64,000 nucleotides of DNA from Acidimicrobiales bacterium. Its GTDB lineage: Bacteria; Actinomycetota; Acidimicrobiia; Acidimicrobiales; CADCSY01. The translations under genes were made by a program, and so were the position numbers. Each line of letters opens with the position of its first letter. Positions within the stretch are counted from its first letter, which is position 1. The stretch lies in assembly GCA_035512495.1 (NCBI GenBank), contig DATKDW010000039.1, positions 10,753-74,752 of the forward strand. Reading direction: 5' to 3'. The notes beneath the pieces are model-generated. The model worked only from the letters and a program-made list of their open reading frames with translations. It made no database searches and was not told the origin of the DNA. Positions 1-64,000 of this stretch are shown piece after piece.

Positions 1-1
1 G

Positions 2-1102
2 GCCGTGCTCGAGGCGAGCCTCGACGGAGGTGAGTCCGGCGTGGGCCAGCGACGGGTCGGTGAAGGTGCACCAGGGGACCAGGGCGCTCGCCTTGCCGGT
101 GCCTGGGAAGAACATGTCGCGGATGGCGCGGACGGCCTGGTGCGCGGCGGCGTGGGTGAACCGGGCACGGCCGTTCACGTCGCCAGCTGCATAGACCGAC
201 GGCACGGTGGTGCGCATCCGGTCGTCGACGACCACACCGTGGGCCCCGATCCCCACCCCGAGCTCCTCGAGGCCGAGGCCCTCCACGTTGGGGGTGCGGC
301 CCACGGCGAGGAGGACCTCGTCGGCGGCGACCTGGCGAACGCCGAGCTGGCCGATCCACTGGACCGCCTTGCGCCCGGTGGTGTCGAGGGAGAGGCGGGC
401 CGCGTCGACGCCGAGCCGGACGTCGACCCCGTCGGCCCGCAGGATCGTGGTCATCCGGTCGGCGAGCTCGGGCTCCTCGCGGGCGAGCAGGCGATCGCCT
501 CGCTGCAGGATGGTGGTGTCCACGCCGAGGCGGGCCATCGCCTGGGCCATCTCGACGCCGACCGGCCCCCCACCCACCACCACCAGGGATGCGGGCGCTC
601 GGTCGAGCTCGAAGACGTCCTCGTTGGTCAGGTGGGCGACCTCGTCGAGGCCATCGATCGGCGGGGTCGCGGGACGGCTCCCCGTGCACACCAGGACGAA
701 ACGGGTCCGGAGCCTGCGCTCGCCGACGGTGACCTCGTGGGGGCCGGTGACGGTGGCCTCCCCCTTGATGACCTCCACCCCCAGTCGCGCGAAGCGGGCG
801 GGGTCGTCGTCGGTGGCGGCGATCTCGGCTCGCACGGCCCGGACCCGCGACCACACTGCCGCGGTGTCGATCTCGGGGTCGAGCACGGGCAGGCCCCAGC
901 GGTGCCCGGTGCGCATGGTGTGGGCGGCACGGCTGGCGGCGAGGAGGGCCTTGGAGGGGACGCAGCCGGTCCAGAGGCAGTCGCCACCGGCCCGGTCGCG
1001 CTCGACGATGGCCACCCTGAGGGGGAGGGTGGCGGCGAACTCGGCAGCGGGCATCCCGGCCGACCCCATGCCGACGATCACGAGGTCGTATCGTGGGGCC
1101 AT
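2..1102 (-). CDS. Class-I pyridine nucleotide-disulfide oxidoreductase (Lpd/MerA/mycothione-reductase-like), 3' end off-window
   Basis: Absent from the ORF track because it runs off the left edge. The reverse complement from 1102 reads MAPRYDLVIVGMGSAGMPAAEFAATLPLRVAIVERDRAGGDCLWTGCVPSKALL. This shows a Rossmann GxGxxG and the redox-active CxxxxC motif. The + ORF 5..1156 is its antisense shadow. Confidence 0.8.
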   Translation of the reverse strand, partial: MAPRYDLVIVGMGSAGMPAAEFAATLPLRVAIVERDRAGGDCLWTGCVPSKALLAASRAAHTMRTGHRWGLPVLDPEIDTAAVWSRVRAVRAEIAATDDDPARFARLGVEVIKGEATVTGPHEVTVGERRLRTRFVLVCTGSRPATPPIDGLDEVAHLTNEDVFELDRAPASLVVVGGGPVGVEMAQAMARLGVDTTILQRGDRLLAREEPELADRMTTILRADGVDVRLGVDAARLSLDTTGRKAVQWIGQLGVRQVAADEVLLAVGRTPNVEGLGLEELGVGIGAHGVVVDDRMRTTVPSVYAAGDVNGRARFTHAAAHQAVRAIRDMFFPGTGKASALVPWCTFTDPSLAHAGLTSVEARLEHG

Positions 1103-1189
1103 CGCGACGATGCTAGGGACACCACCACTCGATGCGTGCGACGCCGGGCACCGTGAGTGCTGCGCGGCGACGCCGGGTAGGGCCAGGCG

Positions 1190-1405
1190 ATGACCGACCC
1201 CCGTCTCGAGGACCACGCCGTGGGTGTGGAGCTGCAGCTCACCGACCTCGTCGAGAAGCGCGAGCGGGCGTTGGTGCAGGGCCGCCGGGAGCGGGCGGCC
1301 ATGCTCACCGAGGAGATCGAGTCGCTCCAGCTGGAGCTGGCGAGGACCGCCGAGCAGATCGCCGACGAGCACTTCGACCGCCCCGAGATCCAGCGCGAGG
1401 CCTGA
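1190..1405 (+). CDS. Small hypothetical coiled-coil protein (71 aa)
   Basis: ATG ORF with a balanced, non-shadow composition (LTDLVEKRERALVQ...EEIESLQLELARTAEQIADEHF). No family recognised. Confidence 0.4.
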   Translation: MTDPRLEDHAVGVELQLTDLVEKRERALVQGRRERAAMLTEEIESLQLELARTAEQIADEHFDRPEIQREA

Positions 1406-1454
1406 CCGGGCCGAGGTGGACGGCAGCGGCGACGGCACTCGGTAGGTTGGGGCC

Positions 1455-1712
1455 ATGGCCACCGCGACCCCGTCCCCGACGCCCAACCCCGACGCCATGA
1501 AGTACACGCTCGACACCACCCTGCCCGAGATGATCAACGTCTCGACGCCGGAGGCAGCGGCCCCGTACCCCTTCGCTGCGGCCATCCTGGCGGGCGGGGG
1601 AGTGGCGTCGGTCTTCGCCACGGCAGACTTCGTGACGGTCACGCGGCGTCCCGGCGCCGACTGGGAGTCGATCACCCCCGCCGTCCAGGCTGCCGCTGCC
1701 GAGCACCTCTAG
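1455..1712 (+). CDS. Nfu/NifU N-terminal domain protein
   Basis: TPSPTPNPDAMKYTLDTTL matches the characteristic TPNPNALKF start of the Nfu_N scaffold domain. The size (85 aa) fits. Confidence 0.7.
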   Translation: MATATPSPTPNPDAMKYTLDTTLPEMINVSTPEAAAPYPFAAAILAGGGVASVFATADFVTVTRRPGADWESITPAVQAAAAEHL

Positions 1713-1721
1713 CTCACGAGG

Positions 1722-2399
1722 TCACGCCGGGACGGCGTCGAGGAACTCCAGGGCGGCGTCGATGAACCCGAAGTCCTTCGGGGTGGCGAAGTGCTCCACG
1801 TTGCGCAGGACCACGAGTCGGGCATCGGGCAGGGCCGCGACCAGGCGGTCGGGGGGGCCGGCGAAGTCCTTGTCGCCGAGCACGACGAGCACCGGGCAGG
1901 TGATGCGCCCCAGGTCGGCCTCGGTGAGCGGCTCCTCGGGCCGGCGCAGGCAGGCGGCGAGGGCGACGGGGTCGTTCCCCGAGCCGGCGGCGTACTGCAC
2001 GAACAGGTGGGCGATGCCTCCCGCCCCGCCATCGCCGGTCTCGACCGCCCGGGCGAGGGGCTCGGCGTCGTGGTCACGGAAGAGGTTCTCGCCGACGCCG
2101 GCGACCACGAGTCGCTCGAAGCGGGCGGGTTCGCGGGCGGCGAGGCCGAGCAGGACGCGCGCCCCGAGGCTGAACCCGATGGCATCGAGCGGTCCCGAGG
2201 GCAGGGCTGCGCCGAGGTGGCCCTCGAGGTTGGCGTAGGCGGCCGGGTCGTGGGGGCGCTCTGCCGTCCCGTGGCCGAGCAGGTCGACGGGCACGACCTC
2301 GCGGCCGGCCTCGGCGAGGAGGTCGGCCCAGCCGGGTTCCCGCCAGTTGCGCTCGAAGGAGGATGCGAAGCCGTGGACCAGGGCGACCGGGTTGCTCAT
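1722..2399 (-). CDS. Alpha/beta hydrolase
   Basis: C-terminal 225 aa of track ORF 1722..3131, starting at ATG 2399 (MSNPVALVHGFASS...). It has an HG oxyanion motif, a GFSLGA nucleophile elbow and a late NVEH histidine. The upstream part of the track ORF overlaps arfB and is Arg/Pro shadow. Confidence 0.8.
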   Translation of the reverse strand: MSNPVALVHGFASSFERNWREPGWADLLAEAGREVVPVDLLGHGTAERPHDPAAYANLEGHLGAALPSGPLDAIGFSLGARVLLGLAAREPARFERLVVAGVGENLFRDHDAEPLARAVETGDGGAGGIAHLFVQYAAGSGNDPVALAACLRRPEEPLTEADLGRITCPVLVVLGDKDFAGPPDRLVAALPDARLVVLRNVEHFATPKDFGFIDAALEFLDAVPA

Positions 2400-2439
2400 G
2401 GCCCGGGAACGTAGCGGAGGGCTCCGGTACGGTCGGAGC

Positions 2440-2856
2440 GTGGCTGACCCCGACCGCCTCGTCGTGAACCGGTCGTGCACCATCCCCCTCTCGGAGCTGG
2501 CGTTCCGCTTCACGCGCAGCGGCGGGCCCGGGGGCCAGCACGCGAACACCTCTGACACCCGTGTCGAGGTGATCTTCGACATCACCGCCTCGTCGTCGCT
2601 CGGCCCCCGCCAGCGGGAACGGCTCCTGGAGCGTCTCGGACCGGTGGTGGTGGCAGCCGCGTCCGACGAGCGGTCGCAGGCACGGAACCGCTCGCTGGCC
2701 CTCGAGCGCTTGTCGGCCCGGCTCGCCGAGGGTCTGCGGGTGGTGCCCGCCCGTCGTGCGACCAAGCCCTCCCGGGCGGCCAAGCGCCGGCGGGTCGAGG
2801 CCAAGCGGAAGCACTCGGAGAAGAAGGATCGCCGACGGCCCCCGAGTGAGTGGTAG
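2440..2856 (+). CDS. arfB: Alternative ribosome-rescue factor ArfB (peptidyl-tRNA hydrolase, GGQ)
   Basis: SGGPGGQHANTSDTRVE GGQ motif plus a basic C-terminal tail (KPSRAAKRRRVEAKRKHSEKKDRRR), about 138 aa. GTG at 2440 is chosen because the upstream TTG 2347 would overlap the divergent hydrolase. Confidence 0.85.
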   Translation: MADPDRLVVNRSCTIPLSELAFRFTRSGGPGGQHANTSDTRVEVIFDITASSSLGPRQRERLLERLGPVVVAAASDERSQARNRSLALERLSARLAEGLRVVPARRATKPSRAAKRRRVEAKRKHSEKKDRRRPPSEW

Positions 2857-3104
2857 CCACCGGTTTGGCCGGTGTGGGCGGCGCAGTCTGGCATCGTGGC
2901 GGGGTGACCGAGGATGTTCCCGACCGACTCAGCTTCACCTGTCCCCGCTGTCAGCAGGACGTCTCCGAGCGCTTCTACGGCCCCTGCGGCACCTGCCGGT
3001 CCGCCCTCGCGGCCACGCTCGGGGGAGTGGCCCGGGATGTCGAGGTCGCCGAGTACGAGCCGAAGGTGAACGTCACGCCGAACCAGATCGCCAGCAAGGA
3101 CTGA
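2850..3104 (+). CDS. Small zinc-ribbon-like protein (CPRC...CGTC)
   Basis: Track ORF with two CxxC pairs ([10 protein letters not shown]...YGPCGTCRS). GTG 2850 overlaps the arfB stop. An alternative GTG start lies at 2904. Confidence 0.4.
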
Positions 3105-3105
3105 T

Positions 3106-4065
3106 GTGGGCGCCGGAGCGAGACGGGGCACTGCAGCCTCGACCTACGCCGACTTCAGCGCGGCGGAGTGGAGCGCCCTGCGAGCCGCCACGCCGCTCAC
3201 CCTCGACGAGCAGGATCTCTCCGACCTCCAGGGCGTCAACGAGCACGTGTCCCTCGACGAGGTGGCCGAGGTCTACCTGCCGCTCTCGCGGCTGCTCAAC
3301 CTCCACGTGGTGGCGACGCAGGGCCTGGCCACCGTCAGCGACACCTTCCTCGGACGTCCCGCAGCGAAGGCGCCCTACGTCATCGCGGTCGCCGGCAGCG
3401 TCGCGGTCGGCAAGAGCACCACGGCCCGCATCCTGCAGGCCCTGCTGGCTCGCTGGCCCGACCACCCGCGCGTCGACCTCGTCACCACCGATGGCTTCCT
3501 CCACCCGAACGCGGTCCTCGAGGAGCGCGGCCTCATGGCCCGCAAGGGCTTCCCGGAGAGCTACGACCAACGACGCCTCGTGGAGTTCATGGCGGCTCTC
3601 AAGTCCGGTGCCGAGAAGGTCACTGCGCCCGTCTACTCACACATCGCTTACGACATCGTCCCGGGCGAGGAGCAGGTCGTCCGCCGGGCCGACGTGGTGA
3701 TCGTAGAAGGGCTCAACGTCCTGCAGACCGGTGGCACGGGAGGGGGACGGCCCCCTTCGGTCTTCGTCTCCGACTTCTTCGACTTCTCGATCTACGTCGA
3801 CGCCCTCGAGCAGGACGTCGAGCAGTGGTACGTGGAACGCTTCCTCACGCTCCGGGCGACGGTCTTCACCGACCCCGACTCGTACTTCCACCGCTTTGCC
3901 GCCCTCAGCGACGAGGAGGCGGTGGCGACCGCCCGTGGGATCTGGCGCGAGATCAACGGGGCGAACCTGCGAGAGAACATCGCGCCGACGCGCGAGCGCG
4001 CTCACCTCATCCTGGAGAAGGGGTGCGACCACGCGGTCCGAGGAGTGCGCCTCCGTCGTCGGTAG
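3106..4065 (+). CDS. coaA: Type I pantothenate kinase
   Basis: End-to-end similarity to E. coli CoaA: [20 protein letters not shown]-loop, [30 protein letters not shown]. Confidence 0.93.
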
Positions 4066-4069
4066 GGGC

Positions 4070-7000
4070 TCAGCCGAAGTGGCGCCGGCGTCTCGCCCAA
4101 GCGACCAGGACGTCGGTGAGGAGGAGGAGCAAGGCAAGCCAGGCGAGGATGTGGGCGGTCTCGAAGAACGAGGGCCAGCCGAAGTCCGGCGGGTAGGCGT
4201 TGCGGGCCTGCTTGACGACGACATAGGCCCCGGCGGCGCCGATCAAGCCGACCGAGCCGAGAGCCATGGCCGCTCTGCCCCGCCGGACCAGCAGCGCGAG
4301 GAGGGCGAGGACGGCGACCAGCGGCCCTGCCCACGGGCGCAGGAGCAGGGCGGCGATGGCGCCTGCCGCCACCGCCACCGCTGCGGTGACGGTGACGTCG
4401 GGACGCCCCCCTGCGCCGGTGAGCGGTGAGTCCAACCACGGCTGCCAGGGCAGGGAGGTGTCCTCGTCGGGGATGAGATCGCCTCGGCGGCGGTCGAGCA
4501 CAGCGAGGGCGAGGCACAGCAGGACACCAAGTGCCGAGAGGGCGAGGGCAAGCCAGACCCATCGCTGCGGGGTCCAGCGCAGGGCGATGCTGAGCGTGTC
4601 GGCGTCTCCGGGCTCGACCCACCAGCCGTTGGCGTAGCCGTCGAGGATCCGTGGGGACCCGAGGTCACCGAGGCCGTCGGCCGAGGCCGCCCACCCGTCG
4701 TTGTGGCTCTGGCCGAGCACGAGCCAGAACGGGCCATCGATGGCGCTCACGTCGAGGTCGACGCTGCTGCGTCCCTGCCCGGTGACCTCGAGGACGGGCG
4801 AGGCGGTCGTGACCCCCGGGGTCGGGACATCGGCGGTGAGGACCAGTCGATCGAGGTCGATCCCCGTCGAACGTCCGTCGGCGGCGCGCAGCACCTGCTC
4901 ACCCGACGGAAGGTCCATGCCGCCGCTGATCGCTCCGCAGCCGCTCACCTGCAGGCCCTGCCTGCCGGTCCGGTTGCCGAGGGAGCCCGTGACACGCAGT
5001 GAGACGGGCTCGCCGTCGATGGTCGCAAGATCGGTGCGGCAGCCGGAGTCGACCTGGTCGGGCGTCGGGGGCATCCGCACCGGCAGGCTGATGTTGGCGA
5101 TCCCCACCGGCAGGGTGTGGGGGAAGTCAGAGAACGAGTCGGTCCCGGTGACCACGCGGACCTCCTCCACGACGAGGCGAACCGTCGTGGCCCGGACGGG
5201 CGGGAGGTCGAGCCGGGTGGTCGCCGTTGCCCCCTCGGTGGCCACGTCGTCCTGGTGGGCGACGTCGACCGTTGCGACCTCGCGCCCGTCGGCCACCACG
5301 CGGACTCGGGTGGGCACCGAGTGGCGGCCGTCGCGGACGACGGTGAGGTCGACGCCGTCAAGGTCCATCGGGGCGCCGGACTCGAGCTCGACCCACCGGC
5401 CGACCTGCTCGCCCACGGGCGGTCGCCAGACGGTCGAGGGGTCACCGTCGAAGGCTGACGCTGCCCGGGCGCCGATGTTGCCGACGATGCGGTCCGACGA
5501 CCGGGCGGCGGGGAGGCCCTCGTGGCCCAGCGCGGCATCGATGACGGCGTCGGGTGCTCGGGCCGACAACCGTGCCTGTCCGGTGAGCTCGAAGCGTCGG
5601 GGAGTGGGGAGCTCGAAGGCCCGGCTGAGCGCCACCTCCTCGTCGCTGCGGTAGAGCTCGCGCGGATCGGAGCGCGCTCGTGCCAGGAGGATCGTCAGGG
5701 GCTGGTCGGCGGACGCCTCGCCGGTGGTGGACAGCAGCGAGCGGGGGAGGCGCACGACCTCGTCGACGCGGATCCCGGCGACGTCGACCTCGGCGAAGCC
5801 CGCCGAGCTGAGGCCGTCGACCTCCACGCCGCGGTGGCTGTCGTCGACGACGATGACCTCGAGGGTGGTGAAGGTGCGCGACGCCCCGAGGGGGATCACC
5901 TGGCCGCCTTCGGTCCTCGACGCCTCGGTGAGGACGAACCGTCCCACGGGCTCGCCGTCGAGACGGAGCTCTACCTCGGTGATCCAGCGATTGCGGGCGC
6001 CGGTGAGGGTCTGGGTGAGACCCACCCGGTCGGTGGTGACGGGTGACTCCGCCTCCACGAGCAGTCGTTCGCCGATGACGTCGCCGAACGCTCCGGTGCG
6101 CCACGCCGTGGTGGGATTGCCGTCGAAGGCGTAGGCGGGGCGGTCCTCGGCGTTGTAGCTGATGTGGTTGCCGTAGCTCGAGGCCTGAACGCGCCGGACC
6201 CCGCGCTGCTCGACGACCGTCCGGGTGTCGTCGCCGGCGCCGGGGAACAGCAGGAGCCTCTGGTCGACGTCGGTGGCCTCGAGCGCGACCTCGCCGGTCT
6301 GCTCGGTGACGCCGACGTTCTCGCGCACCGTGTTCCAGCGACGTGCTCGCCGCCGGTTCGAGTCGGTCAGCACCAGCGTCGCGCCCCGATCGAGCATCGC
6401 GGCGCGGAGGTCTTCGGCATCGAGCAGGTCGGCGTCGTACAGCAGCGCCCCGGGTCCATCGAGGAGGCCGGCGGCAGCTGCCTCCACCACGCCCTCACCA
6501 TCGCCGGCGAGGATGATCGGGCGGCCGGCGGGCGCGACGCGGACGATGGGGCGGGGGTCCTTCACGGGAAAGATCGTCACGGGCGCGGGGTGGGGCGCAC
6601 CGGGGGGCGTGGCGAGGGTGATCTCGTCGACGAGGGGGATCGAGCGGACGGCGTCGTTCGGCGCCGGCGGGCCGAAGGTCACCGGCTCGGCCAGCCCCGT
6701 CGGGGTCGGCGTGAGCTCGGCCCGCAAGGCCCGGGGGCGAGGCGTCCGGTAGCGCTCGAACTGCAGGTCCGACCGCAAGAGCACGTCGCCGGCGCCGAGG
6801 AGGCGAGCCATCGGCGCCAGAGCGGCCGGGTCGAGGATGCCCTCCTGGAAGCGCCGGTCGAGGGCCATGAGGAGATCGGCCGACGGGGGTGAGCCGTAGG
6901 GGATCAGCTCCCGGGCCACCATGGGCCGGTCCATCAGACCGGGGAGCACGGGGTCGACGGTGTTGCCCCACCGGTACGAGGCGAAGTCGATCCCGGGGAC

Positions 7001-8422
7001 GACCAGGACCCGGGTGGCGTCACCGCGCTCGTCGAGCCAGGTGGCGGCCTCGTGCCAATGGGTGGGGATCTCCTCGGGACGCTCGAGGTTCTCCCCGATC
7101 ATGTCGCCCGTCCAGAGTGGGGGCAGCCCAGCGACCGCCAGGAGGACGGCGGCGAGCGTGGCGGGCAGCGCCAGGGGCGGCGAGCGCCGGGCCAGGGCGG
7201 AGATGCCGGCGGCCACCAGGACGGCGAGGGCGAGGGCGACGAGGGGGACCGCCCGAGGCGTGCTGCGGAGCGCCAGGCCCGCGGTCGATGAGGTCGCCAG
7301 GTCCGTGAACAGGGCGCCGAGCGGCGACGGGCCGTCGTAGGGGAAGGCCCCGACCGCCACGGCGGTGCCCACGGCGAGGAGGGTGACGAAGTAGGCGCGG
7401 TGCCGCCACCGGATGCCCACGCCAGCGGTGAAGGCGACCACGGGCACCGCGAACCCGATGGCGATGAGCCACAGCTCTTGGGTGTAGCTCCGTGCCGGCT
7501 CGATCCATGGCCCGAGGAGGTCGCCGCCGTAGAAGAACCAGTAGCCGAGCCCGCGGAGCACCTCCGAGGCCAGCGAGGTGCGGGCCACGGTCTCGACCGT
7601 CTCGGTGAATCGGAGGATGTCGATGCCGTAGGCGCCCTGGGCGGCCAGTCCGGCGATCCACCAGAGCGAGCACGCCAGGCTGAGGACGCCGATGCGCCCG
7701 GCGGCCCGGACGACCGTCGGACCGGTGATCTCCCGGTTCGACGCCATGGCGAACGGGAGCCACAGCAACGGCCCGATCCCCGCCATCACCAGGGCGGTGG
7801 CGTTGACTCCGCCGACGGTGGCCACCACCAGGGCGAAGAGGGCGGGGTGGCGCCACGTGCGCCGACGGACGGCGCGCTCGGTCAGGCCGATGAGCCAGGG
7901 GAGGGCAGCCCAGGGGAGCAGGATCACCGAGATGCGGGCCCCGTAGTGGAGGACGTACGGGCTGAGCATGTAGAGCGTCGCCGCCGCCAACATCCCCGGG
8001 CCGCGCCAGCGGAAGCTGCGAAGGAGGTAGAGCACCCCGGCGCCGGCCGCGAACATGACGGTGGCGAGCCAGAGGCGTTGGGAGACCCAGTCGGGTGACC
8101 CGAGGCGCTCGAAGACCCAGTACCAGGGCCCCATGGGCCAGAGGTAGCCGATGTTCTGGTGGGTCACGGTGCCGAGGCCGATGCTGGGGTCCCACATAGA
8201 CGCCGCTCGGGAGAGGAGGCGACCCGGGTCGAGGTAGAGGTAGGTCTTGGTGTCGGCCGCCACTCGTCCCGGCGAGGTGAGCACCAGGGGGACGTAGGCC
8301 ATGGCCACCAGCAGCAGGTGTCGCCCGACGGACGTTCGCCGGCGTCGGCGGGCCGCGACGATCCCCTCGTCGCTCTGGTCTCTGGGCGCGCGCCGTCGCC
8401 TGGGCCAGCGGGGACGCTTCAT
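4070..8422 (-). CDS. AftD-like alpha-(1->3)-arabinofuranosyltransferase homologue (giant GT-C, DUF3367-type) with discoidin/CBM-like modules
   Basis: 1450 aa. The N-terminal polytopic domain begins DTKTYLYLDPGRLL...WDPSIGLGTVTHQNIGYLWP, as in mycobacterial AftD. The central soluble part has two F5/8-type-C-like segments (FDGNPTTAWRTG..., FDGDPSTVWRPP...). TM helices close the C terminus. ATG 8422 overlaps the GT4 stop (ATGA). Confidence 0.9.
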   Translation of the reverse strand: MKRPRWPRRRRAPRDQSDEGIVAARRRRRTSVGRHLLLVAMAYVPLVLTSPGRVAADTKTYLYLDPGRLLSRAASMWDPSIGLGTVTHQNIGYLWPMGPWYWVFERLGSPDWVSQRLWLATVMFAAGAGVLYLLRSFRWRGPGMLAAATLYMLSPYVLHYGARISVILLPWAALPWLIGLTERAVRRRTWRHPALFALVVATVGGVNATALVMAGIGPLLWLPFAMASNREITGPTVVRAAGRIGVLSLACSLWWIAGLAAQGAYGIDILRFTETVETVARTSLASEVLRGLGYWFFYGGDLLGPWIEPARSYTQELWLIAIGFAVPVVAFTAGVGIRWRHRAYFVTLLAVGTAVAVGAFPYDGPSPLGALFTDLATSSTAGLALRSTPRAVPLVALALAVLVAAGISALARRSPPLALPATLAAVLLAVAGLPPLWTGDMIGENLERPEEIPTHWHEAATWLDERGDATRVLVVPGIDFASYRWGNTVDPVLPGLMDRPMVARELIPYGSPPSADLLMALDRRFQEGILDPAALAPMARLLGAGDVLLRSDLQFERYRTPRPRALRAELTPTPTGLAEPVTFGPPAPNDAVRSIPLVDEITLATPPGAPHPAPVTIFPVKDPRPIVRVAPAGRPIILAGDGEGVVEAAAAGLLDGPGALLYDADLLDAEDLRAAMLDRGATLVLTDSNRRRARRWNTVRENVGVTEQTGEVALEATDVDQRLLLFPGAGDDTRTVVEQRGVRRVQASSYGNHISYNAEDRPAYAFDGNPTTAWRTGAFGDVIGERLLVEAESPVTTDRVGLTQTLTGARNRWITEVELRLDGEPVGRFVLTEASRTEGGQVIPLGASRTFTTLEVIVVDDSHRGVEVDGLSSAGFAEVDVAGIRVDEVVRLPRSLLSTTGEASADQPLTILLARARSDPRELYRSDEEVALSRAFELPTPRRFELTGQARLSARAPDAVIDAALGHEGLPAARSSDRIVGNIGARAASAFDGDPSTVWRPPVGEQVGRWVELESGAPMDLDGVDLTVVRDGRHSVPTRVRVVADGREVATVDVAHQDDVATEGATATTRLDLPPVRATTVRLVVEEVRVVTGTDSFSDFPHTLPVGIANISLPVRMPPTPDQVDSGCRTDLATIDGEPVSLRVTGSLGNRTGRQGLQVSGCGAISGGMDLPSGEQVLRAADGRSTGIDLDRLVLTADVPTPGVTTASPVLEVTGQGRSSVDLDVSAIDGPFWLVLGQSHNDGWAASADGLGDLGSPRILDGYANGWWVEPGDADTLSIALRWTPQRWVWLALALSALGVLLCLALAVLDRRRGDLIPDEDTSLPWQPWLDSPLTGAGGRPDVTVTAAVAVAAGAIAALLLRPWAGPLVAVLALLALLVRRGRAAMALGSVGLIGAAGAYVVVKQARNAYPPDFGWPSFFETAHILAWLALLLLLTDVLVAWARRRRHFG

Positions 8423-9597
8423 CGACGCCGGCGTCGGTTCGCCTCGTCGGCCAGCGCCTGGAGGGTGCCGAGGGCGGTGGCCTCCCAGGTGAGGGGCGCG
8501 GCGTGGGCGCGGGCCCCCTCGGAGAGCCGGGCGCGCAGGGTGTCGTCGGAGAGGACCCGGTCGAGGCCGGAGACCAAACCGTCACGCCCGTCGACCAGCA
8601 GCCCGCTGCGGTCGGCGACGACGGCGTCGGCGTGACCGTTGATGTCGGTGACCACTGCCGGTGTGCCGCAGGCGGCCGCCTCGGTGATGGTCATTCCCCA
8701 TCCCTCGCGGGCCGACGCGCTGGTGAGCACCCAGGCGCGCCGGTAGAGCGAGATCAGCTCCTCCAACGGCAGGCGACCGGGCAGGTGCAGCCAGGAGCCG
8801 GCGTCGTGGGCGGCGATTCGCCGCTCGAGGTCGATGCGCTCGTAGCCCTCCCCGACGATGACCGCCTCGAGAGCGGGCTGGCGGGCCTTGAGCTCGACCA
8901 GGGCCTCGATCAGCAGGTCGTAGCGCTTCACCGGCACCAGCCTGCCGGCGGCGACCACCAACGGGTGCGGAGACCGCGCCTCGTCGCCCATCGTGAAGGC
9001 AGGCTCGACGCCCGGCGGGACCACGGTGACGCGGTCGTCGTGGTACCCGAGGTCGTCGACCAGCTCGCGCTTGGAGGACTCGGACAGCGTCACGATCCGC
9101 GACCGCCGGTACAGCAGCGGAGCGATGCGGCATTCGATGGTGTCGCCGATCGCCGCCAGCCTGGGTGGGAGGACCATCTGCCACATCTCGGCGTGCACGT
9201 GGTGCAGGAAGACGATCCGGGGCCCCCTCGCCCAGAGCGGGGAGAAGAAGGGCATGCCGTTCCAGATCTCGACCAGGCCGTCGGCCTTCCCGTAGCGCCC
9301 GACGGCCTCGGTGATGGCGGCGCGGGGGAAGACCATGTAGCGACCGGCCTTGCGGACCACGTCGTAGCCGTCCCGGCGCACACGGGGTGGGTGGCCCTGG
9401 GCGTAGGAGGTGCGGAGGAGCACCTCGATCCCGGCTTCGGCCCACAGCCGCGAGACGGTCGCGGCGTGGACCTCGGAGCCGCCCGCCTCCACGTCGTCGA
9501 GGTCGCGCCACGACACGAGGTGGATGCGGCGGAGCCCGGCGGACGCGGCGATGTCGCCGAGCTTGGCGATGTTGGACGCGTGATCGGAGGAGGTCAC
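8419..9597 (-). CDS. GT4-family glycosyltransferase (GT-B, retaining)
   Basis: The C-terminal half carries the GT4 signature EGWGMTITEAAACGTPAVVTD...G.LV. GTG start at 9597. A 4-nt overlap couples it to the AftD-like gene. Confidence 0.9.
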   Translation of the reverse strand: MTSSDHASNIAKLGDIAASAGLRRIHLVSWRDLDDVEAGGSEVHAATVSRLWAEAGIEVLLRTSYAQGHPPRVRRDGYDVVRKAGRYMVFPRAAITEAVGRYGKADGLVEIWNGMPFFSPLWARGPRIVFLHHVHAEMWQMVLPPRLAAIGDTIECRIAPLLYRRSRIVTLSESSKRELVDDLGYHDDRVTVVPPGVEPAFTMGDEARSPHPLVVAAGRLVPVKRYDLLIEALVELKARQPALEAVIVGEGYERIDLERRIAAHDAGSWLHLPGRLPLEELISLYRRAWVLTSASAREGWGMTITEAAACGTPAVVTDINGHADAVVADRSGLLVDGRDGLVSGLDRVLSDDTLRARLSEGARAHAAPLTWEATALGTLQALADEANRRRRR

Positions 9598-9760
9598 GCC
9601 GAGGGCTCGGTGGTCACGGAGGCGGGCTCGTCAGGATCGGGGACGGGTCGCCGGGCGTCGTGGACGCCAGCGGAGGGCGAACGGCAGCGATCTATCCTAG
9701 GTCACCCCCCTGCCGACGGCCCGACATCGACGACCGTCCGACCTACCCCGAGGCCGCCCA

Positions 9761-10510
9761 ATGCCCACGCCCGCATCGTTCCAGTCGACCTTCGCGTCGG
9801 TCGCCGACGTGGAGGGCTGGATGAGCGAGGGCCAGGCACGACTGCTCTGGGACCGGGCGTCGGCCCTCGGCGACGGCGACCTCGTGGTCGAGATCGGCAG
9901 CTACCACGGACGCTCGGCGATCGTGCTCGCCACCGCCGCCCCCGCGGGCGCCGAGGTGGTGGCGATCGATCCTCACGCAGGCAACGACCGCGGTCCTCAG
10001 CAGATCGTCGGGCCCGCCGAGGAGGGCCAGCGCGACCATGAGACCTACCTCGCCAACCTCCGGCGAGCGGGCGTTGCCGACCGGGTGCGCCACGTCCGGC
10101 TCCCCTCCCAGGAGGCCGGTGGGTCGGTCGACCGTCCGATCCAGCTTCTCTACATCGACGGTGCGCACCGCTTCGCACCGGCCAGGGCCGACATCGTCGA
10201 CTGGGGGAACCGGGTGGCCGAGGGTGGCACCCTGCTCATCCACGACTCGTTCTCCTCGGTGGGGGTCACCCTCGCCATCGCCACGACGCTGCTCGCCGGC
10301 GGTCGCTTCCGCTACGTCGACCGGTCACGGTCGATGGCCGAGTACCGGCGGGAGGACCTGTCACCGACGGGGCGGGCGACCAACGCGCTTCGTCAGGTGG
10401 CCCAGGTGCCGTGGTTCGCCCGCAACGTCGCCATCAAGGTGCTGATCGTCGCCCGGCTGGGGCGCCTCACCCGGCTGCTCGGTCACCGCGACCCCACCTG
10501 GCCGTACTGA
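9761..10510 (+). CDS. Class I SAM-dependent methyltransferase (Methyltransf_24/O-MT-like)
   Basis: VVEIGSYHGRSAIVLA glycine-rich SAM loop, LLYIDGAH and GGTLLIHD motifs. Divergent from the GT4 gene. Confidence 0.8.
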   Translation: MPTPASFQSTFASVADVEGWMSEGQARLLWDRASALGDGDLVVEIGSYHGRSAIVLATAAPAGAEVVAIDPHAGNDRGPQQIVGPAEEGQRDHETYLANLRRAGVADRVRHVRLPSQEAGGSVDRPIQLLYIDGAHRFAPARADIVDWGNRVAEGGTLLIHDSFSSVGVTLAIATTLLAGGRFRYVDRSRSMAEYRREDLSPTGRATNALRQVAQVPWFARNVAIKVLIVARLGRLTRLLGHRDPTWPY

Positions 10511-11260
10511 TCAGCCGAGAGGCCGGCTGCTGCGGGGGGCGGATCCCCGGCGGAGGACCCGGTCGCGGACGCCCCACCAGGTCATGAGCACCATCTCCTC
10601 GGCGATGATCCGCATCGACATCTTCGACTTCCCCCGCAGGCGGTCGGTGAAGGCGATGGGGACCTCGGTGATCCCCGCACCCAGTCGCGACATCCGGTAG
10701 GTGATCTCGAGCTGGATGCCGTAGCCGCGGGCGCGGGTGGCCGGGAGGTCGATCGCCTGGAGCGCCGTCGCCCGGTAGGCGCGGAACCCGGCGCTCGAGT
10801 CGGCCACCCCGGTGCGCATCGTGAACCCGGCGTAGCGGTTGCCGTAGCGCGAGAGGGCCTCGCGGTGCCACGGCCAGTCCGGGACGGACCCACCGGGGAC
10901 GTAGCGGGAGCCGATGACGACGTCGGCCCCGGCGTGGACCGCCTCGAGGAGCCGTGGGAGGACCGCCGGGTCGTGGGACAGGTCGGCGTCCATCTGCACG
11001 AGGATGTCGTAGCCCCGCTCGAGGCCGAGCCCGAGCCCGGCGCGGTAGGCGGGGCCGAGGCCGTCCTTCGAGGGCCGGTGGAGCACGTCGATGCCGCCGA
11101 GCGCGGCGGCAGCCGCCTCCGCCAGCGCGCCGGTGCCGTCGGGGCTGCTGTCGTCGACGACGAGGATGTCGACGTCTGGCAACACCTCGCGCACCCGGTG
11201 GAGCACCTCGGTGATGTTCAACGCTTCGAGGTAGGTGGGGATCACCACCAGGGTTCGCAT
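10511..11260 (-). CDS. Polyprenol-phosphate mannose synthase (Ppm1/Dpm1-like GT2)
   Basis: MRTLVVIPTYLEALNI..., VVDDSSPDGT, QMDADLSHDP, GSRYVPGG and FRAYR motifs are typical of Dpm1/Ppm1. ATG 11260. The longer track ORF extension is shadow overlapping the upstream gene. Confidence 0.9.
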   Translation of the reverse strand: MRTLVVIPTYLEALNITEVLHRVREVLPDVDILVVDDSSPDGTGALAEAAAAALGGIDVLHRPSKDGLGPAYRAGLGLGLERGYDILVQMDADLSHDPAVLPRLLEAVHAGADVVIGSRYVPGGSVPDWPWHREALSRYGNRYAGFTMRTGVADSSAGFRAYRATALQAIDLPATRARGYGIQLEITYRMSRLGAGITEVPIAFTDRLRGKSKMSMRIIAEEMVLMTWWGVRDRVLRRGSAPRSSRPLG

Positions 11261-11270
11261 CGGGGCGACA

Positions 11271-12998
11271 CTAACGGCAGCGTTCCAAGAGCTCGTAGAG
11301 GTCCGCGTACACCGCCACCGTGCAGAACTGGTCGTGGAGCACGCGGTTGGGCTCGTCCGACCCCGGGATGCGGGCGTCGTTCGGCTCGTCCCAGTCGTCC
11401 CAGACCCTGGTGAGCACCACGACGTCGGCTGAGGCGAGGTCGTCGGCGAGCCCGGACCCAGGGGCGTTGGCGACCCCCGGATCGAGCTCGACGTAGTAGG
11501 TGGCAACCTCGAGCTGGGGGAGGAGGTAGTAGATGAAGGCGTCGTTGTAGGGCGTGAAGCGGAGGTCGGACGTCCCGACGAATAGACGGTCCCCCGGCTC
11601 GGTGATGCGCTCGACCTCGGCGAGCAGCGGCGGGAGTGCCCGGGCCACGTCGGGGCGGCCGTAGTAGAAGGTCCGGCCCTCGTGGGTGATGGGGAAGGAG
11701 AGGCGGTGGATGCCGAACGTCTGGGCCACGGCATCGCTGTAGGACCGGGCGGTGAAGGCGGGCAGGAGCAGCACCACGGCGACCAGCACGGCGCCGCCGG
11801 CGAGGGCGCCTTGCCGGCGAGGAGCGAGTGAGGGTCGGAGGCGTCGCAGCAGCTCCACGCCGGCGATCGGGAGGAAGGCCATCGGCACACAGCTGACCCA
11901 CGCCAGGTGGGTCGAGTCGGCGCGCTGCACCGCCTGGGGGAGCATGCCGAGGCTGAAGGCCGCCACCGCGAGCAGGGCGATCGCCCGGGGGCTGCCGGGG
12001 CGGCGCCGCACGAGCAGGGCCCCGGCAGCGAGGAGCGCGATCACGGAGAGGGGCAGGAGGAAGAACCACAGCGTGATCTGCATCGGTGTGGGGGGCATCG
12101 GCAGGGGCCAGCCGAAGGGCTCCATGTCGCCTGCTCGCTGGAGGAAGCCCTGGAGCTCCCGGGGCGAGGGGGGGATGGGGAGTGCCCGTCCCCCGCGCAG
12201 GTGGAACACCGGGTCGATGATCATGCCGCGGACGGCGTTGCCCGGTCCGGCCATGGCAAGGTGCACGAGGTAGGGCGAGACTCCGGCGGCGCCGCCGATG
12301 AGCACTCGACGCACGAGGCGTGGCCTCATCCCCCACAGGATGACGGCGCCCCCCAGCGCCAGGGCGACGATCAGGTCGGGGCGGTAGAGGAGGCTCGCGC
12401 CCGCCAGCAGCCCCGCACCGACGGCCGCCCGTCCCGCCCAACGCTCGTCGGTGGTCACTCGGGCCAGCGACCCCAGGTGGACGGCCCAGAGCCCGAGGGC
12501 GACACCACCCACCCACGCCAGTGCGGTGAGCCCGATCGGCGGGATGATGATCATCGCCGAGATCACGCCGCAGGCGACGGCGACGGTCCGGCCCCACCGG
12601 CGAGCGATGGCGAATACGCCCAGGACGAGGCCGACCTGCTGGGTGAGCCCCACCAGGCGCTCGGCGGTGAGGGAGACACCCACGACCTCGAACACCGCGG
12701 CGAGGACCCAGAGGCTCCCCGGCCCGTAGAGGTGGAGGAAGTCCCGGTTGGGGACCTTCCCGTTCATCACCATCTCGGCGAAGACCAACATGAACCCCTC
12801 CTCCATCGGGGGACCCTGGTTCCGCAGGAGACCGTGGAGGGGGAGCGCGAAGGTGACGAGCAGGACGCCGATGGCGAGGGCGGTGCGCTGGGCCGGGCTC
12901 ATCCTGTCGAGGAGGTGGCGCCGGTGGCCGTCCGCTCCTCCTCTGGCTCCCCCGGGAGCGGTCGGGCGCGCCTCGCCGATGGTGCTCTGGGAGGCCAT
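11271..12998 (-). CDS. Polytopic membrane protein, GT-C-like glycosyltransferase candidate (family unassigned)
   Basis: 575 aa with many hydrophobic helices, an acidic first-loop segment (PPMEEGFMLVFAEMVMNGKVPNRDFLHLYGPG) and a soluble C-terminal domain of about 150 aa. It sits 10 bp upstream of Ppm1. Confidence 0.75.
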   Translation of the reverse strand: MASQSTIGEARPTAPGGARGGADGHRRHLLDRMSPAQRTALAIGVLLVTFALPLHGLLRNQGPPMEEGFMLVFAEMVMNGKVPNRDFLHLYGPGSLWVLAAVFEVVGVSLTAERLVGLTQQVGLVLGVFAIARRWGRTVAVACGVISAMIIIPPIGLTALAWVGGVALGLWAVHLGSLARVTTDERWAGRAAVGAGLLAGASLLYRPDLIVALALGGAVILWGMRPRLVRRVLIGGAAGVSPYLVHLAMAGPGNAVRGMIIDPVFHLRGGRALPIPPSPRELQGFLQRAGDMEPFGWPLPMPPTPMQITLWFFLLPLSVIALLAAGALLVRRRPGSPRAIALLAVAAFSLGMLPQAVQRADSTHLAWVSCVPMAFLPIAGVELLRRLRPSLAPRRQGALAGGAVLVAVVLLLPAFTARSYSDAVAQTFGIHRLSFPITHEGRTFYYGRPDVARALPPLLAEVERITEPGDRLFVGTSDLRFTPYNDAFIYYLLPQLEVATYYVELDPGVANAPGSGLADDLASADVVVLTRVWDDWDEPNDARIPGSDEPNRVLHDQFCTVAVYADLYELLERCR

Positions 12999-13022
12999 GC
13001 GCGGTCAGGGTAGTGGTGAGAG

Positions 13023-13358
13023 GTGGTGCGGGAACCGCCGCTAGTGTCGATCAACATGCTCCGGTTCGAGCGCCAGGTGGTGGCGTCGCTCATCGAGACC
13101 GATGACCGGGCACAGCGGGCGGCGATCGAGGACTACGTCGACGCGACCCTCAGTGACATGCCGGAGCACCTGCGTGCCGGAGTCGTCGCCGAGTCTCTCG
13201 CGCTCGCCGCTTGGGCCTTCGTGCGCCGGGCGTCGGCCGCCGAGGTGCTCTCCTCACTGCAGCGCAGCCCCGTCGGCCTCCTCCGCCAGTACGAGCGCCT
13301 CCTCGCCGGGCTGGTCCTCTTCGCCGAGCAGGAGCTGGTGGCGGGGCCCGCCACGTGA
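13023..13358 (+). CDS. Small hypothetical protein, first gene of the coupled operon
   Basis: Track ORF with GTG 13023 (alternative ATG 13056, MLRFERQVV...). Its stop overlaps the GMC oxidoreductase start (GTGA). No family recognised. Confidence 0.45.
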   Translation: MVREPPLVSINMLRFERQVVASLIETDDRAQRAAIEDYVDATLSDMPEHLRAGVVAESLALAAWAFVRRASAAEVLSSLQRSPVGLLRQYERLLAGLVLFAEQELVAGPAT

Positions 13359-14779
13359 CCATCCTCCACACCGAGGTCCTGGTCGTCGGGTCCGGAGCGG
13401 GCGGCGCCACCACGGCCGCCGCGCTGGCGGCGCGGGGTCGCCGGGTCACCGTGGTCGAGGAGGGGCCATGGGTCGAGCCGGATGCCGTCGAACCCTTCTC
13501 CCTGGAGGAGATGGTCGCCAAGTACCGCCACCATGGCCCGTCCGCCGCCCTCGGAGCCCCCCCGATCGCCTTCGCCGAGGGCCGGTGCGTGGGTGGGAGC
13601 ACCGAGATCAACAGCGGTCTGTGGCACCGGCTCCCCGGCGAGCTGGCCGAGGAGTGGCGCCACACCTACCGGATCGACGGCTTCACGGCCGAGGTGCTCG
13701 ACCGCCACGCCGAGCAGGTGGAGCGTGCCCAGTCGGTGCAGAAGGTTCCGGCCGACGCGCCCCTGTCGTCGATGCTGCTCGAGCGCGGTGCCACCGCACT
13801 CGGCTGGCGGTCGGTCGAGTTCCCCCGGGTCTTCCGCTACGACACCGCCGGGCGGGGCACGAAGCAGACCATGGCGCGCACGCTGATCCCCCAGGCCGTC
13901 GCCGACGGGGCCGAGGTGGTGCCCGAGACCAAGGTGCTGCGCCTCGAGCGTTCGGGGGACCGCGTGACGGGTGCCCGCTGCCAGCGACGGCGCACGGACG
14001 GCACGATCGAGGACCTCACCATCCGGGCGGAGCACGTCTTCGTCTGCGGGGGCGCCATTCAGTCGCCCGCCCTCCTGCAGCGCAGTGGCATCCGGGCCAA
14101 CATCGGCAGGGGCCTCAAGCTGCACCCCACCATCAAGGTCGCCGCCCGGTTCCCGCACACCGTCGACCACGACGACGTTCCGATGCACCGGATCACCGAG
14201 TTCGCTCCGAACCTCACCATCGGGGGCTCCGCCAGCAGGCGCGGCCACGTGGCCCTTGCCCTCGCCGACTCGACCGCCGACACCGCTGACGCCCTCGCCC
14301 ACTGGGAGGACGTCGCCGTCTACTACGCGGCGATCAGGAGCGAAGGTGCAGGCCGAGTGCTTGCCATCCCGGGCCTGAAGGCCCCCCTGGTCACGTATCG
14401 CCTCACCGAGGGTGACGTCAGCCGCCTGGCCCGTGGCCTGGTCCACCTCGGCGAGGTCCTCCTGGCGGCAGGCGCGACCGAGCTCTACCCGTCGGTCACG
14501 GGTGCCGGCGTCGCCCGGCGGCCCGCCGACCTCTTCCCATGGTGGGGAGCCGTGAGCCGCCAGCGCACCAGCCTCATGACGGTGCACCTCACGTCGTCGA
14601 TCCGCATGGGTGAGGACCGCGCCCGGACCGGAGCCGACAGCTACGGGCGGGTGTGGGGCCACCGGAACCTCCGCGTCAACGACGCCTCCCTCGTCCCCGA
14701 CGCTCCCGGGGTCAACCCCCAGGCGGCGATCATGACCATCGCCGCCCGCAACGCCGAGCACTTCCTGGAGCACGGATGA
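13355..14779 (+). CDS. GMC-family FAD-dependent oxidoreductase
   Basis: GTG 13355 gives VTILHTEVLVVGSGAGGATTAAALAARGRRVTVVEEG (FAD Rossmann fold). The C-terminal GMC signature is NLRVNDASLVPDAPGVNPQAAIMTIA. Confidence 0.88.
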   Translation: MTILHTEVLVVGSGAGGATTAAALAARGRRVTVVEEGPWVEPDAVEPFSLEEMVAKYRHHGPSAALGAPPIAFAEGRCVGGSTEINSGLWHRLPGELAEEWRHTYRIDGFTAEVLDRHAEQVERAQSVQKVPADAPLSSMLLERGATALGWRSVEFPRVFRYDTAGRGTKQTMARTLIPQAVADGAEVVPETKVLRLERSGDRVTGARCQRRRTDGTIEDLTIRAEHVFVCGGAIQSPALLQRSGIRANIGRGLKLHPTIKVAARFPHTVDHDDVPMHRITEFAPNLTIGGSASRRGHVALALADSTADTADALAHWEDVAVYYAAIRSEGAGRVLAIPGLKAPLVTYRLTEGDVSRLARGLVHLGEVLLAAGATELYPSVTGAGVARRPADLFPWWGAVSRQRTSLMTVHLTSSIRMGEDRARTGADSYGRVWGHRNLRVNDASLVPDAPGVNPQAAIMTIAARNAEHFLEHG

Positions 14780-15825
14780 CCGACACCGAGTCCCGCCCCG
14801 ACGAGATCGCCCCTCGGGAGGTGGTCGTCACCGGTGCTTCCGGCTGGCTCGGCACCAACCTGGTGCGGGCGCTCGCCACCGATCGTGCGCGCGTCCGCTG
14901 CCTGGTGCACCGACCGGAGGAGGTCGCCCTCCTCGAGGTGGTCGGGCCAACCGTCGAGGTCGTTGCCGGCGACCTGCGCGACCCCGACGCGGTCGATCGC
15001 CTCTTCGAAGGCATGGGAGGGGCGACGGTGTTCCACTGTGGATCCGTCATCCACCCGAGGTCGCTCGTGAGAGAGCTCTTCGACGTGAACGTGGGCGGAA
15101 CGCAGCTCGTGCTCGACCGAGCGCGGCGCGCCGGCACGGGCCGCTTCGTCCACGTGTCGTCGAACTCGCCCTTCGGCGCCAACGACCGCCCCACCGACCG
15201 CTTCACCGAGGATTCGCCGTTCAACCCCTACCTCGCCTATGGGCAGTCGAAGCTCGAGGCCGAGCAGCTGGTGCAGCGCAGCCACGATCGCGGTGACGTG
15301 ACGACGGTGATCCTCAGACCGCCGTGGTTCTACGGCCCGCACCAGCCGGCGCGGCAGTCACGGTTCTTCGCCGCCGTCCGTCGCGGGCGGTTCCCCATCA
15401 TCGGCGACGGCACCCAGCAACGCTCGATGGTGTACGTCGGCAACCTCGTCGACGGCATGCAGCGGGCCGAAGTGGCAGCCGGCGCGCCGGGCCAGGCCTA
15501 CTGGATCGCCGACGCCGAACCGTACGAGCTGAACACGATCATCGACACCGTGCGCACCGCGCTCATGGCCGAGGGTCTGGCGGTGTCCGGCCGGGGGGTG
15601 CGCGTGCCGCGGATGGTGGGTGAGGTGGCGGCCACGATCGACCGGCTACTCCAGGAGCGGGGCCGCTACGTGCAGGCGGTGCACGTGCTCGGTGAGCTGA
15701 AGGACACCATCGCCTGCGACATCTCCCGAGCCCGGGCCGAGCTCTGCTACGAGCCGTCTGTGGCCCTCCTCGAGGGGATGCGCACGAGCATCCGCTGGTG
15801 CATCGAGCACGGGCACGCCCTCTGA
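14776..15825 (+). CDS. NAD-dependent epimerase/dehydratase (extended SDR)
   Basis: ATG 14776 overlaps the GMC stop (ATGA). VVVTGASGWLGTNLVRAL glycine motif and YGQSK catalytic YxxxK. Confidence 0.88.
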   Translation: MTDTESRPDEIAPREVVVTGASGWLGTNLVRALATDRARVRCLVHRPEEVALLEVVGPTVEVVAGDLRDPDAVDRLFEGMGGATVFHCGSVIHPRSLVRELFDVNVGGTQLVLDRARRAGTGRFVHVSSNSPFGANDRPTDRFTEDSPFNPYLAYGQSKLEAEQLVQRSHDRGDVTTVILRPPWFYGPHQPARQSRFFAAVRRGRFPIIGDGTQQRSMVYVGNLVDGMQRAEVAAGAPGQAYWIADAEPYELNTIIDTVRTALMAEGLAVSGRGVRVPRMVGEVAATIDRLLQERGRYVQAVHVLGELKDTIACDISRARAELCYEPSVALLEGMRTSIRWCIEHGHAL

Positions 15826-16856
15826 TGGCCCGAACCACGCTCATCACCGGCGGCACGGGGTACTTCGGCACCCTCCTCGCCGAAGCCGCCCTCGCCCGCG
15901 GCGACGCGGTCCGGACCTTCGACATCAACCCGCCAGCCTCGGCAATCGCCGGTGTCGACCACGTCACCGGCGACGTGCGTGACCGTGACGCCCTCCGGGC
16001 GGCGGTGGAGGGCGTCGACGTCGTCCTCCACAACGTCGCCCAGGTGCCGCTGGCCAGAGACCGCGAGCTGTTCTGGTCGGTCAACGTCGTCGGGACCGCC
16101 AACGTCCTCCTCGCCGCTCGCCAGGCGCGGGTGGCAAAGGTGGTCCACACGTCGTCGAGCGCCGTGTACGGGATCCCCGAGCGGAACCCGGTCGACGAGA
16201 CGACGCCACCGCGCCCGCTCGAGGCCTACGGGCGGGCCAAGCTCGAGGCCGAGGCGCTGTGCCGGGACGCCGTGGCGGCCGGCCAGGACGTAACGGTGAT
16301 CCGACCCCGGACCATCCTTGGCCACGGCCGGCTCGGCATCATGGCGATCCTCTTCGAGCTCGTCGCCGAGGGCGCCCCCGTCTTCGTCTTCGGTCGGGGC
16401 GACAACCGCTATCAGCTCGTCCACGCCAACGACCTCGCCGAAGCGTGCCTCCTCGCAGGGGAGCGGGCCGGACCGGCCACCTACAACATCGGCGCGACGG
16501 AGTTCGGCACCATGCGCGAGACGCTCCAGGCGCTCTGCGACCACGCCGGCACCGGCTCGCGAGTGCGCTCCCTCCCGGTCGGGCCCGCCCGAAGAGCCAT
16601 GCGCGCCCTCAGCGGCGCCAAGCTGGTGCCGTTCGCCCCGTACCACTGGCTGCTCTACGGCGAGTCGCTCTGGTTCGACACGTCCCGGGCCCGGACCGAG
16701 CTCGGGTGGGAACCCTCGCACTCGAACGCATCGATGGTGGTGGAGTCCTACGAGTGGTTCCTGGCCCACCGTCAGGAGCTGGCCGGTGCTACGGGGTCGC
16801 ACCACCAGTCACCGGTCCGCCTCGGCGTGCTCGAGCTGCTCAAGCACCTCCCGTAG
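15825..16856 (+). CDS. NAD-dependent epimerase/dehydratase (extended SDR), second copy
   Basis: ATG 15825 shares one nt with the preceding TGA. LITGGTGYFGTLLA glycine motif and YGRAK YxxxK. Confidence 0.88.
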   Translation: MARTTLITGGTGYFGTLLAEAALARGDAVRTFDINPPASAIAGVDHVTGDVRDRDALRAAVEGVDVVLHNVAQVPLARDRELFWSVNVVGTANVLLAARQARVAKVVHTSSSAVYGIPERNPVDETTPPRPLEAYGRAKLEAEALCRDAVAAGQDVTVIRPRTILGHGRLGIMAILFELVAEGAPVFVFGRGDNRYQLVHANDLAEACLLAGERAGPATYNIGATEFGTMRETLQALCDHAGTGSRVRSLPVGPARRAMRALSGAKLVPFAPYHWLLYGESLWFDTSRARTELGWEPSHSNASMVVESYEWFLAHRQELAGATGSHHQSPVRLGVLELLKHLP

Positions 16857-16906
16857 GCCCCGGGGCGTCCCGGGATCGCCGGGGCCCGAAAGTATGCTCG
16901 CCTCCC

Positions 16907-18829
16907 ATGCCCCCTGCCCCTCCGTCCGGCGTCGCGCTCGACGACGCCCCGGACAGCGAGGTGGCCGGCACCCGCCCCCGACCGCGAGGTCGACCGGATG
17001 GCAGGGCGGTGAGGGCACCGCTGGCCGTCATGATGGTGGTGCTGGTGACGCCGCTCGTGGTGGCGGTGATCGCGCTTCGTCGCGCCGAGTGGTACCCGAT
17101 CCTCGACCTGGCGATGACCGAGCTGCGCATCCGCGACGTGGGGACCCGTCACACGCCGCTGATCGGCCTCCCCGGCCGCATCGGGGTGCTCGGCGCCGAG
17201 CAGGGGAGCCACCCCGGCCCGCTCAGCTTCTGGGCCCTCGCCCCCACCTACCGCCTGCTCGGCTCCAGCGCCTGGGCCATGCAGGGCGCCACGGCCGTCC
17301 TCCACGCGACGGCGATGGCCGCAGCGCTCTGGTTGGCGTGGCGGCGCGCCGGGCTCCGCCTGGCGCTGGGGGTCGCCACGGTGCTGGCGATCCTCACCCG
17401 CGCCTACGGGGCCGACACCCTGACCGAGCCATGGAACCCCTACATGCCGCTCCTGTGGTGGGTCGTGCTGATGCTGGTGGCCTGGTCGGTGCTCGACGGC
17501 GACATCGTCGTCCTCCCGCTCGGTGCGCTGGCCGCGAGCATGTGCGTCCAGACGCACACCCCCTACGTCGGGGTGACGGCGGGCATGGTGGGCCTCGCCG
17601 TCATCGGCGTCGCCCTGCTCGGCTGGAAGCGACGTCACGACCACGCCGCCCGCCGCAACGTCGTGACCTGGGTGCTGGTGTCGGTCGCAGTGGGAGCCGC
17701 CCTGTGGATCGCCCCGATCGTCGATCAGGTGGCACGGACGCCGGGGAACATGTCGCTCCTCGTCGACCACTTCGGCTCGCCGCCGGAGGAGTCGGTCGGC
17801 CTGCAGCGGGGAGGGGAGATGGTCCTGCTCCACCTCGACCCGTGGCGACTCGTCACCGAGCAGCAGGCGGCCACGGGCTCACTGGTCGACGCCTCCCAGG
17901 CGCCGCGTGGACCCCTGGTGCCGGGCACCCTCTGCCTGCTGGTCTGGTTCGTAGCGGTCTGGGGTGCGTGGCGCCTCCGCCACCACCTCCTGCTCCGGCT
18001 CCACGCCGTGATCGGCGTGGCGCTGCTCTTCGCCGCGGTCTCGATCAGCCGCATCTTCGGCCAGCTCTGGTACTACCTGATGATCTGGGCCTGGGGGATC
18101 GCTGCGCTGCTCCTCCTGGCCGTGGTCTGGACCGCAGCGGCCGTGGTGCACCGGCGACTCGGACCGCAGCCAGGCGCGCGCGCCGCCAGGGCGGGGGTGG
18201 GCGCGCTGGCGGTCGTCGGCGTCACCTCGGCGCTGGTGTTCTCTGTCGACGCGTGGGCGGTGGACCTCCCCGCACGGCCCCTGTCCGACACCATGGGGCG
18301 CATCGTCCCCGACGTGGTCGACGCCCTCGAGGGTGGCGGGCTCGCGGGCGGTGGGCGCGACGGGCGGTACCTGGTCACGTGGTCCGATGCCCTCTACATC
18401 GGTTCGCAGGGGATCGCGCTGGTCAACGAGCTCGAGCGTGCCGGCTTCGACGTGGGTGCCATCTCGCCGTGGGGCGTGCCGGTGGCGCGGCACCGCGTCC
18501 GGAGCCCCGAGGCAGCCACCGCCGTCGTCCACCTGGCGACCGGTTTCCACGTGGAGCGGTGGCGGGCCAAGTCCGGGGTCGTCGAGGTGGCAGGGATCGA
18601 CCCGCGCAGCCCCGAGGAGCAGGTCGAGTACCAACGCCTGCGGGAGCAGGTGCTGCGCGAGCTCCGGGCCGCCGGGATGTCCGATCGCCTTGTCGACGTC
18701 GACGAGAACCTCTTCGCGGTCGCGATCGACAGCCGCGCGCCGGTCACGGCGCAGGATGCCATGACACGCATGCTCGACCTGGGCCTGCCGACGGCGGTCT
18801 TCGTCGGTCCTGTCGACACAATGGACTGA
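16907..18829 (+). CDS. Polytopic membrane protein with soluble C-terminal domain, GT-C-like (unassigned family), paralogue A
   Basis: ATG 16907, in frame within track ORF 16259..18829 (the upstream part overlaps the SDR gene). Hydrophobic helices throughout the first ~450 aa. Motifs are shared with the next gene (see findings). Confidence 0.75.
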   Translation: MPPAPPSGVALDDAPDSEVAGTRPRPRGRPDGRAVRAPLAVMMVVLVTPLVVAVIALRRAEWYPILDLAMTELRIRDVGTRHTPLIGLPGRIGVLGAEQGSHPGPLSFWALAPTYRLLGSSAWAMQGATAVLHATAMAAALWLAWRRAGLRLALGVATVLAILTRAYGADTLTEPWNPYMPLLWWVVLMLVAWSVLDGDIVVLPLGALAASMCVQTHTPYVGVTAGMVGLAVIGVALLGWKRRHDHAARRNVVTWVLVSVAVGAALWIAPIVDQVARTPGNMSLLVDHFGSPPEESVGLQRGGEMVLLHLDPWRLVTEQQAATGSLVDASQAPRGPLVPGTLCLLVWFVAVWGAWRLRHHLLLRLHAVIGVALLFAAVSISRIFGQLWYYLMIWAWGIAALLLLAVVWTAAAVVHRRLGPQPGARAARAGVGALAVVGVTSALVFSVDAWAVDLPARPLSDTMGRIVPDVVDALEGGGLAGGGRDGRYLVTWSDALYIGSQGIALVNELERAGFDVGAISPWGVPVARHRVRSPEAATAVVHLATGFHVERWRAKSGVVEVAGIDPRSPEEQVEYQRLREQVLRELRAAGMSDRLVDVDENLFAVAIDSRAPVTAQDAMTRMLDLGLPTAVFVGPVDTMD

Positions 18830-18830
18830 C

Positions 18831-20840
18831 GTGGTCGACATCCGCCCTGCGGCCGCCGAGGCCGATCCCCGTCCACCGACGCGAAACGACGCGCCCAGCC
18901 ACCGCCCCACCCGGGCCGAGGGCGGGCTCCTCCTCGCCGCGATCGCCCTCGCCGTCCTGCCCGTGGTCGTGGCCACCGTCCGCGCCGCCAGCCGGGGCTG
19001 GCTGCCGGTGGGCGACAACGCCTACTTCGCCATCCGGGCGCGCGACGTCCTCACCGAGCACCACCCGCTGCTCGGCACGTGGACCTCGGCCTCGGTCAGC
19101 GCCGGCACCGACTTCAACAACCCCGGACCCCTGCTGTTCGACCTGCTGGCCGTGCCGGCCAAGCTCGGCGACGAGGTGGGCGTGGCCGTGGGCGCCGCCC
19201 TCCTCAACTGCCTCGCCCTTGTCCTCATCGCCGTGATGGCCCGCCGCCGGGGAGGCGTGGCCACCGCCGCCCTGGCCACGCTGGTCGCAGTCACCCTGGC
19301 GTGGAGCATGGGCAGCGAGCTGCTCTTCGATCCGTGGCAGCCGCACAGCCTGCTGCTCACCTTCCTGCTGGTGCTCGTGCTGGTGTGGTCACTGGCCTGT
19401 GGGGATGTTGTCGCCCTCCCCCTGGCCGTGGGCGCCGGCAGCCTCATCCTCCAGACCCACCTCAGCTACGCCGTGCTCCTCGCCGCCCTGGGCCTGTGGG
19501 GCGCGGTCGGCCTGGCCCTGGCCCTGCGCCGCCAGCGCCGCCTCGACGAGGAGGCGTGGGCCGGCACCCGTCGACAGGTGGTGCGGATGGGCGGGGTGGC
19601 GGTGCTGGTGCTGGTGCTGGCGTGGAGCCAACCCCTGATCGAGCAGCTGACCAGCGACGGGCAGGGCAACCTGGCGCGCCTGGCGGGCAACGCCGGCGAC
19701 TCGGCCGAGACCATCGGACCCCAGCTCGGCACGCAGGTGGTGGCGGGCGTGGTGGCGGCCCCGCCGTGGTGGCTTCGCCCCTCGTTCGGCCAGACGTTGC
19801 AGCCCGCCGCCGACGGCGCTCTCGGTCCTGGCTACGACGTGCGCCTGCCCGACCTCCCCGGCACCACGGCGGCCATCGCCCTCCTCGCACTGCTCAGCCT
19901 CTTCCTCGCCCTCGCCGGGTGGTGGGGTCGACGCCAGCACGACCGGGCCACGTGGACGGCTGCGATCACCGCCGGCGTGGCTCTGGCCGCCGGCCTGGTG
20001 ACGGCGTGGAGCCTGCCCGTCAGCTTCCTCGGCATCGCCCCCCACCAGTTCCGCTGGCTCTGGCCGGTGGCCGCCTTCGCCACCCTGGCCCTGGCGCTGG
20101 TGGCGCAGAGGACCCTCGAGGGTCGAGGCCCGCGCCTGGGCCTCCCCGTCGTCCTCGTCGTCCTCGTCGCCGTCATGTCGGCCCTCACCCTGCCCACCAG
20201 CAACACCGACGCCGGCCCGGCAGCCGACGCCTGGGCCATCCCGGTCGTGCACCGGCTCAACGACGGGATGGCGGCGCTCGAGGGCGAGGGACCCCTGGTC
20301 ATCGACCTCCGGGGCATCCGCTTCGCCGAGCCGTACAGCGGTCCGGTGATGGCAGAGCTCCAACGACGCGGCATCGCCTTCCTGGTCGACGACGAGGGCA
20401 TGGAACGTCAGATGGGCCCGTCCCGGCGCCTTCGGGACCAGGAGGCGCAGCGCCTGTTGATCCGGGAGGGAGACGATGCCGCCGCGGTGCTCCCCGGCGC
20501 CCGTCGGGTCGTGCTCGTCGAGGGGCTCGACCGTGACGCCCGCAGGGAGCTCGATGCGCTCCGGTCGGCCGTCGAGTCCCACCTTGCCACGCTCGATGTC
20601 GTGCGGCTCGACGACCGTGGTCTCACGGTGCAGGCAGCGGGCCGCCTGCCGGTGCCGCTCCCGGCCGACCCCGAGATCCTGGTCGGCAGCCGGCTCCTCC
20701 TCGAGCTCGTCGAGGACGACCTCCTGTCCCATGACGACCCCTGGCACGACCGCTTCGCCCGCTACGCCGAGCTCCAGCGACGCTGGGACCGCCAGACGGT
20801 CGGCCTCTTCCTGGCCCCGCTCGACTGGGAGCCGTCGTGA
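18831..20840 (+). CDS. Polytopic membrane protein with soluble C-terminal domain, GT-C-like (unassigned family), paralogue B
   Basis: GTG 18831 lies one nt after the previous stop. It aligns with paralogue A in the first loop, the PWxP segment, LPL...QTH and the C-terminal domain. Confidence 0.75.
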   Translation: MVDIRPAAAEADPRPPTRNDAPSHRPTRAEGGLLLAAIALAVLPVVVATVRAASRGWLPVGDNAYFAIRARDVLTEHHPLLGTWTSASVSAGTDFNNPGPLLFDLLAVPAKLGDEVGVAVGAALLNCLALVLIAVMARRRGGVATAALATLVAVTLAWSMGSELLFDPWQPHSLLLTFLLVLVLVWSLACGDVVALPLAVGAGSLILQTHLSYAVLLAALGLWGAVGLALALRRQRRLDEEAWAGTRRQVVRMGGVAVLVLVLAWSQPLIEQLTSDGQGNLARLAGNAGDSAETIGPQLGTQVVAGVVAAPPWWLRPSFGQTLQPAADGALGPGYDVRLPDLPGTTAAIALLALLSLFLALAGWWGRRQHDRATWTAAITAGVALAAGLVTAWSLPVSFLGIAPHQFRWLWPVAAFATLALALVAQRTLEGRGPRLGLPVVLVVLVAVMSALTLPTSNTDAGPAADAWAIPVVHRLNDGMAALEGEGPLVIDLRGIRFAEPYSGPVMAELQRRGIAFLVDDEGMERQMGPSRRLRDQEAQRLLIREGDDAAAVLPGARRVVLVEGLDRDARRELDALRSAVESHLATLDVVRLDDRGLTVQAAGRLPVPLPADPEILVGSRLLLELVEDDLLSHDDPWHDRFARYAELQRRWDRQTVGLFLAPLDWEPS

Positions 20841-22354
20841 CCACCGATGTCGCCCTCGTGGTCCCCGTCTTCGACGAGGACGAACGCCTCGCCGAGTACG
20901 GGGAGACCCTCGTCGCGTTCATCGCGTGCCAACCGGCGGGCAGCGAGCTGGTGTTCGTCGACGACGGGAGCAGCGACGGCACCGCGGCGGCGGTCGAAGC
21001 GCTGATCGCCGCGTCGCCGGGCCTCCCGGTCCGCCTTCTACGACGGCAACACCAGGGCAAGGGCGGGGCCGTGGCGGCCGGCCTGGCCTCGACCACCGCG
21101 TCCTATGCCGCGTTCTGCGACCTCGACCTGTCGACGCCGCTCGAACAGCTCGAGCGGATCATCGCTGCGGCCACACGGGCACCGGTGCTGGCGGTGGGGT
21201 CGCGGGACCTTTCCGGCTCGCGCGTGACCCGCCCCGAGGGCCGTGTGCGCGAGGCGCTGGGACGGACCTACAACCGCCTCCTCCAGGCGACGATCACCCC
21301 GGGCATCGTCGACACCCAGTGCGGTGCAAAGGCGGCGTCCGCGGCAGTGTGGCGAGCGGTGCTCCCGCACTGTCGAGAGCGGGGCTTCGCCTGGGACGCC
21401 GAGGCCATCGCCGTCGCCGGGGCGCTCGGCATCGGTGTCCAGGAGGTCCCCGTCGAGTGGCGACACGACGAGCGCTCGAAGGTGAACGTCGTCCGGGACG
21501 GCACAGCCATGGTGTGGGCCACCGCACGGATCTGGCGCCGGGCTCGCCACGTCCGTGCCGGCCAACTGCCGAGCCGGACGCCGGTGGCGGCCGCCTCCCC
21601 CGGGACGACCGGCGCCGGTGTCTTCGACGGCGACAACGCCGCCCTCCTCATGGCGACAGACCGCGATCACTGGTGGTTCCGGAGCAAGGCGGCCTTCGTG
21701 GCCACGGCGCTGCGACGAGCGACCGCCTCGGAGTCGACCGACGGGTGGCTGGTCGATGCCGGCGCGGGCGCGGGTGGGGTGACCGCCATGTTGGGGTGGG
21801 CGCCGGACCGGGTGGTCGTGGCCGAGGGGAGCCATCGGCTCGTGGCGCAGGCGCACCGCCACCACGGCCTCCCCGCGGTCCAGGCGGGGGTGGACCACCT
21901 GCCGCTCGCCACCGGGACGGCCGAGGTCGTCTGCCTCCTCGACGTCATCGAGCACCTCGCCGGCTCGGTCCCTGCACTGGTCGAGGCCCGCCGGGTGCTG
22001 GCGGACGGCGGGCACCTGGTGGTGAACGTGCCCGCCCACCGATGGCTGTGGAGCGCGGCCGACGAGGCGTTGGGCCACGTTCGACGCTACAACCGCCGGA
22101 CGCTGCGGGCCGAGCTCGTGGCGGCCGGGTTCGAGCCCCTTCTCATGACTCACGTCTTCAGCTGGCTGGTGGGGCCGGTGTGGCTGAAGCGGCGCTTGGC
22201 CTCGGGAGGAGACGCCGAGCTGGGACTCGATCAGACGTCGTTCCTCATCGACCGGGCGGCGATGGTGCTGACCCTCCTGGAGCGGCTGCTGATCGGACGG
22301 GTGCCGCTTCCGTTCGGGACCTCCCTCCTGTGCGTCGCCGTGCCTCGTCGATGA
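20837..22354 (+). CDS. Bifunctional GT2 (polyprenyl-phosphate hexosyltransferase-type) / class I SAM methyltransferase fusion
   Basis: The N-terminal half has VVPVFDEDERL, VFVDDGSSDGT, DLDLSTP and QCGAK, resembling Alg5/GtrB-type GT2. The C-terminal half has WWFRSKAAF, VDAGAGAGGV, LLDVIEHL and LVVNVP (SAM methyltransferase). GTG 20837 overlaps the previous stop (GTGA). Confidence 0.85.
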   Translation: MTTDVALVVPVFDEDERLAEYGETLVAFIACQPAGSELVFVDDGSSDGTAAAVEALIAASPGLPVRLLRRQHQGKGGAVAAGLASTTASYAAFCDLDLSTPLEQLERIIAAATRAPVLAVGSRDLSGSRVTRPEGRVREALGRTYNRLLQATITPGIVDTQCGAKAASAAVWRAVLPHCRERGFAWDAEAIAVAGALGIGVQEVPVEWRHDERSKVNVVRDGTAMVWATARIWRRARHVRAGQLPSRTPVAAASPGTTGAGVFDGDNAALLMATDRDHWWFRSKAAFVATALRRATASESTDGWLVDAGAGAGGVTAMLGWAPDRVVVAEGSHRLVAQAHRHHGLPAVQAGVDHLPLATGTAEVVCLLDVIEHLAGSVPALVEARRVLADGGHLVVNVPAHRWLWSAADEALGHVRRYNRRTLRAELVAAGFEPLLMTHVFSWLVGPVWLKRRLASGGDAELGLDQTSFLIDRAAMVLTLLERLLIGRVPLPFGTSLLCVAVPRR

Positions 22355-23624
22355 GGGCGACGGCGCCGGTGGCGGCCAGCACGACGATGGCAGGCTCAGC
22401 CGCCACCCGGAACCGCTGGTTCCCGTAGGTCACCGTCGTGGTGACGACGACGAGGACGACCGTCGACAGCATGGGCCACATCAGCGCCCGTCGGCGGCGG
22501 AGGACGATGATGCCCCCGACGGCGAAGGGCACGAGCAGCCAGTAGGTGCGGGTGCCGACCTCCTGCCAGCGCCGGTCGCGGCCCTCGAACGACTCCACGG
22601 TGACCTGCTGGCCGACGTCGTAGAGGCCCCAGGTGCGCCCCTGGCGGATGGCGAGCACGGTGGGCAGGCGACCAAGGTTGTCGGCCACGTAGCGCAAACC
22701 GCGGTCACGATGGAACGCCGCTGCCTCGGCCTCGTCCTGCTCGCTGAGGTCGAAGCCTCCGAAGCAATCGTAGAGCCAGAGCCCCGTTTGGCTGCCGTGG
22801 TAGGTGCGGTCGCAGTTGGCCCCGTCGAGGGCGGTGCCCATGTTGTTCGAGACCGGCACGAGGGCGCCGTCGAAGCGCACCGCGTTGCGGACCGTCCACG
22901 GGACGACCACGAGGGCGGCTGCGACCAGACCGACCAGGCAGAGGGTGGCGCGGCGGCGCCACGAGAGGTCAGCGACTCGCGCCGAGAGGGGGATGACGAG
23001 GAAGAGGACGAGTAGCAGCCCCTCGGCCCTGGTGAGGGCGGCGAGTCCAGCCGTGACCCCGACGAGGGCGATGTCGTCGAGGCCACGCCGCTCGGCAGCC
23101 CGGTGGGCGAAGAGGAGCGTCGTGGCGACGAGGAGGGCGAACGGCGTCTCCGGCATCAAGATGGCATCGCTCTGGAAGAGCATGGGGTAGACGGCCGCGA
23201 CGCCGGCGGCGACGAGGCCGACGAGGTCACCACCGACCCGGCGACCGAGGAGCCCGATCACGGCGACCGTCGCCGTGCCGACGACGCAGAGCACCAGCTG
23301 TTGTCCGTCGACCGAGGCGATGCCGACGAGGTGGGCGAGGGCCAGGACGGCGGGGAGCAGCGGGGGGTACTCGGCTGTCGGGCGGATCTCGCCGAGGATG
23401 GTGCGGTCGAAGGGCCGGATGAAGCCTCGGCCCTCGGCCAGGTTCTCGCCGAGCATGTGGTACGCCGCGGCGTCGCTCACCTCAGGGACCTGGGGGTCCA
23501 CCAGGAGCGTGAAGGCGACCCGTACGCCGAGCGCGACGACCACGATGACGAGCAGGCCGAGGGCGAAGCGCCGGGACCCTCGAGTGCCCTGGACCTCGGG
23601 TGGGCTCGGGTGGGGCTCGGTCAC
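22245..23624 (-). CDS. GT-C glycosyltransferase, ArnT/PMT_2-like
   Basis: Polytopic, with first-loop motif SDAAAYHMLGENLAEGRGF and a PWTVRNAVRF segment, both typical of the family. GTG 23624. The last 36 codons overlap the convergent GT2-MT gene. Confidence 0.8.
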   Translation of the reverse strand: MTEPHPSPPEVQGTRGSRRFALGLLVIVVVALGVRVAFTLLVDPQVPEVSDAAAYHMLGENLAEGRGFIRPFDRTILGEIRPTAEYPPLLPAVLALAHLVGIASVDGQQLVLCVVGTATVAVIGLLGRRVGGDLVGLVAAGVAAVYPMLFQSDAILMPETPFALLVATTLLFAHRAAERRGLDDIALVGVTAGLAALTRAEGLLLVLFLVIPLSARVADLSWRRRATLCLVGLVAAALVVVPWTVRNAVRFDGALVPVSNNMGTALDGANCDRTYHGSQTGLWLYDCFGGFDLSEQDEAEAAAFHRDRGLRYVADNLGRLPTVLAIRQGRTWGLYDVGQQVTVESFEGRDRRWQEVGTRTYWLLVPFAVGGIIVLRRRRALMWPMLSTVVLVVVTTTVTYGNQRFRVAAEPAIVVLAATGAVALIDEARRRTGGRSRTEAAPVRSAAAPGGSAPSPPGR

Positions 23625-23686
23625 GGCGGCATGCTACGGCGGGGCCCGGCTTCGTCCGGCTCGGGTCGCCCTTACCATGTGCGGCC

Positions 23687-25045
23687 GTGCCGACCGCGAC
23701 CACCCGGACCGGAGCGACCCCGCCGCCCGGCCTCACGACGACGGCTCCCCGAGGCGCACCCTGGTCAGGGGCCGGCAGCACCCGCTGGTGGCTGCTCGGG
23801 ATCGTGGTCCTCGGCGTCGCCCTGCGGGTGGCGTGGGCGCTCTACGCCACTCGTCAGCCGGTCGGTCTCCACGACCCGACCTTCTACACGGTCTTCGCCG
23901 AGGAAATCGCCCGGGGGAACGGCTACCGCCTCCCCGACGGCCAGCCGACCGCCTACTACCCCGTCGGCTACCCGGCTGTCCTGGGAGCCCTCTTCTGGCT
24001 CGCCGACCACAGCCCGTTGCCGGACGGCCGGATGGGCCTCGTGGTGGGGCTCAACCTCGCCTGCGCCGCATCGTCGCTCGTGCTGGTCTTCCTGATCGGG
24101 CGCCGGCTCTTCGACCAGCGAGTTGCCCTCCTCGCCGCGGGCATCATGGCCGTCTTCCCGAACCTGGTCTTCCACGCCGCCCTGGCACTGACCGAGACGC
24201 TCTTCATCACCCTGGCCCTGCTCGCGGTGCTGGTGCTGGTGTCGACCCCATGGGAGCGACGTCCGCTCGGCGCCCTGGTCGGCTTCGGGCTGCTCGTGGG
24301 CCTCTCTGCCCTGGTCCGTCCGCCGTCCCTCCTCTTCCTGCCCGTCCTCGCGCTGGTCGGCTGGTGGGGTGCCGGTTGGGGATGGCGGGCGGTCGGTCGA
24401 TCGGTGCTGGTCGCCGGCCTTGCGGCCGTCGCGGTGATCGCCCCTTGGACGCTCCGAAACGCGGTGGTCATGACGTCGCCGGTGATCATCTCGACGAACA
24501 TGGGCGACAACCTCTGCATCGGGAACAACCCGGAGGCCACCGGCGCCTTCCAGATGCCCCCGTCGTGCCTCGACGGCTACGACCACCTCGAGCGGCCGGA
24601 GTACGAGCTGCGCCGTGACGCCGAAGGTCGCCGGAAGGGGCTGGAGCACATCCTCGGCCAGCCGGCCGACCAGCTCCGCCTCGTCCCGCTCCGGCTGTTC
24701 CACACCTTCAAGGACGACACCGACGGGCTCCACGCCGCCGAGAGCTACGGCGCCGACCCGTTCATCCCCCCCTTTCGGCGCTCGATCCTGGAGGCAGTCG
24801 CCAACGCGGTCTTCTTCGCCACCCTGCTGACGGCGATGGCTGCCATGCCGTGGTTGCTGCGGGGTCGAGACCCGGGCCGCCTGCTCCTGCTGCTGAGTGC
24901 TGTGTCGCTCGTCCTCCCGCCGCTGGTCTTCTTCGGCGACGTCCGCTTCCACGTTCCGATGATCCCCTTCCAGGTCCTGGCGGCTGCGGCCCTGCTGGGA
25001 GCACTGGCCGACATGGTGCGCGCCCGGTGGGCAGCCGACCGCTGA
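23687..25045 (+). CDS. GT-C glycosyltransferase, ArnT/PMT_2-like (paralogue of 22245..23624)
   Basis: HDPTFYTVFAEEIARGNGY first-loop motif and a PWTLRNAVVM segment. GTG 23687 is preferred over track start 23600, which would overlap the divergent gene. Confidence 0.8.
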   Translation: MPTATTRTGATPPPGLTTTAPRGAPWSGAGSTRWWLLGIVVLGVALRVAWALYATRQPVGLHDPTFYTVFAEEIARGNGYRLPDGQPTAYYPVGYPAVLGALFWLADHSPLPDGRMGLVVGLNLACAASSLVLVFLIGRRLFDQRVALLAAGIMAVFPNLVFHAALALTETLFITLALLAVLVLVSTPWERRPLGALVGFGLLVGLSALVRPPSLLFLPVLALVGWWGAGWGWRAVGRSVLVAGLAAVAVIAPWTLRNAVVMTSPVIISTNMGDNLCIGNNPEATGAFQMPPSCLDGYDHLERPEYELRRDAEGRRKGLEHILGQPADQLRLVPLRLFHTFKDDTDGLHAAESYGADPFIPPFRRSILEAVANAVFFATLLTAMAAMPWLLRGRDPGRLLLLLSAVSLVLPPLVFFGDVRFHVPMIPFQVLAAAALLGALADMVRARWAADR

Positions 25046-25057
25046 TCCGGCACCGGA

Positions 25058-25208
25058 CGGATGCCTTCCGGAAGCGGTTTGGTTGCGGTGACTTCCGGCC
25101 GGAAGCCTTCCGGAAACCAGGAAGGTGTCGATCTTCCGGATGGTTTCCGCGCGGAAGCCTTCCGGAGGGGGTTCAGCCCTGTGGGCTTCCCGGCGGAAGC
25201 CTTCCGGA
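25058..25208. promoter_or_regulatory. Four-copy array of the palindromic 15-mer CGGAAGCCTTCCGGA (putative operator array)
   Basis: Perfect copies at 25100-25114, 25152-25166 and 25194-25208, plus a one-mismatch copy at 25058-25072. Spacings are 42, 52 and 42 bp. There are six exact TTCCGG hexamers in 150 bp, plus perfect palindromes CTTCCGGCCGGAAG (25092-25105) and TTCCGCGCGGAA (25145-25156). The array ends 36 bp before ATG 25244. Confidence 0.7.
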
Positions 25209-25243
25209 AGCACCGCGCTGGTCTCCTGACGTAGCCTGTCGTC

Positions 25244-25699
25244 ATGGCACGAGCAGCGCAGACCTACACGGCCGCCCAGGCGGCGAAGATCCTGTCGGTA
25301 TCGGAGCGACGCGTCCGACAGCTGGTCTCAGAGGGGAAGCTGGACGGATCACGCGACGGCGGGGGTGTCGTGCAGCTCTCGCAGCGTTCGGTGAGCGAGG
25401 AGCGCAAGCGGCGGCAGGCGAGCGGGAAGGGCTCGGCGTCGCGCGCGCCGGCTCGGTCCCGGGCGACGAAGGCGTCGGTCGATGTCGACCAGATCGCGGA
25501 GAAGGTGGCGTCCGCCGTCAGTCAGCGCCTGGAGGGGCAGATCGAGATCACCCGGCGGGCCGAGAGCCTCGTCCGGTCGGAGCTAGACGAGGAGCGGGCG
25601 CGGCGGATGGAAGCAGAGGCGAAGCTCGCCGAGGCCCAGCGGCGGATCGCCGAGCTCGAGGCCGCCTCGGAGAAGAAGCGCGGCCTGTTCCGGCGGTGA
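25244..25699 (+). CDS. Excisionase/MerR-type helix-turn-helix DNA-binding protein with C-terminal coiled coil
   Basis: YTAAQAAKILSVSERRVRQLVSEGKL is a typical HTH_17-like motif. The C terminus is a charged helix (RRMEAEAKLAEAQRRIAELEAASEKKR). Confidence 0.65.
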   Translation: MARAAQTYTAAQAAKILSVSERRVRQLVSEGKLDGSRDGGGVVQLSQRSVSEERKRRQASGKGSASRAPARSRATKASVDVDQIAEKVASAVSQRLEGQIEITRRAESLVRSELDEERARRMEAEAKLAEAQRRIAELEAASEKKRGLFRR

Positions 25700-25719
25700 C
25701 GGCTCAGCGGTGACGGAGC

Positions 25720-27273
25720 TCAGCCGCTCCGGAGCCGGCGCTGTTCGGCCGCCGCGTCCTGCACCGCCCTCGGGATGATCGGTGCGGCCCGGCCGGACCG
25801 GCTGACGCGCACGTCCTCGGGTCCCTCGGCGGCGCGTTCCTCGTGGTACTCCTCCTCGACGTTGACCGCCCAGATGTCGTGGCGGGCGCCGAGGATGTTC
25901 TCGACGGTGAGCATTGCCGTCATCATCGAGTGGTCCTGGTTGTTGTACCGGTGCATGCCATTGCGGCCGACGGGGTGCACGTTGGGAGCATGCTCGGCCA
26001 GCCAGGCCCGGAGGACGTCGACGTTGGCCCGGTAGTGCTCGTCGTAGGTCGGATAGGCCTTGGGCATGCGCACGACGTAGCCGGCCTCGACGCGGGCAGG
26101 ATCGACGAGCCCGAGTGTGGCGAGCTCGCGGGCGCCGAGGGCGATGAGATCGTCGTCGGCCATGGTCCAGAGGTGGTCGCCCTCGAACACGAAGTACTCC
26201 AGTCCGAGGCAGGTCCGACCCTCCTTCACCAGGTAGGGCGACCAGGAGCCGAAGTTCTGGATGCGGCCCAGGTGGACGTCGGCGGAGTGGACGTAGATCC
26301 AGTTGTCCGGGAAGCCGGCTTCCTCCGGCACCACCAGCGCCACGGTGAGGAAGTCGCGGAACTTGAGGTCATCGGCGGCCGCCCGCACGGCGTCGGGCAC
26401 CGGTGGGTCCATGGCCCGGATCAGCGACGGGAGAGGCATCGACGAGACGACGTCGGTGCAGGGGTGGGCGGACTCCACGCCGTCTCGCACCCACACCACC
26501 TCGACGGCCCGGCCGCCATCGTGGCGGACCTTGGTGACCCGGGCCTCCATGACGACGTCGGAGCCCGCCTCTACGACCAGGTCGCGGCAGCGCTCCCACA
26601 TCATGCCGGGACCGTACTTGGGGTACTGGAACTCCTCGATCAGCGAGGCGATGTCCTTCTGGTTGCGCTTCGGCAGGAGCGCGTTGAGCACGGCGGTGAA
26701 GAGCGAGAGGTTCTTGATCCGCTGGGCCGCCCAGTCGGCCTGGATCTCAGTGGCGGGCACGCCCCAGACCTTCTCGGTGTAGGTCTTGAAGAACGTGCGG
26801 TACAGGCGGGCACCGAAGCGGGCCGAGACCCAGCCCTCGAAGTTCGACTGGTCCTTCGGTGGCCGGACGCGCGCCCAGACGTACGAGAGGACACAGAGGA
26901 CGGCCTCGACGACGCCGAGGTTCCTCAGGGCGTTGCCGGCCTTCAGGGGGTAGTCGTAGAACTTGCCTCCGTAGAAGATGCGGCTCATGCGCGGCCGCAT
27001 GAGGAAGTCCTCGTCGGGGAGGATCTCGTGCCAGAGCGCCTCCACCTCTCGGACCTTGGTGAAGAACCGGTGACCGCCGATGTCGAAGCGCCAGCCGTCG
27101 CGCTCCGCCGTCTGACTGATGCCGCCGACGACGTCGGTCGACTCGAGGACCGTCGACCGCTCACCAGCCTTCGCCAGCTGGTAGGCGGCGGTCAGGCCGG
27201 CGGGGCCGGCGCCGATGATGACGACCTCGTGGGGGTCGGGAGCGGGGTGCGTGTCGCCTTGCGGCGGGGCCAT
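25720..27273 (-). CDS. NAD(P)/FAD-dependent oxidoreductase (amine-oxidase / UDP-galactopyranose-mutase-like fold)
   Basis: ATG 27273 gives MAPPQGDTHPAPDPHEVVIIGAGPAGLTAAYQLAKAGERSTVLESTDVVGG (dinucleotide fold). GGHRFF and GRNGMHRYNNQDHSM follow later. The upstream track extension is shadow. Confidence 0.85.
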   Translation of the reverse strand: MAPPQGDTHPAPDPHEVVIIGAGPAGLTAAYQLAKAGERSTVLESTDVVGGISQTAERDGWRFDIGGHRFFTKVREVEALWHEILPDEDFLMRPRMSRIFYGGKFYDYPLKAGNALRNLGVVEAVLCVLSYVWARVRPPKDQSNFEGWVSARFGARLYRTFFKTYTEKVWGVPATEIQADWAAQRIKNLSLFTAVLNALLPKRNQKDIASLIEEFQYPKYGPGMMWERCRDLVVEAGSDVVMEARVTKVRHDGGRAVEVVWVRDGVESAHPCTDVVSSMPLPSLIRAMDPPVPDAVRAAADDLKFRDFLTVALVVPEEAGFPDNWIYVHSADVHLGRIQNFGSWSPYLVKEGRTCLGLEYFVFEGDHLWTMADDDLIALGARELATLGLVDPARVEAGYVVRMPKAYPTYDEHYRANVDVLRAWLAEHAPNVHPVGRNGMHRYNNQDHSMMTAMLTVENILGARHDIWAVNVEEEYHEERAAEGPEDVRVSRSGRAAPIIPRAVQDAAAEQRRLRSG

Positions 27274-27394
27274 GGGTACTCGCAGACTCGTCGGTGGAGC
27301 ACGAACGGTGCTGACCCTACCGTCGAGCCGCGACGGCCATGCACATCGTGGCGGACCCCAATGAGCCCGCCGGGCAGGACTACCGTGGCGCCCC

Positions 27395-28924
27395 GTGCCC
27401 TCCAGCCGCGCCGACGCCGGACCCCCGCCGGTGCTCGTCGTCGCCCTCGTCCTCGCCGTGGTGGCGGGGGTCGTCCTCCGGGCGTGGAGCCGGTCGGACC
27501 TCTGGCTCGACGAGGCGCTGACGGTCAACATCGCCAGCCTGCCGGTCGGCGAGATGGTCGATGCCCTGGAGCGCGACGGGCATCCTCCGCTCTACTACCT
27601 GCTCCTGCACGGCTGGATGCGGCTCGTCGGCTCGGGTGACCTCGCCGTCCGGACCCTCTCGGGACTCCTCGGTGTCGTCGCCCTGCCGCTGATGGCGCTC
27701 GTCGGCCGGCGCCACGGAGGAGCGCCCGTGGCTGTTGCCGCCCTCGTCATCCTGACGACCTCGCCGTTCGCCGTGCGGTACGCCACCGAGGTGCGGATGT
27801 ACGCCCTGGTGATCGTGCTCGTGCTGCTCGGCTGGCTGGCGCTGCGGCAGGCCCGGTCGGCGCCCAGCGCGCCCTGGCTGGTCGCCGTCGCGGCGGTCAG
27901 CGGCCTCCTCCTGCTGACCCACTACTGGGCCTTCTTCCTCCTCGCCGCCGTCGGCGGAGCCCTGGCGTGGGAGGCGTGGCGGGTCGGCCCGGGTGACCTC
28001 CGCCGGACCGCGACGAGGCTGGCGGTCGGTGTCGCCGCCGGTGGGATCCTCTTCCTGCCGTGGTTGCCGTCGTTCCTGGTCCAGGCGGGCAGCACCGGGA
28101 CCCCGTGGGGCAGGCCGGAGCGACCGGCCACGGTGCTCATGGTGACCCTCCGGGACTTCGGTGGCGGAGCCAACGCCGAGGCCGAGCTGCTGGGCTTCCT
28201 CCTCCTCGCCCTCGTGGCCATCGGACTCCTCGGACGAGCGGTGGGCAGCAGTCGCGTCGAGCTCGACCTGAGGACCCGACCGGGTGTGCGTCCGGAGGCG
28301 GTCGTCGTCGGCGCGACCCTGGGCATCGGAGTGGTCGCCGGCTACGTCTTCGACAGCGCCTTCGCCAGCCGGTACGCCGCGATCATCTTGCCCCTGGTGG
28401 TGCTGATGGCGGCCGTGGGGGTCGTGCAGCTCCCTCGTGCATCGGTGCAAGCCGGTGTCCTAGCGGTCCTCGCGGTCCTCGGCCTCCTCGGCGGGGCGCG
28501 CAACCTCGTCACCCAACGGACCCAGGCCGGCCAGGTCGCTTCGGCCGTCACCGCGACGGCCTCGTCGGGCGACGTCGTGGCCTACTGCCCAGACCAGCTC
28601 GGTCCGGCGGTGAGCCGACTCCTGCCCGACGACCTCCGCCAGCTGGCGCTCGCCGACGACGTGGCCCCCCACTTCGTGGACTGGGTCGACTACGCCGACC
28701 GCATGGCGGAGGCCGACACCGCAGCGTTCGCCGCCGAGGTCGACGAGCTCGCCGGTGACCGGACCGTGTGGCTGGTGTGGTCTGGGGGCTACCGCACGCT
28801 CGAGGGAACCTGTGAGGCGCTTACCAACGACCTCGCCGTCCTCCGACCCGACCGCACCGTGATGGTGGAATCGGGCGAGCAGTTCGAGCACGCGTGGCTC
28901 TTCCGGTTCGGGCCGACTGGGTGA
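27395..28924 (+). CDS. GT-C glycosyltransferase, family 39/PMT_2-like
   Basis: First loop LWLDEALTVNIA...DGHPPLYYLLLHGW, many TM helices and a soluble C-terminal domain. GTG 27395. Confidence 0.8.
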   Translation: MPSSRADAGPPPVLVVALVLAVVAGVVLRAWSRSDLWLDEALTVNIASLPVGEMVDALERDGHPPLYYLLLHGWMRLVGSGDLAVRTLSGLLGVVALPLMALVGRRHGGAPVAVAALVILTTSPFAVRYATEVRMYALVIVLVLLGWLALRQARSAPSAPWLVAVAAVSGLLLLTHYWAFFLLAAVGGALAWEAWRVGPGDLRRTATRLAVGVAAGGILFLPWLPSFLVQAGSTGTPWGRPERPATVLMVTLRDFGGGANAEAELLGFLLLALVAIGLLGRAVGSSRVELDLRTRPGVRPEAVVVGATLGIGVVAGYVFDSAFASRYAAIILPLVVLMAAVGVVQLPRASVQAGVLAVLAVLGLLGGARNLVTQRTQAGQVASAVTATASSGDVVAYCPDQLGPAVSRLLPDDLRQLALADDVAPHFVDWVDYADRMAEADTAAFAAEVDELAGDRTVWLVWSGGYRTLEGTCEALTNDLAVLRPDRTVMVESGEQFEHAWLFRFGPTG

Positions 28925-30039
28925 GGGAGCTGGCGGGGAAGCTGCCGAGGGACCTCCGGGCGGCCCTGCCGGCCTGGGCCCTCGCCCGCGTCGCCGTCGC
29001 GCTCGGCGCCCTCGTGGCGATCGTCGTCTCCGACGAGCTCTTGGCAGGGGTACGACCCCTCCAGCTGGAGCAGGGGCTCTTCGCATGGGATGCGGCGTTC
29101 TACCGAGACATCGCCGACCACGGCTACGAGGGCGTGGCCCGGGAGGCACTCCGGTTCTTCCCTCTCGTCCCCCTCCTGGCCGCCCTGCTGGCGGTCCCCC
29201 TCCTGGGCAATGTGGGTGTCGCGCTCATCCTCGTCGCCAACATGGCGGCGCTCGCTGCAGGGGCGCTGCTGCACCGGCTCGCCCGGACCGAGACCGGTGA
29301 CACCGACCTCGCGGGTCGCGCCGCCTGGCACCTCGCGCTGCTACCGCCGGCGCTGGTGCTCGTGCTCGGCTACGCCGAGTCGGTGATGCTGGCGCTCAGC
29401 ATTGCCACGTTCCTCGCGCTGCGCCGCCAGCGCTGGTGGAGCGCAGCGATCTTCGGGTTCCTGAGCGCCCTCAGCCGGCCCCTCGGCGCCGCCCTCGCCC
29501 TGCCGGCGGCCATCGAGGGAGCCCGCGGCCTCCGCGAGGCGACCCCGGGAGAGCGGGTGGCGCGCCTCGGCGCCGTGGTCGGCCCGGTGGCCGGGCTCTT
29601 CTCGTACCTGGTCTGGGTGCAAGTCCGCTTCGGCGACTGGCGCTTCCCCGTCGAGCTCCACGCGTCGGAGGAGCTCCGAGGCGGCTTCGTGAACCCGGTG
29701 GTGCGCATCTTCCAGTCCGGGGCCGCCCTGCTCGGGGACGGCACCTTCGGCGATGGGCTCCACCTGCCCTGGATCGTGCTGTTCCTCGGCCTGCTCGTGG
29801 TGTGCTTCCGAACCCTGCCGGTGTCCTATGGCGCCTATGCGGCCGTGCTGCTGGCGGCGGCGCTCTCGGCCGAGAGCCTCGGGTCCTTCGAGCGCTACGG
29901 CCTGGCGGCGTTCCCCCTGGTGCTCGGCCTAGCCATCGTGACGCGCCCCGCCTGGCTCGACCGCCTCGCCGTCACCAGCGCCGCCGCCGGGCTGGTGGCG
30001 TTCACCACGATGGCTCTGCTCGGTACCTTCGTCCCATGA
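28921..30039 (+). CDS. PIG-V-like mannosyltransferase (GT-C) candidate
   Basis: WDAAFYRDIADHGY matches the PIG-V/GT76 loop motif, and the protein is polytopic. GTG 28921 overlaps the previous stop (GTGA). An alternative GTG lies at 28894. Confidence 0.7.
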   Translation: MRELAGKLPRDLRAALPAWALARVAVALGALVAIVVSDELLAGVRPLQLEQGLFAWDAAFYRDIADHGYEGVAREALRFFPLVPLLAALLAVPLLGNVGVALILVANMAALAAGALLHRLARTETGDTDLAGRAAWHLALLPPALVLVLGYAESVMLALSIATFLALRRQRWWSAAIFGFLSALSRPLGAALALPAAIEGARGLREATPGERVARLGAVVGPVAGLFSYLVWVQVRFGDWRFPVELHASEELRGGFVNPVVRIFQSGAALLGDGTFGDGLHLPWIVLFLGLLVVCFRTLPVSYGAYAAVLLAAALSAESLGSFERYGLAAFPLVLGLAIVTRPAWLDRLAVTSAAAGLVAFTTMALLGTFVP

Positions 30040-30683
30040 AGGCTGGCACGCAGGCAGCGGACCTGGCGCTGGCGGACGCGGCGATCAGCCGGGCCGATCC
30101 GGCCTTCGCCGCCATCGTCTCTCGAGCCGGCCCCTGCACGATGAGCTGGCGACGGGGCGGGCGACGGACCCACTTCGAGAGCTTGGCGTCGTCGATCGTC
30201 CACCAACAGCTCGCGGGCGGTGCCGCCGCTGCCATCTGGGCGCGCACGGTCGCCCTCGTGCCTGGACGCTTCGCGCCGGAGGCGGTCCTCTCCCTCGACG
30301 AGGACGCCCTGCGCGGCGCCGGGCTCTCGGGCGCCAAGGCCCGGGCCATCCTCGACCTCGCGGCTCGGGTCGTGTCGGGGGAGCTCCGCCTCGCCCGGAT
30401 CGGCGCGCTGTCCGACGACGCCGTGGTGGGGGAGCTGTCCCAGGTGTGGGGGGTGGGGCGGTGGACGGCCGAGATGTTCCTCATCTTCCAGCTCGGTCGC
30501 CTCGACGTCTGGCCGACGGGCGACCTCGCGGTCCGCAACGGCTACGCCCGGCTGCACGGCCTGGGATCGGTGCCCTCGCCCGACGAGCTGGAGGCGAGGG
30601 GCGAGGCGTACCGGCCATGGCGATCGGTCGCCGCCTGGTACTGCTGGCGGGCCATCGAGCTCCGGCCCGAGGGCGGCCGGTGA
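30036..30683 (+). CDS. alkA: DNA-3-methyladenine glycosylase II (HhH-GPD)
   Basis: ATG 30036 overlaps the upstream stop (ATGA). Motifs: LASSIVHQQLAGGAAAAIW, GLSGAKARAILDLA, VWGVGRWTAEMFLIF and WPTGDLAVRNGY with the catalytic Asp. Confidence 0.85.
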   Translation: MKAGTQAADLALADAAISRADPAFAAIVSRAGPCTMSWRRGGRRTHFESLASSIVHQQLAGGAAAAIWARTVALVPGRFAPEAVLSLDEDALRGAGLSGAKARAILDLAARVVSGELRLARIGALSDDAVVGELSQVWGVGRWTAEMFLIFQLGRLDVWPTGDLAVRNGYARLHGLGSVPSPDELEARGEAYRPWRSVAAWYCWRAIELRPEGGR

Positions 30684-30714
30684 CGGTGGCGCCGGGATCG
30701 GGCACGGTGGACCC

Positions 30715-31200
30715 GTGAGCACGCAGCGTTCGTTGGCGGTCATCGACATCGACGGCGTGGTGGCCGATGTGCGCCATCGCCTGCACCACATCGAGCACCG
30801 ACCCAAGGACTGGGACGGGTTCTTCGCCGCCGCCCGCCACGACCCACCCCACCCGGAAGGCCTGGCGGTGGTGGCGCGCCTCGCCGAGGATCACGACATC
30901 GTCTTCCTGACGGGCCGTCCCGAGCGGTACCGGGCGGACACGGAGGCGTGGCTGGCGGCCCACGGCATCGGGGGCCGCCCGCTGCACATGCGCCCGTCCG
31001 GCACGTTCCGCCCGGCGGCCGAGGTGAAGGTGGAGGTGCTGGCACGGGTGGCTGCGGGGCGGGAGGTGGCGGTGGTGGTCGACGACGACCCAGCGGTGCT
31101 GGCCGCGATGGCCGCTGCCGGCCACCCGACCTTTGCCGCCGACTGGGCCGACCGCAGCGCTGTGCTCCACGTGGCCCAGGAGGTCGAGGGACGGTCGTGA
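30715..31200 (+). CDS. HAD-superfamily phosphatase-like protein
   Basis: GTG 30715. AVIDIDGVVADV (DxDG nucleophile motif), FLTGRPE and VVDDDP. Confidence 0.65.
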   Translation: MSTQRSLAVIDIDGVVADVRHRLHHIEHRPKDWDGFFAAARHDPPHPEGLAVVARLAEDHDIVFLTGRPERYRADTEAWLAAHGIGGRPLHMRPSGTFRPAAEVKVEVLARVAAGREVAVVVDDDPAVLAAMAAAGHPTFAADWADRSAVLHVAQEVEGRS

Positions 31201-31237
31201 GCGTTGCCCTCTACCTGCCTGTCGGTAGGATAGGGAG

Positions 31238-32179
31238 ATGCGCACCGACGCCGAGATCCTCAACGAGCTCGCTCCCATCGCCGAGGAGCTGTTCGAGCGC
31301 CACCTCACGAACGCCAAGGAGTGGTTCCCCCACGAGATGGTCCCGTGGAGCGAGGGACGCGACTTCGAGGCCGGCGAGGAGTGGTCGCCGGACGAGGCGC
31401 CGATGGACGAGGCCGTTCGCAGCTCGCTGTTCGTCAACCTCCTGACCGAGGACAACCTCCCGCACTACTTCCGGACCATCAACAACCTCTTCGGTGGCGA
31501 CGAGGTGTGGGGTGCCTGGTCGAAGCGCTGGACGGCCGAGGAGGGCCGCCACGCCATCGTGATCCGCGACTACCTCACCGTCACGAGGGGCGTCGACCCG
31601 GTGTCCCTCGAGCGCGGTCGGATGAGCCAGATCAGCGGCGGGCAGGTCCCCGAGCCGCCGACCGTGGCCGACGGGTTCGTCTACGTCACGCTCCAGGAGC
31701 TGGCCACCCGGATCGCCCACGGGAACACCGGGCGGCGGATGGAGGACAAGCGGGGTCAGAAGATCATGGCCAGGGTGGCAGGCGACGAGAACCTGCACCA
31801 CGTCTTCTACCGCGACATCACCTCGACCATGATCGAGTTCGACCCCTCCCTCGTGGTGCTGGCGATCGACCGCAACGTGCGCGAGTTCTCCATGCCCGGG
31901 ACCGGCATCCCCAACTTCGCCAACCACGCCAAGGCCATCGCCCAGGCCGGCATCTACGACTTCGCCGCCCACCACGACCACATCCTCCAGCCGGTGGTCG
32001 TCAAGCACTGGGGCCTCGAGTCGATCCAGGGTCTCAGCCCCGAGGCCGAGGAGGCCCGCTCCTCGGTCCTGGCTCACATCGAGCGTGTGGGCAAGGCGGG
32101 CCGTCGCATGAACGAGCGCCGTGAGGCGAAGGCGGCCCGCGCTGCCGAGCGCGGCGACCTCAGCGTCGCCGCCCCGTAG
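31238..32179 (+). CDS. Acyl-ACP desaturase (soluble di-iron, DesA1/DesA2-like)
   Basis: LTEDNLPHY, WTAEEGRH, QELATRIAHGNT and GDENLHHVFY di-iron ligand motifs. A GGGAG RBS lies 4 nt before ATG 31238. Confidence 0.92.
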   Translation: MRTDAEILNELAPIAEELFERHLTNAKEWFPHEMVPWSEGRDFEAGEEWSPDEAPMDEAVRSSLFVNLLTEDNLPHYFRTINNLFGGDEVWGAWSKRWTAEEGRHAIVIRDYLTVTRGVDPVSLERGRMSQISGGQVPEPPTVADGFVYVTLQELATRIAHGNTGRRMEDKRGQKIMARVAGDENLHHVFYRDITSTMIEFDPSLVVLAIDRNVREFSMPGTGIPNFANHAKAIAQAGIYDFAAHHDHILQPVVVKHWGLESIQGLSPEAEEARSSVLAHIERVGKAGRRMNERREAKAARAAERGDLSVAAP

Positions 32180-33448
32180 TCAGCGGAGCACGACCACCGT
32201 GGTGCCGATGGGCGCCCAGTCGTAGAGGTAGGCGGCGTCCCGGTCAGCCTGCCGGACACATCCTGCGCTGCGGTAGCCGCCGAGGTCGTCCTCGCTCTGG
32301 AGCGGACGGCCCTCGGCGTCGCGGGGGATGGCGTGGAAGCCGATGGCCAGGCTGTCGCCCCACGCGAAGCGGACCATGTTCGCCATGGTGATGCCGTCGT
32401 GGCCGGCGTAGGCCGTACGCGACTTGGAGAACACGCTGTAGGTCCCGGCCGCGGGAACCCCGCGTCGCCCGGAGACGGCGTAGCTGCGGTCGACCTCGCC
32501 GTCGCCCGCCACCAACCAGATCTGCTGATCGCTGTTGGAGTAGATGACCCGGCGTCCGGAGCCCGACCCGGCGGGCACGGCCGGCCCGGTGTAGGCCGGA
32601 CGCCGAGGCGAGCGGAGCAGCCAGTAGGCGTCGGACCCGTTGCTGGCGATGGCGCTGACCGGTTCGGCGGTGCTCGAGGGAGCGGCACCGTGGAAGCGGG
32701 CCCGGTAGGTGAAGACACCCCCGTCGGCGGCCGCCAGCCGGTAGCCCCCCGGGGCAGCCGCGATGCCCACGATGGGCTGCGCCAGCGTGATGCCGCCCGC
32801 GGAGCCGTGGAAGGTCGCGCCGAAGGAGAAGACGCCGCCGTCGGCGGCGACGAGCCAGTAGCCGGTCGCCCCTGGGGCGTGGTCGGCCGCCATCCCCACC
32901 ACGGGGCTGTTGAGTCGCATGTCGCCTGTCGAACCGTGGAAGACGGCGTCGCCGAAGGCGAAGATCCCGCCGTCGGACGCCACCAACCAGTAGCCACGTC
33001 CGGTCGACGTCGACGCCATCCCCACGATCGGGCGGTTGAGGTGCATGGCGCCGGCGGAGCCATGGAACCGCGCACCACCGAAGGAGAAGACGCCGCCGTC
33101 GCCCGCCACCAGCCAGTAGCCGGTGCCGTCGGGCGTCGCAGCCATGCCGACGATCGGTGCGGCCAGGAGGTGCCCGCTTGCGGAGCCGTGGAACGGCGCC
33201 CCCCCATAGCTGTGGACCCCACCGTCGCTCGTGGCCACCCAGTACCGGCCCGCGCCCTGGGCGGCGATGCCCACCAGGCGGTGCTCCGGGCTGGCGTCTG
33301 GGGTGCCATGGTCGGACGCGCCTCCGAAGGCGTGCAGGCGATCGGGAGCCGCTGTCTCGGCGGCGGCCGGAACGGCGGTGACCAGGAGGGCCATGCAGGC
33401 GACGGCGAGGGCGGCGCCGAGCGGCCGGCGGGAGGAGAGCGTGTGCAC
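32180..33448 (-). CDS. Secreted L,D-transpeptidase (YkuD domain) with N-terminal five-to-six-fold repeat domain
   Basis: Signal peptide MHTLSSRRPLGAALAVACMALLVTAVPAAA. Repeats follow the pattern GYWLVAxDGGVFSFGxAxFHGS...PIVGMA. The C-terminal motif is GFHAIP...GYRSAGCVRQ (His...Ser-x-Gly-Cys-x-Arg catalytic motif). Confidence 0.88.
   Translation of the reverse strand: MHTLSSRRPLGAALAVACMALLVTAVPAAAETAAPDRLHAFGGASDHGTPDASPEHRLVGIAAQGAGRYWVATSDGGVHSYGGAPFHGSASGHLLAAPIVGMAATPDGTGYWLVAGDGGVFSFGGARFHGSAGAMHLNRPIVGMASTSTGRGYWLVASDGGIFAFGDAVFHGSTGDMRLNSPVVGMAADHAPGATGYWLVAADGGVFSFGATFHGSAGGITLAQPIVGIAAAPGGYRLAAADGGVFTYRARFHGAAPSSTAEPVSAIASNGSDAYWLLRSPRRPAYTGPAVPAGSGSGRRVIYSNSDQQIWLVAGDGEVDRSYAVSGRRGVPAAGTYSVFSKSRTAYAGHDGITMANMVRFAWGDSLAIGFHAIPRDAEGRPLQSEDDLGGYRSAGCVRQADRDAAYLYDWAPIGTTVVVLR
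32615..33337 (-). repeat. Intragenic tandem repeats of ~120 nt (~40 aa), 5-6 units
   Basis: Units: RYWVATSDGGVHSYGGAPFHGSASGHLLAAPIVGMAA / GYWLVAGDGGVFSFGGARFHGSAGAMHLNRPIVGMAS / GYWLVASDGGIFAFGDAVFHGSTGDMRLNSPVVGMAA / GYWLVAADGGVFSFGATFHGSAGGITLAQPIVGIAA / GYRLAAADGGVFTYRARFHGAA. Confidence 0.8.
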
Positions 33449-33491
33449 GGCTCAGCAGCATACGGCCGGCGGCCCGTGGCCCGATCCTTCG

Positions 33492-34187
33492 TCAGTGGCT
33501 GTCGAGGAGGCCGGCGCCACCGGAGCGGGACGCGAGGGCGGCGTCGACCACGGCGGTGAGCCGGGCGAAGACCTCCTCGGGCTCGCCGACGCCGTTGACC
33601 GACGTGAGGAGGCCCTGGCGGTCGAACCAGATCAGCAGCGGGCAGGACTCCTGCTCGTAGAGGGCCAGCCGACGCTTGATGGCCTCGTCCGTGTCGTCAG
33701 CACGTCGAGCGACCTCACCGTCGCATTCCGTGCAGGTGCGGCACTCGGGGCCGCCTGCTGGTGCGGAGGTCACGGCGCCGCAGCCCAGGCAGACGCGACG
33801 GGCGGCGAGGCGGGGCCGCACCACCTCGGTGGGCACGTAGAGCTCGATCGCCAGGTGGGCGGCATCGCGGCCGAGGACCTCGAAGAGGGCCTGACCCTGG
33901 GCCAGGGTCCGCGGGAAGCCGTCGAGCAGGTAGCCCGCGGCGCGGGCACGGGGGCTGCCGAGCGTGGTCGCCACCAGGTCGAGCACGAGGTCGTCGGGCA
34001 CCAGGCGACCCTCCTCGAGGTGGTCGGCGACCTCCTTGCCGAGGGGTGTCGCGGCCGCCACCTCGGCGCGCAGGAGGTCGCCCGTGGAGCGGTGGGGCAC
34101 GCCCAGGCGCTCGGCCAGCCGGACGCACTGCGTCCCCTTGCCGGCGCCCTGCCTGCCGAGGACGATCAGCCGTGCCCGTTCACCCAT
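33492..34187 (-). CDS. adk: Adenylate kinase (long form with Cys-rich lid)
   Basis: ATG 34187: MGERARLIVLGRQGAGKGTQCVRLAE (P-loop), YLLDGFPRT and lid CLGCG...CRTCTECDG...RADD. The track N-terminal extension is shadow. Confidence 0.9.
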   Translation of the reverse strand: MGERARLIVLGRQGAGKGTQCVRLAERLGVPHRSTGDLLRAEVAAATPLGKEVADHLEEGRLVPDDLVLDLVATTLGSPRARAAGYLLDGFPRTLAQGQALFEVLGRDAAHLAIELYVPTEVVRPRLAARRVCLGCGAVTSAPAGGPECRTCTECDGEVARRADDTDEAIKRRLALYEQESCPLLIWFDRQGLLTSVNGVGEPEEVFARLTAVVDAALASRSGGAGLLDSH

Positions 34188-34289
34188 CTGACGTCTCCCG
34201 CCCTCTCGTTGGGGGGAGCGTAATGTTTCTACGTCCGCGCTGCCTTCTGCCTGACGCCCAGCGGCCCCGTCCGGCATCCCGGGAGGACC

Positions 34290-35561
34290 TCAGGACTCGT
34301 CGGGGCAGACCGCGGCGTCGGGGTCGGTCGGGTGCCAACCGTCGATGACGACCTCGACCGGGCCCACCTCGGGCTGGTTGCGGCTCGCTGTGGGGATCTC
34401 CACCATCCACTCGACGCCCTCGGCGGGGATGAGGAGGTCGACGCCGGTCACGACGATCAGCTCCTCGGCGATCTCAGCGCTGAGGGTCAGGTGCTCGACC
34501 ATGATCTCGGCGTCTGCCGGGTTCTCGGCCGCACCGCGGATCACCACGACCCAGTGCCGGACGTCCTCGGAGTCGACCTCGGTGCGGAGACGGCCGTCGC
34601 GCAGGCTGGTCGTGACCGAGGTGACGTGGAGCTCGGGGATGACGGACAGGCACGGGGGGACCGGTCGTGTGGGCTCGCTCGGCGTCGGATTGGACGGCGC
34701 CGTCGGCGCGTCGGGCTCCGCGTTGTCGTCGCCGCGAGCGGGGTCGGGGCCGAGGGTGATCTCGCCGTCTGGCGCGGTCCGGACCCTCGGGGGCGTGGTG
34801 ACGATGCGAGCCGTGGAGCGCCCGGCGGTGGTCATGTCCTCGATGGCGCGGGTGAGGCTGGTCTGCGGATCGGTGGGCGAGACGTGGTGAGGGGAGCGGG
34901 CGGCAGCGGTGGCGGCCCGCTGCTCTCCCACATCGGCGCGTGCCGCTGCGCCGGCGATGGCCGATGAGGGCGGCGGCGGGGCGCTCGGGTTGAGCGCGAG
35001 GACCATGGCGAGGACGGCCGCACCGACCCCGGCGAGCGCCGGGCGGACCCCACCCCGCCGGACCGGGGCCGGCTCGAGGGGCACGTCGAGCCACTCGGTG
35101 TCGAGGTCGTCGAAGCTCGTGGTGCGGGGAGCGACCGCCACGGGCGGGGGGATGAGCGCCGGCCGGCTGTCGATCTCGGGACGGGCGGCGGGGGCGGCCA
35201 CGTCGTCGGCGAAGGAGGCGGCCACGTGGTCGAGGAAGTCGGCCAGGCGCAGCCCGCCGTGGACGGGGGGCTCGACGCCGGCCACCACCAGGTCGCCACC
35301 GAGGAGCCGGACGACGTCGCCGGTCACGAGGTGCCGGAGCGAACGGGCGGCGACGGCCTCGGGGATGGCGAACTCTCCGGCCAGCACCTCGAGGCGGAGG
35401 CGGACGCGCCCTGAGCCGTCGGCGTGGCCACCCAGGATCCCGAGGAGGCGGAGCGCCTCGAGGCGCTCGGGCCGGGAGACGCCGGCGCGCAGGAGCCGCA
35501 CGGACGCCGTTCCGACGACGTCCTCGGCTACGGGAAGGTCGACATCGATCCGCTCGTCCAT
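34290..35561 (-). CDS. Hypothetical single-pass membrane protein (possible N-terminal winged-helix, Pro-rich linker, C-terminal extracytoplasmic domain)
   Basis: ATG 35561 is preceded by GGAAGGAGG 10 nt upstream. One hydrophobic helix (GVRPALAGVGAAVLAMVLAL) and a C-terminal ~130-aa non-repetitive domain. No family recognised. Confidence 0.6.
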   Translation of the reverse strand: MDERIDVDLPVAEDVVGTASVRLLRAGVSRPERLEALRLLGILGGHADGSGRVRLRLEVLAGEFAIPEAVAARSLRHLVTGDVVRLLGGDLVVAGVEPPVHGGLRLADFLDHVAASFADDVAAPAARPEIDSRPALIPPPVAVAPRTTSFDDLDTEWLDVPLEPAPVRRGGVRPALAGVGAAVLAMVLALNPSAPPPPSSAIAGAAARADVGEQRAATAAARSPHHVSPTDPQTSLTRAIEDMTTAGRSTARIVTTPPRVRTAPDGEITLGPDPARGDDNAEPDAPTAPSNPTPSEPTRPVPPCLSVIPELHVTSVTTSLRDGRLRTEVDSEDVRHWVVVIRGAAENPADAEIMVEHLTLSAEIAEELIVVTGVDLLIPAEGVEWMVEIPTASRNQPEVGPVEVVIDGWHPTDPDAAVCPDES

Positions 35562-35778
35562 GTCGCCGATGCCTCCTTCCCGCTGTGTCGAGCGGCGCCC
35601 CGGGTGGCGGCGCGCCTGGTGTTGTTCCCCCGTTCCTCCCCTTGGTTCGACGTTCGGGCCGGTTCTTCCTGTTTCGCCGGACGTGTTCTGTCCTCTGACC
35701 TGGCGAGACGCTGCTGCCCGGCAGGGTGCGAGGACGCCGGTAGCGTGCCGGCATGGCCACCATCGACGGGCCCCGCGG

Positions 35779-37140
35779 GTGAGTGTGCCGCCTGCCGATC
35801 TCGTCGCCCGCCTTCGCGAGGCGGTCGGACCGGACCACGTGCTCGTCGACGCCGACCTCCGTGCCGGCGCCGAGGTCGACTGGACCGGCCGGTACCGAGG
35901 CGCGACGCCGGCGGTGGTGCGACCCGCCGATGCGGCCGAGGTCGCCTCCGTGCTGCTGGCGTGTGCCGCCTCCGGGGTCGCGGTGGTCCCCCAGGGCGGG
36001 AACACGGGGCTGGTCGGGGGTTCGGTCCCCCTCCACGGGGAGGTGGTGCTCTCGACCCGCCGGCTCGACACGCTCGGACCGGTCGATCCGCTGGCAGCAC
36101 AGGTCACGGTGGGGGCCGGGGCCACCCTCGAGGCGGTGGGGGGCCACGTGGCCCCCCACGGGCTCGTCCCGGGGATCGACCTCGGAGCCCGGGCCACGGC
36201 CACCATCGGGGGCATGGTGGCCACCAACGCTGGTGGCAACCAGCACCTCCGCCACGGCTCGATGCGCGCTCGCGTCGCAGGGGTCGAGGCGGTGCTCGCC
36301 AACGGCTCGATCGTGTCCCGCCTCCACGGCCTCGAGAAGGACAACACCGGCTACGACCTCACCGGGCTCCTGTGCGGGAGCGAGGGCACGCTCGGGGTGG
36401 TCACCGCCGTCCGCCTGCGCCTGGCACCAGCCCCGAAAGACCTGGTGACCTGCTTGGTCGCGCTCACGTCGGTCGACGCCGCCATGGCGGCGCTGATGAC
36501 CTTCCGTCAGGCCGGGACGGTGCTCGAGGCGGCGGAGCTGATGCTCCCCGAGGGGCTGGAGCTCGTGGCCCGACAGCTCGGGGTGACCGTCCCCCTCGAC
36601 GTCCGGCAGGGCGTGGGGGCACTCCTGCTCCTCGAGTGGGCCGGCGGCATGGCCGGCGGGGAGGCGGTCGCCCTCGTCGAAGGGGTGGTCGATGTCGCGG
36701 TGGCCGAGGACCCCGGACCCCGCCGGGCGCTCTGGCGGCTGCGCGAGGGGCACACGGAGGCGGTGGGAGCCCTCGGGACCCCCCACAAGCTCGACGTGAC
36801 CCTCCCGCTCCACGCTGTGGCCGGTTTCATCGCCGAGGTGGGGGCGGTGGTGGAGCGCGTGGCTGGGGGCGCCCGATGCGTGATCTGGGGTCACGCCGCC
36901 GACGGGAACCTCCACGTCAACGTCGTGGGTCCCGACCCGGCCGACGAACGCGTCGACGATGCCGTCCTGCGCCTCGTGGCGCACCGTGGAGGCAGCATCA
37001 GCGCCGAGCACGGCATCGGCGGCGCCAAGCGGCGCTGGCTCCACCTGGCCCGCAGCGAGGCCGAGATCGCCGCGCTCCGAGCCATCAAGGCCGCCCTGGA
37101 CCCCGGGGGGCTGCTCAACCCCCACGTCCTGTTTCCCTAG
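35779..37140 (+). CDS. FAD-linked oxidase (GlcD / D-lactate dehydrogenase family, VAO fold)
   Basis: GTG 35779, in frame in track ORF 34909..37140. VVPQGGNTGLVGGSVP, ATIGGMVATNAGG, KDNTGYDLTGLLCGSEGTLGVVT and GGSISAEHGIG. Confidence 0.88.
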   Translation: MSVPPADLVARLREAVGPDHVLVDADLRAGAEVDWTGRYRGATPAVVRPADAAEVASVLLACAASGVAVVPQGGNTGLVGGSVPLHGEVVLSTRRLDTLGPVDPLAAQVTVGAGATLEAVGGHVAPHGLVPGIDLGARATATIGGMVATNAGGNQHLRHGSMRARVAGVEAVLANGSIVSRLHGLEKDNTGYDLTGLLCGSEGTLGVVTAVRLRLAPAPKDLVTCLVALTSVDAAMAALMTFRQAGTVLEAAELMLPEGLELVARQLGVTVPLDVRQGVGALLLLEWAGGMAGGEAVALVEGVVDVAVAEDPGPRRALWRLREGHTEAVGALGTPHKLDVTLPLHAVAGFIAEVGAVVERVAGGARCVIWGHAADGNLHVNVVGPDPADERVDDAVLRLVAHRGGSISAEHGIGGAKRRWLHLARSEAEIAALRAIKAALDPGGLLNPHVLFP

Positions 37141-37148
37141 GCGCGTGG

Positions 37149-37910
37149 TCAGACCCACTCGCCGCGGCGCTCGAGGACGTCGCGCAGCACGGCGGGGCGA
37201 TCGGTCATGATCCCGTCGACCCCGAGGTCGAGGAGCCGGGTCATCTCGTCGGGGTCGTCGATGGTCCAGACGTGGACCTGGAGGCCGCGGCGGTGGGCGG
37301 CGGCGAGGAACCGGCGGTCGACGATCGTGACGCCCTTCGCCCGCACCGGCACCTGTGCGCAGCCAGCGAGCAGCGCGCCGGCGGGCAGCCGGAAGCTCGC
37401 CCCACGCAGCCGGGCTGTGCCCTTGGGCCCCAGCGACGTGCAGAGGTCCGGCCCGAGCTCGTCCTGCAGGCGGGCCAGGCGGCTGTCTGAGAAGGCCCCG
37501 ATGCAGACCCGGTCGGTGGCGTTGGTGCGCCGCAGCACCTCAGCCAGGGGTTCGACGGCGGCGTCGTGCTTGGGGTCGATGTTCACGCGGAGGTCAGGCC
37601 ACGTGCCGAGGAGGTCCTCGAGGAGGGGGATGGGCTCGGTCCCGTCGACCAGTGCCCTGCGAACCTCGGACCATGGGAGGTCGGCGATCCGGCCGGTGCG
37701 GTCGGTCACCCGGTCGAGCGTCTCGTCGTGGAAGGCGACGAGGGCGCCGTCGGCGGTGACATGCACGTCGGTCTCCACGTAGCGGTAGCCCAGGCCCACG
37801 GCGTGCGCGAAGGCCGGCAGCGTGTTCTCCGGGGCGTCGCTGGCCCCACCGCGGTGGGCGAAGGCCAGCGGTCCGGGGTGGTCGAGCACAGGCCATGGCG
37901 AGGAGGGCAT
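37149..37910 (-). CDS. Glycerophosphodiester phosphodiesterase
   Basis: AHRGGASDAPENTLPAF, VETDVHVTADGALVAFHDETLDR, and a C-terminal VHVWTIDD...GVDGIMTDRP. Confidence 0.9.
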   Translation of the reverse strand: MPSSPWPVLDHPGPLAFAHRGGASDAPENTLPAFAHAVGLGYRYVETDVHVTADGALVAFHDETLDRVTDRTGRIADLPWSEVRRALVDGTEPIPLLEDLLGTWPDLRVNIDPKHDAAVEPLAEVLRRTNATDRVCIGAFSDSRLARLQDELGPDLCTSLGPKGTARLRGASFRLPAGALLAGCAQVPVRAKGVTIVDRRFLAAAHRRGLQVHVWTIDDPDEMTRLLDLGVDGIMTDRPAVLRDVLERRGEWV

Positions 37911-37921
37911 CGCCGCCCAAC

Positions 37922-38281
37922 CTACGGCGCCTCCGCGTCGCGGATGGTGAACCGCTCCGTGAGGTGGGTCATGTCGAGCAGGTCGCGCACCGCGCGGCTG
38001 GGGCGGTGCAGCTCGAGGTGACCACCGGCCTCCTTGACGATTCGTTCGGCCCGAAGCAGCGATGCCAGACCCGACGACCCCATGAACACCACATCGGAGA
38101 GGTCGATGGTGATGAGTTCCGCGCCGCGGCGGAGGCCCTCGACCACCGCGTCGTCGACTCCGCCCTCGGAGGTGATGTCGACCTCGCCTCGAAGGACGAT
38201 CGTCGCTCGGTCGCCGGCGACCTCGAGCGAGGTCTCGTCCGAGGTCGCATCGCCCTGTTCACCGTCGTGGCGCTTCGCCAT
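37922..38281 (-). CDS. STAS-domain anti-sigma-factor antagonist
   Basis: IDLSDVVFMGSSGLASLL carries the conserved phosphorylatable Ser (DSSGL-like). Size 119 aa. Confidence 0.8.
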   Translation of the reverse strand: MAKRHDGEQGDATSDETSLEVAGDRATIVLRGEVDITSEGGVDDAVVEGLRRGAELITIDLSDVVFMGSSGLASLLRAERIVKEAGGHLELHRPSRAVRDLLDMTHLTERFTIRDAEAP

Positions 38282-38338
38282 GAGCCCGAAGTGTCACAGC
38301 ATCGGGCGGCGGTGACGCGGATGCCTCGACGCTGAGGC

Positions 38339-39862
38339 CTAGGAGGGCCAGTACTCGTCGCGGAGGAGGCGCTTGTAGAGCTTCCCCGTGGGGTGGCGGG
38401 GCAGCTCGTCGCGGAAGTCGACCGATCGCGGGCACTTGTAGTCGGCGAGCTGCTCCTTGCAGAAGGCGATCAGCTCGCGCTCGAGGTCGGGTCCGGCCTC
38501 GGCCATGTCCATCGGCTGCACGATGGCCTTGACCTCCTCGCCGAAGTCCTCGTTGGGCACGCCGAGGACGGCCACGTCGAGGACCTTGGGGTGCATGGTC
38601 AGGACGTTCTCGGCCTCCTGTGGGTAGATGTTCACTCCCCCCGAGATGATCATGTAGGCCTTGCGGTCGGTGAGGTACAGGTAGCCGTCGTCGTCGACGT
38701 AGCCCACGTCGCCGAGGGTCGACCACCCGTGCTCGTTGCGCGAAGCCGCCGTCTTCTCCGGGTCGTTGTGGTACTCGAACTCCGAACCGCCGCCGAAGAA
38801 AATCGAGCCGGCCTCGCCGGCCGGGAGCTCCTTGCCGTCCTCGTCGAGGATGTGGAGCTCGCCGATCAGGGGCTTGCCGACCGAGCCCCGGTGCTCGAGC
38901 CACTCCTCGGAGGATATGGCGCAGAACCCGTTGCCCTCGGTGCCGGCGTAGTACTCGAAGACCTTGGGACCCCACCACTCGATCATCTGCTCCTTCACCG
39001 GGATGGGGCAGGGAGCGGCGGCGTGGATGGCCACCTGGAGGCTGGAGAGGTCGTAGCGGTCACGGACCTCCTCGGGCAGCTTCAGCATGCGGACGAACAT
39101 CGTGGGCACGACCTGGGTGTGCGTCACCCGGTGCTCCTCGACGAGGCGCAGGAAGTCCTCCGGGTCGAAGCGCTCCATCACGAGCACGGTGCCGCCGATG
39201 CGGTGGATCGCCATGGTGAAGCGCAGCGGTGCGGCGTGGTAGAGCGGGGCGGGGGAGAGGTAGATCGAGTCGGCGTCGAACTGGTAGAGCATCTGGCCGA
39301 GGACGAGCACGGGCGACGGGGCGTCGACCGGCCCATCCGGGAGCGGCACCTTGACACCCTTGGGCTGACCGGTGGTCCCCGAGCTGTAGAGCATGTCGAC
39401 GCCCTGGGACTCGTCGTCGATCGGCGTGGTGGGGTGCTCGGCCACAGCGGCCTCGTAGGCGTCGTGGCCCTCGGCGTCGCCCTCGAGCATGAGGCGCACC
39501 TTGACGTTCGGGGTCGACCCGAGCAGCGACGCGGCGACGTCGCGCTTTGCCGAGGAGGTGATGAACACCTGGGCGCCGCAGTCGTTGACGATGTAGCTGG
39601 CCTCGGGCGCCGTCAGGCGCGAGCTGATGGCGGTGTAGTAGAGGCCGGCGCGCTGGGCCGCCCAGCAGATCTCGAAGAACCGGGGGTGGTTCTCGAGCAT
39701 CAGGGCGATGCTGTCGCCCCGACGGAGCCCGGCCGCCCTGAACAGGTGGGCCAGTCGGTTGGACCGCTCGTCGAGCTGGCGGTACGTGACCGTCTCACCG
39801 GAGCCGGCCATGACGTAGGCCGCCTTGTCGGGTGTCTGCTGGGCGTGCATACCGGGATACAT
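38339..39862 (-). CDS. Acyl-CoA synthetase / AMP-dependent ligase (FadD-like)
   Basis: MLYSSGTTGQPKGV AMP-binding motif, YAGTEG, GDVGYVDDDGYLYLTDRK, and a PTGKLYKRLLRD C terminus. ATG 39862 (alternative 39850). Confidence 0.9.
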   Translation of the reverse strand: MYPGMHAQQTPDKAAYVMAGSGETVTYRQLDERSNRLAHLFRAAGLRRGDSIALMLENHPRFFEICWAAQRAGLYYTAISSRLTAPEASYIVNDCGAQVFITSSAKRDVAASLLGSTPNVKVRLMLEGDAEGHDAYEAAVAEHPTTPIDDESQGVDMLYSSGTTGQPKGVKVPLPDGPVDAPSPVLVLGQMLYQFDADSIYLSPAPLYHAAPLRFTMAIHRIGGTVLVMERFDPEDFLRLVEEHRVTHTQVVPTMFVRMLKLPEEVRDRYDLSSLQVAIHAAAPCPIPVKEQMIEWWGPKVFEYYAGTEGNGFCAISSEEWLEHRGSVGKPLIGELHILDEDGKELPAGEAGSIFFGGGSEFEYHNDPEKTAASRNEHGWSTLGDVGYVDDDGYLYLTDRKAYMIISGGVNIYPQEAENVLTMHPKVLDVAVLGVPNEDFGEEVKAIVQPMDMAEAGPDLERELIAFCKEQLADYKCPRSVDFRDELPRHPTGKLYKRLLRDEYWPS

Positions 39863-39927
39863 GGGCCTGGACCGTATCGCACCCCTCCTGTCCTTCCCCC
39901 GGGGCACCGCTCGGTACGGTGGTCCCG

Positions 39928-40716
39928 GTGGACGCCACCGCACGCTTCGTCGAGCTGGTGCACCGGCCGGAGGGAGCGATCCCCCTCGACGAGGCAGCCT
40001 TGCTCATCGCCGCCCATGCGCACCCGGACCTCGACCCGGCGGCCGGTCAGGCCCGCCTCGACGAGATCGCTGGCGGGGTGCTCGGATCCACTCTCGACGC
40101 ACTGCGCAGGCACCTCTTCGTCGAGCTGGGCTTCACGGGCGACGACGTCCACTACCACGATCTTCGCAACTCGTTCCTCGACGACGTGCTGGAGCGGCGG
40201 GTGGGCATCCCCATCACCTTGTCCGTGGTGATGATCGAGGTGGGCAGGCGCGTGGGCGTGCCCCTCTCCGGCGTGTCCATGCCCGGGCACTTCCTTGTCC
40301 GTGACGGGATCGACCCCGACGTCTTCGTGGATGCGTTCGCTCGGGGCGCCGTCCTCGACGAGGCGGCCTGCCGGCAGCGCTTCCACCAGGTGCACGGGCC
40401 CGGGGCCGAGTTCGACCCCGCGTTCCTGAGGCCGGTCGGCACGGTGGCCATCATCACCCGGATGCTGGGCAACCTGGAAGGCATCGCCACCACTTCGGGG
40501 GACCGAGACCTCCTCAGCTGGGTGTTGACGTTGCGGTCGTCGATGCCCGATGCCGGTGGTGCCGAGCACCGCAAGCTGGCGGCGGTGCTGGCGTCGTCGG
40601 GTCGCTTCGGTGAGGCGGCGGGCATCCTCGACCGGCTCGCCGGCGAGCACCCCGACGAGGCGTCGTCGGCGCAGCTGGCGCAGGCAGCGCACCGCCTCCG
40701 CGCCAAGCTCAACTGA
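39928..40716 (+). CDS. SirB1/UPF0162-type transglutaminase-like + TPR-like protein
   Basis: GTG 39928. RRVGIPITLSVVMIEVGRRVGVPLSGVSMPGHFLVR is the family core. The C terminus is helical and repeat-like. Confidence 0.7.
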   Translation: MDATARFVELVHRPEGAIPLDEAALLIAAHAHPDLDPAAGQARLDEIAGGVLGSTLDALRRHLFVELGFTGDDVHYHDLRNSFLDDVLERRVGIPITLSVVMIEVGRRVGVPLSGVSMPGHFLVRDGIDPDVFVDAFARGAVLDEAACRQRFHQVHGPGAEFDPAFLRPVGTVAIITRMLGNLEGIATTSGDRDLLSWVLTLRSSMPDAGGAEHRKLAAVLASSGRFGEAAGILDRLAGEHPDEASSAQLAQAAHRLRAKLN

Positions 40717-42096
40717 TCAGGACAGGCCCAGGCGCCGCGACTGGTCGGACTGGAGGACGCCGTCGGGGTCCACCGAGCGGCGCACCGCCCGCCACTCCTC
40801 GAGCCTCGGGTACATGGTGGGTAGCAGCTCGGCGCGCATCCGGCTGTCCTTGGCGAGGTAGAGGCGTCCGCCGGCCTCGGCCACCAGATCGTCGATCCCG
40901 TCGAGGAGACCGCTCAGGTCGGGGTCACCCACCGGGATGTCGAGAGCGAGGGTCCACCCCGGGATGGGGAACGAGAGCGGGCCAGGGTTCCCGGGCCCGA
41001 AGCGCTTGAGGACCCCGAGGAAGGAGGCGCAGCGAGCTGCCGCGAGGCGCTCGACGATGGCGCGCAGCGTGGCCTCGGCGCCGAGCGGCACGACGAACTG
41101 GTGCTGGAGGAAGCCCCGGCGCCCGTAGAGGCGGTTCCACCCGACGACCGTGTCGAGGGGGTGGAAGAAGCGGGTGATCCCCTGCACCTCGCCAAGCCGA
41201 TCGCTGCTGGGCTTGCGATACCAGAGCTCGTTGAAGGCCCCCACGCTGAAGCGGTTGAGGAGGCCCGAAGGAACGTCGACCGGGATGGTCAGTCGGGGTC
41301 CCACCTCGTAGCGGAGGGGCTCGGCGCGCTGACGGCGCGGGAGCTGGTCGACGGTGGCGTGGTCGCCGCGGGTCAGGACCGAGCGACCGAGCGACGCCCC
41401 CTGGGCGAGGCAGTCGATCCACGCGACGGAGTACCGGTGGAGGGCGTCGCCTTCGACCATGCGGGCCATGCAGGACTCGAGGTCGGGGGCCCGCTCGGTG
41501 TCGACGACGAGCCGGGAGGTGGTGATCGGCTGGAGGCGGAGGGTGGCGTCGAGGACCATGCCGGTGAGCCCCATGCCTCCGGCGGTGGCCCAGAACAGCG
41601 CCGGCTCCCGCTCGGGGCCCACGACGCGTCGCTCCCCGGAGGGCAGCAGGAGGGTGACCGCGTCGACCCATTGGCAGAAGCTGCCGCGCACGTGGTGGTC
41701 CTTGCCGTGGATGTCGCTGGCGATCGCACCCCCGACGGTGACCTGGCGGGTCCCAGGGGTCACGGGCACGAACCACCCCTGTGGCACCAGGTCGCGCATG
41801 AGCTGGTCCAGGCTGCTGCCGGCGTCGACCACGGCTACGCCCGTGCGGGGGTCGAGCGACCGGACACCGCTGAGGGAGGTGCAGTCGACCACCGTCCCCC
41901 CGGCGTTGGTGGCGGAGTCGCCGTAGCTCCGCCCGAGGCCGCGGGCGATCACGCCACGGTCGGACGCCCTGGCGAGCAGGCGCGCAACGTCGTCGGGTCC
42001 CCTGGGCGAGGCGACCTGTGCCACCGTCGCGCCGGTCCCACCCCACCCGGTGAGCGCCGTCGGCGCCGTGGTCGTGCCGGTCGGCGGGTCGGTCAT
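40717..42096 (-). CDS. dprE1: Decaprenylphosphoryl-beta-D-ribose 2'-oxidase
   Basis: 459 aa, collinear with M. tuberculosis DprE1: LTGWGGTG, ARGLGRSYGD, TRQVTVGGAIASDIHGKDHH, ELWYRK, FLQHQFVVP, LSFPIPGW, GGRLYLAKDSR. ATG 42096 overlaps the ubiA stop. Confidence 0.93.
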   Translation of the reverse strand: MTDPPTGTTTAPTALTGWGGTGATVAQVASPRGPDDVARLLARASDRGVIARGLGRSYGDSATNAGGTVVDCTSLSGVRSLDPRTGVAVVDAGSSLDQLMRDLVPQGWFVPVTPGTRQVTVGGAIASDIHGKDHHVRGSFCQWVDAVTLLLPSGERRVVGPEREPALFWATAGGMGLTGMVLDATLRLQPITTSRLVVDTERAPDLESCMARMVEGDALHRYSVAWIDCLAQGASLGRSVLTRGDHATVDQLPRRQRAEPLRYEVGPRLTIPVDVPSGLLNRFSVGAFNELWYRKPSSDRLGEVQGITRFFHPLDTVVGWNRLYGRRGFLQHQFVVPLGAEATLRAIVERLAAARCASFLGVLKRFGPGNPGPLSFPIPGWTLALDIPVGDPDLSGLLDGIDDLVAEAGGRLYLAKDSRMRAELLPTMYPRLEEWRAVRRSVDPDGVLQSDQSRRLGLS

Positions 42097-42998
42097 GCGA
42101 CGTGGACGCCCGCGGCGAAGAGCGCGGCCCAGACGACCCCGAGGACCTGGAGCGTGCGGTCGCCGATCACGATGTCCTCCGGCGCGCCGCCCTCGCCGGT
42201 CGAGAGGCGAAGCGCGTAACGCAGCACGGCGAGGACGAAGGGGATGATCGAGAGCTGGAACCACACGCCGGCCTGGGAGGATCCCGCCTCTTCGAAGGCC
42301 CATAGGCAGTAGGCGAGCACCGCCACGCCCGACGCCACGGAGCGGACGTAGAGGAGGAACTGCGGGGAGTACGAGGCCAGGACGGCCCGCTGTCCGGCCA
42401 GGTCGCCCCCGGCGTCGATCTCCGCCGACCGCTTGCCGGACACCATGAACAGCGAGCCGAACGAGGCAACGATGAGGAACCACTCGGACACGTCCACTCC
42501 GGTGGCAGCGGCGCCGGCCACGGCCCGCAAGACGAATCCCCCGGCGACGGCGGCGATGTCGATGACCGCGATGTGCTTGAGGACGAGGGTGTAGCTCGTC
42601 GTGAGGGCGACGTAGGCGGCCACGGTCGCCGGCAGCTGCCACCGTCCGGTGGCGGCACCGACGGCGACGGCGGCGAGCACGAGCGTGATGCCGAGCACCC
42701 GGGCGCTCGCCACCGAGACCGCACCCGACGCCACGGGTCGGAACCGCTTGGTCGGATGGCGACGGTCGGCGTCGACGTCGTGGGCGTCGTTGAGGGCGTA
42801 CGTCCCGCTGGCGGCGAGGCAGAAGGCGACGAAGGCGACGAGGGTGCGCGCGAGGTCGCCGGGGTCGGTCAGCACGCCGGCCGCACCCGGTGCCGAGAGG
42901 ACCAGGACGTTCTTGATCCACTGCTTCGGCCGCAGGAGCCGCGCCAGGTCGCCGACTCGACCCGACGGTGGCGCGCCGGCCACGTGGCTCGTCGTCAC
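42093..42998 (-). CDS. ubiA: Decaprenyl-phosphate 5-phosphoribosyltransferase (UbiA superfamily, Rv3806c-like)
   Basis: RPKQWIKNVLV, YALNDAHDVDADRRHPTKRFRPVASG (NDxxDxxxD), polytopic. GTG 42998 overlaps the dprE2 stop. Confidence 0.9.
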   Translation of the reverse strand: MTTSHVAGAPPSGRVGDLARLLRPKQWIKNVLVLSAPGAAGVLTDPGDLARTLVAFVAFCLAASGTYALNDAHDVDADRRHPTKRFRPVASGAVSVASARVLGITLVLAAVAVGAATGRWQLPATVAAYVALTTSYTLVLKHIAVIDIAAVAGGFVLRAVAGAAATGVDVSEWFLIVASFGSLFMVSGKRSAEIDAGGDLAGQRAVLASYSPQFLLYVRSVASGVAVLAYCLWAFEEAGSSQAGVWFQLSIIPFVLAVLRYALRLSTGEGGAPEDIVIGDRTLQVLGVVWAALFAAGVHVA

Positions 42999-43756
42999 AG
43001 GGGCAGCCGGCGGAACACCGGCCCCGGGAGGTGGCGGAGGAGGGTGAAGACCCAGCGGAGGATGCCGGGGACGTGGATGACGCGGGAGCCGCCCCCGACG
43101 GCGCCGACGATGGCGTCGGCCACGGACTCGGGTGTGGTCGCCATCGGCGCAGGGTCGAGCCCTTCGGTCATCGACGACCGGACGAACCCCGGACGGACGA
43201 TGACGATCTCGACACCGGAGCCGCGGAGGGCGTCGGCGAGTCCCTGGGCGAAGGCGTCGAGACCGGCCTTGCTCGAGCCGTAGACGAAGTTCGAGCGCCG
43301 TGCCCGTTCCGCGGCGACCGACGAGAGGACGACGATCGTGCCGTGGCCCTGGACCCGCATGTGTCGGGCGAGGGCCAGACAGGTGGTGACGGCGCCGACG
43401 TAGTTGGTGGCCACGACGCGGGCGGCCTCGACCGCGCTCGCCTCGGCCTCCTCCTGGTCGCCGAGGACCCCGAAGGCGACCAGGGCGAGGTCGATGTCGC
43501 CATGGCGCTCGAACACGCCGGCGACGAGGTCGTCATGCCCGGCGGTGTCGAGGGCGTCGAAGGCGGTGACCTCCACGTCGGTGGCGCCCAGCGTCCTGAG
43601 CTCGCCGGCAGCCGGCTGGAGAGCGGCCGTGTCTCGGCCGGCGAGCACGATCTGTCGGAGGCGGCGACCCACCATGGCCCGCATCGTGGCCAAGCCGATG
43701 TCGGAGCCGCCCCCCAGCAGCAGTGCGGTCTGCGGGTTGCCGAGCGCGTCCTTCAC
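42995..43756 (-). CDS. dprE2: Decaprenylphospho-2'-keto-ribose reductase (SDR)
   Basis: LLLGGGSDIGLA glycine motif, SSVAAER...YGSSKAGLD catalytic Ser/YxxxK, 253 aa as in Mtb DprE2. Operon context with dprE1 and ubiA. Confidence 0.9.
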   Translation of the reverse strand: MKDALGNPQTALLLGGGSDIGLATMRAMVGRRLRQIVLAGRDTAALQPAAGELRTLGATDVEVTAFDALDTAGHDDLVAGVFERHGDIDLALVAFGVLGDQEEAEASAVEAARVVATNYVGAVTTCLALARHMRVQGHGTIVVLSSVAAERARRSNFVYGSSKAGLDAFAQGLADALRGSGVEIVIVRPGFVRSSMTEGLDPAPMATTPESVADAIVGAVGGGSRVIHVPGILRWVFTLLRHLPGPVFRRLPL

Positions 43757-43789
43757 CGGAGGGAACCTACCGGCTCACCGGTCGCCACC

Positions 43790-45535
43790 TCAGCGGGGGA
43801 CGGTGGCGTAGCCCCCCTCGACCAGGAGGGCGAGGGTCCGGGCGATGAACGAGGCCATCTGGTCGCGGACGACGGGCCGGGAGGGCCGGTAGGTGCCGTC
43901 GGAGAACCCGCCGGCGATGCCGGCGCTGGCGACACGGTTCACCGCTGCCTCGTGGACGCTGCCGTCGTCGTCGGCGAACCAGTCGGCGGTGATGGCCAGC
44001 TCCTTGCCGGTGCGCTCCCGCACCGCCCGGGCGAGGAAGGTCGCCATCTGGCCGCGGTCGACGGCGTCCATCGGGCCGAAGGTGCCGTCGGCACGACCGC
44101 TCACGACCTCCAGCTCGGCCAGCTGGTTGATGGAGAGCTCGTGGGTGGTGCCGGCCACGTCGGAGAAGTGCTGACGGGGCTCGGAGGGGAGGGCGTGGCC
44201 GGTGCTCGCCAGGGTGCGGGCGATGAACGCGGCCATCTGGCCCCGCGTCACCAGGGCCGCCGGCTGGTAGCGACCGTCGCCGGTGCCCATCGTGATCTCC
44301 CAGTGGGCCACGCAGTCGATGGCGCGGGCATGGACGTTGCCGTCGGTGTCGCTGAAGACGTCTCGCTGGATGGTGTCCGGACAGGCGGGGTCGATGGAGC
44401 GGATGGTGGGCCAGGGGCGTGGCGTCCCCCCGACCGACACGGTGTCGCCGCTCGCCGAGACCTCGGCGATGCCGAGGCGCCGCTGGCCCTGGCTGGTGCA
44501 GGTGCCGTCCTGCTCGCACTCGGGGTACGGCGGGTAGCTCGTGTACGGGGCGTTCCACCAGTGGTAGGCGAGGAAGAGCCGCCCGGAGCCAGCCTCGTGG
44601 AACGGTGCCGGCCCCCCCGGTCCGAGTCGGTCGCCCCGGCTCGCCAGCACAGGGTTGTCGGCCGTCTTGGAGCAGGGACCCAGCACGGAGGTGCACGTGG
44701 CGTGACCCACGGCGTAGCGGTCCGATTGCCACTCGTTGGCGGAGTAGAAGAGGTGAAGGGTGCCCTGGTGGCGGATCATCGCCGGGTTCTCGATCACGCT
44801 GCCCTCCCAGGCCTGCGAGGTGTGCAGGATCTGGCTGGCTCGGCTCCCGTCGGCGAAGGCGATGCCCGAGGGAGCGAGCTGACGGGACCAGATCCTCGTC
44901 GGCTCGCTCCCGGGGACCCCTTCGCTCTTCCACAGGAGCCACGGCGTGCCGTCGGTGTCGACGAAGGGCTGCGGGTCGATCGAACCTTTGGGGTCAGCGT
45001 CGCACACGACGGGTCCGGTCGAGTCGTCGACGAAGGGGCCCAGGGGTGAACCGGAGGTGGCCACCGAGATGCAGTAGCGCTCGGGGGAGAGCTGGGCGAG
45101 AACGGTGTAGAAGACGACGAAGCGGCTGCCGATGCGTGCCGCGCCGGGGGCCCACACCTCCTTCTTGAGCCGTCCGTCCACGGGGCGGTCGGGGGCCCAG
45201 CGGGCGGGGCAGGGAAGGGCGTCGTTGAAGTAGGGGTCGACCTCATCGTCGACGCAGTCCGGCTGGTCGTAGCGGGCGCGCGCGGTCCAGGTGAGGCCGT
45301 CGGTTGAGCTCATCACCGGCAGGTAGGCCCCGCCGGTGGCGGTGCCATAGGCGTAGTTGGTCCCGTCGTCGACCAGGATGCTCGGGTCGGGGAAGTTCTC
45401 GTCGTAGCGCTTCGAGGGCTCGAACCAGGGGCCGCCCGGGTAGGCCCCGGCGCTGCCGGCCGACAGGTGCAGCGACACCGCCACGGTGGCCAGGCAGAGG
45501 AGGACGGCGACGGCGCGCCGGGGGTTCGTGAGCAC
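43790..45535 (-). CDS. Secreted GH43-like five-bladed-propeller glycoside hydrolase with three C-terminal SLH domains
   Basis: Signal peptide MLTNPRRAVAVLLCLATVAVSLHLSAGSAGA. GH43 catalytic motifs: FPDPSILV (Asp base), IDPQPFVD and EGSVIENPAMI (Glu acid). Three SLH units follow: FSDTDGNVHARAIDC...TRGQMAAFIARTL, FSDVAGTTHELSINQ...DRGQMATFLARAV, FADDDGSVHEAAVNR...VRDQMASFIARTL. Confidence 0.88.
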   Translation of the reverse strand: MLTNPRRAVAVLLCLATVAVSLHLSAGSAGAYPGGPWFEPSKRYDENFPDPSILVDDGTNYAYGTATGGAYLPVMSSTDGLTWTARARYDQPDCVDDEVDPYFNDALPCPARWAPDRPVDGRLKKEVWAPGAARIGSRFVVFYTVLAQLSPERYCISVATSGSPLGPFVDDSTGPVVCDADPKGSIDPQPFVDTDGTPWLLWKSEGVPGSEPTRIWSRQLAPSGIAFADGSRASQILHTSQAWEGSVIENPAMIRHQGTLHLFYSANEWQSDRYAVGHATCTSVLGPCSKTADNPVLASRGDRLGPGGPAPFHEAGSGRLFLAYHWWNAPYTSYPPYPECEQDGTCTSQGQRRLGIAEVSASGDTVSVGGTPRPWPTIRSIDPACPDTIQRDVFSDTDGNVHARAIDCVAHWEITMGTGDGRYQPAALVTRGQMAAFIARTLASTGHALPSEPRQHFSDVAGTTHELSINQLAELEVVSGRADGTFGPMDAVDRGQMATFLARAVRERTGKELAITADWFADDDGSVHEAAVNRVASAGIAGGFSDGTYRPSRPVVRDQMASFIARTLALLVEGGYATVPR

Positions 45536-45561
45536 CCGTCGAGCGTACGGTTCGTGGCGTC

Positions 45562-45593
45562 GACATCGACGTCACCCCGCTGACGTCGATGTC
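45562..45593. promoter_or_regulatory. Perfect 13-bp inverted repeat GACATCGACGTCA-N6-TGACGTCGATGTC (putative operator or 5'-UTR hairpin)
   Basis: Arms at 45562-45574 and 45581-45593 are exact reverse complements. The repeat sits in the 123-bp divergent region, 27 bp from the GH43 start and 66 bp from the fadE-type ATG. Confidence 0.5.
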
Positions 45594-45658
45594 AGTCCCG
45601 GCTGGGGCTCGGGGCTACCATCGGTCACATCCGATCCGCACCCGAGGGGGACACAGGC

Positions 45659-46855
45659 ATGGCCGTCGTCGACGCCAGCACCGACGAGCAGCTCGTCACC
45701 GAGACGGTCGAGCGGCTCCTCGCCGACCACGACCCGAGCACGACCGACGAGACGACGTTCCTCGGCGCGCAGTTCGACGCCGGCCTCGCCTGGGTGCACT
45801 TCCCCCGGGGCCGCGGCGGCCTCGAGGTCTCGCCCAAGCTCCAGAAGCTGGTCAACGAGCGCATCCTCGAGGCGGGTGGACCGAACCCGTACTATCGCAA
45901 CCCGATCGGCCACGGGATGGGCGCCCCCACCGTCGTCACCCACGGTTCCGAGGACCAGCAAGATCGCTACCTGCGACCCCTCTTCACCGGCGAGGAGGTG
46001 TGGTGCCAGCTCTTCAGCGAGCCCGGCGCCGGCTCCGATGTCGCCGGGCTGTCCGGCCGGGCGGTGCTCGACGGCGAGGAGTGGATCGTCAACGCCCAGA
46101 AGGTCTGGACCACCCTCGCCCACATCAGCCGCTGGGGCATGCTCGTCGTGCGCACCGACCCCGACCAGCCCAAGCACAAGGGCCTGACCTACTTCGTGGT
46201 CGACATGCAAGCTCCCGGTGTCGAGGTCCGGCCGCTGCGCCAGATCACCGGCGACGCCGAGTTCAACGAGGTCTTCTTCACCGACGTGCGCATCCCCGAC
46301 GCCGAGCGCCTCGGCGACGTTGGCGACGGCTGGCGGGTGTCGCTCACCACCCTCATGAACGAGCGGGTGTCCATCGGAGGCTCCATCGCCCCCCGTGGCT
46401 CGGGCCCCATCGGGGAGGCCGTCAAGCTGTTCAAGGAGCGGGGCGTGGACGATGAGGTCAAGCGCGACGAGCTCGTCCGCCTCTGGATCGAGGCCGAGGT
46501 CAACCGCCTGACCAACATCCGTGCGTCCCAGAACCGCCAGAAGGGCGTCCCCGGTCCCGAGGGCTCCACCGGCAAGCTCGCCTTCGCCGAGCTCAACAAG
46601 CGTGTCTACGAGTTCTGCATGGACCTGATGGGCCCCGACGCCATGCTGTACCCGAGGGGCTACGACATGGAGCGCTCCTCGACCGCCATGGGCTCGCGCT
46701 CGCTCCAGCAGGCGTTCCTCCGGGCGCGGGCGAACTCCATCGAGGGCGGCACCTCCGAGATCATGCGCAACATCCTCGGCGAGCGGGTGCTCGGGCTGCC
46801 GGGCGACATCCGGCTCGACAAGGACCGTCCCTGGCTGGAGGTCCCCCGCTCCTGA
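45659..46855 (+). CDS. Acyl-CoA dehydrogenase
   Basis: WCQLFSEPGAGSDVAGL, WIVNAQKVWTT, and a C-terminal IEGGTSEIMRNILGERVLGLP. A GAGGGGGA RBS precedes ATG 45659. Confidence 0.92.
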   Translation: MAVVDASTDEQLVTETVERLLADHDPSTTDETTFLGAQFDAGLAWVHFPRGRGGLEVSPKLQKLVNERILEAGGPNPYYRNPIGHGMGAPTVVTHGSEDQQDRYLRPLFTGEEVWCQLFSEPGAGSDVAGLSGRAVLDGEEWIVNAQKVWTTLAHISRWGMLVVRTDPDQPKHKGLTYFVVDMQAPGVEVRPLRQITGDAEFNEVFFTDVRIPDAERLGDVGDGWRVSLTTLMNERVSIGGSIAPRGSGPIGEAVKLFKERGVDDEVKRDELVRLWIEAEVNRLTNIRASQNRQKGVPGPEGSTGKLAFAELNKRVYEFCMDLMGPDAMLYPRGYDMERSSTAMGSRSLQQAFLRARANSIEGGTSEIMRNILGERVLGLPGDIRLDKDRPWLEVPRS

Positions 46856-46882
46856 TGGCGGGTGCGGTCAGCGCGGGTGCTG

Positions 46883-47482
46883 TCAGCCCCGCTGGGCGTG
46901 GAGGTGGCCGGTCTCGCCGAGGCTGCGGATGCTGCGGTGCCCCCGGCTGGAGCACAGGAAGCGGTTGACGCAGGTGTACGGGGGCTCGAAGAACAGGGGG
47001 GAGGCGATCTCGAGCACGTGGCTGGCGTACGCGTTGATGACACCGCCGTGGCACACCGCAGCGACCGTCTTGCCCGGGTTGGCTTCGATGACGCGCTCCA
47101 TGGCCACGACCACGACCTGGCGGAAGGTCTCCGCATCGACCTCGCCCTCGAGCTCGCCACGCATCATGGCCGTGTAGCGGGGGTCGCCCGACGCCTTGAG
47201 CTCCTCGAGGGGGATGTAGAAGTGCTGATCGCGGTCGAACTCGGCGAGCTCCTCGTCGACGACCACCTCGACGCCCATCGCGTCGGCGAGGGGTGCGGCC
47301 GTCTCCCGGGCCCGGCGCATCGGGCTGGTGTACACGGCGTCGATCTGCTCGTGGGCGAGCCACGCCGCCAGCTGCCTCGCCTGCTCGTGGCCCTCGGCGC
47401 TGAGCTCGGGGTCGGCGGGACCCTGTGCGTCGTCGATGCGGACGGGCAGGCCGTGACGAATGATGATCAGCTCCACCCACAC
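46883..47482 (-). CDS. Histidine phosphatase family protein (phosphoglycerate-mutase-like)
   Basis: LIIIRHGLP (RHG catalytic motif), SPMRRARETA, and VCHGGVINA (second His). Confidence 0.85.
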   Translation of the reverse strand: MWVELIIIRHGLPVRIDDAQGPADPELSAEGHEQARQLAAWLAHEQIDAVYTSPMRRARETAAPLADAMGVEVVVDEELAEFDRDQHFYIPLEELKASGDPRYTAMMRGELEGEVDAETFRQVVVVAMERVIEANPGKTVAAVCHGGVINAYASHVLEIASPLFFEPPYTCVNRFLCSSRGHRSIRSLGETGHLHAQRG

Positions 47483-47498
47483 ACCTTAGGAGTCCGCC

Positions 47499-47900
47499 GT
47501 GGACGTGCTGTCGAGCCGCACGCTTCTCTACCCAACCGACTTCGCCAGGACGGTTCGGTTCTACGACGAGGTCCTCGGCCTCTCCCGCTACCGGGAGTAC
47601 GGCACCGGGGGCGAGGTGTCGGGTGTCGTGTGGTTTCTCGGCGGGGGCTTCCTGGAGGCGAGCGCCCACGGCGACGCCGGTGCCGGGCCGGAGGACGGGC
47701 CCGTTCGCCTCTGGCTCCAGGTCGCCGACGTCGACGCCGAGCACCATCGCCTCGCCCATGCGGGCGCGGCGATCCTGGCGCCACCCGCCGACATGCCCTG
47801 GGGCCTGCGGGAGTCCTGGGTGGCCGACCCCGACGGCCTGCGCATCTGCCTGGTGCAGGTGCCAGGCGACCACCCGCTGCGCCGGCGCGTCTCCCCGTAG
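47499..47900 (+). CDS. VOC/glyoxalase-family protein
   Basis: ARTVRFYDEVLGL, and WGLRESWVADPDGLRICLVQ, which is typical of the fold. AGGAG lies 6 nt before GTG 47499. Confidence 0.75.
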   Translation: MDVLSSRTLLYPTDFARTVRFYDEVLGLSRYREYGTGGEVSGVVWFLGGGFLEASAHGDAGAGPEDGPVRLWLQVADVDAEHHRLAHAGAAILAPPADMPWGLRESWVADPDGLRICLVQVPGDHPLRRRVSP

Positions 47901-47946
47901 CCCGGCGGTCCGGCCCACCGCAGGGCCACCGGTAGCCTCAGGCCGC

Positions 47947-49395
47947 ATGGCCCCCCGCACGAAGATCGTCGCGACCGTCGGGCCGGCATCAGAGTCGCCC
48001 GAGACCCTCCGGGCGATGATCGACGCCGGCATGAGCATGGCGCGCATCGGGCTGGCCCACGGGCCCATCGAGGGGAACATCGACCGGCTCCGCCGCATCC
48101 GGGCGGCCGCCGCCGACTCGGGCCGCTACATCGGGGTCATGGCCGACCTCCCCGGCCCCAAGGTCCGGGCGGCCGCGTTCCCCGAGGGCGGCGTGTACCT
48201 CGTCGACGATGTCACCGTCGAGCTTGCGCCCTACGACGACGCCTCGACGGTGAGCTCGATGACGCGCATCTCGGTCGACTACGCCGCCCTGCTCCCGAAC
48301 CTGATCGTGGGGGACCTGGTGGCTCTCGGCGACGGAGGCGTCGAGCTGATCGTGGAGGAGGTCGGTGCCGACCGGGCGGTGGCCAGGGTCCGGAACGGTG
48401 GTCGGCTCCAGGGTCGGCCGGGTGTGAACTTGCCGCCGGAGCGCTTCGCCATCGCCACCCCCACCGCCGACGATCTCCGTCTCATGGCAGCGGTGATGGA
48501 GGAGGGCATCGACGCCATCGCCATCTCCTTCGTCCGCACTGCCGAAGATGTGCGCACGGTTCGCCGGGAGGTGGGGACCGGTGGCCCGATGCTCATCGCC
48601 AAGGTCGAGACCCAGACGGCGGTCGACGACGTCGACGCCATCATCGCCACCGCCGACGGGGTGATGGTCGCCCGGGGCGACCTCGGGGTCCGCCTCCCCC
48701 TGGAGGACGTCCCCCACATCCAGAAGGAGATCATCCGCGCCGGGGTGGCCTACGGACGCCCGGTGATCACCGCCACCCAGATGCTCGAGTCGATGATCAG
48801 CGCGCCCACCCCCACCCGCGCCGAGGTCTCCGACATCGCCAACGCCGTCTTCGACGGGACGAGCGCCCTCATGCTCTCGGCAGAGACCGCGATCGGGCGC
48901 TACCCGGTGGGCGCCGTCGCCACCATGGCCAGGGTCGCCGAGCGGGCCGAGCGGGAGTTCGACTACGAGGGCTGGGGGAGCCGGCTCGGACGCCAGCAGA
49001 GCGCCACGGCCCACGGCGCGTCGCCCGCGGTCCGGATCACCAGTGCCATCACCGCTGCCGCGTGGCGGGCCGCATTCGACGTCGAGGCAGCGGCGATCCT
49101 GTGCTGCACCCGCAGCGGCAGCACGGCCCGGGCCATCTCGCGCTACCGGCCCACGGCCCCCCTCCTCGCGGTGACCCCCTCCGAGGCGACCGCCCGGCAG
49201 CTGTCGGTGGCGTGGGGGATCGAGGCCGTCGTGACCGGTGTGTACACCAACATCGATGACATCGTCTGGTTCGCCGTCAAGGCCGCCGTCGACCGCAAGG
49301 TGGTCCGCCCCGGCGACATCGTCGCCGTCCTGGCCGGATCGCCGGAGGACGCCGAGCCCGCGGCCGACGTCCTGCGCCTCGTCCGGGTCCACTGA
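47947..49395 (+). CDS. pyk: Pyruvate kinase
   Basis: ATG 47947: MAPRTKIVATVGPAS, DLPGPKVR, MVARGDLGV, VITATQMLESM and MLSAETA. Confidence 0.93.
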   Translation: MAPRTKIVATVGPASESPETLRAMIDAGMSMARIGLAHGPIEGNIDRLRRIRAAAADSGRYIGVMADLPGPKVRAAAFPEGGVYLVDDVTVELAPYDDASTVSSMTRISVDYAALLPNLIVGDLVALGDGGVELIVEEVGADRAVARVRNGGRLQGRPGVNLPPERFAIATPTADDLRLMAAVMEEGIDAIAISFVRTAEDVRTVRREVGTGGPMLIAKVETQTAVDDVDAIIATADGVMVARGDLGVRLPLEDVPHIQKEIIRAGVAYGRPVITATQMLESMISAPTPTRAEVSDIANAVFDGTSALMLSAETAIGRYPVGAVATMARVAERAEREFDYEGWGSRLGRQQSATAHGASPAVRITSAITAAAWRAAFDVEAAAILCCTRSGSTARAISRYRPTAPLLAVTPSEATARQLSVAWGIEAVVTGVYTNIDDIVWFAVKAAVDRKVVRPGDIVAVLAGSPEDAEPAADVLRLVRVH

Positions 49396-49463
49396 GCGGG
49401 CTCCACGTCGTCGAGCGGGGCGGGGACCAACCGGGTCCCGTCGTCGTCCTGCTGCACGGCTCG

Positions 49464-50159
49464 ATGGACCGTGCCGCCAGCATGGTCCGGGTCGCCGGCG
49501 CCCTGCGGGACCGTCACGTCGTCCGCTACGACCGTCGCGGCTACGGGCGCTCCCTCGACGCGGGACCACCCGCCGGCCTCGACGACCACGTCGGCGACCT
49601 CCTGTCCGTCCTCGACGGGCGGCCGGGTGTGGTGGCGGGGCACAGCTACGGCGGTGTCGTGGCGCTCGCTTCCGCCGAGCGACACCCTGAGGTCGTGACC
49701 GGCGTGGTGGCGTTCGAGGCGCCGATGCCCTGGCAGCCCTGGTGGCCGTCGACGACCCCCGGAGGATCCGCGCTGGCTCGCTCGAACGCCGACGGCCATC
49801 CCGGCGATGCGGCGGAGGCCTTCCTGCGTCGGATGCTCGGTGACGAGCGCTGGGAAGCGCTCCCGGCGGGCACTCGACGCCAGCGGCGGGCCGAGGGTCC
49901 GGCGCTGGCCATGGAGCTGATCTCGGTTCGCCAGGGCCAGGTGCCCTACGACCCCGCCCTGATCGCCATCCCGGTCGTCGTCGGGCGGGGTACCCGCTCC
50001 CCGCGCCACCTGATGGACGCCGCCGACCAGCTTGCCGGCGAGATCCCCCGCGCCGAGCTGGCGGTGCTGGAGGGCGCCTCCCATGGCGCCCACCGCAGCC
50101 ATCCCGAGGCCTTCGCCGAGCTGGTGCGCCGCCTCCTGGTCCTCGTCGGCGCGGCCTGA
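49464..50159 (+). CDS. Alpha/beta hydrolase (true start probably upstream of the first canonical start codon)
   Basis: GHSYGG nucleophile elbow and a late GASHGAH histidine. The conserved first strand and HG oxyanion motif (GLHVVERGGDQPGPVVVLLHGS) are encoded in frame upstream of ATG 49464 (see finding). The stop coordinate is firm and the start is not. Confidence 0.7.
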   Translation: MDRAASMVRVAGALRDRHVVRYDRRGYGRSLDAGPPAGLDDHVGDLLSVLDGRPGVVAGHSYGGVVALASAERHPEVVTGVVAFEAPMPWQPWWPSTTPGGSALARSNADGHPGDAAEAFLRRMLGDERWEALPAGTRRQRRAEGPALAMELISVRQGQVPYDPALIAIPVVVGRGTRSPRHLMDAADQLAGEIPRAELAVLEGASHGAHRSHPEAFAELVRRLLVLVGAA

Positions 50160-50330
50160 GCGGGCGCCTCCTCCTGGTCACGGCGCGGCTGGGCCCGGAC
50201 CCGTGGTTCCGGGAGTTCGTGACCCATGACCTCCACTGATCTGCCCGGTTGAGGGTCTTGTCATCGCCCCTGCCGAGGTATACGACTTGTGCGAGGACGC
50301 ACGCGCGTCACCGAGCATAGGGAGCCGACG

Positions 50331-50747
50331 ATGGCCGATGTGGCAAGCATCCACCGCGAGATGTTCGATGTGATCCACCACCGTGACTTCACCCGCCTCC
50401 GGGACCTGTACCACCCCGAGTACACGTACCGGGGCCCCGATGGCGAGCAAGGCGACGCCGAGGCCGGAGCTGCCGTCGCTGAAACCTACCTGTCCGCATT
50501 CCCCGACCTGGCCTTCACCATCGATCACCAGTTCTCGCCCAACGAGTCGACTTCGGTGATCGAAATGACCGCGCGGGGCACTCACCAAGGCGAGCTCGAA
50601 GGCATCGCGCCCACCGGCAAGACCGTGGAGATGCTCGGCTGCAACGTGATCGAGATCGCCGACGGCAAGATCCTGCGAGAGCGCGAGTACTTCGACTCCA
50701 TGGCCCTCATGGTCCAACTCGGCGTCATGGAACCGCCCGGTTCCTGA
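50331..50747 (+). CDS. SnoaL-like / ester-cyclase (NTF2-fold) protein
   Basis: ATG 50331, 6 nt after GGGAG. YHPEYTYRGPDG...ETYLSAFPDLAFTIDH...GTHQGELEGIAPTGK...ADGKILRERE is the typical SnoaL_2 pattern. Confidence 0.75.
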   Translation: MADVASIHREMFDVIHHRDFTRLRDLYHPEYTYRGPDGEQGDAEAGAAVAETYLSAFPDLAFTIDHQFSPNESTSVIEMTARGTHQGELEGIAPTGKTVEMLGCNVIEIADGKILREREYFDSMALMVQLGVMEPPGS

Positions 50748-50899
50748 TCCCGCGGGGACGGCCGGTCTCGGGTCGGCATGCGGGGCCGCGCTCTGCACGT
50801 CGCGCAGGGGCACACAGACGTCGAGGGCGACCATGACGACGCTGCACGCACCATGTGCGAGTGGACATGTCGGCACTTCGGGACGGCCGATGATCGAGA

Positions 50900-51703
50900 A
50901 TGTGGTCGCCCTGCGGCCGAGTCGCGACCAATCATGTGAGCCTGTCGAAGACACGCACGAACTACGAGGACTACCTCGTTCGCCGACATCGTCCAGCGCA
51001 CAGCCGGCGCAACGCCGATCGGTGGGCTGCCTTCCTAGTTCCGCACCTCCGGACGGACATGCGAGTGCTCGACATCGGATGCGGCCCCGGGTCGATCACA
51101 GTTGGACTGCCGGGTCGAGTCATCGGCGTTGACGTCCATCCGGTTCCCATACCAAGCAGCCCAGTCGCGGCTGGCGACGGTGCGGCTTTGCCGTTCACCG
51201 ACTCGGCGTTCGACGCGGTCTACATCAACGCCGTCCTACAGCACGTCGCAGATGCTTCCGCCGTTCTCTGCGAGGCTCGGAGGGTGGTGAGGTCAGGCGC
51301 GGTGATCGGAGTTGGAGACACAGACTGGGGCACTCGGATGATGCACCCCCACGACCCGCTGCTCGACCGGAGTCAGGAGATACAGGAGTGCGCAAGAGAG
51401 AGTGGCAACGTGCGGGTGGGCCGTGAACTTCGTGGTCTGCTCGCCGGGGCAGGCTTCGAGCGCATCGAACTCGCCACAGAAGGACGTGTCGTTGGATCGG
51501 AGCTCGCCGTTGCGCAGATGGCGGCGTTCGAGCGCGGATGGTTCGAGGCGCCCGAGGTCGTTGCCTACGTCACTGAGTTCGGCATCTCCGGAGCCGGGGA
51601 GATGGCCGAGATCGCGGCTGCTTGGACGCGATGGTCCGCTTGTCCGGCCGCATGCGCAGTCGACCAGTGGTTCACCGCCATCGCCTGGTCACCGATGCTC
51701 TGA
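50900..51703 (+). CDS. Class I SAM-dependent methyltransferase (Methyltransf_11-like)
   Basis: VLDIGCGPGSITVGL SAM motif I, FDAVYINAVLQHV, and VVRSGAVIGV. Start ATG 50900 or GTG 50936. Confidence 0.75.
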   Translation: MWSPCGRVATNHVSLSKTRTNYEDYLVRRHRPAHSRRNADRWAAFLVPHLRTDMRVLDIGCGPGSITVGLPGRVIGVDVHPVPIPSSPVAAGDGAALPFTDSAFDAVYINAVLQHVADASAVLCEARRVVRSGAVIGVGDTDWGTRMMHPHDPLLDRSQEIQECARESGNVRVGRELRGLLAGAGFERIELATEGRVVGSELAVAQMAAFERGWFEAPEVVAYVTEFGISGAGEMAEIAAAWTRWSACPAACAVDQWFTAIAWSPML

Positions 51704-51811
51704 GGCTGCCCTGCGTGTCGTACCCATCCTCAGCCGGATGCCGGGTGTCCAGCGGCGAGTCCACACCTACTGGGGTTTACTGGTGGGATCGAAGAGGCTG
51801 CCGACGACCAC

Positions 51812-52006
51812 GTGACCGATGCCGACTTCGATCCGGAGCGGCTGGCGGTGTGCGCGTACTGGCGGTGCGGGGTGCTGTTCGAGCAACGTTCCGGGAATCA
51901 GCGGTTCTGCCGAAAGGCGTGTCGCAGCCGGCACGACAAGTGGCAGCGGGCGCAGGAGCGCCGCGCTGCGCGTGAAGAGGCGAAGCAGCACCGGAGGCGA
52001 CCGTGA
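51812..52006 (+). CDS. Small basic Cys-rich (zinc-ribbon/CGNR-like) protein
   Basis: CAYWRCGVLFEQRSGNQRFCRKACRSRHDKWQR shows a C-x4-C ... C-x3-C pattern followed by a basic tail. GTG start. Confidence 0.4.
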   Translation: MTDADFDPERLAVCAYWRCGVLFEQRSGNQRFCRKACRSRHDKWQRAQERRAAREEAKQHRRRP

Positions 52007-52139
52007 GCGACCACCGAGGTTGTGGTCCTCTTGTCTACTGCTGAGCGTCCAGCGTCCGAGTCGAACGGAACTGGATGATCGGGGCGGTCGGGGAGCCCGA
52101 GCCGTCGAGCGACGATGCCCGTCGCTACCTTCTTGCTTC

Positions 52140-53336
52140 GTGACACTGCCTGCCGTGCCCAGGCGCGCTGACCTCACGAGCCGCTCGAAGCGCTACGCCG
52201 CGGCCTTCCTACGTGGTGTCCTGCGAGTGTATGAAGGGCTCAAGGCTCGACTGCTCGTCGAGATCACACCGCCAGGTGACGACCCGTTCTACAACCAGCC
52301 CGACGACCTTGATTCGTACGCGCCCGGCGCGATCATCGACAGCCGAGCCGTCGACATCCGCTTGTTCCGTCGCCGCGTAAAGGTCGACGCATGGCACGTG
52401 AAGTTCCGCACCACCACATCCGATGGGACACCCGCAGCAGGCGTTGCAACGGTGATGCTTCCTCGCAACGGTAGGAGGCGCGCCCTACTCGCCTACCAAC
52501 CGGCAATCGACAGCCTCGGTTCGGCAGGTGATCCGTCGTACACGCTGCGCCACGGCGACCACCTCGAGCTCCCGGTCATGCTCCTCGCCCTACGCCGTGG
52601 GTGGGTGGTCATCGCAGTCGACTGGACGGGACCCCATCACTCCTTCGTCGACCTGCCGCTGGCAGCGCGATTCGTGCTCGATGGGATCCGCGCCGGCCTC
52701 AGCTTCGAGCCGGCCCACCTCGACCTCGATGCACCCGTCGGTCTCTGGGGATACTCCGGCGGCGCGCTGGCGACGCTCTTCGCCGCTGAGCAGCATCCGC
52801 AATACGCACCGGAGCTGAACATCGTCGGCGCAGCCGCGGGTGGTGGTGGCGTCGACATCACGTCCTCGCCGGAGATGTTCGAAGCGGGGAACCTGCTCAG
52901 CGGCATCCCGTTCGGGGCCTGCATCGCAGCGAGCCGCACCTTCCCGGACTTCGACCTCTCCGGTCATCTGACGGCCCACGGCCAAGCCATGGTCGCGGCG
53001 GCCGAGGAGATGACGATGGAGCAGCTCGCCATGAGCTTCCCATTCGTTCGCATGAGCAGCATCCTCAGCGTGCCGACGATCTCGGACCTCCCGGGAGCGC
53101 GGGCCGGCTTCGCGGCGACCCGGTGCGGGCAAGCAACACCGGCTACGCCCATGTTCCTTTACCACGCGGTCCACGACCAGGCGACCGAGATCACGGATGT
53201 CGACAAGCTCGTCCAGAAGTACCGGGGCGAAGAAGTCGACATCACCTACCGCCGTTACCGGTTCGGTGAGCACCTGATCGTGATGTTCCGAGCCGTGCCG
53301 GCAGCGCTGCGCTTCCTGGCGAAACGTCTCGGCTGA
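52140..53336 (+). CDS. LIP-family (secretory-lipase-like) alpha/beta hydrolase
   Basis: PPGDDPFYNQP...PGAIIDSRAV N-terminal LIP signature, GLWGYSGGALA nucleophile elbow, and a late HDQATEI / GEH. The start is uncertain (GTG 52140, 52155 or later), and no convincing signal peptide is visible. Confidence 0.7.
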   Translation: MTLPAVPRRADLTSRSKRYAAAFLRGVLRVYEGLKARLLVEITPPGDDPFYNQPDDLDSYAPGAIIDSRAVDIRLFRRRVKVDAWHVKFRTTTSDGTPAAGVATVMLPRNGRRRALLAYQPAIDSLGSAGDPSYTLRHGDHLELPVMLLALRRGWVVIAVDWTGPHHSFVDLPLAARFVLDGIRAGLSFEPAHLDLDAPVGLWGYSGGALATLFAAEQHPQYAPELNIVGAAAGGGGVDITSSPEMFEAGNLLSGIPFGACIAASRTFPDFDLSGHLTAHGQAMVAAAEEMTMEQLAMSFPFVRMSSILSVPTISDLPGARAGFAATRCGQATPATPMFLYHAVHDQATEITDVDKLVQKYRGEEVDITYRRYRFGEHLIVMFRAVPAALRFLAKRLG

Positions 53337-53532
53337 CTCGTCCGAGCAACGCAACCCACCTCCATGCCCAGTCGACAGCCGCCCCTACTGCCGGCTCGCG
53401 CATCGTCAATGCCCCAGCGCGACTGGATGGATCGGAGCCGCTCGCTCAGCTCGGCGACACCGAGCTCGACCCGCCGGGCATCACTTATCCGATGCTCGCC
53501 TCAAAGGCCTACCGCTACAAGTATCCGACCTT

Positions 53533-53847
53533 CTAGACCACGAGCCAGATGACGAAGGCAGCGCCGGCGACGGCCGAAACGCTCCACCCCAACCACCTCG
53601 CCCACTCCGGTCGACCTGCAAGTTGCGCCGAACGGCTGGCGCCCACCGTTCCGAGCATGAAGACAAGCCCCGCAGGACCGATCAGGACGGACAGATCACC
53701 CCCGGTGAGAACGGTCAGTAACGCACCTAGAACGACGGCAGCGAAGGCAACAGCCCAACTCGCGACGATCCACCTAGGCAATGGTTCGCTCGGGTCGAGA
53801 ACGGTAGGAACGCCACCCCACTCACGCCACCACCGCTTGTTCGTCAC
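53533..53847 (-). CDS. Small hypothetical membrane protein (about 3 TM helices)
   Basis: Hydrophobic stretches WIVASWAVAFAAVVLGALLTVL, LIGPAGLVFMLGTV and WSVSAVAGAAFVIWLVV. GTG 53847 is chosen. The longer track ORF adds an Arg-rich shadow. Confidence 0.4.
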   Translation of the reverse strand: MTNKRWWREWGGVPTVLDPSEPLPRWIVASWAVAFAAVVLGALLTVLTGGDLSVLIGPAGLVFMLGTVGASRSAQLAGRPEWARWLGWSVSAVAGAAFVIWLVV

Positions 53848-53926
53848 GCGCCCATACTGCCGGTTGAGCCGGCGTCTCCGCAGAAGTTGACGTCGTAGCC
53901 GAGGGCCGAGCCGCGACCAGCCGCTG

Positions 53927-54190
53927 TCAGTCGCGGACCTGCACCTCGACACCGAAGAGCTCGCACGTCACCGGCCCCGGGGTGGACCGGGCACGCTCGG
54001 CGCAGTCCGACAGCGTGGCTCGTTGGCTCCAGATCCCCGCGCCAACCACGAAGAGGACGGCCACGATCACCAGCCGCAGCACCGCCTTGGTCACGAAGCG
54101 TATGACCACGACAGCCGCCACACCGAGGATCACGATGGTGCCGAGGGCGAGCCCCTTGATGGTGTCGGCGTCGAGGGATTCGGGGAGCAT
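53927..54190 (-). CDS. Small hypothetical membrane protein (2 TM helices)
   Basis: ATG 54190: MLPESLDADTIKGLALGTIVILGVAAVVVIRFVTKAVLRLVIVAVLFVVGAGIW... The remainder of track ORF 53927..54976 is antisense shadow of the DUF3151 gene. Confidence 0.45.
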   Translation of the reverse strand: MLPESLDADTIKGLALGTIVILGVAAVVVIRFVTKAVLRLVIVAVLFVVGAGIWSQRATLSDCAERARSTPGPVTCELFGVEVQVRD

Positions 54191-54256
54191 TCGCCGGAGC
54201 GTAGAGGGACGGGCCGGGCGTGGATGGGGATGGAGCGCCCGCCGTAGGGTGGGCCC

Positions 54257-54691
54257 ATGTCCGACCAGACCCCCGTCAACCTCACGCCCTCCGGGCCGCC
54301 CGAGACGGTCCTCGACCCCGAGCCCGCCGAGGCCCTGTCGGGGCTGGTCGAGGCTCTCGCCCGACCCGACGACGAGCGACGGGCGGCGGTCTCCGCAGTG
54401 GTCGCCCGGCACCCACGGTTCCTCGACGGCTGGGCACGCCTCGGTGAGCTCGGACGGGACGAGGTCGAGTCGTACGCCTGCTTCCGGGTGGGGTATCACC
54501 GAGGCCTCGACCGTCTCCGCCAGTCGGGATGGCGGGGATCGGGCTACGTGCGCTGGGAGCACGAGACCAACCGGGGCTTCCTGCGGGCCCTGCAGGGACT
54601 CCAGGCGATGGCCGCCGCCATCGGCGAGCACGACGAGGCGGAGCGATGCGCCCACTTCGTCGACCAGCTCGACCCTTCCCTGCGGCGCTGA
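54257..54691 (+). CDS. DUF3151-family protein
   Basis: YACFRVGYHRGLDRLRQSGWRGSGYVRWEHETNRGFLRAL is the conserved core of this actinobacterial family. Confidence 0.8.
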   Translation: MSDQTPVNLTPSGPPETVLDPEPAEALSGLVEALARPDDERRAAVSAVVARHPRFLDGWARLGELGRDEVESYACFRVGYHRGLDRLRQSGWRGSGYVRWEHETNRGFLRALQGLQAMAAAIGEHDEAERCAHFVDQLDPSLRR

Positions 54692-54731
54692 CCGAACGCG
54701 ATCGCCGGCCGTCGTCGGCCAGGATGGACCG

Positions 54732-55652
54732 GTGACCACTCGCCGCCGCCTCGCGACCTGGCTGGTGCTCGTGCTGCTGGCTGGCGCGTGCGCAGACGGG
54801 GGAGCGCGCGATGCCGGCGGCGAGGCGGTGGGCGACGGCACCTCGGTCGCGGCCGAGGACGCGCCGCCGGAGGTCGTCGACGGCGCCCCCGGTGCCCCCG
54901 CGGCGCCCACCGGCGACGACGGCGCCGCCGCCCCACCCGCTCCGAGCCCCACCGCTACCCCCTCACCCCAGACCACGGCCCCACGCGCCGAGGACCCGCC
55001 CCCGCCTTCGGCGACGGAGTTCGACTCGAGCGGGCCACCGGGGACCTACGCCGCCGTCCTGCTCCGGCCCCAGCCGGCGACGCGCCTGGTGGTCGAGGTG
55101 CTCACCCAGGGCAGCGCCCGCCCTCAGCAGGTCACCCTCGACCGGCTCACCCGGGAGCTTGGCGAGGTGAGCGGGAAGCCGGTGTCGCTCAGCGGGGGCG
55201 AGGTCGTCGGTGACCGGCAGTCCTGGACGGCTGATCAGGTTCGGGGCGCCGGCGACGCCGCGGCCCGCATCCCCCAGGGCGACGGCGTGGCCGTGATCCG
55301 CCTGCTGTGGCTGCAGGGGTCGTTCGACGGTGGCCACACTCCCGGGTCTGCCCTCGGCGTGGCCGTCCGGGGTGATCTGGCGGCGGTGTTCCCGGACGAG
55401 ATCCGTGGCCGTCCCGGCGTGGAGGAAGCGGTCGCGGTCCACGAGCTGGGGCACCTCTTGGGTCTTGTCGACCTCTTCCTCGACACGGGTCGCGCCGACC
55501 CCGACCACCCCGGACACTCGTCCAACCGTCGGTCGGTCATGTACTGGGCGGTCGAGTCGAGCCTGATCGACACCATCCTCACCGGGGGACCGCCGCGGGA
55601 CTTCGACGCCGACGACCTGGCCGACCTCCGCCGCATCCGCGAGGGTTCATGA
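54732..55652 (+). CDS. Lipoprotein metzincin-type zinc metalloprotease (snapalysin-like HExxHxxGxxD)
   Basis: GTG 54732. Lipobox LVLLAGAC, a Pro/Ala-rich linker, VHELGHLLGLVD and a downstream SVMYW Met-turn. Confidence 0.75.
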   Translation: MTTRRRLATWLVLVLLAGACADGGARDAGGEAVGDGTSVAAEDAPPEVVDGAPGAPAAPTGDDGAAAPPAPSPTATPSPQTTAPRAEDPPPPSATEFDSSGPPGTYAAVLLRPQPATRLVVEVLTQGSARPQQVTLDRLTRELGEVSGKPVSLSGGEVVGDRQSWTADQVRGAGDAAARIPQGDGVAVIRLLWLQGSFDGGHTPGSALGVAVRGDLAAVFPDEIRGRPGVEEAVAVHELGHLLGLVDLFLDTGRADPDHPGHSSNRRSVMYWAVESSLIDTILTGGPPRDFDADDLADLRRIREGS

Positions 55653-56236
55653 CCGATGGGGCGCGCTTCGTCGGCGCCGTCCTCGCCGGCGGGCGCAGCC
55701 GGCGGATGGGGCGCGACAAGGCGACGATCCGAGTCGACGGGCGGGCGCTCGCGTCGTTGGCCGTCGAGGCACTCGTCGCTGCCGGCGCCGGCCGGGTGCT
55801 CGTCATCGGCGGTCCGGTGCCGAGCTCCCTGCCGGGCGCGGAACACGTCAGCGACGACCATCCCGGAGAGGGCCCGCTCGGCGGCATCATCACCGCCCTG
55901 CGCCACGGCGGCGCCCCGGTGGTGGTCGTCCTGGCGTGCGACCTCCCCGCCGCCGACCCCGATGCGGTGACGGCCGTCGTCGAGACCCTGCTCGATCATC
56001 CCCGTGCCCTGGCAGCGGTGCCGGTGACTGCCGGCGGCCGCCGCGAGGTGCTCCACGCCGCGTGGCGCCTCGACGCCCTCGGCCCCTTGGAGGTGGCCTT
56101 CGCCGCAGGGGAGCGCGCGCCACGCCGAGCCCTGCTGCGCCTCCCGGTGGCCGAGGTCGAGGGCCTCGACCCCCGGAGCCTCACTGGGGTCAACACCCCC
56201 GACGAGCTGGCGGCGTGGGAGGGCAAAAACGCCTGA
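55649..56236 (+). CDS. mobA: Molybdenum cofactor guanylyltransferase
   Basis: GAVLAGGRSRRMGRDKA, GPLGGIITAL and VLACDLP motifs. ATG 55649 overlaps the previous stop (ATGA). Confidence 0.88.
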   Translation: MTDGARFVGAVLAGGRSRRMGRDKATIRVDGRALASLAVEALVAAGAGRVLVIGGPVPSSLPGAEHVSDDHPGEGPLGGIITALRHGGAPVVVVLACDLPAADPDAVTAVVETLLDHPRALAAVPVTAGGRREVLHAAWRLDALGPLEVAFAAGERAPRRALLRLPVAEVEGLDPRSLTGVNTPDELAAWEGKNA

Positions 56237-56264
56237 CGCCCTGAGGTCGGGCCAGACTGTCGCC

Positions 56265-56597
56265 ATGAGCGAGACGAACCCGATCCCCGAGATCAGCGTC
56301 GCCGAGCTGGCCGACCGCCATGGCGATGCCTGGATCCTCGACGTGCGCCAACCCGACGAGTACGAGGAGGTCCACGTCCCGGGAGCCACCCTCATCCCGC
56401 TCGACCAGCTCCCCGACCGGCGGGCCGAGGTGCCCGCCGACGTCGACGTCTACGTGGTCTGCCGTAGTGGCGGCCGCAGCGCCGCCGCGGTCGTGGTCCT
56501 CAACGGTGCCGGGCACCGCGCGACCAACGTGGTGGGCGGGACCCTGGCCTGGATCGACGAGGGCCACCCCGTGGCGACGGGTCCCGAGGCCGGCTGA
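56265..56597 (+). CDS. Rhodanese-domain sulfurtransferase
   Basis: ILDVRQPDEYEEVHVPGA and active-site loop VVCRSGGRS. Confidence 0.88.
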   Translation: MSETNPIPEISVAELADRHGDAWILDVRQPDEYEEVHVPGATLIPLDQLPDRRAEVPADVDVYVVCRSGGRSAAAVVVLNGAGHRATNVVGGTLAWIDEGHPVATGPEAG

Positions 56598-56599
56598 GC

Positions 56600-57805
56600 A
56601 TGCCGGCCGGGGACGCGCACCGCCTCGTGGTCGACGACCGCGGCCTCGACGAGGTGGTCGACGCCCTCGACGGCGTGGAGGCCTACGCCGTCGACACGGA
56701 GTTCCACCGGGAGCGCACCTACTTCCCGAAGGTGGCGCTCGTGCAGATCGCCTGGCCTGGCGGGTGCGCCCTCATCGATCCCCTCGCCGTCGACATCGAG
56801 CCCCTGGCCGACGTCTTCGAGGGCCCCGGCCTGGCGGTCATGCATGCCTGCACCCAGGACCTCGAGGTCTTCCAGCGGGCCTGCGGCACCGTGCCCTCCC
56901 GGCTGTTCGACACCCAGCTGGCGTCGGGATTCCTCGGGTTCTCGACGCCGTCGCTCAGCGCCATCGTCGACCGGGTCCTCGACGTCCACCTTCCCAAGGG
57001 CAACCGACTGACCGACTGGCTCCGGCGTCCCCTGAGCGGCGACCAGCTGACCTACGCGGCATCCGACGTTCTCCACCTCCTCGAGCTCGCCGACATCCTC
57101 CGTCGGGAGCTCGAGGCGACCGGACGCCTGGATTGGGCGGAGGAGGAGTGCGAGGAGCTCCGGTCCCGCGGGTGGGGTCCGCCCGAGCCCGACGCCGCGT
57201 GGCTGCGCCTGAAGGAGAGCCGCAGCCTCCGCGGCACCGCCCGGGGGGTGGCGCAGGCCGTCGCCGCCTGGAGGGAGCGCCGGGCGGCTGCCGTCGACCA
57301 GCCGCCCCGGTTCGTCCTGCCCGACCTGGCGGTCATCGGCATCGCCAACAACCCGCCGCGCGACCCAGCCCAGCTCCGAAAGGTGCGAGGCCTCGACGAA
57401 CGCCATGCCAAGGGCCGGACCGGCGAAGAGCTGCTCGAGGCGGTGCGCGCCGGGACGGAGCTCGACGCCAGCGAGCTGCGCCGTCCGAAGCGTGACGAGG
57501 TCGACCGCGACCTGCGGCCCGCCGTCGCCCTGGTCTCGGCGTGGATCAGCCAGATCAGCCGAGAGCTGCGCATCGACACCACCCTGCTTGCCACCCGCTC
57601 CGATCTGTCGGCCTTCCTCGCCGACGACCCTGACGCCCGGCTGGCCACGGGATGGCGGGGTGAGCTGCTCGGCGCCCCGATCCGCAGCCTCGTCGGGGGT
57701 GAGTTCGCCCTGGCCTTCGACGGCAAGGGGGGCCTGGCGCTGGAGCGCCGGTCGGGCAAGGCGGTCACCATCGACCTCCCCGTCCCTGAGGCGGACTGGC
57801 TCTAG
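56600..57805 (+). CDS. rnd: Ribonuclease D (DEDDy 3'-5' exonuclease + HRDC)
   Basis: AVDTEF (ExoI), HACTQDLEV (ExoII), YAASDVLHL (ExoIII), and an HRDC-like segment VAQAVAAWRERRA. Confidence 0.9.
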   Translation: MPAGDAHRLVVDDRGLDEVVDALDGVEAYAVDTEFHRERTYFPKVALVQIAWPGGCALIDPLAVDIEPLADVFEGPGLAVMHACTQDLEVFQRACGTVPSRLFDTQLASGFLGFSTPSLSAIVDRVLDVHLPKGNRLTDWLRRPLSGDQLTYAASDVLHLLELADILRRELEATGRLDWAEEECEELRSRGWGPPEPDAAWLRLKESRSLRGTARGVAQAVAAWRERRAAAVDQPPRFVLPDLAVIGIANNPPRDPAQLRKVRGLDERHAKGRTGEELLEAVRAGTELDASELRRPKRDEVDRDLRPAVALVSAWISQISRELRIDTTLLATRSDLSAFLADDPDARLATGWRGELLGAPIRSLVGGEFALAFDGKGGLALERRSGKAVTIDLPVPEADWL

Positions 57806-57832
57806 CCGAGACGCAGCGTGCGTCGCCTCAGC

Positions 57833-59446
57833 TCATTCGGGGTGATGGAGGACGACGGCCTGGTCGGGCGCCAGGGTGCCGGCCCACCGGCCACCCTCAC
57901 CCGCCCCGTCGCTGGCGACCTCGATCACCCACGCACCGCCCAGGTCGAGGTCGACTGGCGCGGCGGTGAAGCTGACCACCACCAGGCGCTCGTCGTCGCC
58001 GTGCCGGCGGTGCCAGGCGAGCACCCCGTCGGGGGCATCGACGAGCTCGATGCTGCCGAGCTGCAGCGCCGGGCTCGAGCGCCGGGCGGCGAGGAGGCGA
58101 CGGTAGAGGTGGGGCATCGAGGCGGCGTCGGCGAGGAGCGCTTCGAGGCTGTGATCGGCGGCATCCGGCGGCCAGGGGAGCCACGGCTCCGCCGCCCAAC
58201 CATGGAGGCCGTCGCGGTCCCAGGGGATCGGTGCCCGGCACCCGTCGCGGCCACCGGGGTCGACGACGCGGTCCGGCGGGACCTCGGCATCCTCGAGACC
58301 GAGCTCCTCACCGGCGTAGAGGAAGGTGGTGCCCCGGAGCCCGAGGAGCAGGACGGCAGCGGCGCGGGCTCTCGCCTCGGTGCCGTAGCGCGAGCGGTGC
58401 CGGGGGTTGTCGTGGTTGGAGAGCACCCAGGTCGGCCACCCGCCGACCGAACCCATGTGCTCCTCCACGTCGAGGATCCGGCCCCGCCAGCGCGGCGCCG
58501 CCCAGCGGGTGAAGAGCGGGGGGAAGTTGAAGCAGAGGTGGAGCTCGTCGCCGTCGCCGTAGTACCTGGCCACCTTGGCGGTGTCGAGGAGGAAGACCTC
58601 ACCCACCATCATCCGGTCGCCGTCGTAGGAGTCGAGGAGCGTGCGCAGCCCCCGGAGGATCTCGTGGGTCTGCTCCCACTCGCTCGTGTCGGACTCCGGC
58701 GAGGTGAGGCCGCTCGCGGCGGCGTCCGGGCCAGCGTCGGGGTCCTTGCCAATGGCATGGACCACGTCGGCGCGGAAGCCGTCGACACCCCGGTCGAGCC
58801 AGAACCGCAGCGTGTCGTGCATCGCCGCCACGACCTCGGGGTTGCGCCACTCGAGGTCAGGCTGCTCGGGGAGGAAGAGGTGCAGGTACCACTGCTCGGT
58901 GGCGTCGTCCCAGGTCCACGCGCTGGCCTCGATGCCGACGGGGTCGTCGAGCAGCCGGGGGCGCAGCTGGCCGTCGTCGTCGCGCACCCAGGTGCTCTCG
59001 CCCGTGAAGGCGGCGCGCCAGCCGTTCGGCGGGGTGTCGGGGGTGCCGTCGCGCCAGACGTACCAGCCCCGCTTGGGGGCGTCCCGGGCGGATCGGGACT
59101 CGACGAACCACGGGTGCTGGTCGCTGGTGTGGTTGGGAACCCAGTCGATCACCACCTTGATGTCGCGCTCGTGGGCGTCGGCGAGGAGCCGGTCGAAGTC
59201 GCCGAGGGTGCCGAACACCGGGTCGACGTCGCAGTGGTCGGCGACGTCGTAGCCGAAGTCGGCCATGGGCGAGGGGAAGAACGGGGAGAGCCAGATGGCG
59301 TCCACCCCGAGCCACGCCAGGTGGTCGAGGCGGCGGCGGATCCCCTCCAGGTCGCCGATGCCGTCGCCGGTCGTGTCGGCGAAGGAACGCGGGTAGATCT
59401 GGTAGATCACCGCTGTCTGCCACCAGGGGGCGCCCATGGCGGGCAT
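57833..59446 (-). CDS. GH13 alpha-glucosidase / oligo-1,6-glucosidase-like
   Basis: WWQTAVIYQIYPRSFAD, DWVPNHTS, GVDGFRADVVHAI, MVGEVF and VLSNHDNPR (GH13 conserved regions I-IV). Confidence 0.92.
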   Translation of the reverse strand: MPAMGAPWWQTAVIYQIYPRSFADTTGDGIGDLEGIRRRLDHLAWLGVDAIWLSPFFPSPMADFGYDVADHCDVDPVFGTLGDFDRLLADAHERDIKVVIDWVPNHTSDQHPWFVESRSARDAPKRGWYVWRDGTPDTPPNGWRAAFTGESTWVRDDDGQLRPRLLDDPVGIEASAWTWDDATEQWYLHLFLPEQPDLEWRNPEVVAAMHDTLRFWLDRGVDGFRADVVHAIGKDPDAGPDAAASGLTSPESDTSEWEQTHEILRGLRTLLDSYDGDRMMVGEVFLLDTAKVARYYGDGDELHLCFNFPPLFTRWAAPRWRGRILDVEEHMGSVGGWPTWVLSNHDNPRHRSRYGTEARARAAAVLLLGLRGTTFLYAGEELGLEDAEVPPDRVVDPGGRDGCRAPIPWDRDGLHGWAAEPWLPWPPDAADHSLEALLADAASMPHLYRRLLAARRSSPALQLGSIELVDAPDGVLAWHRRHGDDERLVVVSFTAAPVDLDLGGAWVIEVASDGAGEGGRWAGTLAPDQAVVLHHPE

Positions 59447-59544
59447 CGTACGGCGGTCCGGCGGCTGCTCTACCCGGTGCGGCGACGCCGCTGGGACGCG
59501 GTAGGCTGCAAGGACGTTCTGACGACTTCGTTTCGGGAGAGCTC

Positions 59545-59733
59545 GTGGTCAAGAAGGGCCGCCATCGGCGCTACGAGGAAGCGCGCGCCGTGAAGCACAC
59601 ATCCAGCGAGCTCCAGCTCGGTGACGTCGGCTTCGTTCAGCTCGAGGAGTGCCCCGAGTGTGGGGCCGACCCCGGCGATCCCCACGCGGGCTGGTGCCTC
59701 CACGACGAGCTCTCGGCCGACGAGGACGAGTAG
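59545..59733 (+). CDS. Small conserved-looking protein with C-x2-C ... C-x-H knuckle and acidic tail
   Basis: GTG 59545, 5 nt after GGGAGA. MVKKGRHRRYEEARAVKH...ECPECGADPGDPHAGWCLHDELSADEDE. Confidence 0.5.
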   Translation: MVKKGRHRRYEEARAVKHTSSELQLGDVGFVQLEECPECGADPGDPHAGWCLHDELSADEDE

Positions 59734-59855
59734 CGGGGCCTGTCACCGACGGGATCCCTTCCCACCTCGCTCCGCTCGGCGGGCCCCTTCCGTCGGCGCC
59801 ACCCGCTACTCGTCGCAGCCTCGTGGTGGTTCAGCGGACTCGGCTCCGCCGAGGC

Positions 59856-61583
59856 CTATCCCCCGGTCTCGTCGAGGATCTCGTCGAGCTTCACGATCTC
59901 GGCGAGCAGGACCACGCCCACGAAGGTGCCTCGGGCGTCGGCGACTGCGAGACGGTCGACATCGGCCGCTTCCATGGCGACGACGGCGTCGCGCAGCGTC
60001 CACGACGGGTCGGCGAGGGGCAGGTCGGTGCGCATGACCTCGGTGACCGGGGTGGTCTCCCATGTCGAGCGGTCGAGCTCGGAGACCTCCTCGATGCGGG
60101 CCATGCCGAGATAGGTCGCCTCGTCCACCACCGGGACCGCGCGCTCGCGCCGGGCCACCACGTGGGTCCAGACCAGCTCGGCGGCCGATGCGTCGGGGGG
60201 GACGGTGAGCACGTCGGTCGACAAGGCGGTGCTGATGGGGAGGCGGAACCGACGCTCGAGGTGCCCGGAGCGGACCGACTGCTGGCCTGACGACACCGTG
60301 GCCCGGCCAATCAGGAGCTGCGAGGCGGCAGCGGCCACCAGGGCGGGGACGACGTAGAGGGCGCGCCCGGTCGTCTCCGCCACGAACATCACCGAGGCGA
60401 TGGGGGTGCGGTAGCCGGCGCCGAGGAAGGCGGCCAGGCCGATGACGGGGAAGAGGGTCGAGGCGCTGCCCACCACCCCGGCCACGAAGCGGCCGAGCAG
60501 CATGCCCTGGACGGCGAGCGGGATGAAGAGCCCCCCCGTCCCGCCGGCGGCGAGGGTGGTGAGGGTGGCGACGCCACGCAGGGCGAAGAGGAGCGCGATC
60601 AGCACCAGGGTCCGGTCCGGGCTGGCGACCCAGCGGAAGACGTCGTAGCCGGGGCCGAGGGTCAGCGGCGCCTCGAACACCGCCTGAGCGACCACGACGA
60701 GGCCGCCCAGCACCACCGCACCCACCGGCAGCCGGACCAGGAGGGGACGTTCGGAGGCGATGCGCTTTGCCTGGTGGACCAGGCCGGCGAAGCCCCGGGC
60801 GAGGACACCGGCGAGGATCCCGAGTGCCAGCGCCCCGCCGAGGTCGGCGAGGTTGAACTGGGTGCTCTCCCCGGTGTCGCGCAGGGAGAAGAGGGGGGTG
60901 GCCCCCACCAGCGTCACGAAGGTGAGGTAGCTGGCGGCCGACGCCACCAGGGCGGGGATGAGAGCCCGGCGGGCGACATCGTCGGTGTAGGGCACCTCGA
61001 GGGCAAAGATCACGCCGGTGGCCGGCGCTTTGAAGATGGCCGCGACCCCAGCGGCCGCGCCGCAGACCATCAGCACCTTTGCGTCGTCGCGCCGGAAGAT
61101 CCCGGCGAGGCGTCGCTGCATGCCGCTGCCGATGGCCGCGCCGGCGTAGATCGACGGACCCTCGAGCCCCAGGGCGCCACCGGAGCCCACGGTGGCGACA
61201 CCGGCGAGGAGACGGCCCGGGACCGGGCGGAGCGAGAGGGGCCGGCGGTCGTGGAAGCTCTTGACGTACTCGTCGGCGGTGGCGGGGCTCGTGTCGCGTG
61301 AGACGAAGCGCAGGATCACGACGGTGAGCACCAGGCCGATCCCCGGTGCGACGGCCTGGACCCAGACGGGGGCGTCGAGCACCCGGTGGAGGACGACGCC
61401 GTCGGCGAGGCGCTCGAACCCGGCCACCACCAGGCCGACCAGGACCCCCGTTGCCACCGCGGCGAGGACCAGCCCCTGCTGGCGCCGGTCGAGGACGATG
61501 CGTGGTCGGCGCGGCACGGCCCCAAGGGCTACCAGATTGAGGGGCTTCGGCACGACCCCGGTAGCCTCGACCGGCTGTGTCAA
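59856..61583 (-). CDS. ClC-family chloride channel / H+-Cl- antiporter with two C-terminal CBS domains
   Basis: GSGGALGLEGP, GVIFALEVPY, GGLFIPLAV and YRTPIASVMFVAETTG selectivity and gating motifs. CBS pair at the C terminus. The start is uncertain (TTG 61583, GTG 61553 or GTG 61517). Confidence 0.85.
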   Translation of the reverse strand: MTQPVEATGVVPKPLNLVALGAVPRRPRIVLDRRQQGLVLAAVATGVLVGLVVAGFERLADGVVLHRVLDAPVWVQAVAPGIGLVLTVVILRFVSRDTSPATADEYVKSFHDRRPLSLRPVPGRLLAGVATVGSGGALGLEGPSIYAGAAIGSGMQRRLAGIFRRDDAKVLMVCGAAAGVAAIFKAPATGVIFALEVPYTDDVARRALIPALVASAASYLTFVTLVGATPLFSLRDTGESTQFNLADLGGALALGILAGVLARGFAGLVHQAKRIASERPLLVRLPVGAVVLGGLVVVAQAVFEAPLTLGPGYDVFRWVASPDRTLVLIALLFALRGVATLTTLAAGGTGGLFIPLAVQGMLLGRFVAGVVGSASTLFPVIGLAAFLGAGYRTPIASVMFVAETTGRALYVVPALVAAAASQLLIGRATVSSGQQSVRSGHLERRFRLPISTALSTDVLTVPPDASAAELVWTHVVARRERAVPVVDEATYLGMARIEEVSELDRSTWETTPVTEVMRTDLPLADPSWTLRDAVVAMEAADVDRLAVADARGTFVGVVLLAEIVKLDEILDETGG

Positions 61584-63424
61584 TGACTGTTCCCACCTCC
61601 GATCTCCTCCGCCCGGCCGTCCCGCTGCGCAACGTTGCCCTCGTCGCCCACGTCGATCACGGGAAGACCACCCTCGTCGATGGGATCCTCCGCGCCACCG
61701 GCACCTTCGCCGAGCACCAAGCGCTCGTGGAGCGGGTGATGGACTCCAACGACCAGGAGAAGGAGCGGGGGATCACGATCCTCGCCAAGACCGCATCGGT
61801 CCGCTGGAACGGGATCAAGATCAACCTCGTCGACACCCCGGGGCACGCCGACTTCGGTGGCGAGGTCGAGCGGGCCCTGACCATGGTCGACGGCGTCCTC
61901 CTCCTCGTCGACGCCGCCGAGGGGCCTCTGCCTCAGACGCGCTACGTGCTCTCCAAGGCCGTGGCCCTCGACCTCCCTGCCGTGGTGGTCCTCAACAAGG
62001 TCGACCGCCAGGACGCCCGCCCGGAGGAGGTCCTCGACGAGGTCTACCAGCTGTTCCTGGACCTCGAGGTGCCCGACCACCACATCGACTTCCCGGTCAT
62101 CTCCGCCATTGCTCGCGAGGGTCGAACCATGGCCGGGGTCGGGATGCCCGCCCCCGACGCCGACCTCAGCGCCCTGCTCGAGGCCATCGTCCGCACCATC
62201 CCGGCCCCGATCGGCGACCCCGACGCACCGCTCCAGGCCCTCGTGACCAACCTCGACGCGTCGGAGTACCTGGGCCGCCTCGCCATCGGACGGGTCATGC
62301 GGGGAACCATGCGGGCGGGCCGGCAGGTGGCGATCGTCAAGTCCGAGGGGACCCCGGTCGCCCGCAAGCCGGCGAAGCTCCTGGGCGTCGAGGGGCTGGG
62401 CCGGGCCGACGTTGACGAGCTCGTCGCCGGCGACCTGTTCGTCCTGGCGGGGTTCCCCGAGGTCGAGATCGGCGACACCGTGACCGACCCGTCGGATCCC
62501 GACCCGCTCCCGAGACTCACGGTCGACGAGCCCGTCCTGCGCATGACCTTCGGCCCCAACACCTCACCGATGTCCGGCAAGGACGGCGCCTACGTCACCT
62601 CTCGCCACATCCGGGAGCGCCTGGCGCGGGAGGTGCTCGGCAACGTCGCCATCCGCGTCGACGACACGGCGTCGGCCGACGTCATCCAGGTCGCCGGTCG
62701 CGGTGAGCTCCAGCTGGCCGTGCTCATCGAGTCGATGCGTCGGGAGGGCTACGAGCTCGAGGTGAGCCGGCCCGAGGTGATCACCAAGGACATCGACGGC
62801 AAGCGCCATGAGCCCCTCGAGGAGGGCATGGTCGATGTGCCCGAGGAGCACGTGGGCACGGTGACCCAGTCGCTGGCACCCCGGAAGGGCATCGTCGTCG
62901 ACCTGCGCCCCGGTGACCCAGGCCGCACCGTCGTGACCTTCGAGGCCCCCGCCCGCGGGCTCCTGGGACTGCGATCGGAGCTCCTCACCGCCACACGAGG
63001 CACGGCCCTGCTCCACACCCGCCACCGCGGCTGGGTCCCCTGGGTGGGCGACCTCCCGACGCGCCGCGGTGGCGCCATGATCGCCGACCGCACCGGCGTC
63101 ACCACCGCCTACGCACTCGACAACCTCCAGCTGCGCGGCGAGCTCTTCGTCGGCCCCGGCGAAGCCGTCTACGAGGGCATGGTGATCGGCGAGTCGAGCA
63201 AGGCGGGCGACATGGTCGTCAACGCCGTGCGGGAGAAGCAGAAGACCAACATTCGCACCCACGCCGCCGACGACGCGGTGAAGCTCACGCCTCCCCGCGA
63301 GCTCACCATCGAGACCACGATCGAGCTGATCGACGACGACGAGCTGGTCGAGATCACGCCGGGCCACCTCCGGATCCGCAAGCGCCGCCTGCGCGAGCAG
63401 GACCGGCGTCGGGCCACGAAGTAG
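61583..63424 (+). CDS. typA: Translational GTPase TypA/BipA
   Basis: [18 protein letters not shown] (G1), [12 protein letters not shown] (G3), NKVDR (G4), then EF-G-like domains. ATG 61583 is preferred over GTG 61577. Confidence 0.93.
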
Positions 63425-63498
63425 GAGCGCAGCGCCGGGCCCACGGACCCGGTCCGAAACAGGCCCGTATGCTCCTTCGTGTGCAGGGGCGGCGGAGC

Positions 63499-64000
63499 AT
63501 GTGGGGGCTGGGGGTGCTGGCACTCGTCGCGTCGGCGTGCGCGGCGGCCCCGGTCGCCGACATCACCCTCGTTCGCCGGGCCCCGGTGACCACGACCACC
63601 GCCGTCGCTGTCCACGCGGCCGCCACCGCGGCACCCGAGCCCACCATCCCCGAGGCGCCCGACCCGCCTCCGCCGCCTCCTCCTCCTCCGCTTCCTCCTC
63701 CGACCGCCCCGCCACCACCGGCAGCGGCCGACGACGCCGCGCATCGACGGGCGGGAATGCACGCCTACGTGGGCTTGGGGACCTGGATCGACGTCTACGA
63801 CTGGAGCCGGACCTTCGGGAAGGACGGCCCGCTGGTCGAGATCGAAGACGTGGACCGCATGGTCGAGGTGGGGGTGCAAACCCTCTACGTGCAGACCTCG
63901 AAGTGGGACGCGCCTGACGACATCCTCGAGCCGGAGCGGCTCCTCCCGATCATCGCCCGTGCCCGGGAGCGGGGCCTCGCTGTGGTCGCCTGGTACCTCC
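63499..64000 (+). CDS. Lipoprotein with poly-Pro linker and TIM-barrel glycoside-hydrolase-like domain (5' partial, continues off-window)
   Basis: Not in the track (no stop in the window). ATG 63499 reads MWGLGVLALVASACAAAP (lipobox), then PDPPPPPPPPPLPPPTAPPPP, then GMHAYVGLGTWIDVYDW...VQTLYVQTSKWD...ARERGLAVVAWYL. Confidence 0.6.
   Translation, partial: MWGLGVLALVASACAAAPVADITLVRRAPVTTTTAVAVHAAATAAPEPTIPEAPDPPPPPPPPPLPPPTAPPPPAAADDAAHRRAGMHAYVGLGTWIDVYDWSRTFGKDGPLVEIEDVDRMVEVGVQTLYVQTSKWDAPDDILEPERLLPIIARARERGLAVVAWYL

Follow-up and report, generated by a model that had tools for sequence, protein, structure and literature searches.

The window analysed here, a 64-kb stretch of DNA from a member of the Acidimicrobiia, contains between 4070 and 30039 a 26-kb cluster of 18 genes (g04 to g21). 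Eight of these encode GT-C enzymes, as compared to none in the other 38 kb, and this clustering, together with the conserved synteny of the genes, is far beyond chance. Genes were called on the basis of GC3 and their starts refined afterwards, and each was found where the initial annotation had placed it. The eight GT-C proteins counted there were borne out: one is AftD-type, three are PMT_2-type and one PIG-V-like by Pfam profiles (cut-offs 26.1 bits for PMT_2 and 22.4 bits for PIG-V, PF04188), and three were recognised by AlphaFold/Foldseek (g08 and g14) or by paralogy (g13), such that the previously unassigned membrane proteins adopt a GT-C fold as well. Instead of three flavin/NAD redox enzymes, we count four of redox type, namely a GMC oxidase, a pair of extended SDRs and a flavoprotein resembling UDP-galactopyranose mutase (UGM). 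The UGM-like enzyme, the epimerase/dehydratase character of the SDRs and a nearby arabinose-donor operon had not been noticed before.

The first gene, g04 (4070..8422, minus strand), encodes a protein of 1450 aa that had been called AftD-like, in agreement with its match to PF11847 (GT-C_AftD, E 1.6e-101). An N-terminal GT-C domain is followed by F5/8-type-C and CBM_AftD matches in Pfam and by a C-terminal TM bundle, the TM profile gives about 11 N-terminal and 5 C-terminal segments, and the carbohydrate-binding modules are periplasmic. Such modules argue for a polysaccharide acceptor (bioRxiv 10.1101/2019.12.22.885152). The protein shares with AftD (Rv0236c; M. abscessus 6w98/6wbx) the nearly full-length PF11847 match, the architecture, the DTK motif behind TM1 and residues equivalent to E251 and D474. 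However, its sequence is divergent, with the phmmer alignment to 6wbx (E 2e-39) confined to the N-terminal 570 residues, E475 is not conserved but replaced by Pro, and the neighbourhood differs in having a GT4 partner.

This partner, g05 (8419..9597, minus), is a cytoplasmic GT4 (Glycos_transf_1 and Glyco_transf_4) that is translationally coupled to g04; of the 14 loci showing both, 11 have it as the co-oriented neighbour of AftD. Its closest solved structures are MshA 3c48 (1.6e-16), PimB' 3okc (1e-13) and PimA 2gej (5e-9), and it is a candidate for the maker of a glycolipid or primer. It is followed by the SAM-dependent methyltransferase g06 (9761..10510, plus; Methyltransf_24, PF13578, E 1.2e-20), whose position between g05 and g07 is kept in 13 of 38 related loci, each of at least 20 kb, that were used for all synteny counts. 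The soluble GT2 g07 (10511..11260, minus) is polyprenyl-phosphate-mannose-synthase-like and aligns over residues 1-237 with Dol-P-Man synthase 5mlz (E 4e-33), and its top NCBIfam models (AglJ, PpgS, Dol-P-hexose transferase, ArnC) each score under the equivalog cut-off. Pfam thus confirmed the GT4, the methyltransferase and the GT2 proposed for this flank, as it did the GT2-methyltransferase g15 further downstream, and the similarity of g07 to 5mlz and of g15 to ArnC fits the assignment of both GT2 enzymes to the polyprenyl-phosphate-sugar-synthase type.

The next gene, g08 (11271..12998, minus), codes for a GT-C of 575 aa whose PMT_2 score of 19.7 bits is under the cut-off. Its AF2 model (pLDDT 87.2, pTM 0.88) has an ArnT-like fold, with ArnT 5f15 as the top Foldseek match (E 8e-8, TM 0.50/0.53), and the lower-ranked matches are exclusively other GT-C enzymes (STT3/AglB/PglB/AftA/AftB/PimE). 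The family is highly conserved in Acidimicrobiia; its GPPMEEGFML motif after TM1 is invariant, as are the acidic residues E66/E67 directly behind the helix.

Judged from the stop/start overlaps that link the chain from g09 through g15, the region 13023-22354 is a single translationally coupled operon for a small protein, a GMC oxidase, two SDRs, two novel GT-Cs and a GT2-methyltransferase. The small protein, g09 (13023..13358, plus; 111 aa), belongs to a conserved, unnamed family without a Pfam match even at E 1; it occurs in 26/38 loci, always adjoining the GMC gene, and its stop overlaps the start of g10 (GTGA). The product of g10 (13355..14779, plus; 29/38 loci) is a GMC-family flavin oxidoreductase (GMC_oxred_N/C) that is nearest to pyranose/sugar oxidases (pyranose oxidase 8qve, E 1.4e-12). 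The two extended SDRs match PF01370, g11 (14776..15825, plus), which is of the epimerase/dehydratase type, at E 3e-40 and g12 (15825..16856, plus) at E 2.3e-42. The start of g11 overlaps the g10 stop (ATGA), and the SDR motifs, in g11 TGxxGxxG and YxxxK, are intact in both. The best NCBIfam models for g11 are OleD, HpnA and RmlB, all under cut-off; g12 has HpnA as its top model and matches decarboxylating 3-beta-HSD 6jkg, GalE 2p5u and UXS in the PDB.

That the best SDR scores fall on lipid-acting models (OleD, HpnA, SdmB), together with the likeness of g15 to ArnC and of g08 to ArnT, could be taken to mean that g09-g15 modifies a membrane lipid, comparable to Arn acting on lipid A or to HpnA in hopanoids, and gives rise to a lipid whose head group is glycosylated or methylated. 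We consider this very improbable, as the scores are all far under cut-off, aminotransferase, formyltransferase and deformylase are absent, and most genomes keep the operon in physical linkage with AftD and other glycan genes. For GalE-like SDRs that epimerise polyprenyl-P-pentofuranoses, a precedent exists (PMC11127046).

The GT-C enzymes of the operon, g13 (16907..18829, plus; 640 aa) and g14 (18831..20840, plus; 669 aa), are paralogues (33% identity over 337 residues, E 8e-22) without a match in Pfam or NCBIfam, nor, for g14, among PDB sequences; g13 usually stands beside g14 in the related loci. The AF2 model of g14 (pLDDT 91.6, pTM 0.92) retrieved only GT-C enzymes as its ten top Foldseek matches (among them AglB, ArnT, AftA, STT3, ALG12 and EmbA), each with probability 1.0 and with low TM-scores of 0.33-0.44. 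The protein has a C-terminal alpha/beta domain and an invariant G61-D62 directly behind TM1, and its family comprises 5171 cluster representatives (50% identity) at E<=1e-3. All homologues of the two unnamed GT-C families, that of g14 and that of g08, are annotated as "hypothetical". The last gene, g15 (20837..22354, plus), whose start overlaps the g14 stop (GTGA), encodes an ArnC-like GT2 (PF00535; ArnC 9hwj, E 7e-14) fused to a class-I methyltransferase (Methyltransf_11/23).

The right part of the locus carries two PMT_2-type paralogues, g16 (22245..23624, minus; 47.1 bits) and g17 (23687..25045, plus; 37.3 bits), with 32% identity (E 4e-23). By comparison with the near-collinear relatives L001 and L003, each of which has a single PMT_2 gene there, with the g17 orthologue coming after g15, g16 is an extra copy. 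The small HTH_17 DNA-binding protein g18 (25244..25699, plus; PF12728, 28 bits) has a counterpart in none of the 38 loci. A third PMT_2-type enzyme, g20 (27395..28924, plus; 45.0 bits), gives a weak, full-length match to the MT1671/Rv1635c-type mannosyltransferase model (44 bits, cut-off 900), and a GTGA overlap couples it to the PIG-V-like g21 (28921..30039, plus; PF04188, 26.5 bits), whose orthologue in L003 likewise has PF04188. The loop motifs quoted earlier for these two proteins, LWLDEA and WDAAFYRDIADHGY, are present in the translations.

Between them, g19 (25720..27273, minus) encodes a flavoprotein similar to eukaryote-type UDP-galactopyranose mutases: it matches AfUGM 3ute/4u8l (E 3e-24), and T. 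cruzi UGM 4dsg aligns over residues 2-450. Its conserved positions are the catalytic and substrate-binding residues of UGM, with equivalents of the GGH loop, R182, W315, Y317, R327, R447, Y453 and N457 all kept, which makes it a candidate pyranose-to-furanose mutase. The flavoprotein labelled "amine-oxidase" is this UGM-like enzyme; NCBIfam assigns it to NF005548, a "hypothetical protein" (814 bits).

A complete, gap-free DprE2-UbiA-DprE1 operon lies at 40.7-43.8 kb on the minus strand. The product of this pathway is decaprenyl-phospho-D-arabinofuranose (DPA). All three genes exceed the cut-offs of their equivalog models: the first gene, decaprenylphospho-2-keto-ribose reductase DprE2 (42995..43756; NF053786, 329 bits against 250), the UbiA-family decaprenyl-phosphate phosphoribosyltransferase (42093..42998; NF008978, 367 against 207) and decaprenylphospho-ribose 2'-oxidase DprE1 (40717..42096; NF053785, 611 against 500). 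In this genome, the operon is 10.7 kb downstream of the GT-C locus with unrelated genes between. In the relative L065, it is fused into the locus, where a contiguous set within about 20 kb comprises GT2, GT4, GMC, SDR, SDR, AftD, g14, g15, g13, g08, DprE2, DprE1, UbiA. In L049, L063 and L064, too, UbiA lies no more than 10 kb from the locus, and the operon is conserved in L082-L084.

With respect to relatives, many Acidimicrobiia genomes show the homologues in synteny, with g13 in 34 of the 38 loci, g08 in 29, the g09-g12 block in 26-29 and g15 in 27; the order of the modules is shuffled, but their co-localisation is kept. None of the characterised clusters corresponds to the locus gene for gene, and we found no literature linking Acidimicrobiia to AftD. 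AftD homologues were earlier reported in 11 other orders of the class Actinobacteria, always without known function (bioRxiv 10.1101/2019.12.22.885152).

Protein O-glycosylation is carried out by Pmt/Ppm1 in Streptomyces and Mycobacterium, and the PMT-like GT-Cs might correspondingly glycosylate secreted, S-layer or SLH-domain proteins from polyprenyl-P-mannose and other lipid-linked sugars. Four proteins match PMT_2, two of them weakly PMT too, g07 is Dol-P-Man-synthase-like, and SLH-domain proteins are encoded in the window. However, none reaches the PMT (PF02366) cut-off, PMT_4TMC and MIR domains are absent, ArnT is a better structural match to g08 than the oligosaccharyltransferases, and both the CBMs of the AftD type and the linkage to the DPA pathway speak for a polysaccharide as the substrate, so that we regard this as improbable.

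Neither nucleotidyltransferase, Wzx/Wzy or ABC exporter genes nor a small flippase-like ORF were found by profile and ORF searches. The reported lack of Wzx/Wzy and an ABC exporter hence stands, whereas that of nucleotide-sugar enzymes stands for synthesis only, since modifying types occur. The 64-kb window further encodes no priming phosphoglycosyltransferase, LCP ligase, flippase (GtrA, SMR, MATE) or exporter. This lack of backbone machinery would suit a locus combining several "three-component" post-polymerisation glycosylation systems, in which each GT-C furnishes a backbone produced elsewhere, teichoic-acid-like or an SLH-anchoring secondary wall polymer, with one side-chain sugar. Three-component logic (polyprenyl-P-sugar synthase and GT-C, with optional epimerases) is widespread (PMC11127046), the SLH-domain protein encoded at 43790-45535 implies an SLH-binding wall polymer, and Wzm/Wzt genes adjoin the DPA operon in L084. 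Yet eight GT-Cs for two or three donor systems exceed the usual need for decoration, an AftD-type enzyme with multiple CBMs and paralogous GT-C pairs resembles the polymer-building Emb, Aft and Mpt sets, a flippase is missing, and conservation is class-wide rather than serotype-variable. We thus hold this to be unlikely, though worth weighing.

The analysis establishes to which folds and families the proteins belong, how the operons are built, that the synteny is conserved and that the DPA pathway is present. From these we judge, with reasonable though not high confidence, that this is a core cell-envelope glycan locus for a heteropolysaccharide or lipoglycan built on the outer face of the cytoplasmic membrane from polyprenyl-phosphate sugars. 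Extracytoplasmic assembly, as initially proposed, is supported by the likeness of g07 to 5mlz and of g15 to ArnC, by the DPA operon and by its fusion in L065. The conservation of the eight-GT-C cluster across Acidimicrobiia and the nearby mycobacterium-type arabinose-donor operon make it probable that the product is an undescribed, LAM/arabinogalactan-like polymer of the arabinan/mannan type, in keeping with the mycobacterial-style gene logic and new heteroglycan suggested before. Several points count against this: the absence of a primer transferase, LCP, flippase and exporter from the window, the distance of the DPA operon, the low TM-scores of g14, the lost AftD E475 and the SDR scores on lipid-acting models. 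Furthermore, whole-cell sugars of the cultured Iamiaceae strain Actinospongicola halichondriae were rhamnose, ribose, mannose and galactose, and arabinose was not reported (PMC12263773).

In the envelope-glycan reading, with donors and transferases paired through guilt by association, the eight GT-Cs would take single sugars off polyprenyl-phosphate carriers. The cytoplasmic GT4 g05 would glycosylate a lipid or primer, and g07 would supply polyprenyl-P-mannose for the PMT_2/PIG-V-type g08, g16, g17, g20 and g21. The operon g09-g15 may make and use a second lipid-linked sugar, tailored by the GMC oxidase and the two SDRs, charged onto its carrier by g15 and transferred by g13/g14, which by analogy with EmbA-EmbB may work as a heterodimer. 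The DPA operon would provide decaprenyl-P-D-arabinofuranose for the AftD-type g04 and possibly others, and g19 a furanose nucleotide sugar.

The closest known systems are the mycobacterial/corynebacterial LM-LAM and arabinogalactan pathways, with PimA/B GT4s, Ppm1, Mpt/PimE GT-Cs, UbiA-DprE1-DprE2, Emb/AftA-D and Glf. In both, GT4 steps in the cytoplasm precede GT-C steps outside it, the GT2 is of the polyprenyl-P-mannose-synthase type, and the UbiA/DprE1/DprE2 pathway is present at equivalog level. Both also have a member of the AftD family that carries CBMs and a bundle of TM helices at its C-terminus, as well as a flavoenzyme of the pyranose/furanose-mutase type. In contrast, no locus protein matches Emb/AftA-C/PimE-type models in Pfam or NCBIfam, as had been noted for the GT-Cs other than AftD, and Mpt (GT87), GlfT1/2, WecA and Wzm/Wzt homologues are likewise missing. 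PMT_2- and PIG-V-type GT-Cs and two families without a Pfam/NCBIfam model stand in their place, the mutase belongs to the eukaryote-like PRK07208 type rather than to bacterial Glf, the GMC oxidase, two SDRs and GT2-methyltransferase form an extra module, and the host class, Acidimicrobiia, is a different one and has no known mycolate envelope.

A membrane-anchored mannan, with a GT4 primer step and PPM-dependent GT-C extension, is plausible both here and for the diacylglycerol-anchored lipoglycans of non-mycolate Actinobacteria (Micrococcus luteus lipomannan; PMC3836763), though the genes for the latter are only partly known, and no such lipoglycan has been described from Acidimicrobiia or as having an AftD/DPA component. 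In the Arn pathway (ArnA-ArnC-ArnT) and in three-component periplasmic glycosylation systems (GtrABV; C. youngae PPPRS/MATE/GT136, PMC11127046), as in the locus, SDR-type enzymes tailor a nucleotide- or lipid-linked sugar, polyprenyl-P is charged by an enzyme of GT2 or UbiA type, and a GT-C carries out the transfer outside the membrane. Unlike these, the locus lacks flippase, aminotransferase and formyltransferase genes; it has a GMC flavin oxidase accompanied by a small conserved protein, its transferases are a paralogous pair of an unnamed family, and its synthase is fused to a methyltransferase.

The G+C content of the window is ~72%, and genes were therefore called by third-position GC, with starts refined afterwards; all genes listed in the initial annotation were recovered in this way. 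Within the locus (4070-30039), that annotation had counted eight polytopic membrane proteins of the GT-C type, an assignment that we could substantiate by different routes. Five of the eight (g04, g16, g17, g20 and g21) pass Pfam cut-offs, the AlphaFold2 models of g08 and g14 match only GT-C enzymes in Foldseek with probability 1.0, and g13 is covered by paralogy; fold tests were reserved for the three proteins without an above-threshold family match (g08, g13 and g14). In all eight, the first extracytoplasmic loop has, directly behind TM1, an acidic residue with a putative catalytic role: the D of DTK in g04, E66/E67 in g08 and D62 in g14 (each invariant in its family), the D of ILDLA in g13, and the motifs SDAAAY in g16, HDPTFY in g17, LDEA in g20 and WDAAFY in g21. 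As had been supposed, none of them matches an Emb, AftA, AftB, AftC or PimE-Mpt model of Pfam or NCBIfam at E<=0.01, and in Foldseek AftA, EmbA, AftB and PimE are structural neighbours of the g08 and g14 models, but only remote ones. The donors of these proteins may be polyprenyl-phosphate-linked sugars, as suggested indirectly by the co-location of two GT2 proteins resembling polyprenyl-phosphate-sugar synthases and of an operon for decaprenyl-phospho-D-arabinofuranose (DPA).

The locus contains at least one uncharacterised GT-C family. For g14 (18831-20840, + strand; 669 aa), which has no Pfam or NCBIfam match, the fold comes from a very confident AlphaFold2 model (pLDDT 91.6, pTM 0.92). Its best ten Foldseek matches in the PDB are all GT-C enzymes (AglB, ArnT, AftA, STT3, ALG12, EmbA; probability 1.0), followed by MFS transporters at a probability of <=0.2. 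On this model, g14 is a GT-C protein, and we call it divergent because the TM-scores are modest (0.33-0.44). The family to which it belongs comprises 5171 cluster representatives (50% identity) at E<=1e-3, or 1766 at E<=1e-30, and escapes Pfam, NCBIfam and PDB sequence profiles: the family profile run against PDB sequences returned only noise (opioid receptors, E ~0.1), and 57 members searched against Pfam gave only scattered chance matches, DUF2142 being found in 2 of the 57. This exposes at least one large GT-C family, with thousands of members and a confident AlphaFold model, that has no relative in Pfam, NCBIfam or PDB sequences.

The neighbouring g13 (16907-18829, + strand; 640 aa), likewise without a Pfam or NCBIfam match, shares 33% identity with its paralogue g14 (E 8e-22). 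By analogy with EmbA-EmbB, the constant pairing of the two suggests, as a speculation, a heteromeric transferase. The third protein, g08 (11271-12998, - strand; 575 aa), reaches the PMT_2 family PF13231 only below threshold (19.7 bits, cut-off 26.1), a domain that some of its orthologues do carry. Its fold is taken from an AlphaFold2 model (pLDDT 87.2), for which the best Foldseek match is ArnT (E 8e-8, TM 0.50/0.53), followed by STT3, AglB, PglB, AftA, AftB, PimE, ALG3/9/12 and Pmt4. A sequence-level kinship between the g14 and g08 families is not demonstrable by hhalign (probability 26%). Homologues of both occur in Acidimicrobiia (Iamia, Iamiaceae, Microthrixaceae, Acidimicrobiaceae and many MAGs), nearly all of them without a protein name or as "hypothetical protein". 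Pfam domains are absent from the g14 homologues, and among those of g08 just a few have one (PF13231). The annotated divergent starts of g08 and of the following gene g09 (+ strand) are just 24 bp apart (12999-13022), which implies leaderless transcripts unless translation actually begins further into the coding sequences.

To evaluate the synteny of the locus, 26 proteins of the window were searched by tblastn in 38 related loci of >=20 kb, and the gene set proved to be co-localised in Acidimicrobiia relatives, though in shuffled order. Since g14 was the search anchor, it is found at 38/38 loci by construction. The others are g13 (34/38), g08 (29/38), the GT2-methyltransferase fusion g15 (27/38), the block g09-g10-g11-g12 (26-29 of 38), the GT4 gene (22/38), the second GT2 gene, g07 (21/38), and the flavoprotein gene g19 (20/38), while AftD, at 14/38, is undercounted because of a 10-kb flank limit. 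The long contigs of two relatives, with g14 orthologues of 59% and 43% identity, have an almost identical gene order. The housekeeping genes flanking the locus are essentially absent from the 38 loci. The modules stay together in spite of their shuffled order, which marks them as functionally linked and not as an inherited neighbourhood. Among the related loci, an Acidimicrobiia-type locus with a g14 orthologue of 44% identity was also found under the title "MAG: Bifidobacterium breve" (L023, CAMBEL010000016.1), which probably is a mislabelled or contaminated bin. At another (L003/L015, contig_33300, a long-read-style assembly of 1.06 Mb), the GMC oxidase, one SDR and the g13 orthologue are fragmented, and frameshift errors are a more likely cause of these split genes than pseudogenes.

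The protein most readily compared to known enzymes is g04 (4070-8422, - strand), which matches PF11847 with E 1.6e-101 over positions 6-652 of 661 and also has an F5/8-type-C domain and a CBM_AftD domain (28.3 bits, cut-off 27). It has the architecture of the AftD family, i.e., a GT-C_AftD domain, periplasmic CBMs and a C-terminal TM bundle; TM bundles lie at both ends, with five C-terminal TM segments at residues 1291-1443. The CBMs imply a large polysaccharide as acceptor. In M. abscessus AftD, E251, D474 and E475 are the proposed catalytic candidates (bioRxiv 10.1101/2019.12.22.885152); equivalents of E251 and D474 are kept in g04 and E475 aligns with a proline, all three being proposed catalytic residues only. 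AftD homologues were already known from 11 other orders of the class Actinobacteria (bioRxiv 10.1101/2019.12.22.885152).

Three further GT-C proteins exceed the PF13231 (PMT_2) cut-off of 26.1 bits, namely g16 (22245-23624, - strand; 47.1 bits), g17 (23687-25045, + strand; 37.3 bits) and g20 (27395-28924, + strand; 45.0 bits). None of the PMT_2/ArnT-like proteins (g08, g16, g17, g20) qualifies as ArnT (NF009784, 18.5 bits, cut-off 567), and all stay under the cut-off of PMT PF02366; g20 shows weak full-length similarity to an Rv1635c-type mannosyltransferase model. The eighth protein, g21 (28921-30039, + strand), matches PIG-V PF04188 with 26.5 bits (cut-off 22.4), a match that spans only profile positions 56-196 of 443 and that recurs on the g21 orthologue in L003. 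An extra PMT_2 paralogue, g16 overlaps convergently by 110 bp with the 3' end of g15, and near it lies g18 (25244-25699, + strand), a small HTH_17 protein absent from the other loci. Both apparently are additions with respect to the near-collinear relatives L001 and L003 and look like a lineage-specific insertion or duplication within the locus. The stop of g21 is overlapped (ATGA) by the start of an HhH-GPD base-excision glycosylase gene (30036-30683, + strand).

With respect to the supply of donors, the two GT2 proteins had been assigned to the polyprenyl-phosphate-sugar-synthase type, and this was borne out by a full-length match of g07 to the Pyrococcus Dol-P-Man synthase 5mlz (E 4e-33) and of the g15 GT2 domain to ArnC (E 7e-14). 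The mannose specificity of g07 is inferred, since its scores stay short of every NCBIfam equivalog cut-off. The initial annotation was likewise correct on the GT4 (g05), which is nearest to MshA, PimB' and PimA, on the two methyltransferase domains and on the absence of Wzx/Wzy and of an ABC exporter; a nucleotidyltransferase is not present either. Across the whole window, no flippase was seen (GtrA, SMR or a similar small polytopic ORF).

A candidate for furanose formation is g19, which aligns at full length to eukaryote-type UDP-galactopyranose mutases (AfUGM, E 3e-24). The GGH loop (H63), R182, W315, Y317, R327, R447, Y453 and N457 of AfUGM are kept, residues which we take to have the flavin-loop and substrate-binding roles described for the A. 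fumigatus enzyme, and N207 and Y334 are replaced by Ile and Trp. Because of this full-length alignment and the retained residues, g19 is best read as a candidate pyranose/furanose-mutase-type enzyme, and its reading as an amine oxidase or a phytoene desaturase was rejected on the same grounds. It is not an equivalog of bacterial Glf (TIGR00031, 34 bits, cut-off 304) and falls in NF005548 (PRK07208), an NCBI equivalog named "hypothetical protein".

A third donor may be produced by the operon g09-g15. Here, g09, g10, g11 and g12 are chained by stop/start overlaps (GTGA, ATGA), and after a gap of 50 bp the chain resumes from g13 through g14 to g15. The operon thus encodes a conserved 111-aa protein without known family (g09), a GMC flavin oxidase nearest to pyranose oxidases (g10), two extended SDRs predicted to be catalytically intact (g11, g12), the two novel GT-Cs and the GT2-methyltransferase fusion. 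A reading of g11 and g12 as ordinary GalE or RmlB is unsupported, since every equivalog score is far under the cut-off. The unit looks like a self-contained module to "tailor, charge and transfer" a third sugar, with a logic like that of ArnA/ArnC/ArnT, of DprE1/DprE2 and of the Citrobacter SDR that converts Und-P-Ribf to Und-P-Xylf (PMC11127046). The way in which its oxidase, SDRs and GT2-methyltransferase tailor lipid-linked sugar donors may be new.

At a distance of 10.7 kb from the GT-C locus lies a gap-free DprE2-UbiA-DprE1 operon (40717-43756, - strand), all three members of which are NCBIfam equivalogs: DprE1 with 611 bits (cut-off 500), DprE2 with 329 (cut-off 250) and the UbiA-type phosphoribosyltransferase with 367 (cut-off 207). 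The product of this pathway, decaprenyl-phospho-D-arabinofuranose, is the donor for the mycobacterial Emb and Aft enzymes. In one relative (L065), operon and GT-C locus are physically joined, with genes for GT2, GT4, GMC, SDR, SDR, AftD, g14, g15, g13, g08, DprE2, DprE1 and UbiA all within ~20 kb, and in three further genomes UbiA lies <10 kb from the locus. The operon is common in Acidimicrobiales, often with a HAD phosphatase and adjoining GT-C and GT4 genes; a HAD gene adjoins it in L083 and L084. In the window, neither a phosphoribose 5-phosphatase (Rv3807c or HAD-PRP type) nor an Rv3789-type flippase stands beside it. The missing decaprenyl-P-ribose-5-P phosphatase has a weak candidate in the product of a HAD/PNKP-type phosphatase gene (~30715-31200, + strand) that follows the HhH-GPD gene and is not conserved at other loci.

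Directly upstream of the operon, a secreted GH43 glycoside hydrolase with SLH domains is encoded (43790-45535, - strand), and the same adjacency to DprE2, UbiA and DprE1 recurs in L082 (69% identity). Its SLH domains imply a secondary cell-wall polymer. We have not adopted its reading as a D-arabinanase, since GH43 enzymes act on L-arabinans and xylans.

The anatomy of the locus fits a scheme in which lipid-linked monosaccharides are assembled into an envelope glycan outside the cytoplasmic membrane. The GT4 would act in the cytoplasm, priming an acceptor that is either a lipid or a glycan; polyprenyl-P-mannose for the PMT_2 and PIG-V-type enzymes would come from g07, D-Araf for a predicted alpha-(1->3)-arabinofuranosyl transfer by g04 would come from the DPA operon, and within g09-g15 a third sugar would be tailored, charged onto its carrier and transferred by one operon. 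We tentatively propose, at somewhat less than even odds, that Acidimicrobiia produce an envelope glycan which contains D-arabinofuranose and belongs to the arabinomannan or arabinogalactan type, through an AftD-type enzyme and DprE1/DprE2/UbiA, that the roles of Emb, AftA-C and Mpt are filled by the never-recognised GT-C families of g13/g14 and g08, and that the tailoring of a third donor falls to a GMC-oxidase/SDR module paralleling DprE1/DprE2. That the GT-Cs instead decorate a backbone made elsewhere is a more doubtful explanation, a function in protein O-glycosylation is unlikely, and lipid head-group modification is more improbable still; all three account less well than the above assembly scheme for the AftD-type CBMs, the paralogous GT-C sets, the DPA linkage and the class-wide conservation taken together. 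The sugars recorded for Actinospongicola (Iamiaceae) are rhamnose, ribose, mannose and galactose, with arabinose not listed (PMC12263773), which fits mannan and galactan and not arabinan, for a strain that may or may not carry the locus; on chemotaxonomy, PMC11697166 and PMC6113628 were uninformative. The 10.7 kb between the DPA operon and the GT-C locus in the window also speak against the proposal.

The closest known system is the mycobacterial synthesis of LM/LAM and arabinogalactan, with which the window shares the DPA pathway, AftD, a PPM-type synthase, the succession of GT4 and GT-C steps and a furanose mutase. In contrast, Emb, AftA-C, the PimE/Mpt GT87 enzymes, GlfT1/2, WecA and Wzm/Wzt are missing, PMT_2 and PIG-V-type enzymes and unnamed GT-C families are found instead, and the oxidase/SDR/methyltransferase module is additional. 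In our literature search, Acidimicrobiia and AftD never occurred in the same paper, and the five papers that combine Acidimicrobiia with arabinogalactan apparently do not, by title and abstract, concern envelope arabinogalactan.

The class Acidimicrobiia branches deeply within Actinomycetota and is mostly uncultured; although its members abound in soils, freshwater, oceans and wastewater, to our knowledge almost nothing is known about their cell envelope. For their main envelope glycan, the locus provides a concrete set of genes that is shared across the class and can be tested directly in cultured Iamiaceae. It extends the AftD/DPA machinery, the target of antitubercular DprE1 inhibitors and ethambutol-type chemistry, well outside the mycolate bacteria, and it bears on the evolution of arabinan and lipoglycan biosynthesis within Actinomycetota. 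If our proposal is correct, DPA-dependent arabinan synthesis is older than the mycolate lineage, and the g13/g14 and g08 proteins are the founders of new glycosyltransferase families.

Elsewhere in the window, a match to the Rfam ASdes sRNA (31541-31608, - strand; 57 bits, gathering score 40) lies antisense inside an acyl-ACP-desaturase-type gene (31238-32179) and may merely reflect conserved desaturase coding sequence. Two ARAGORN calls, a 99-nt tRNA-Gly (49636-49734, + strand) inside a high-GC3 alpha/beta hydrolase gene and a tRNA-Asp (60657-60727, - strand) inside a high-GC3 CLC channel gene, were dismissed as probable false positives because of their position in coding genes. Between 50000 and 54000, the G+C content falls to 0.66-0.67, with poorly coding sequence between the genes for a SnoaL-like protein (50256-50747) and a secretory lipase (52428-53336), and this stretch may be acquired or degraded DNA. 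Finally, 34290-35771 (- strand) encodes a Pro/Ala-rich protein of 493 aa in which one or two segments are hydrophobic and for which Pfam gives no match even at E 1.
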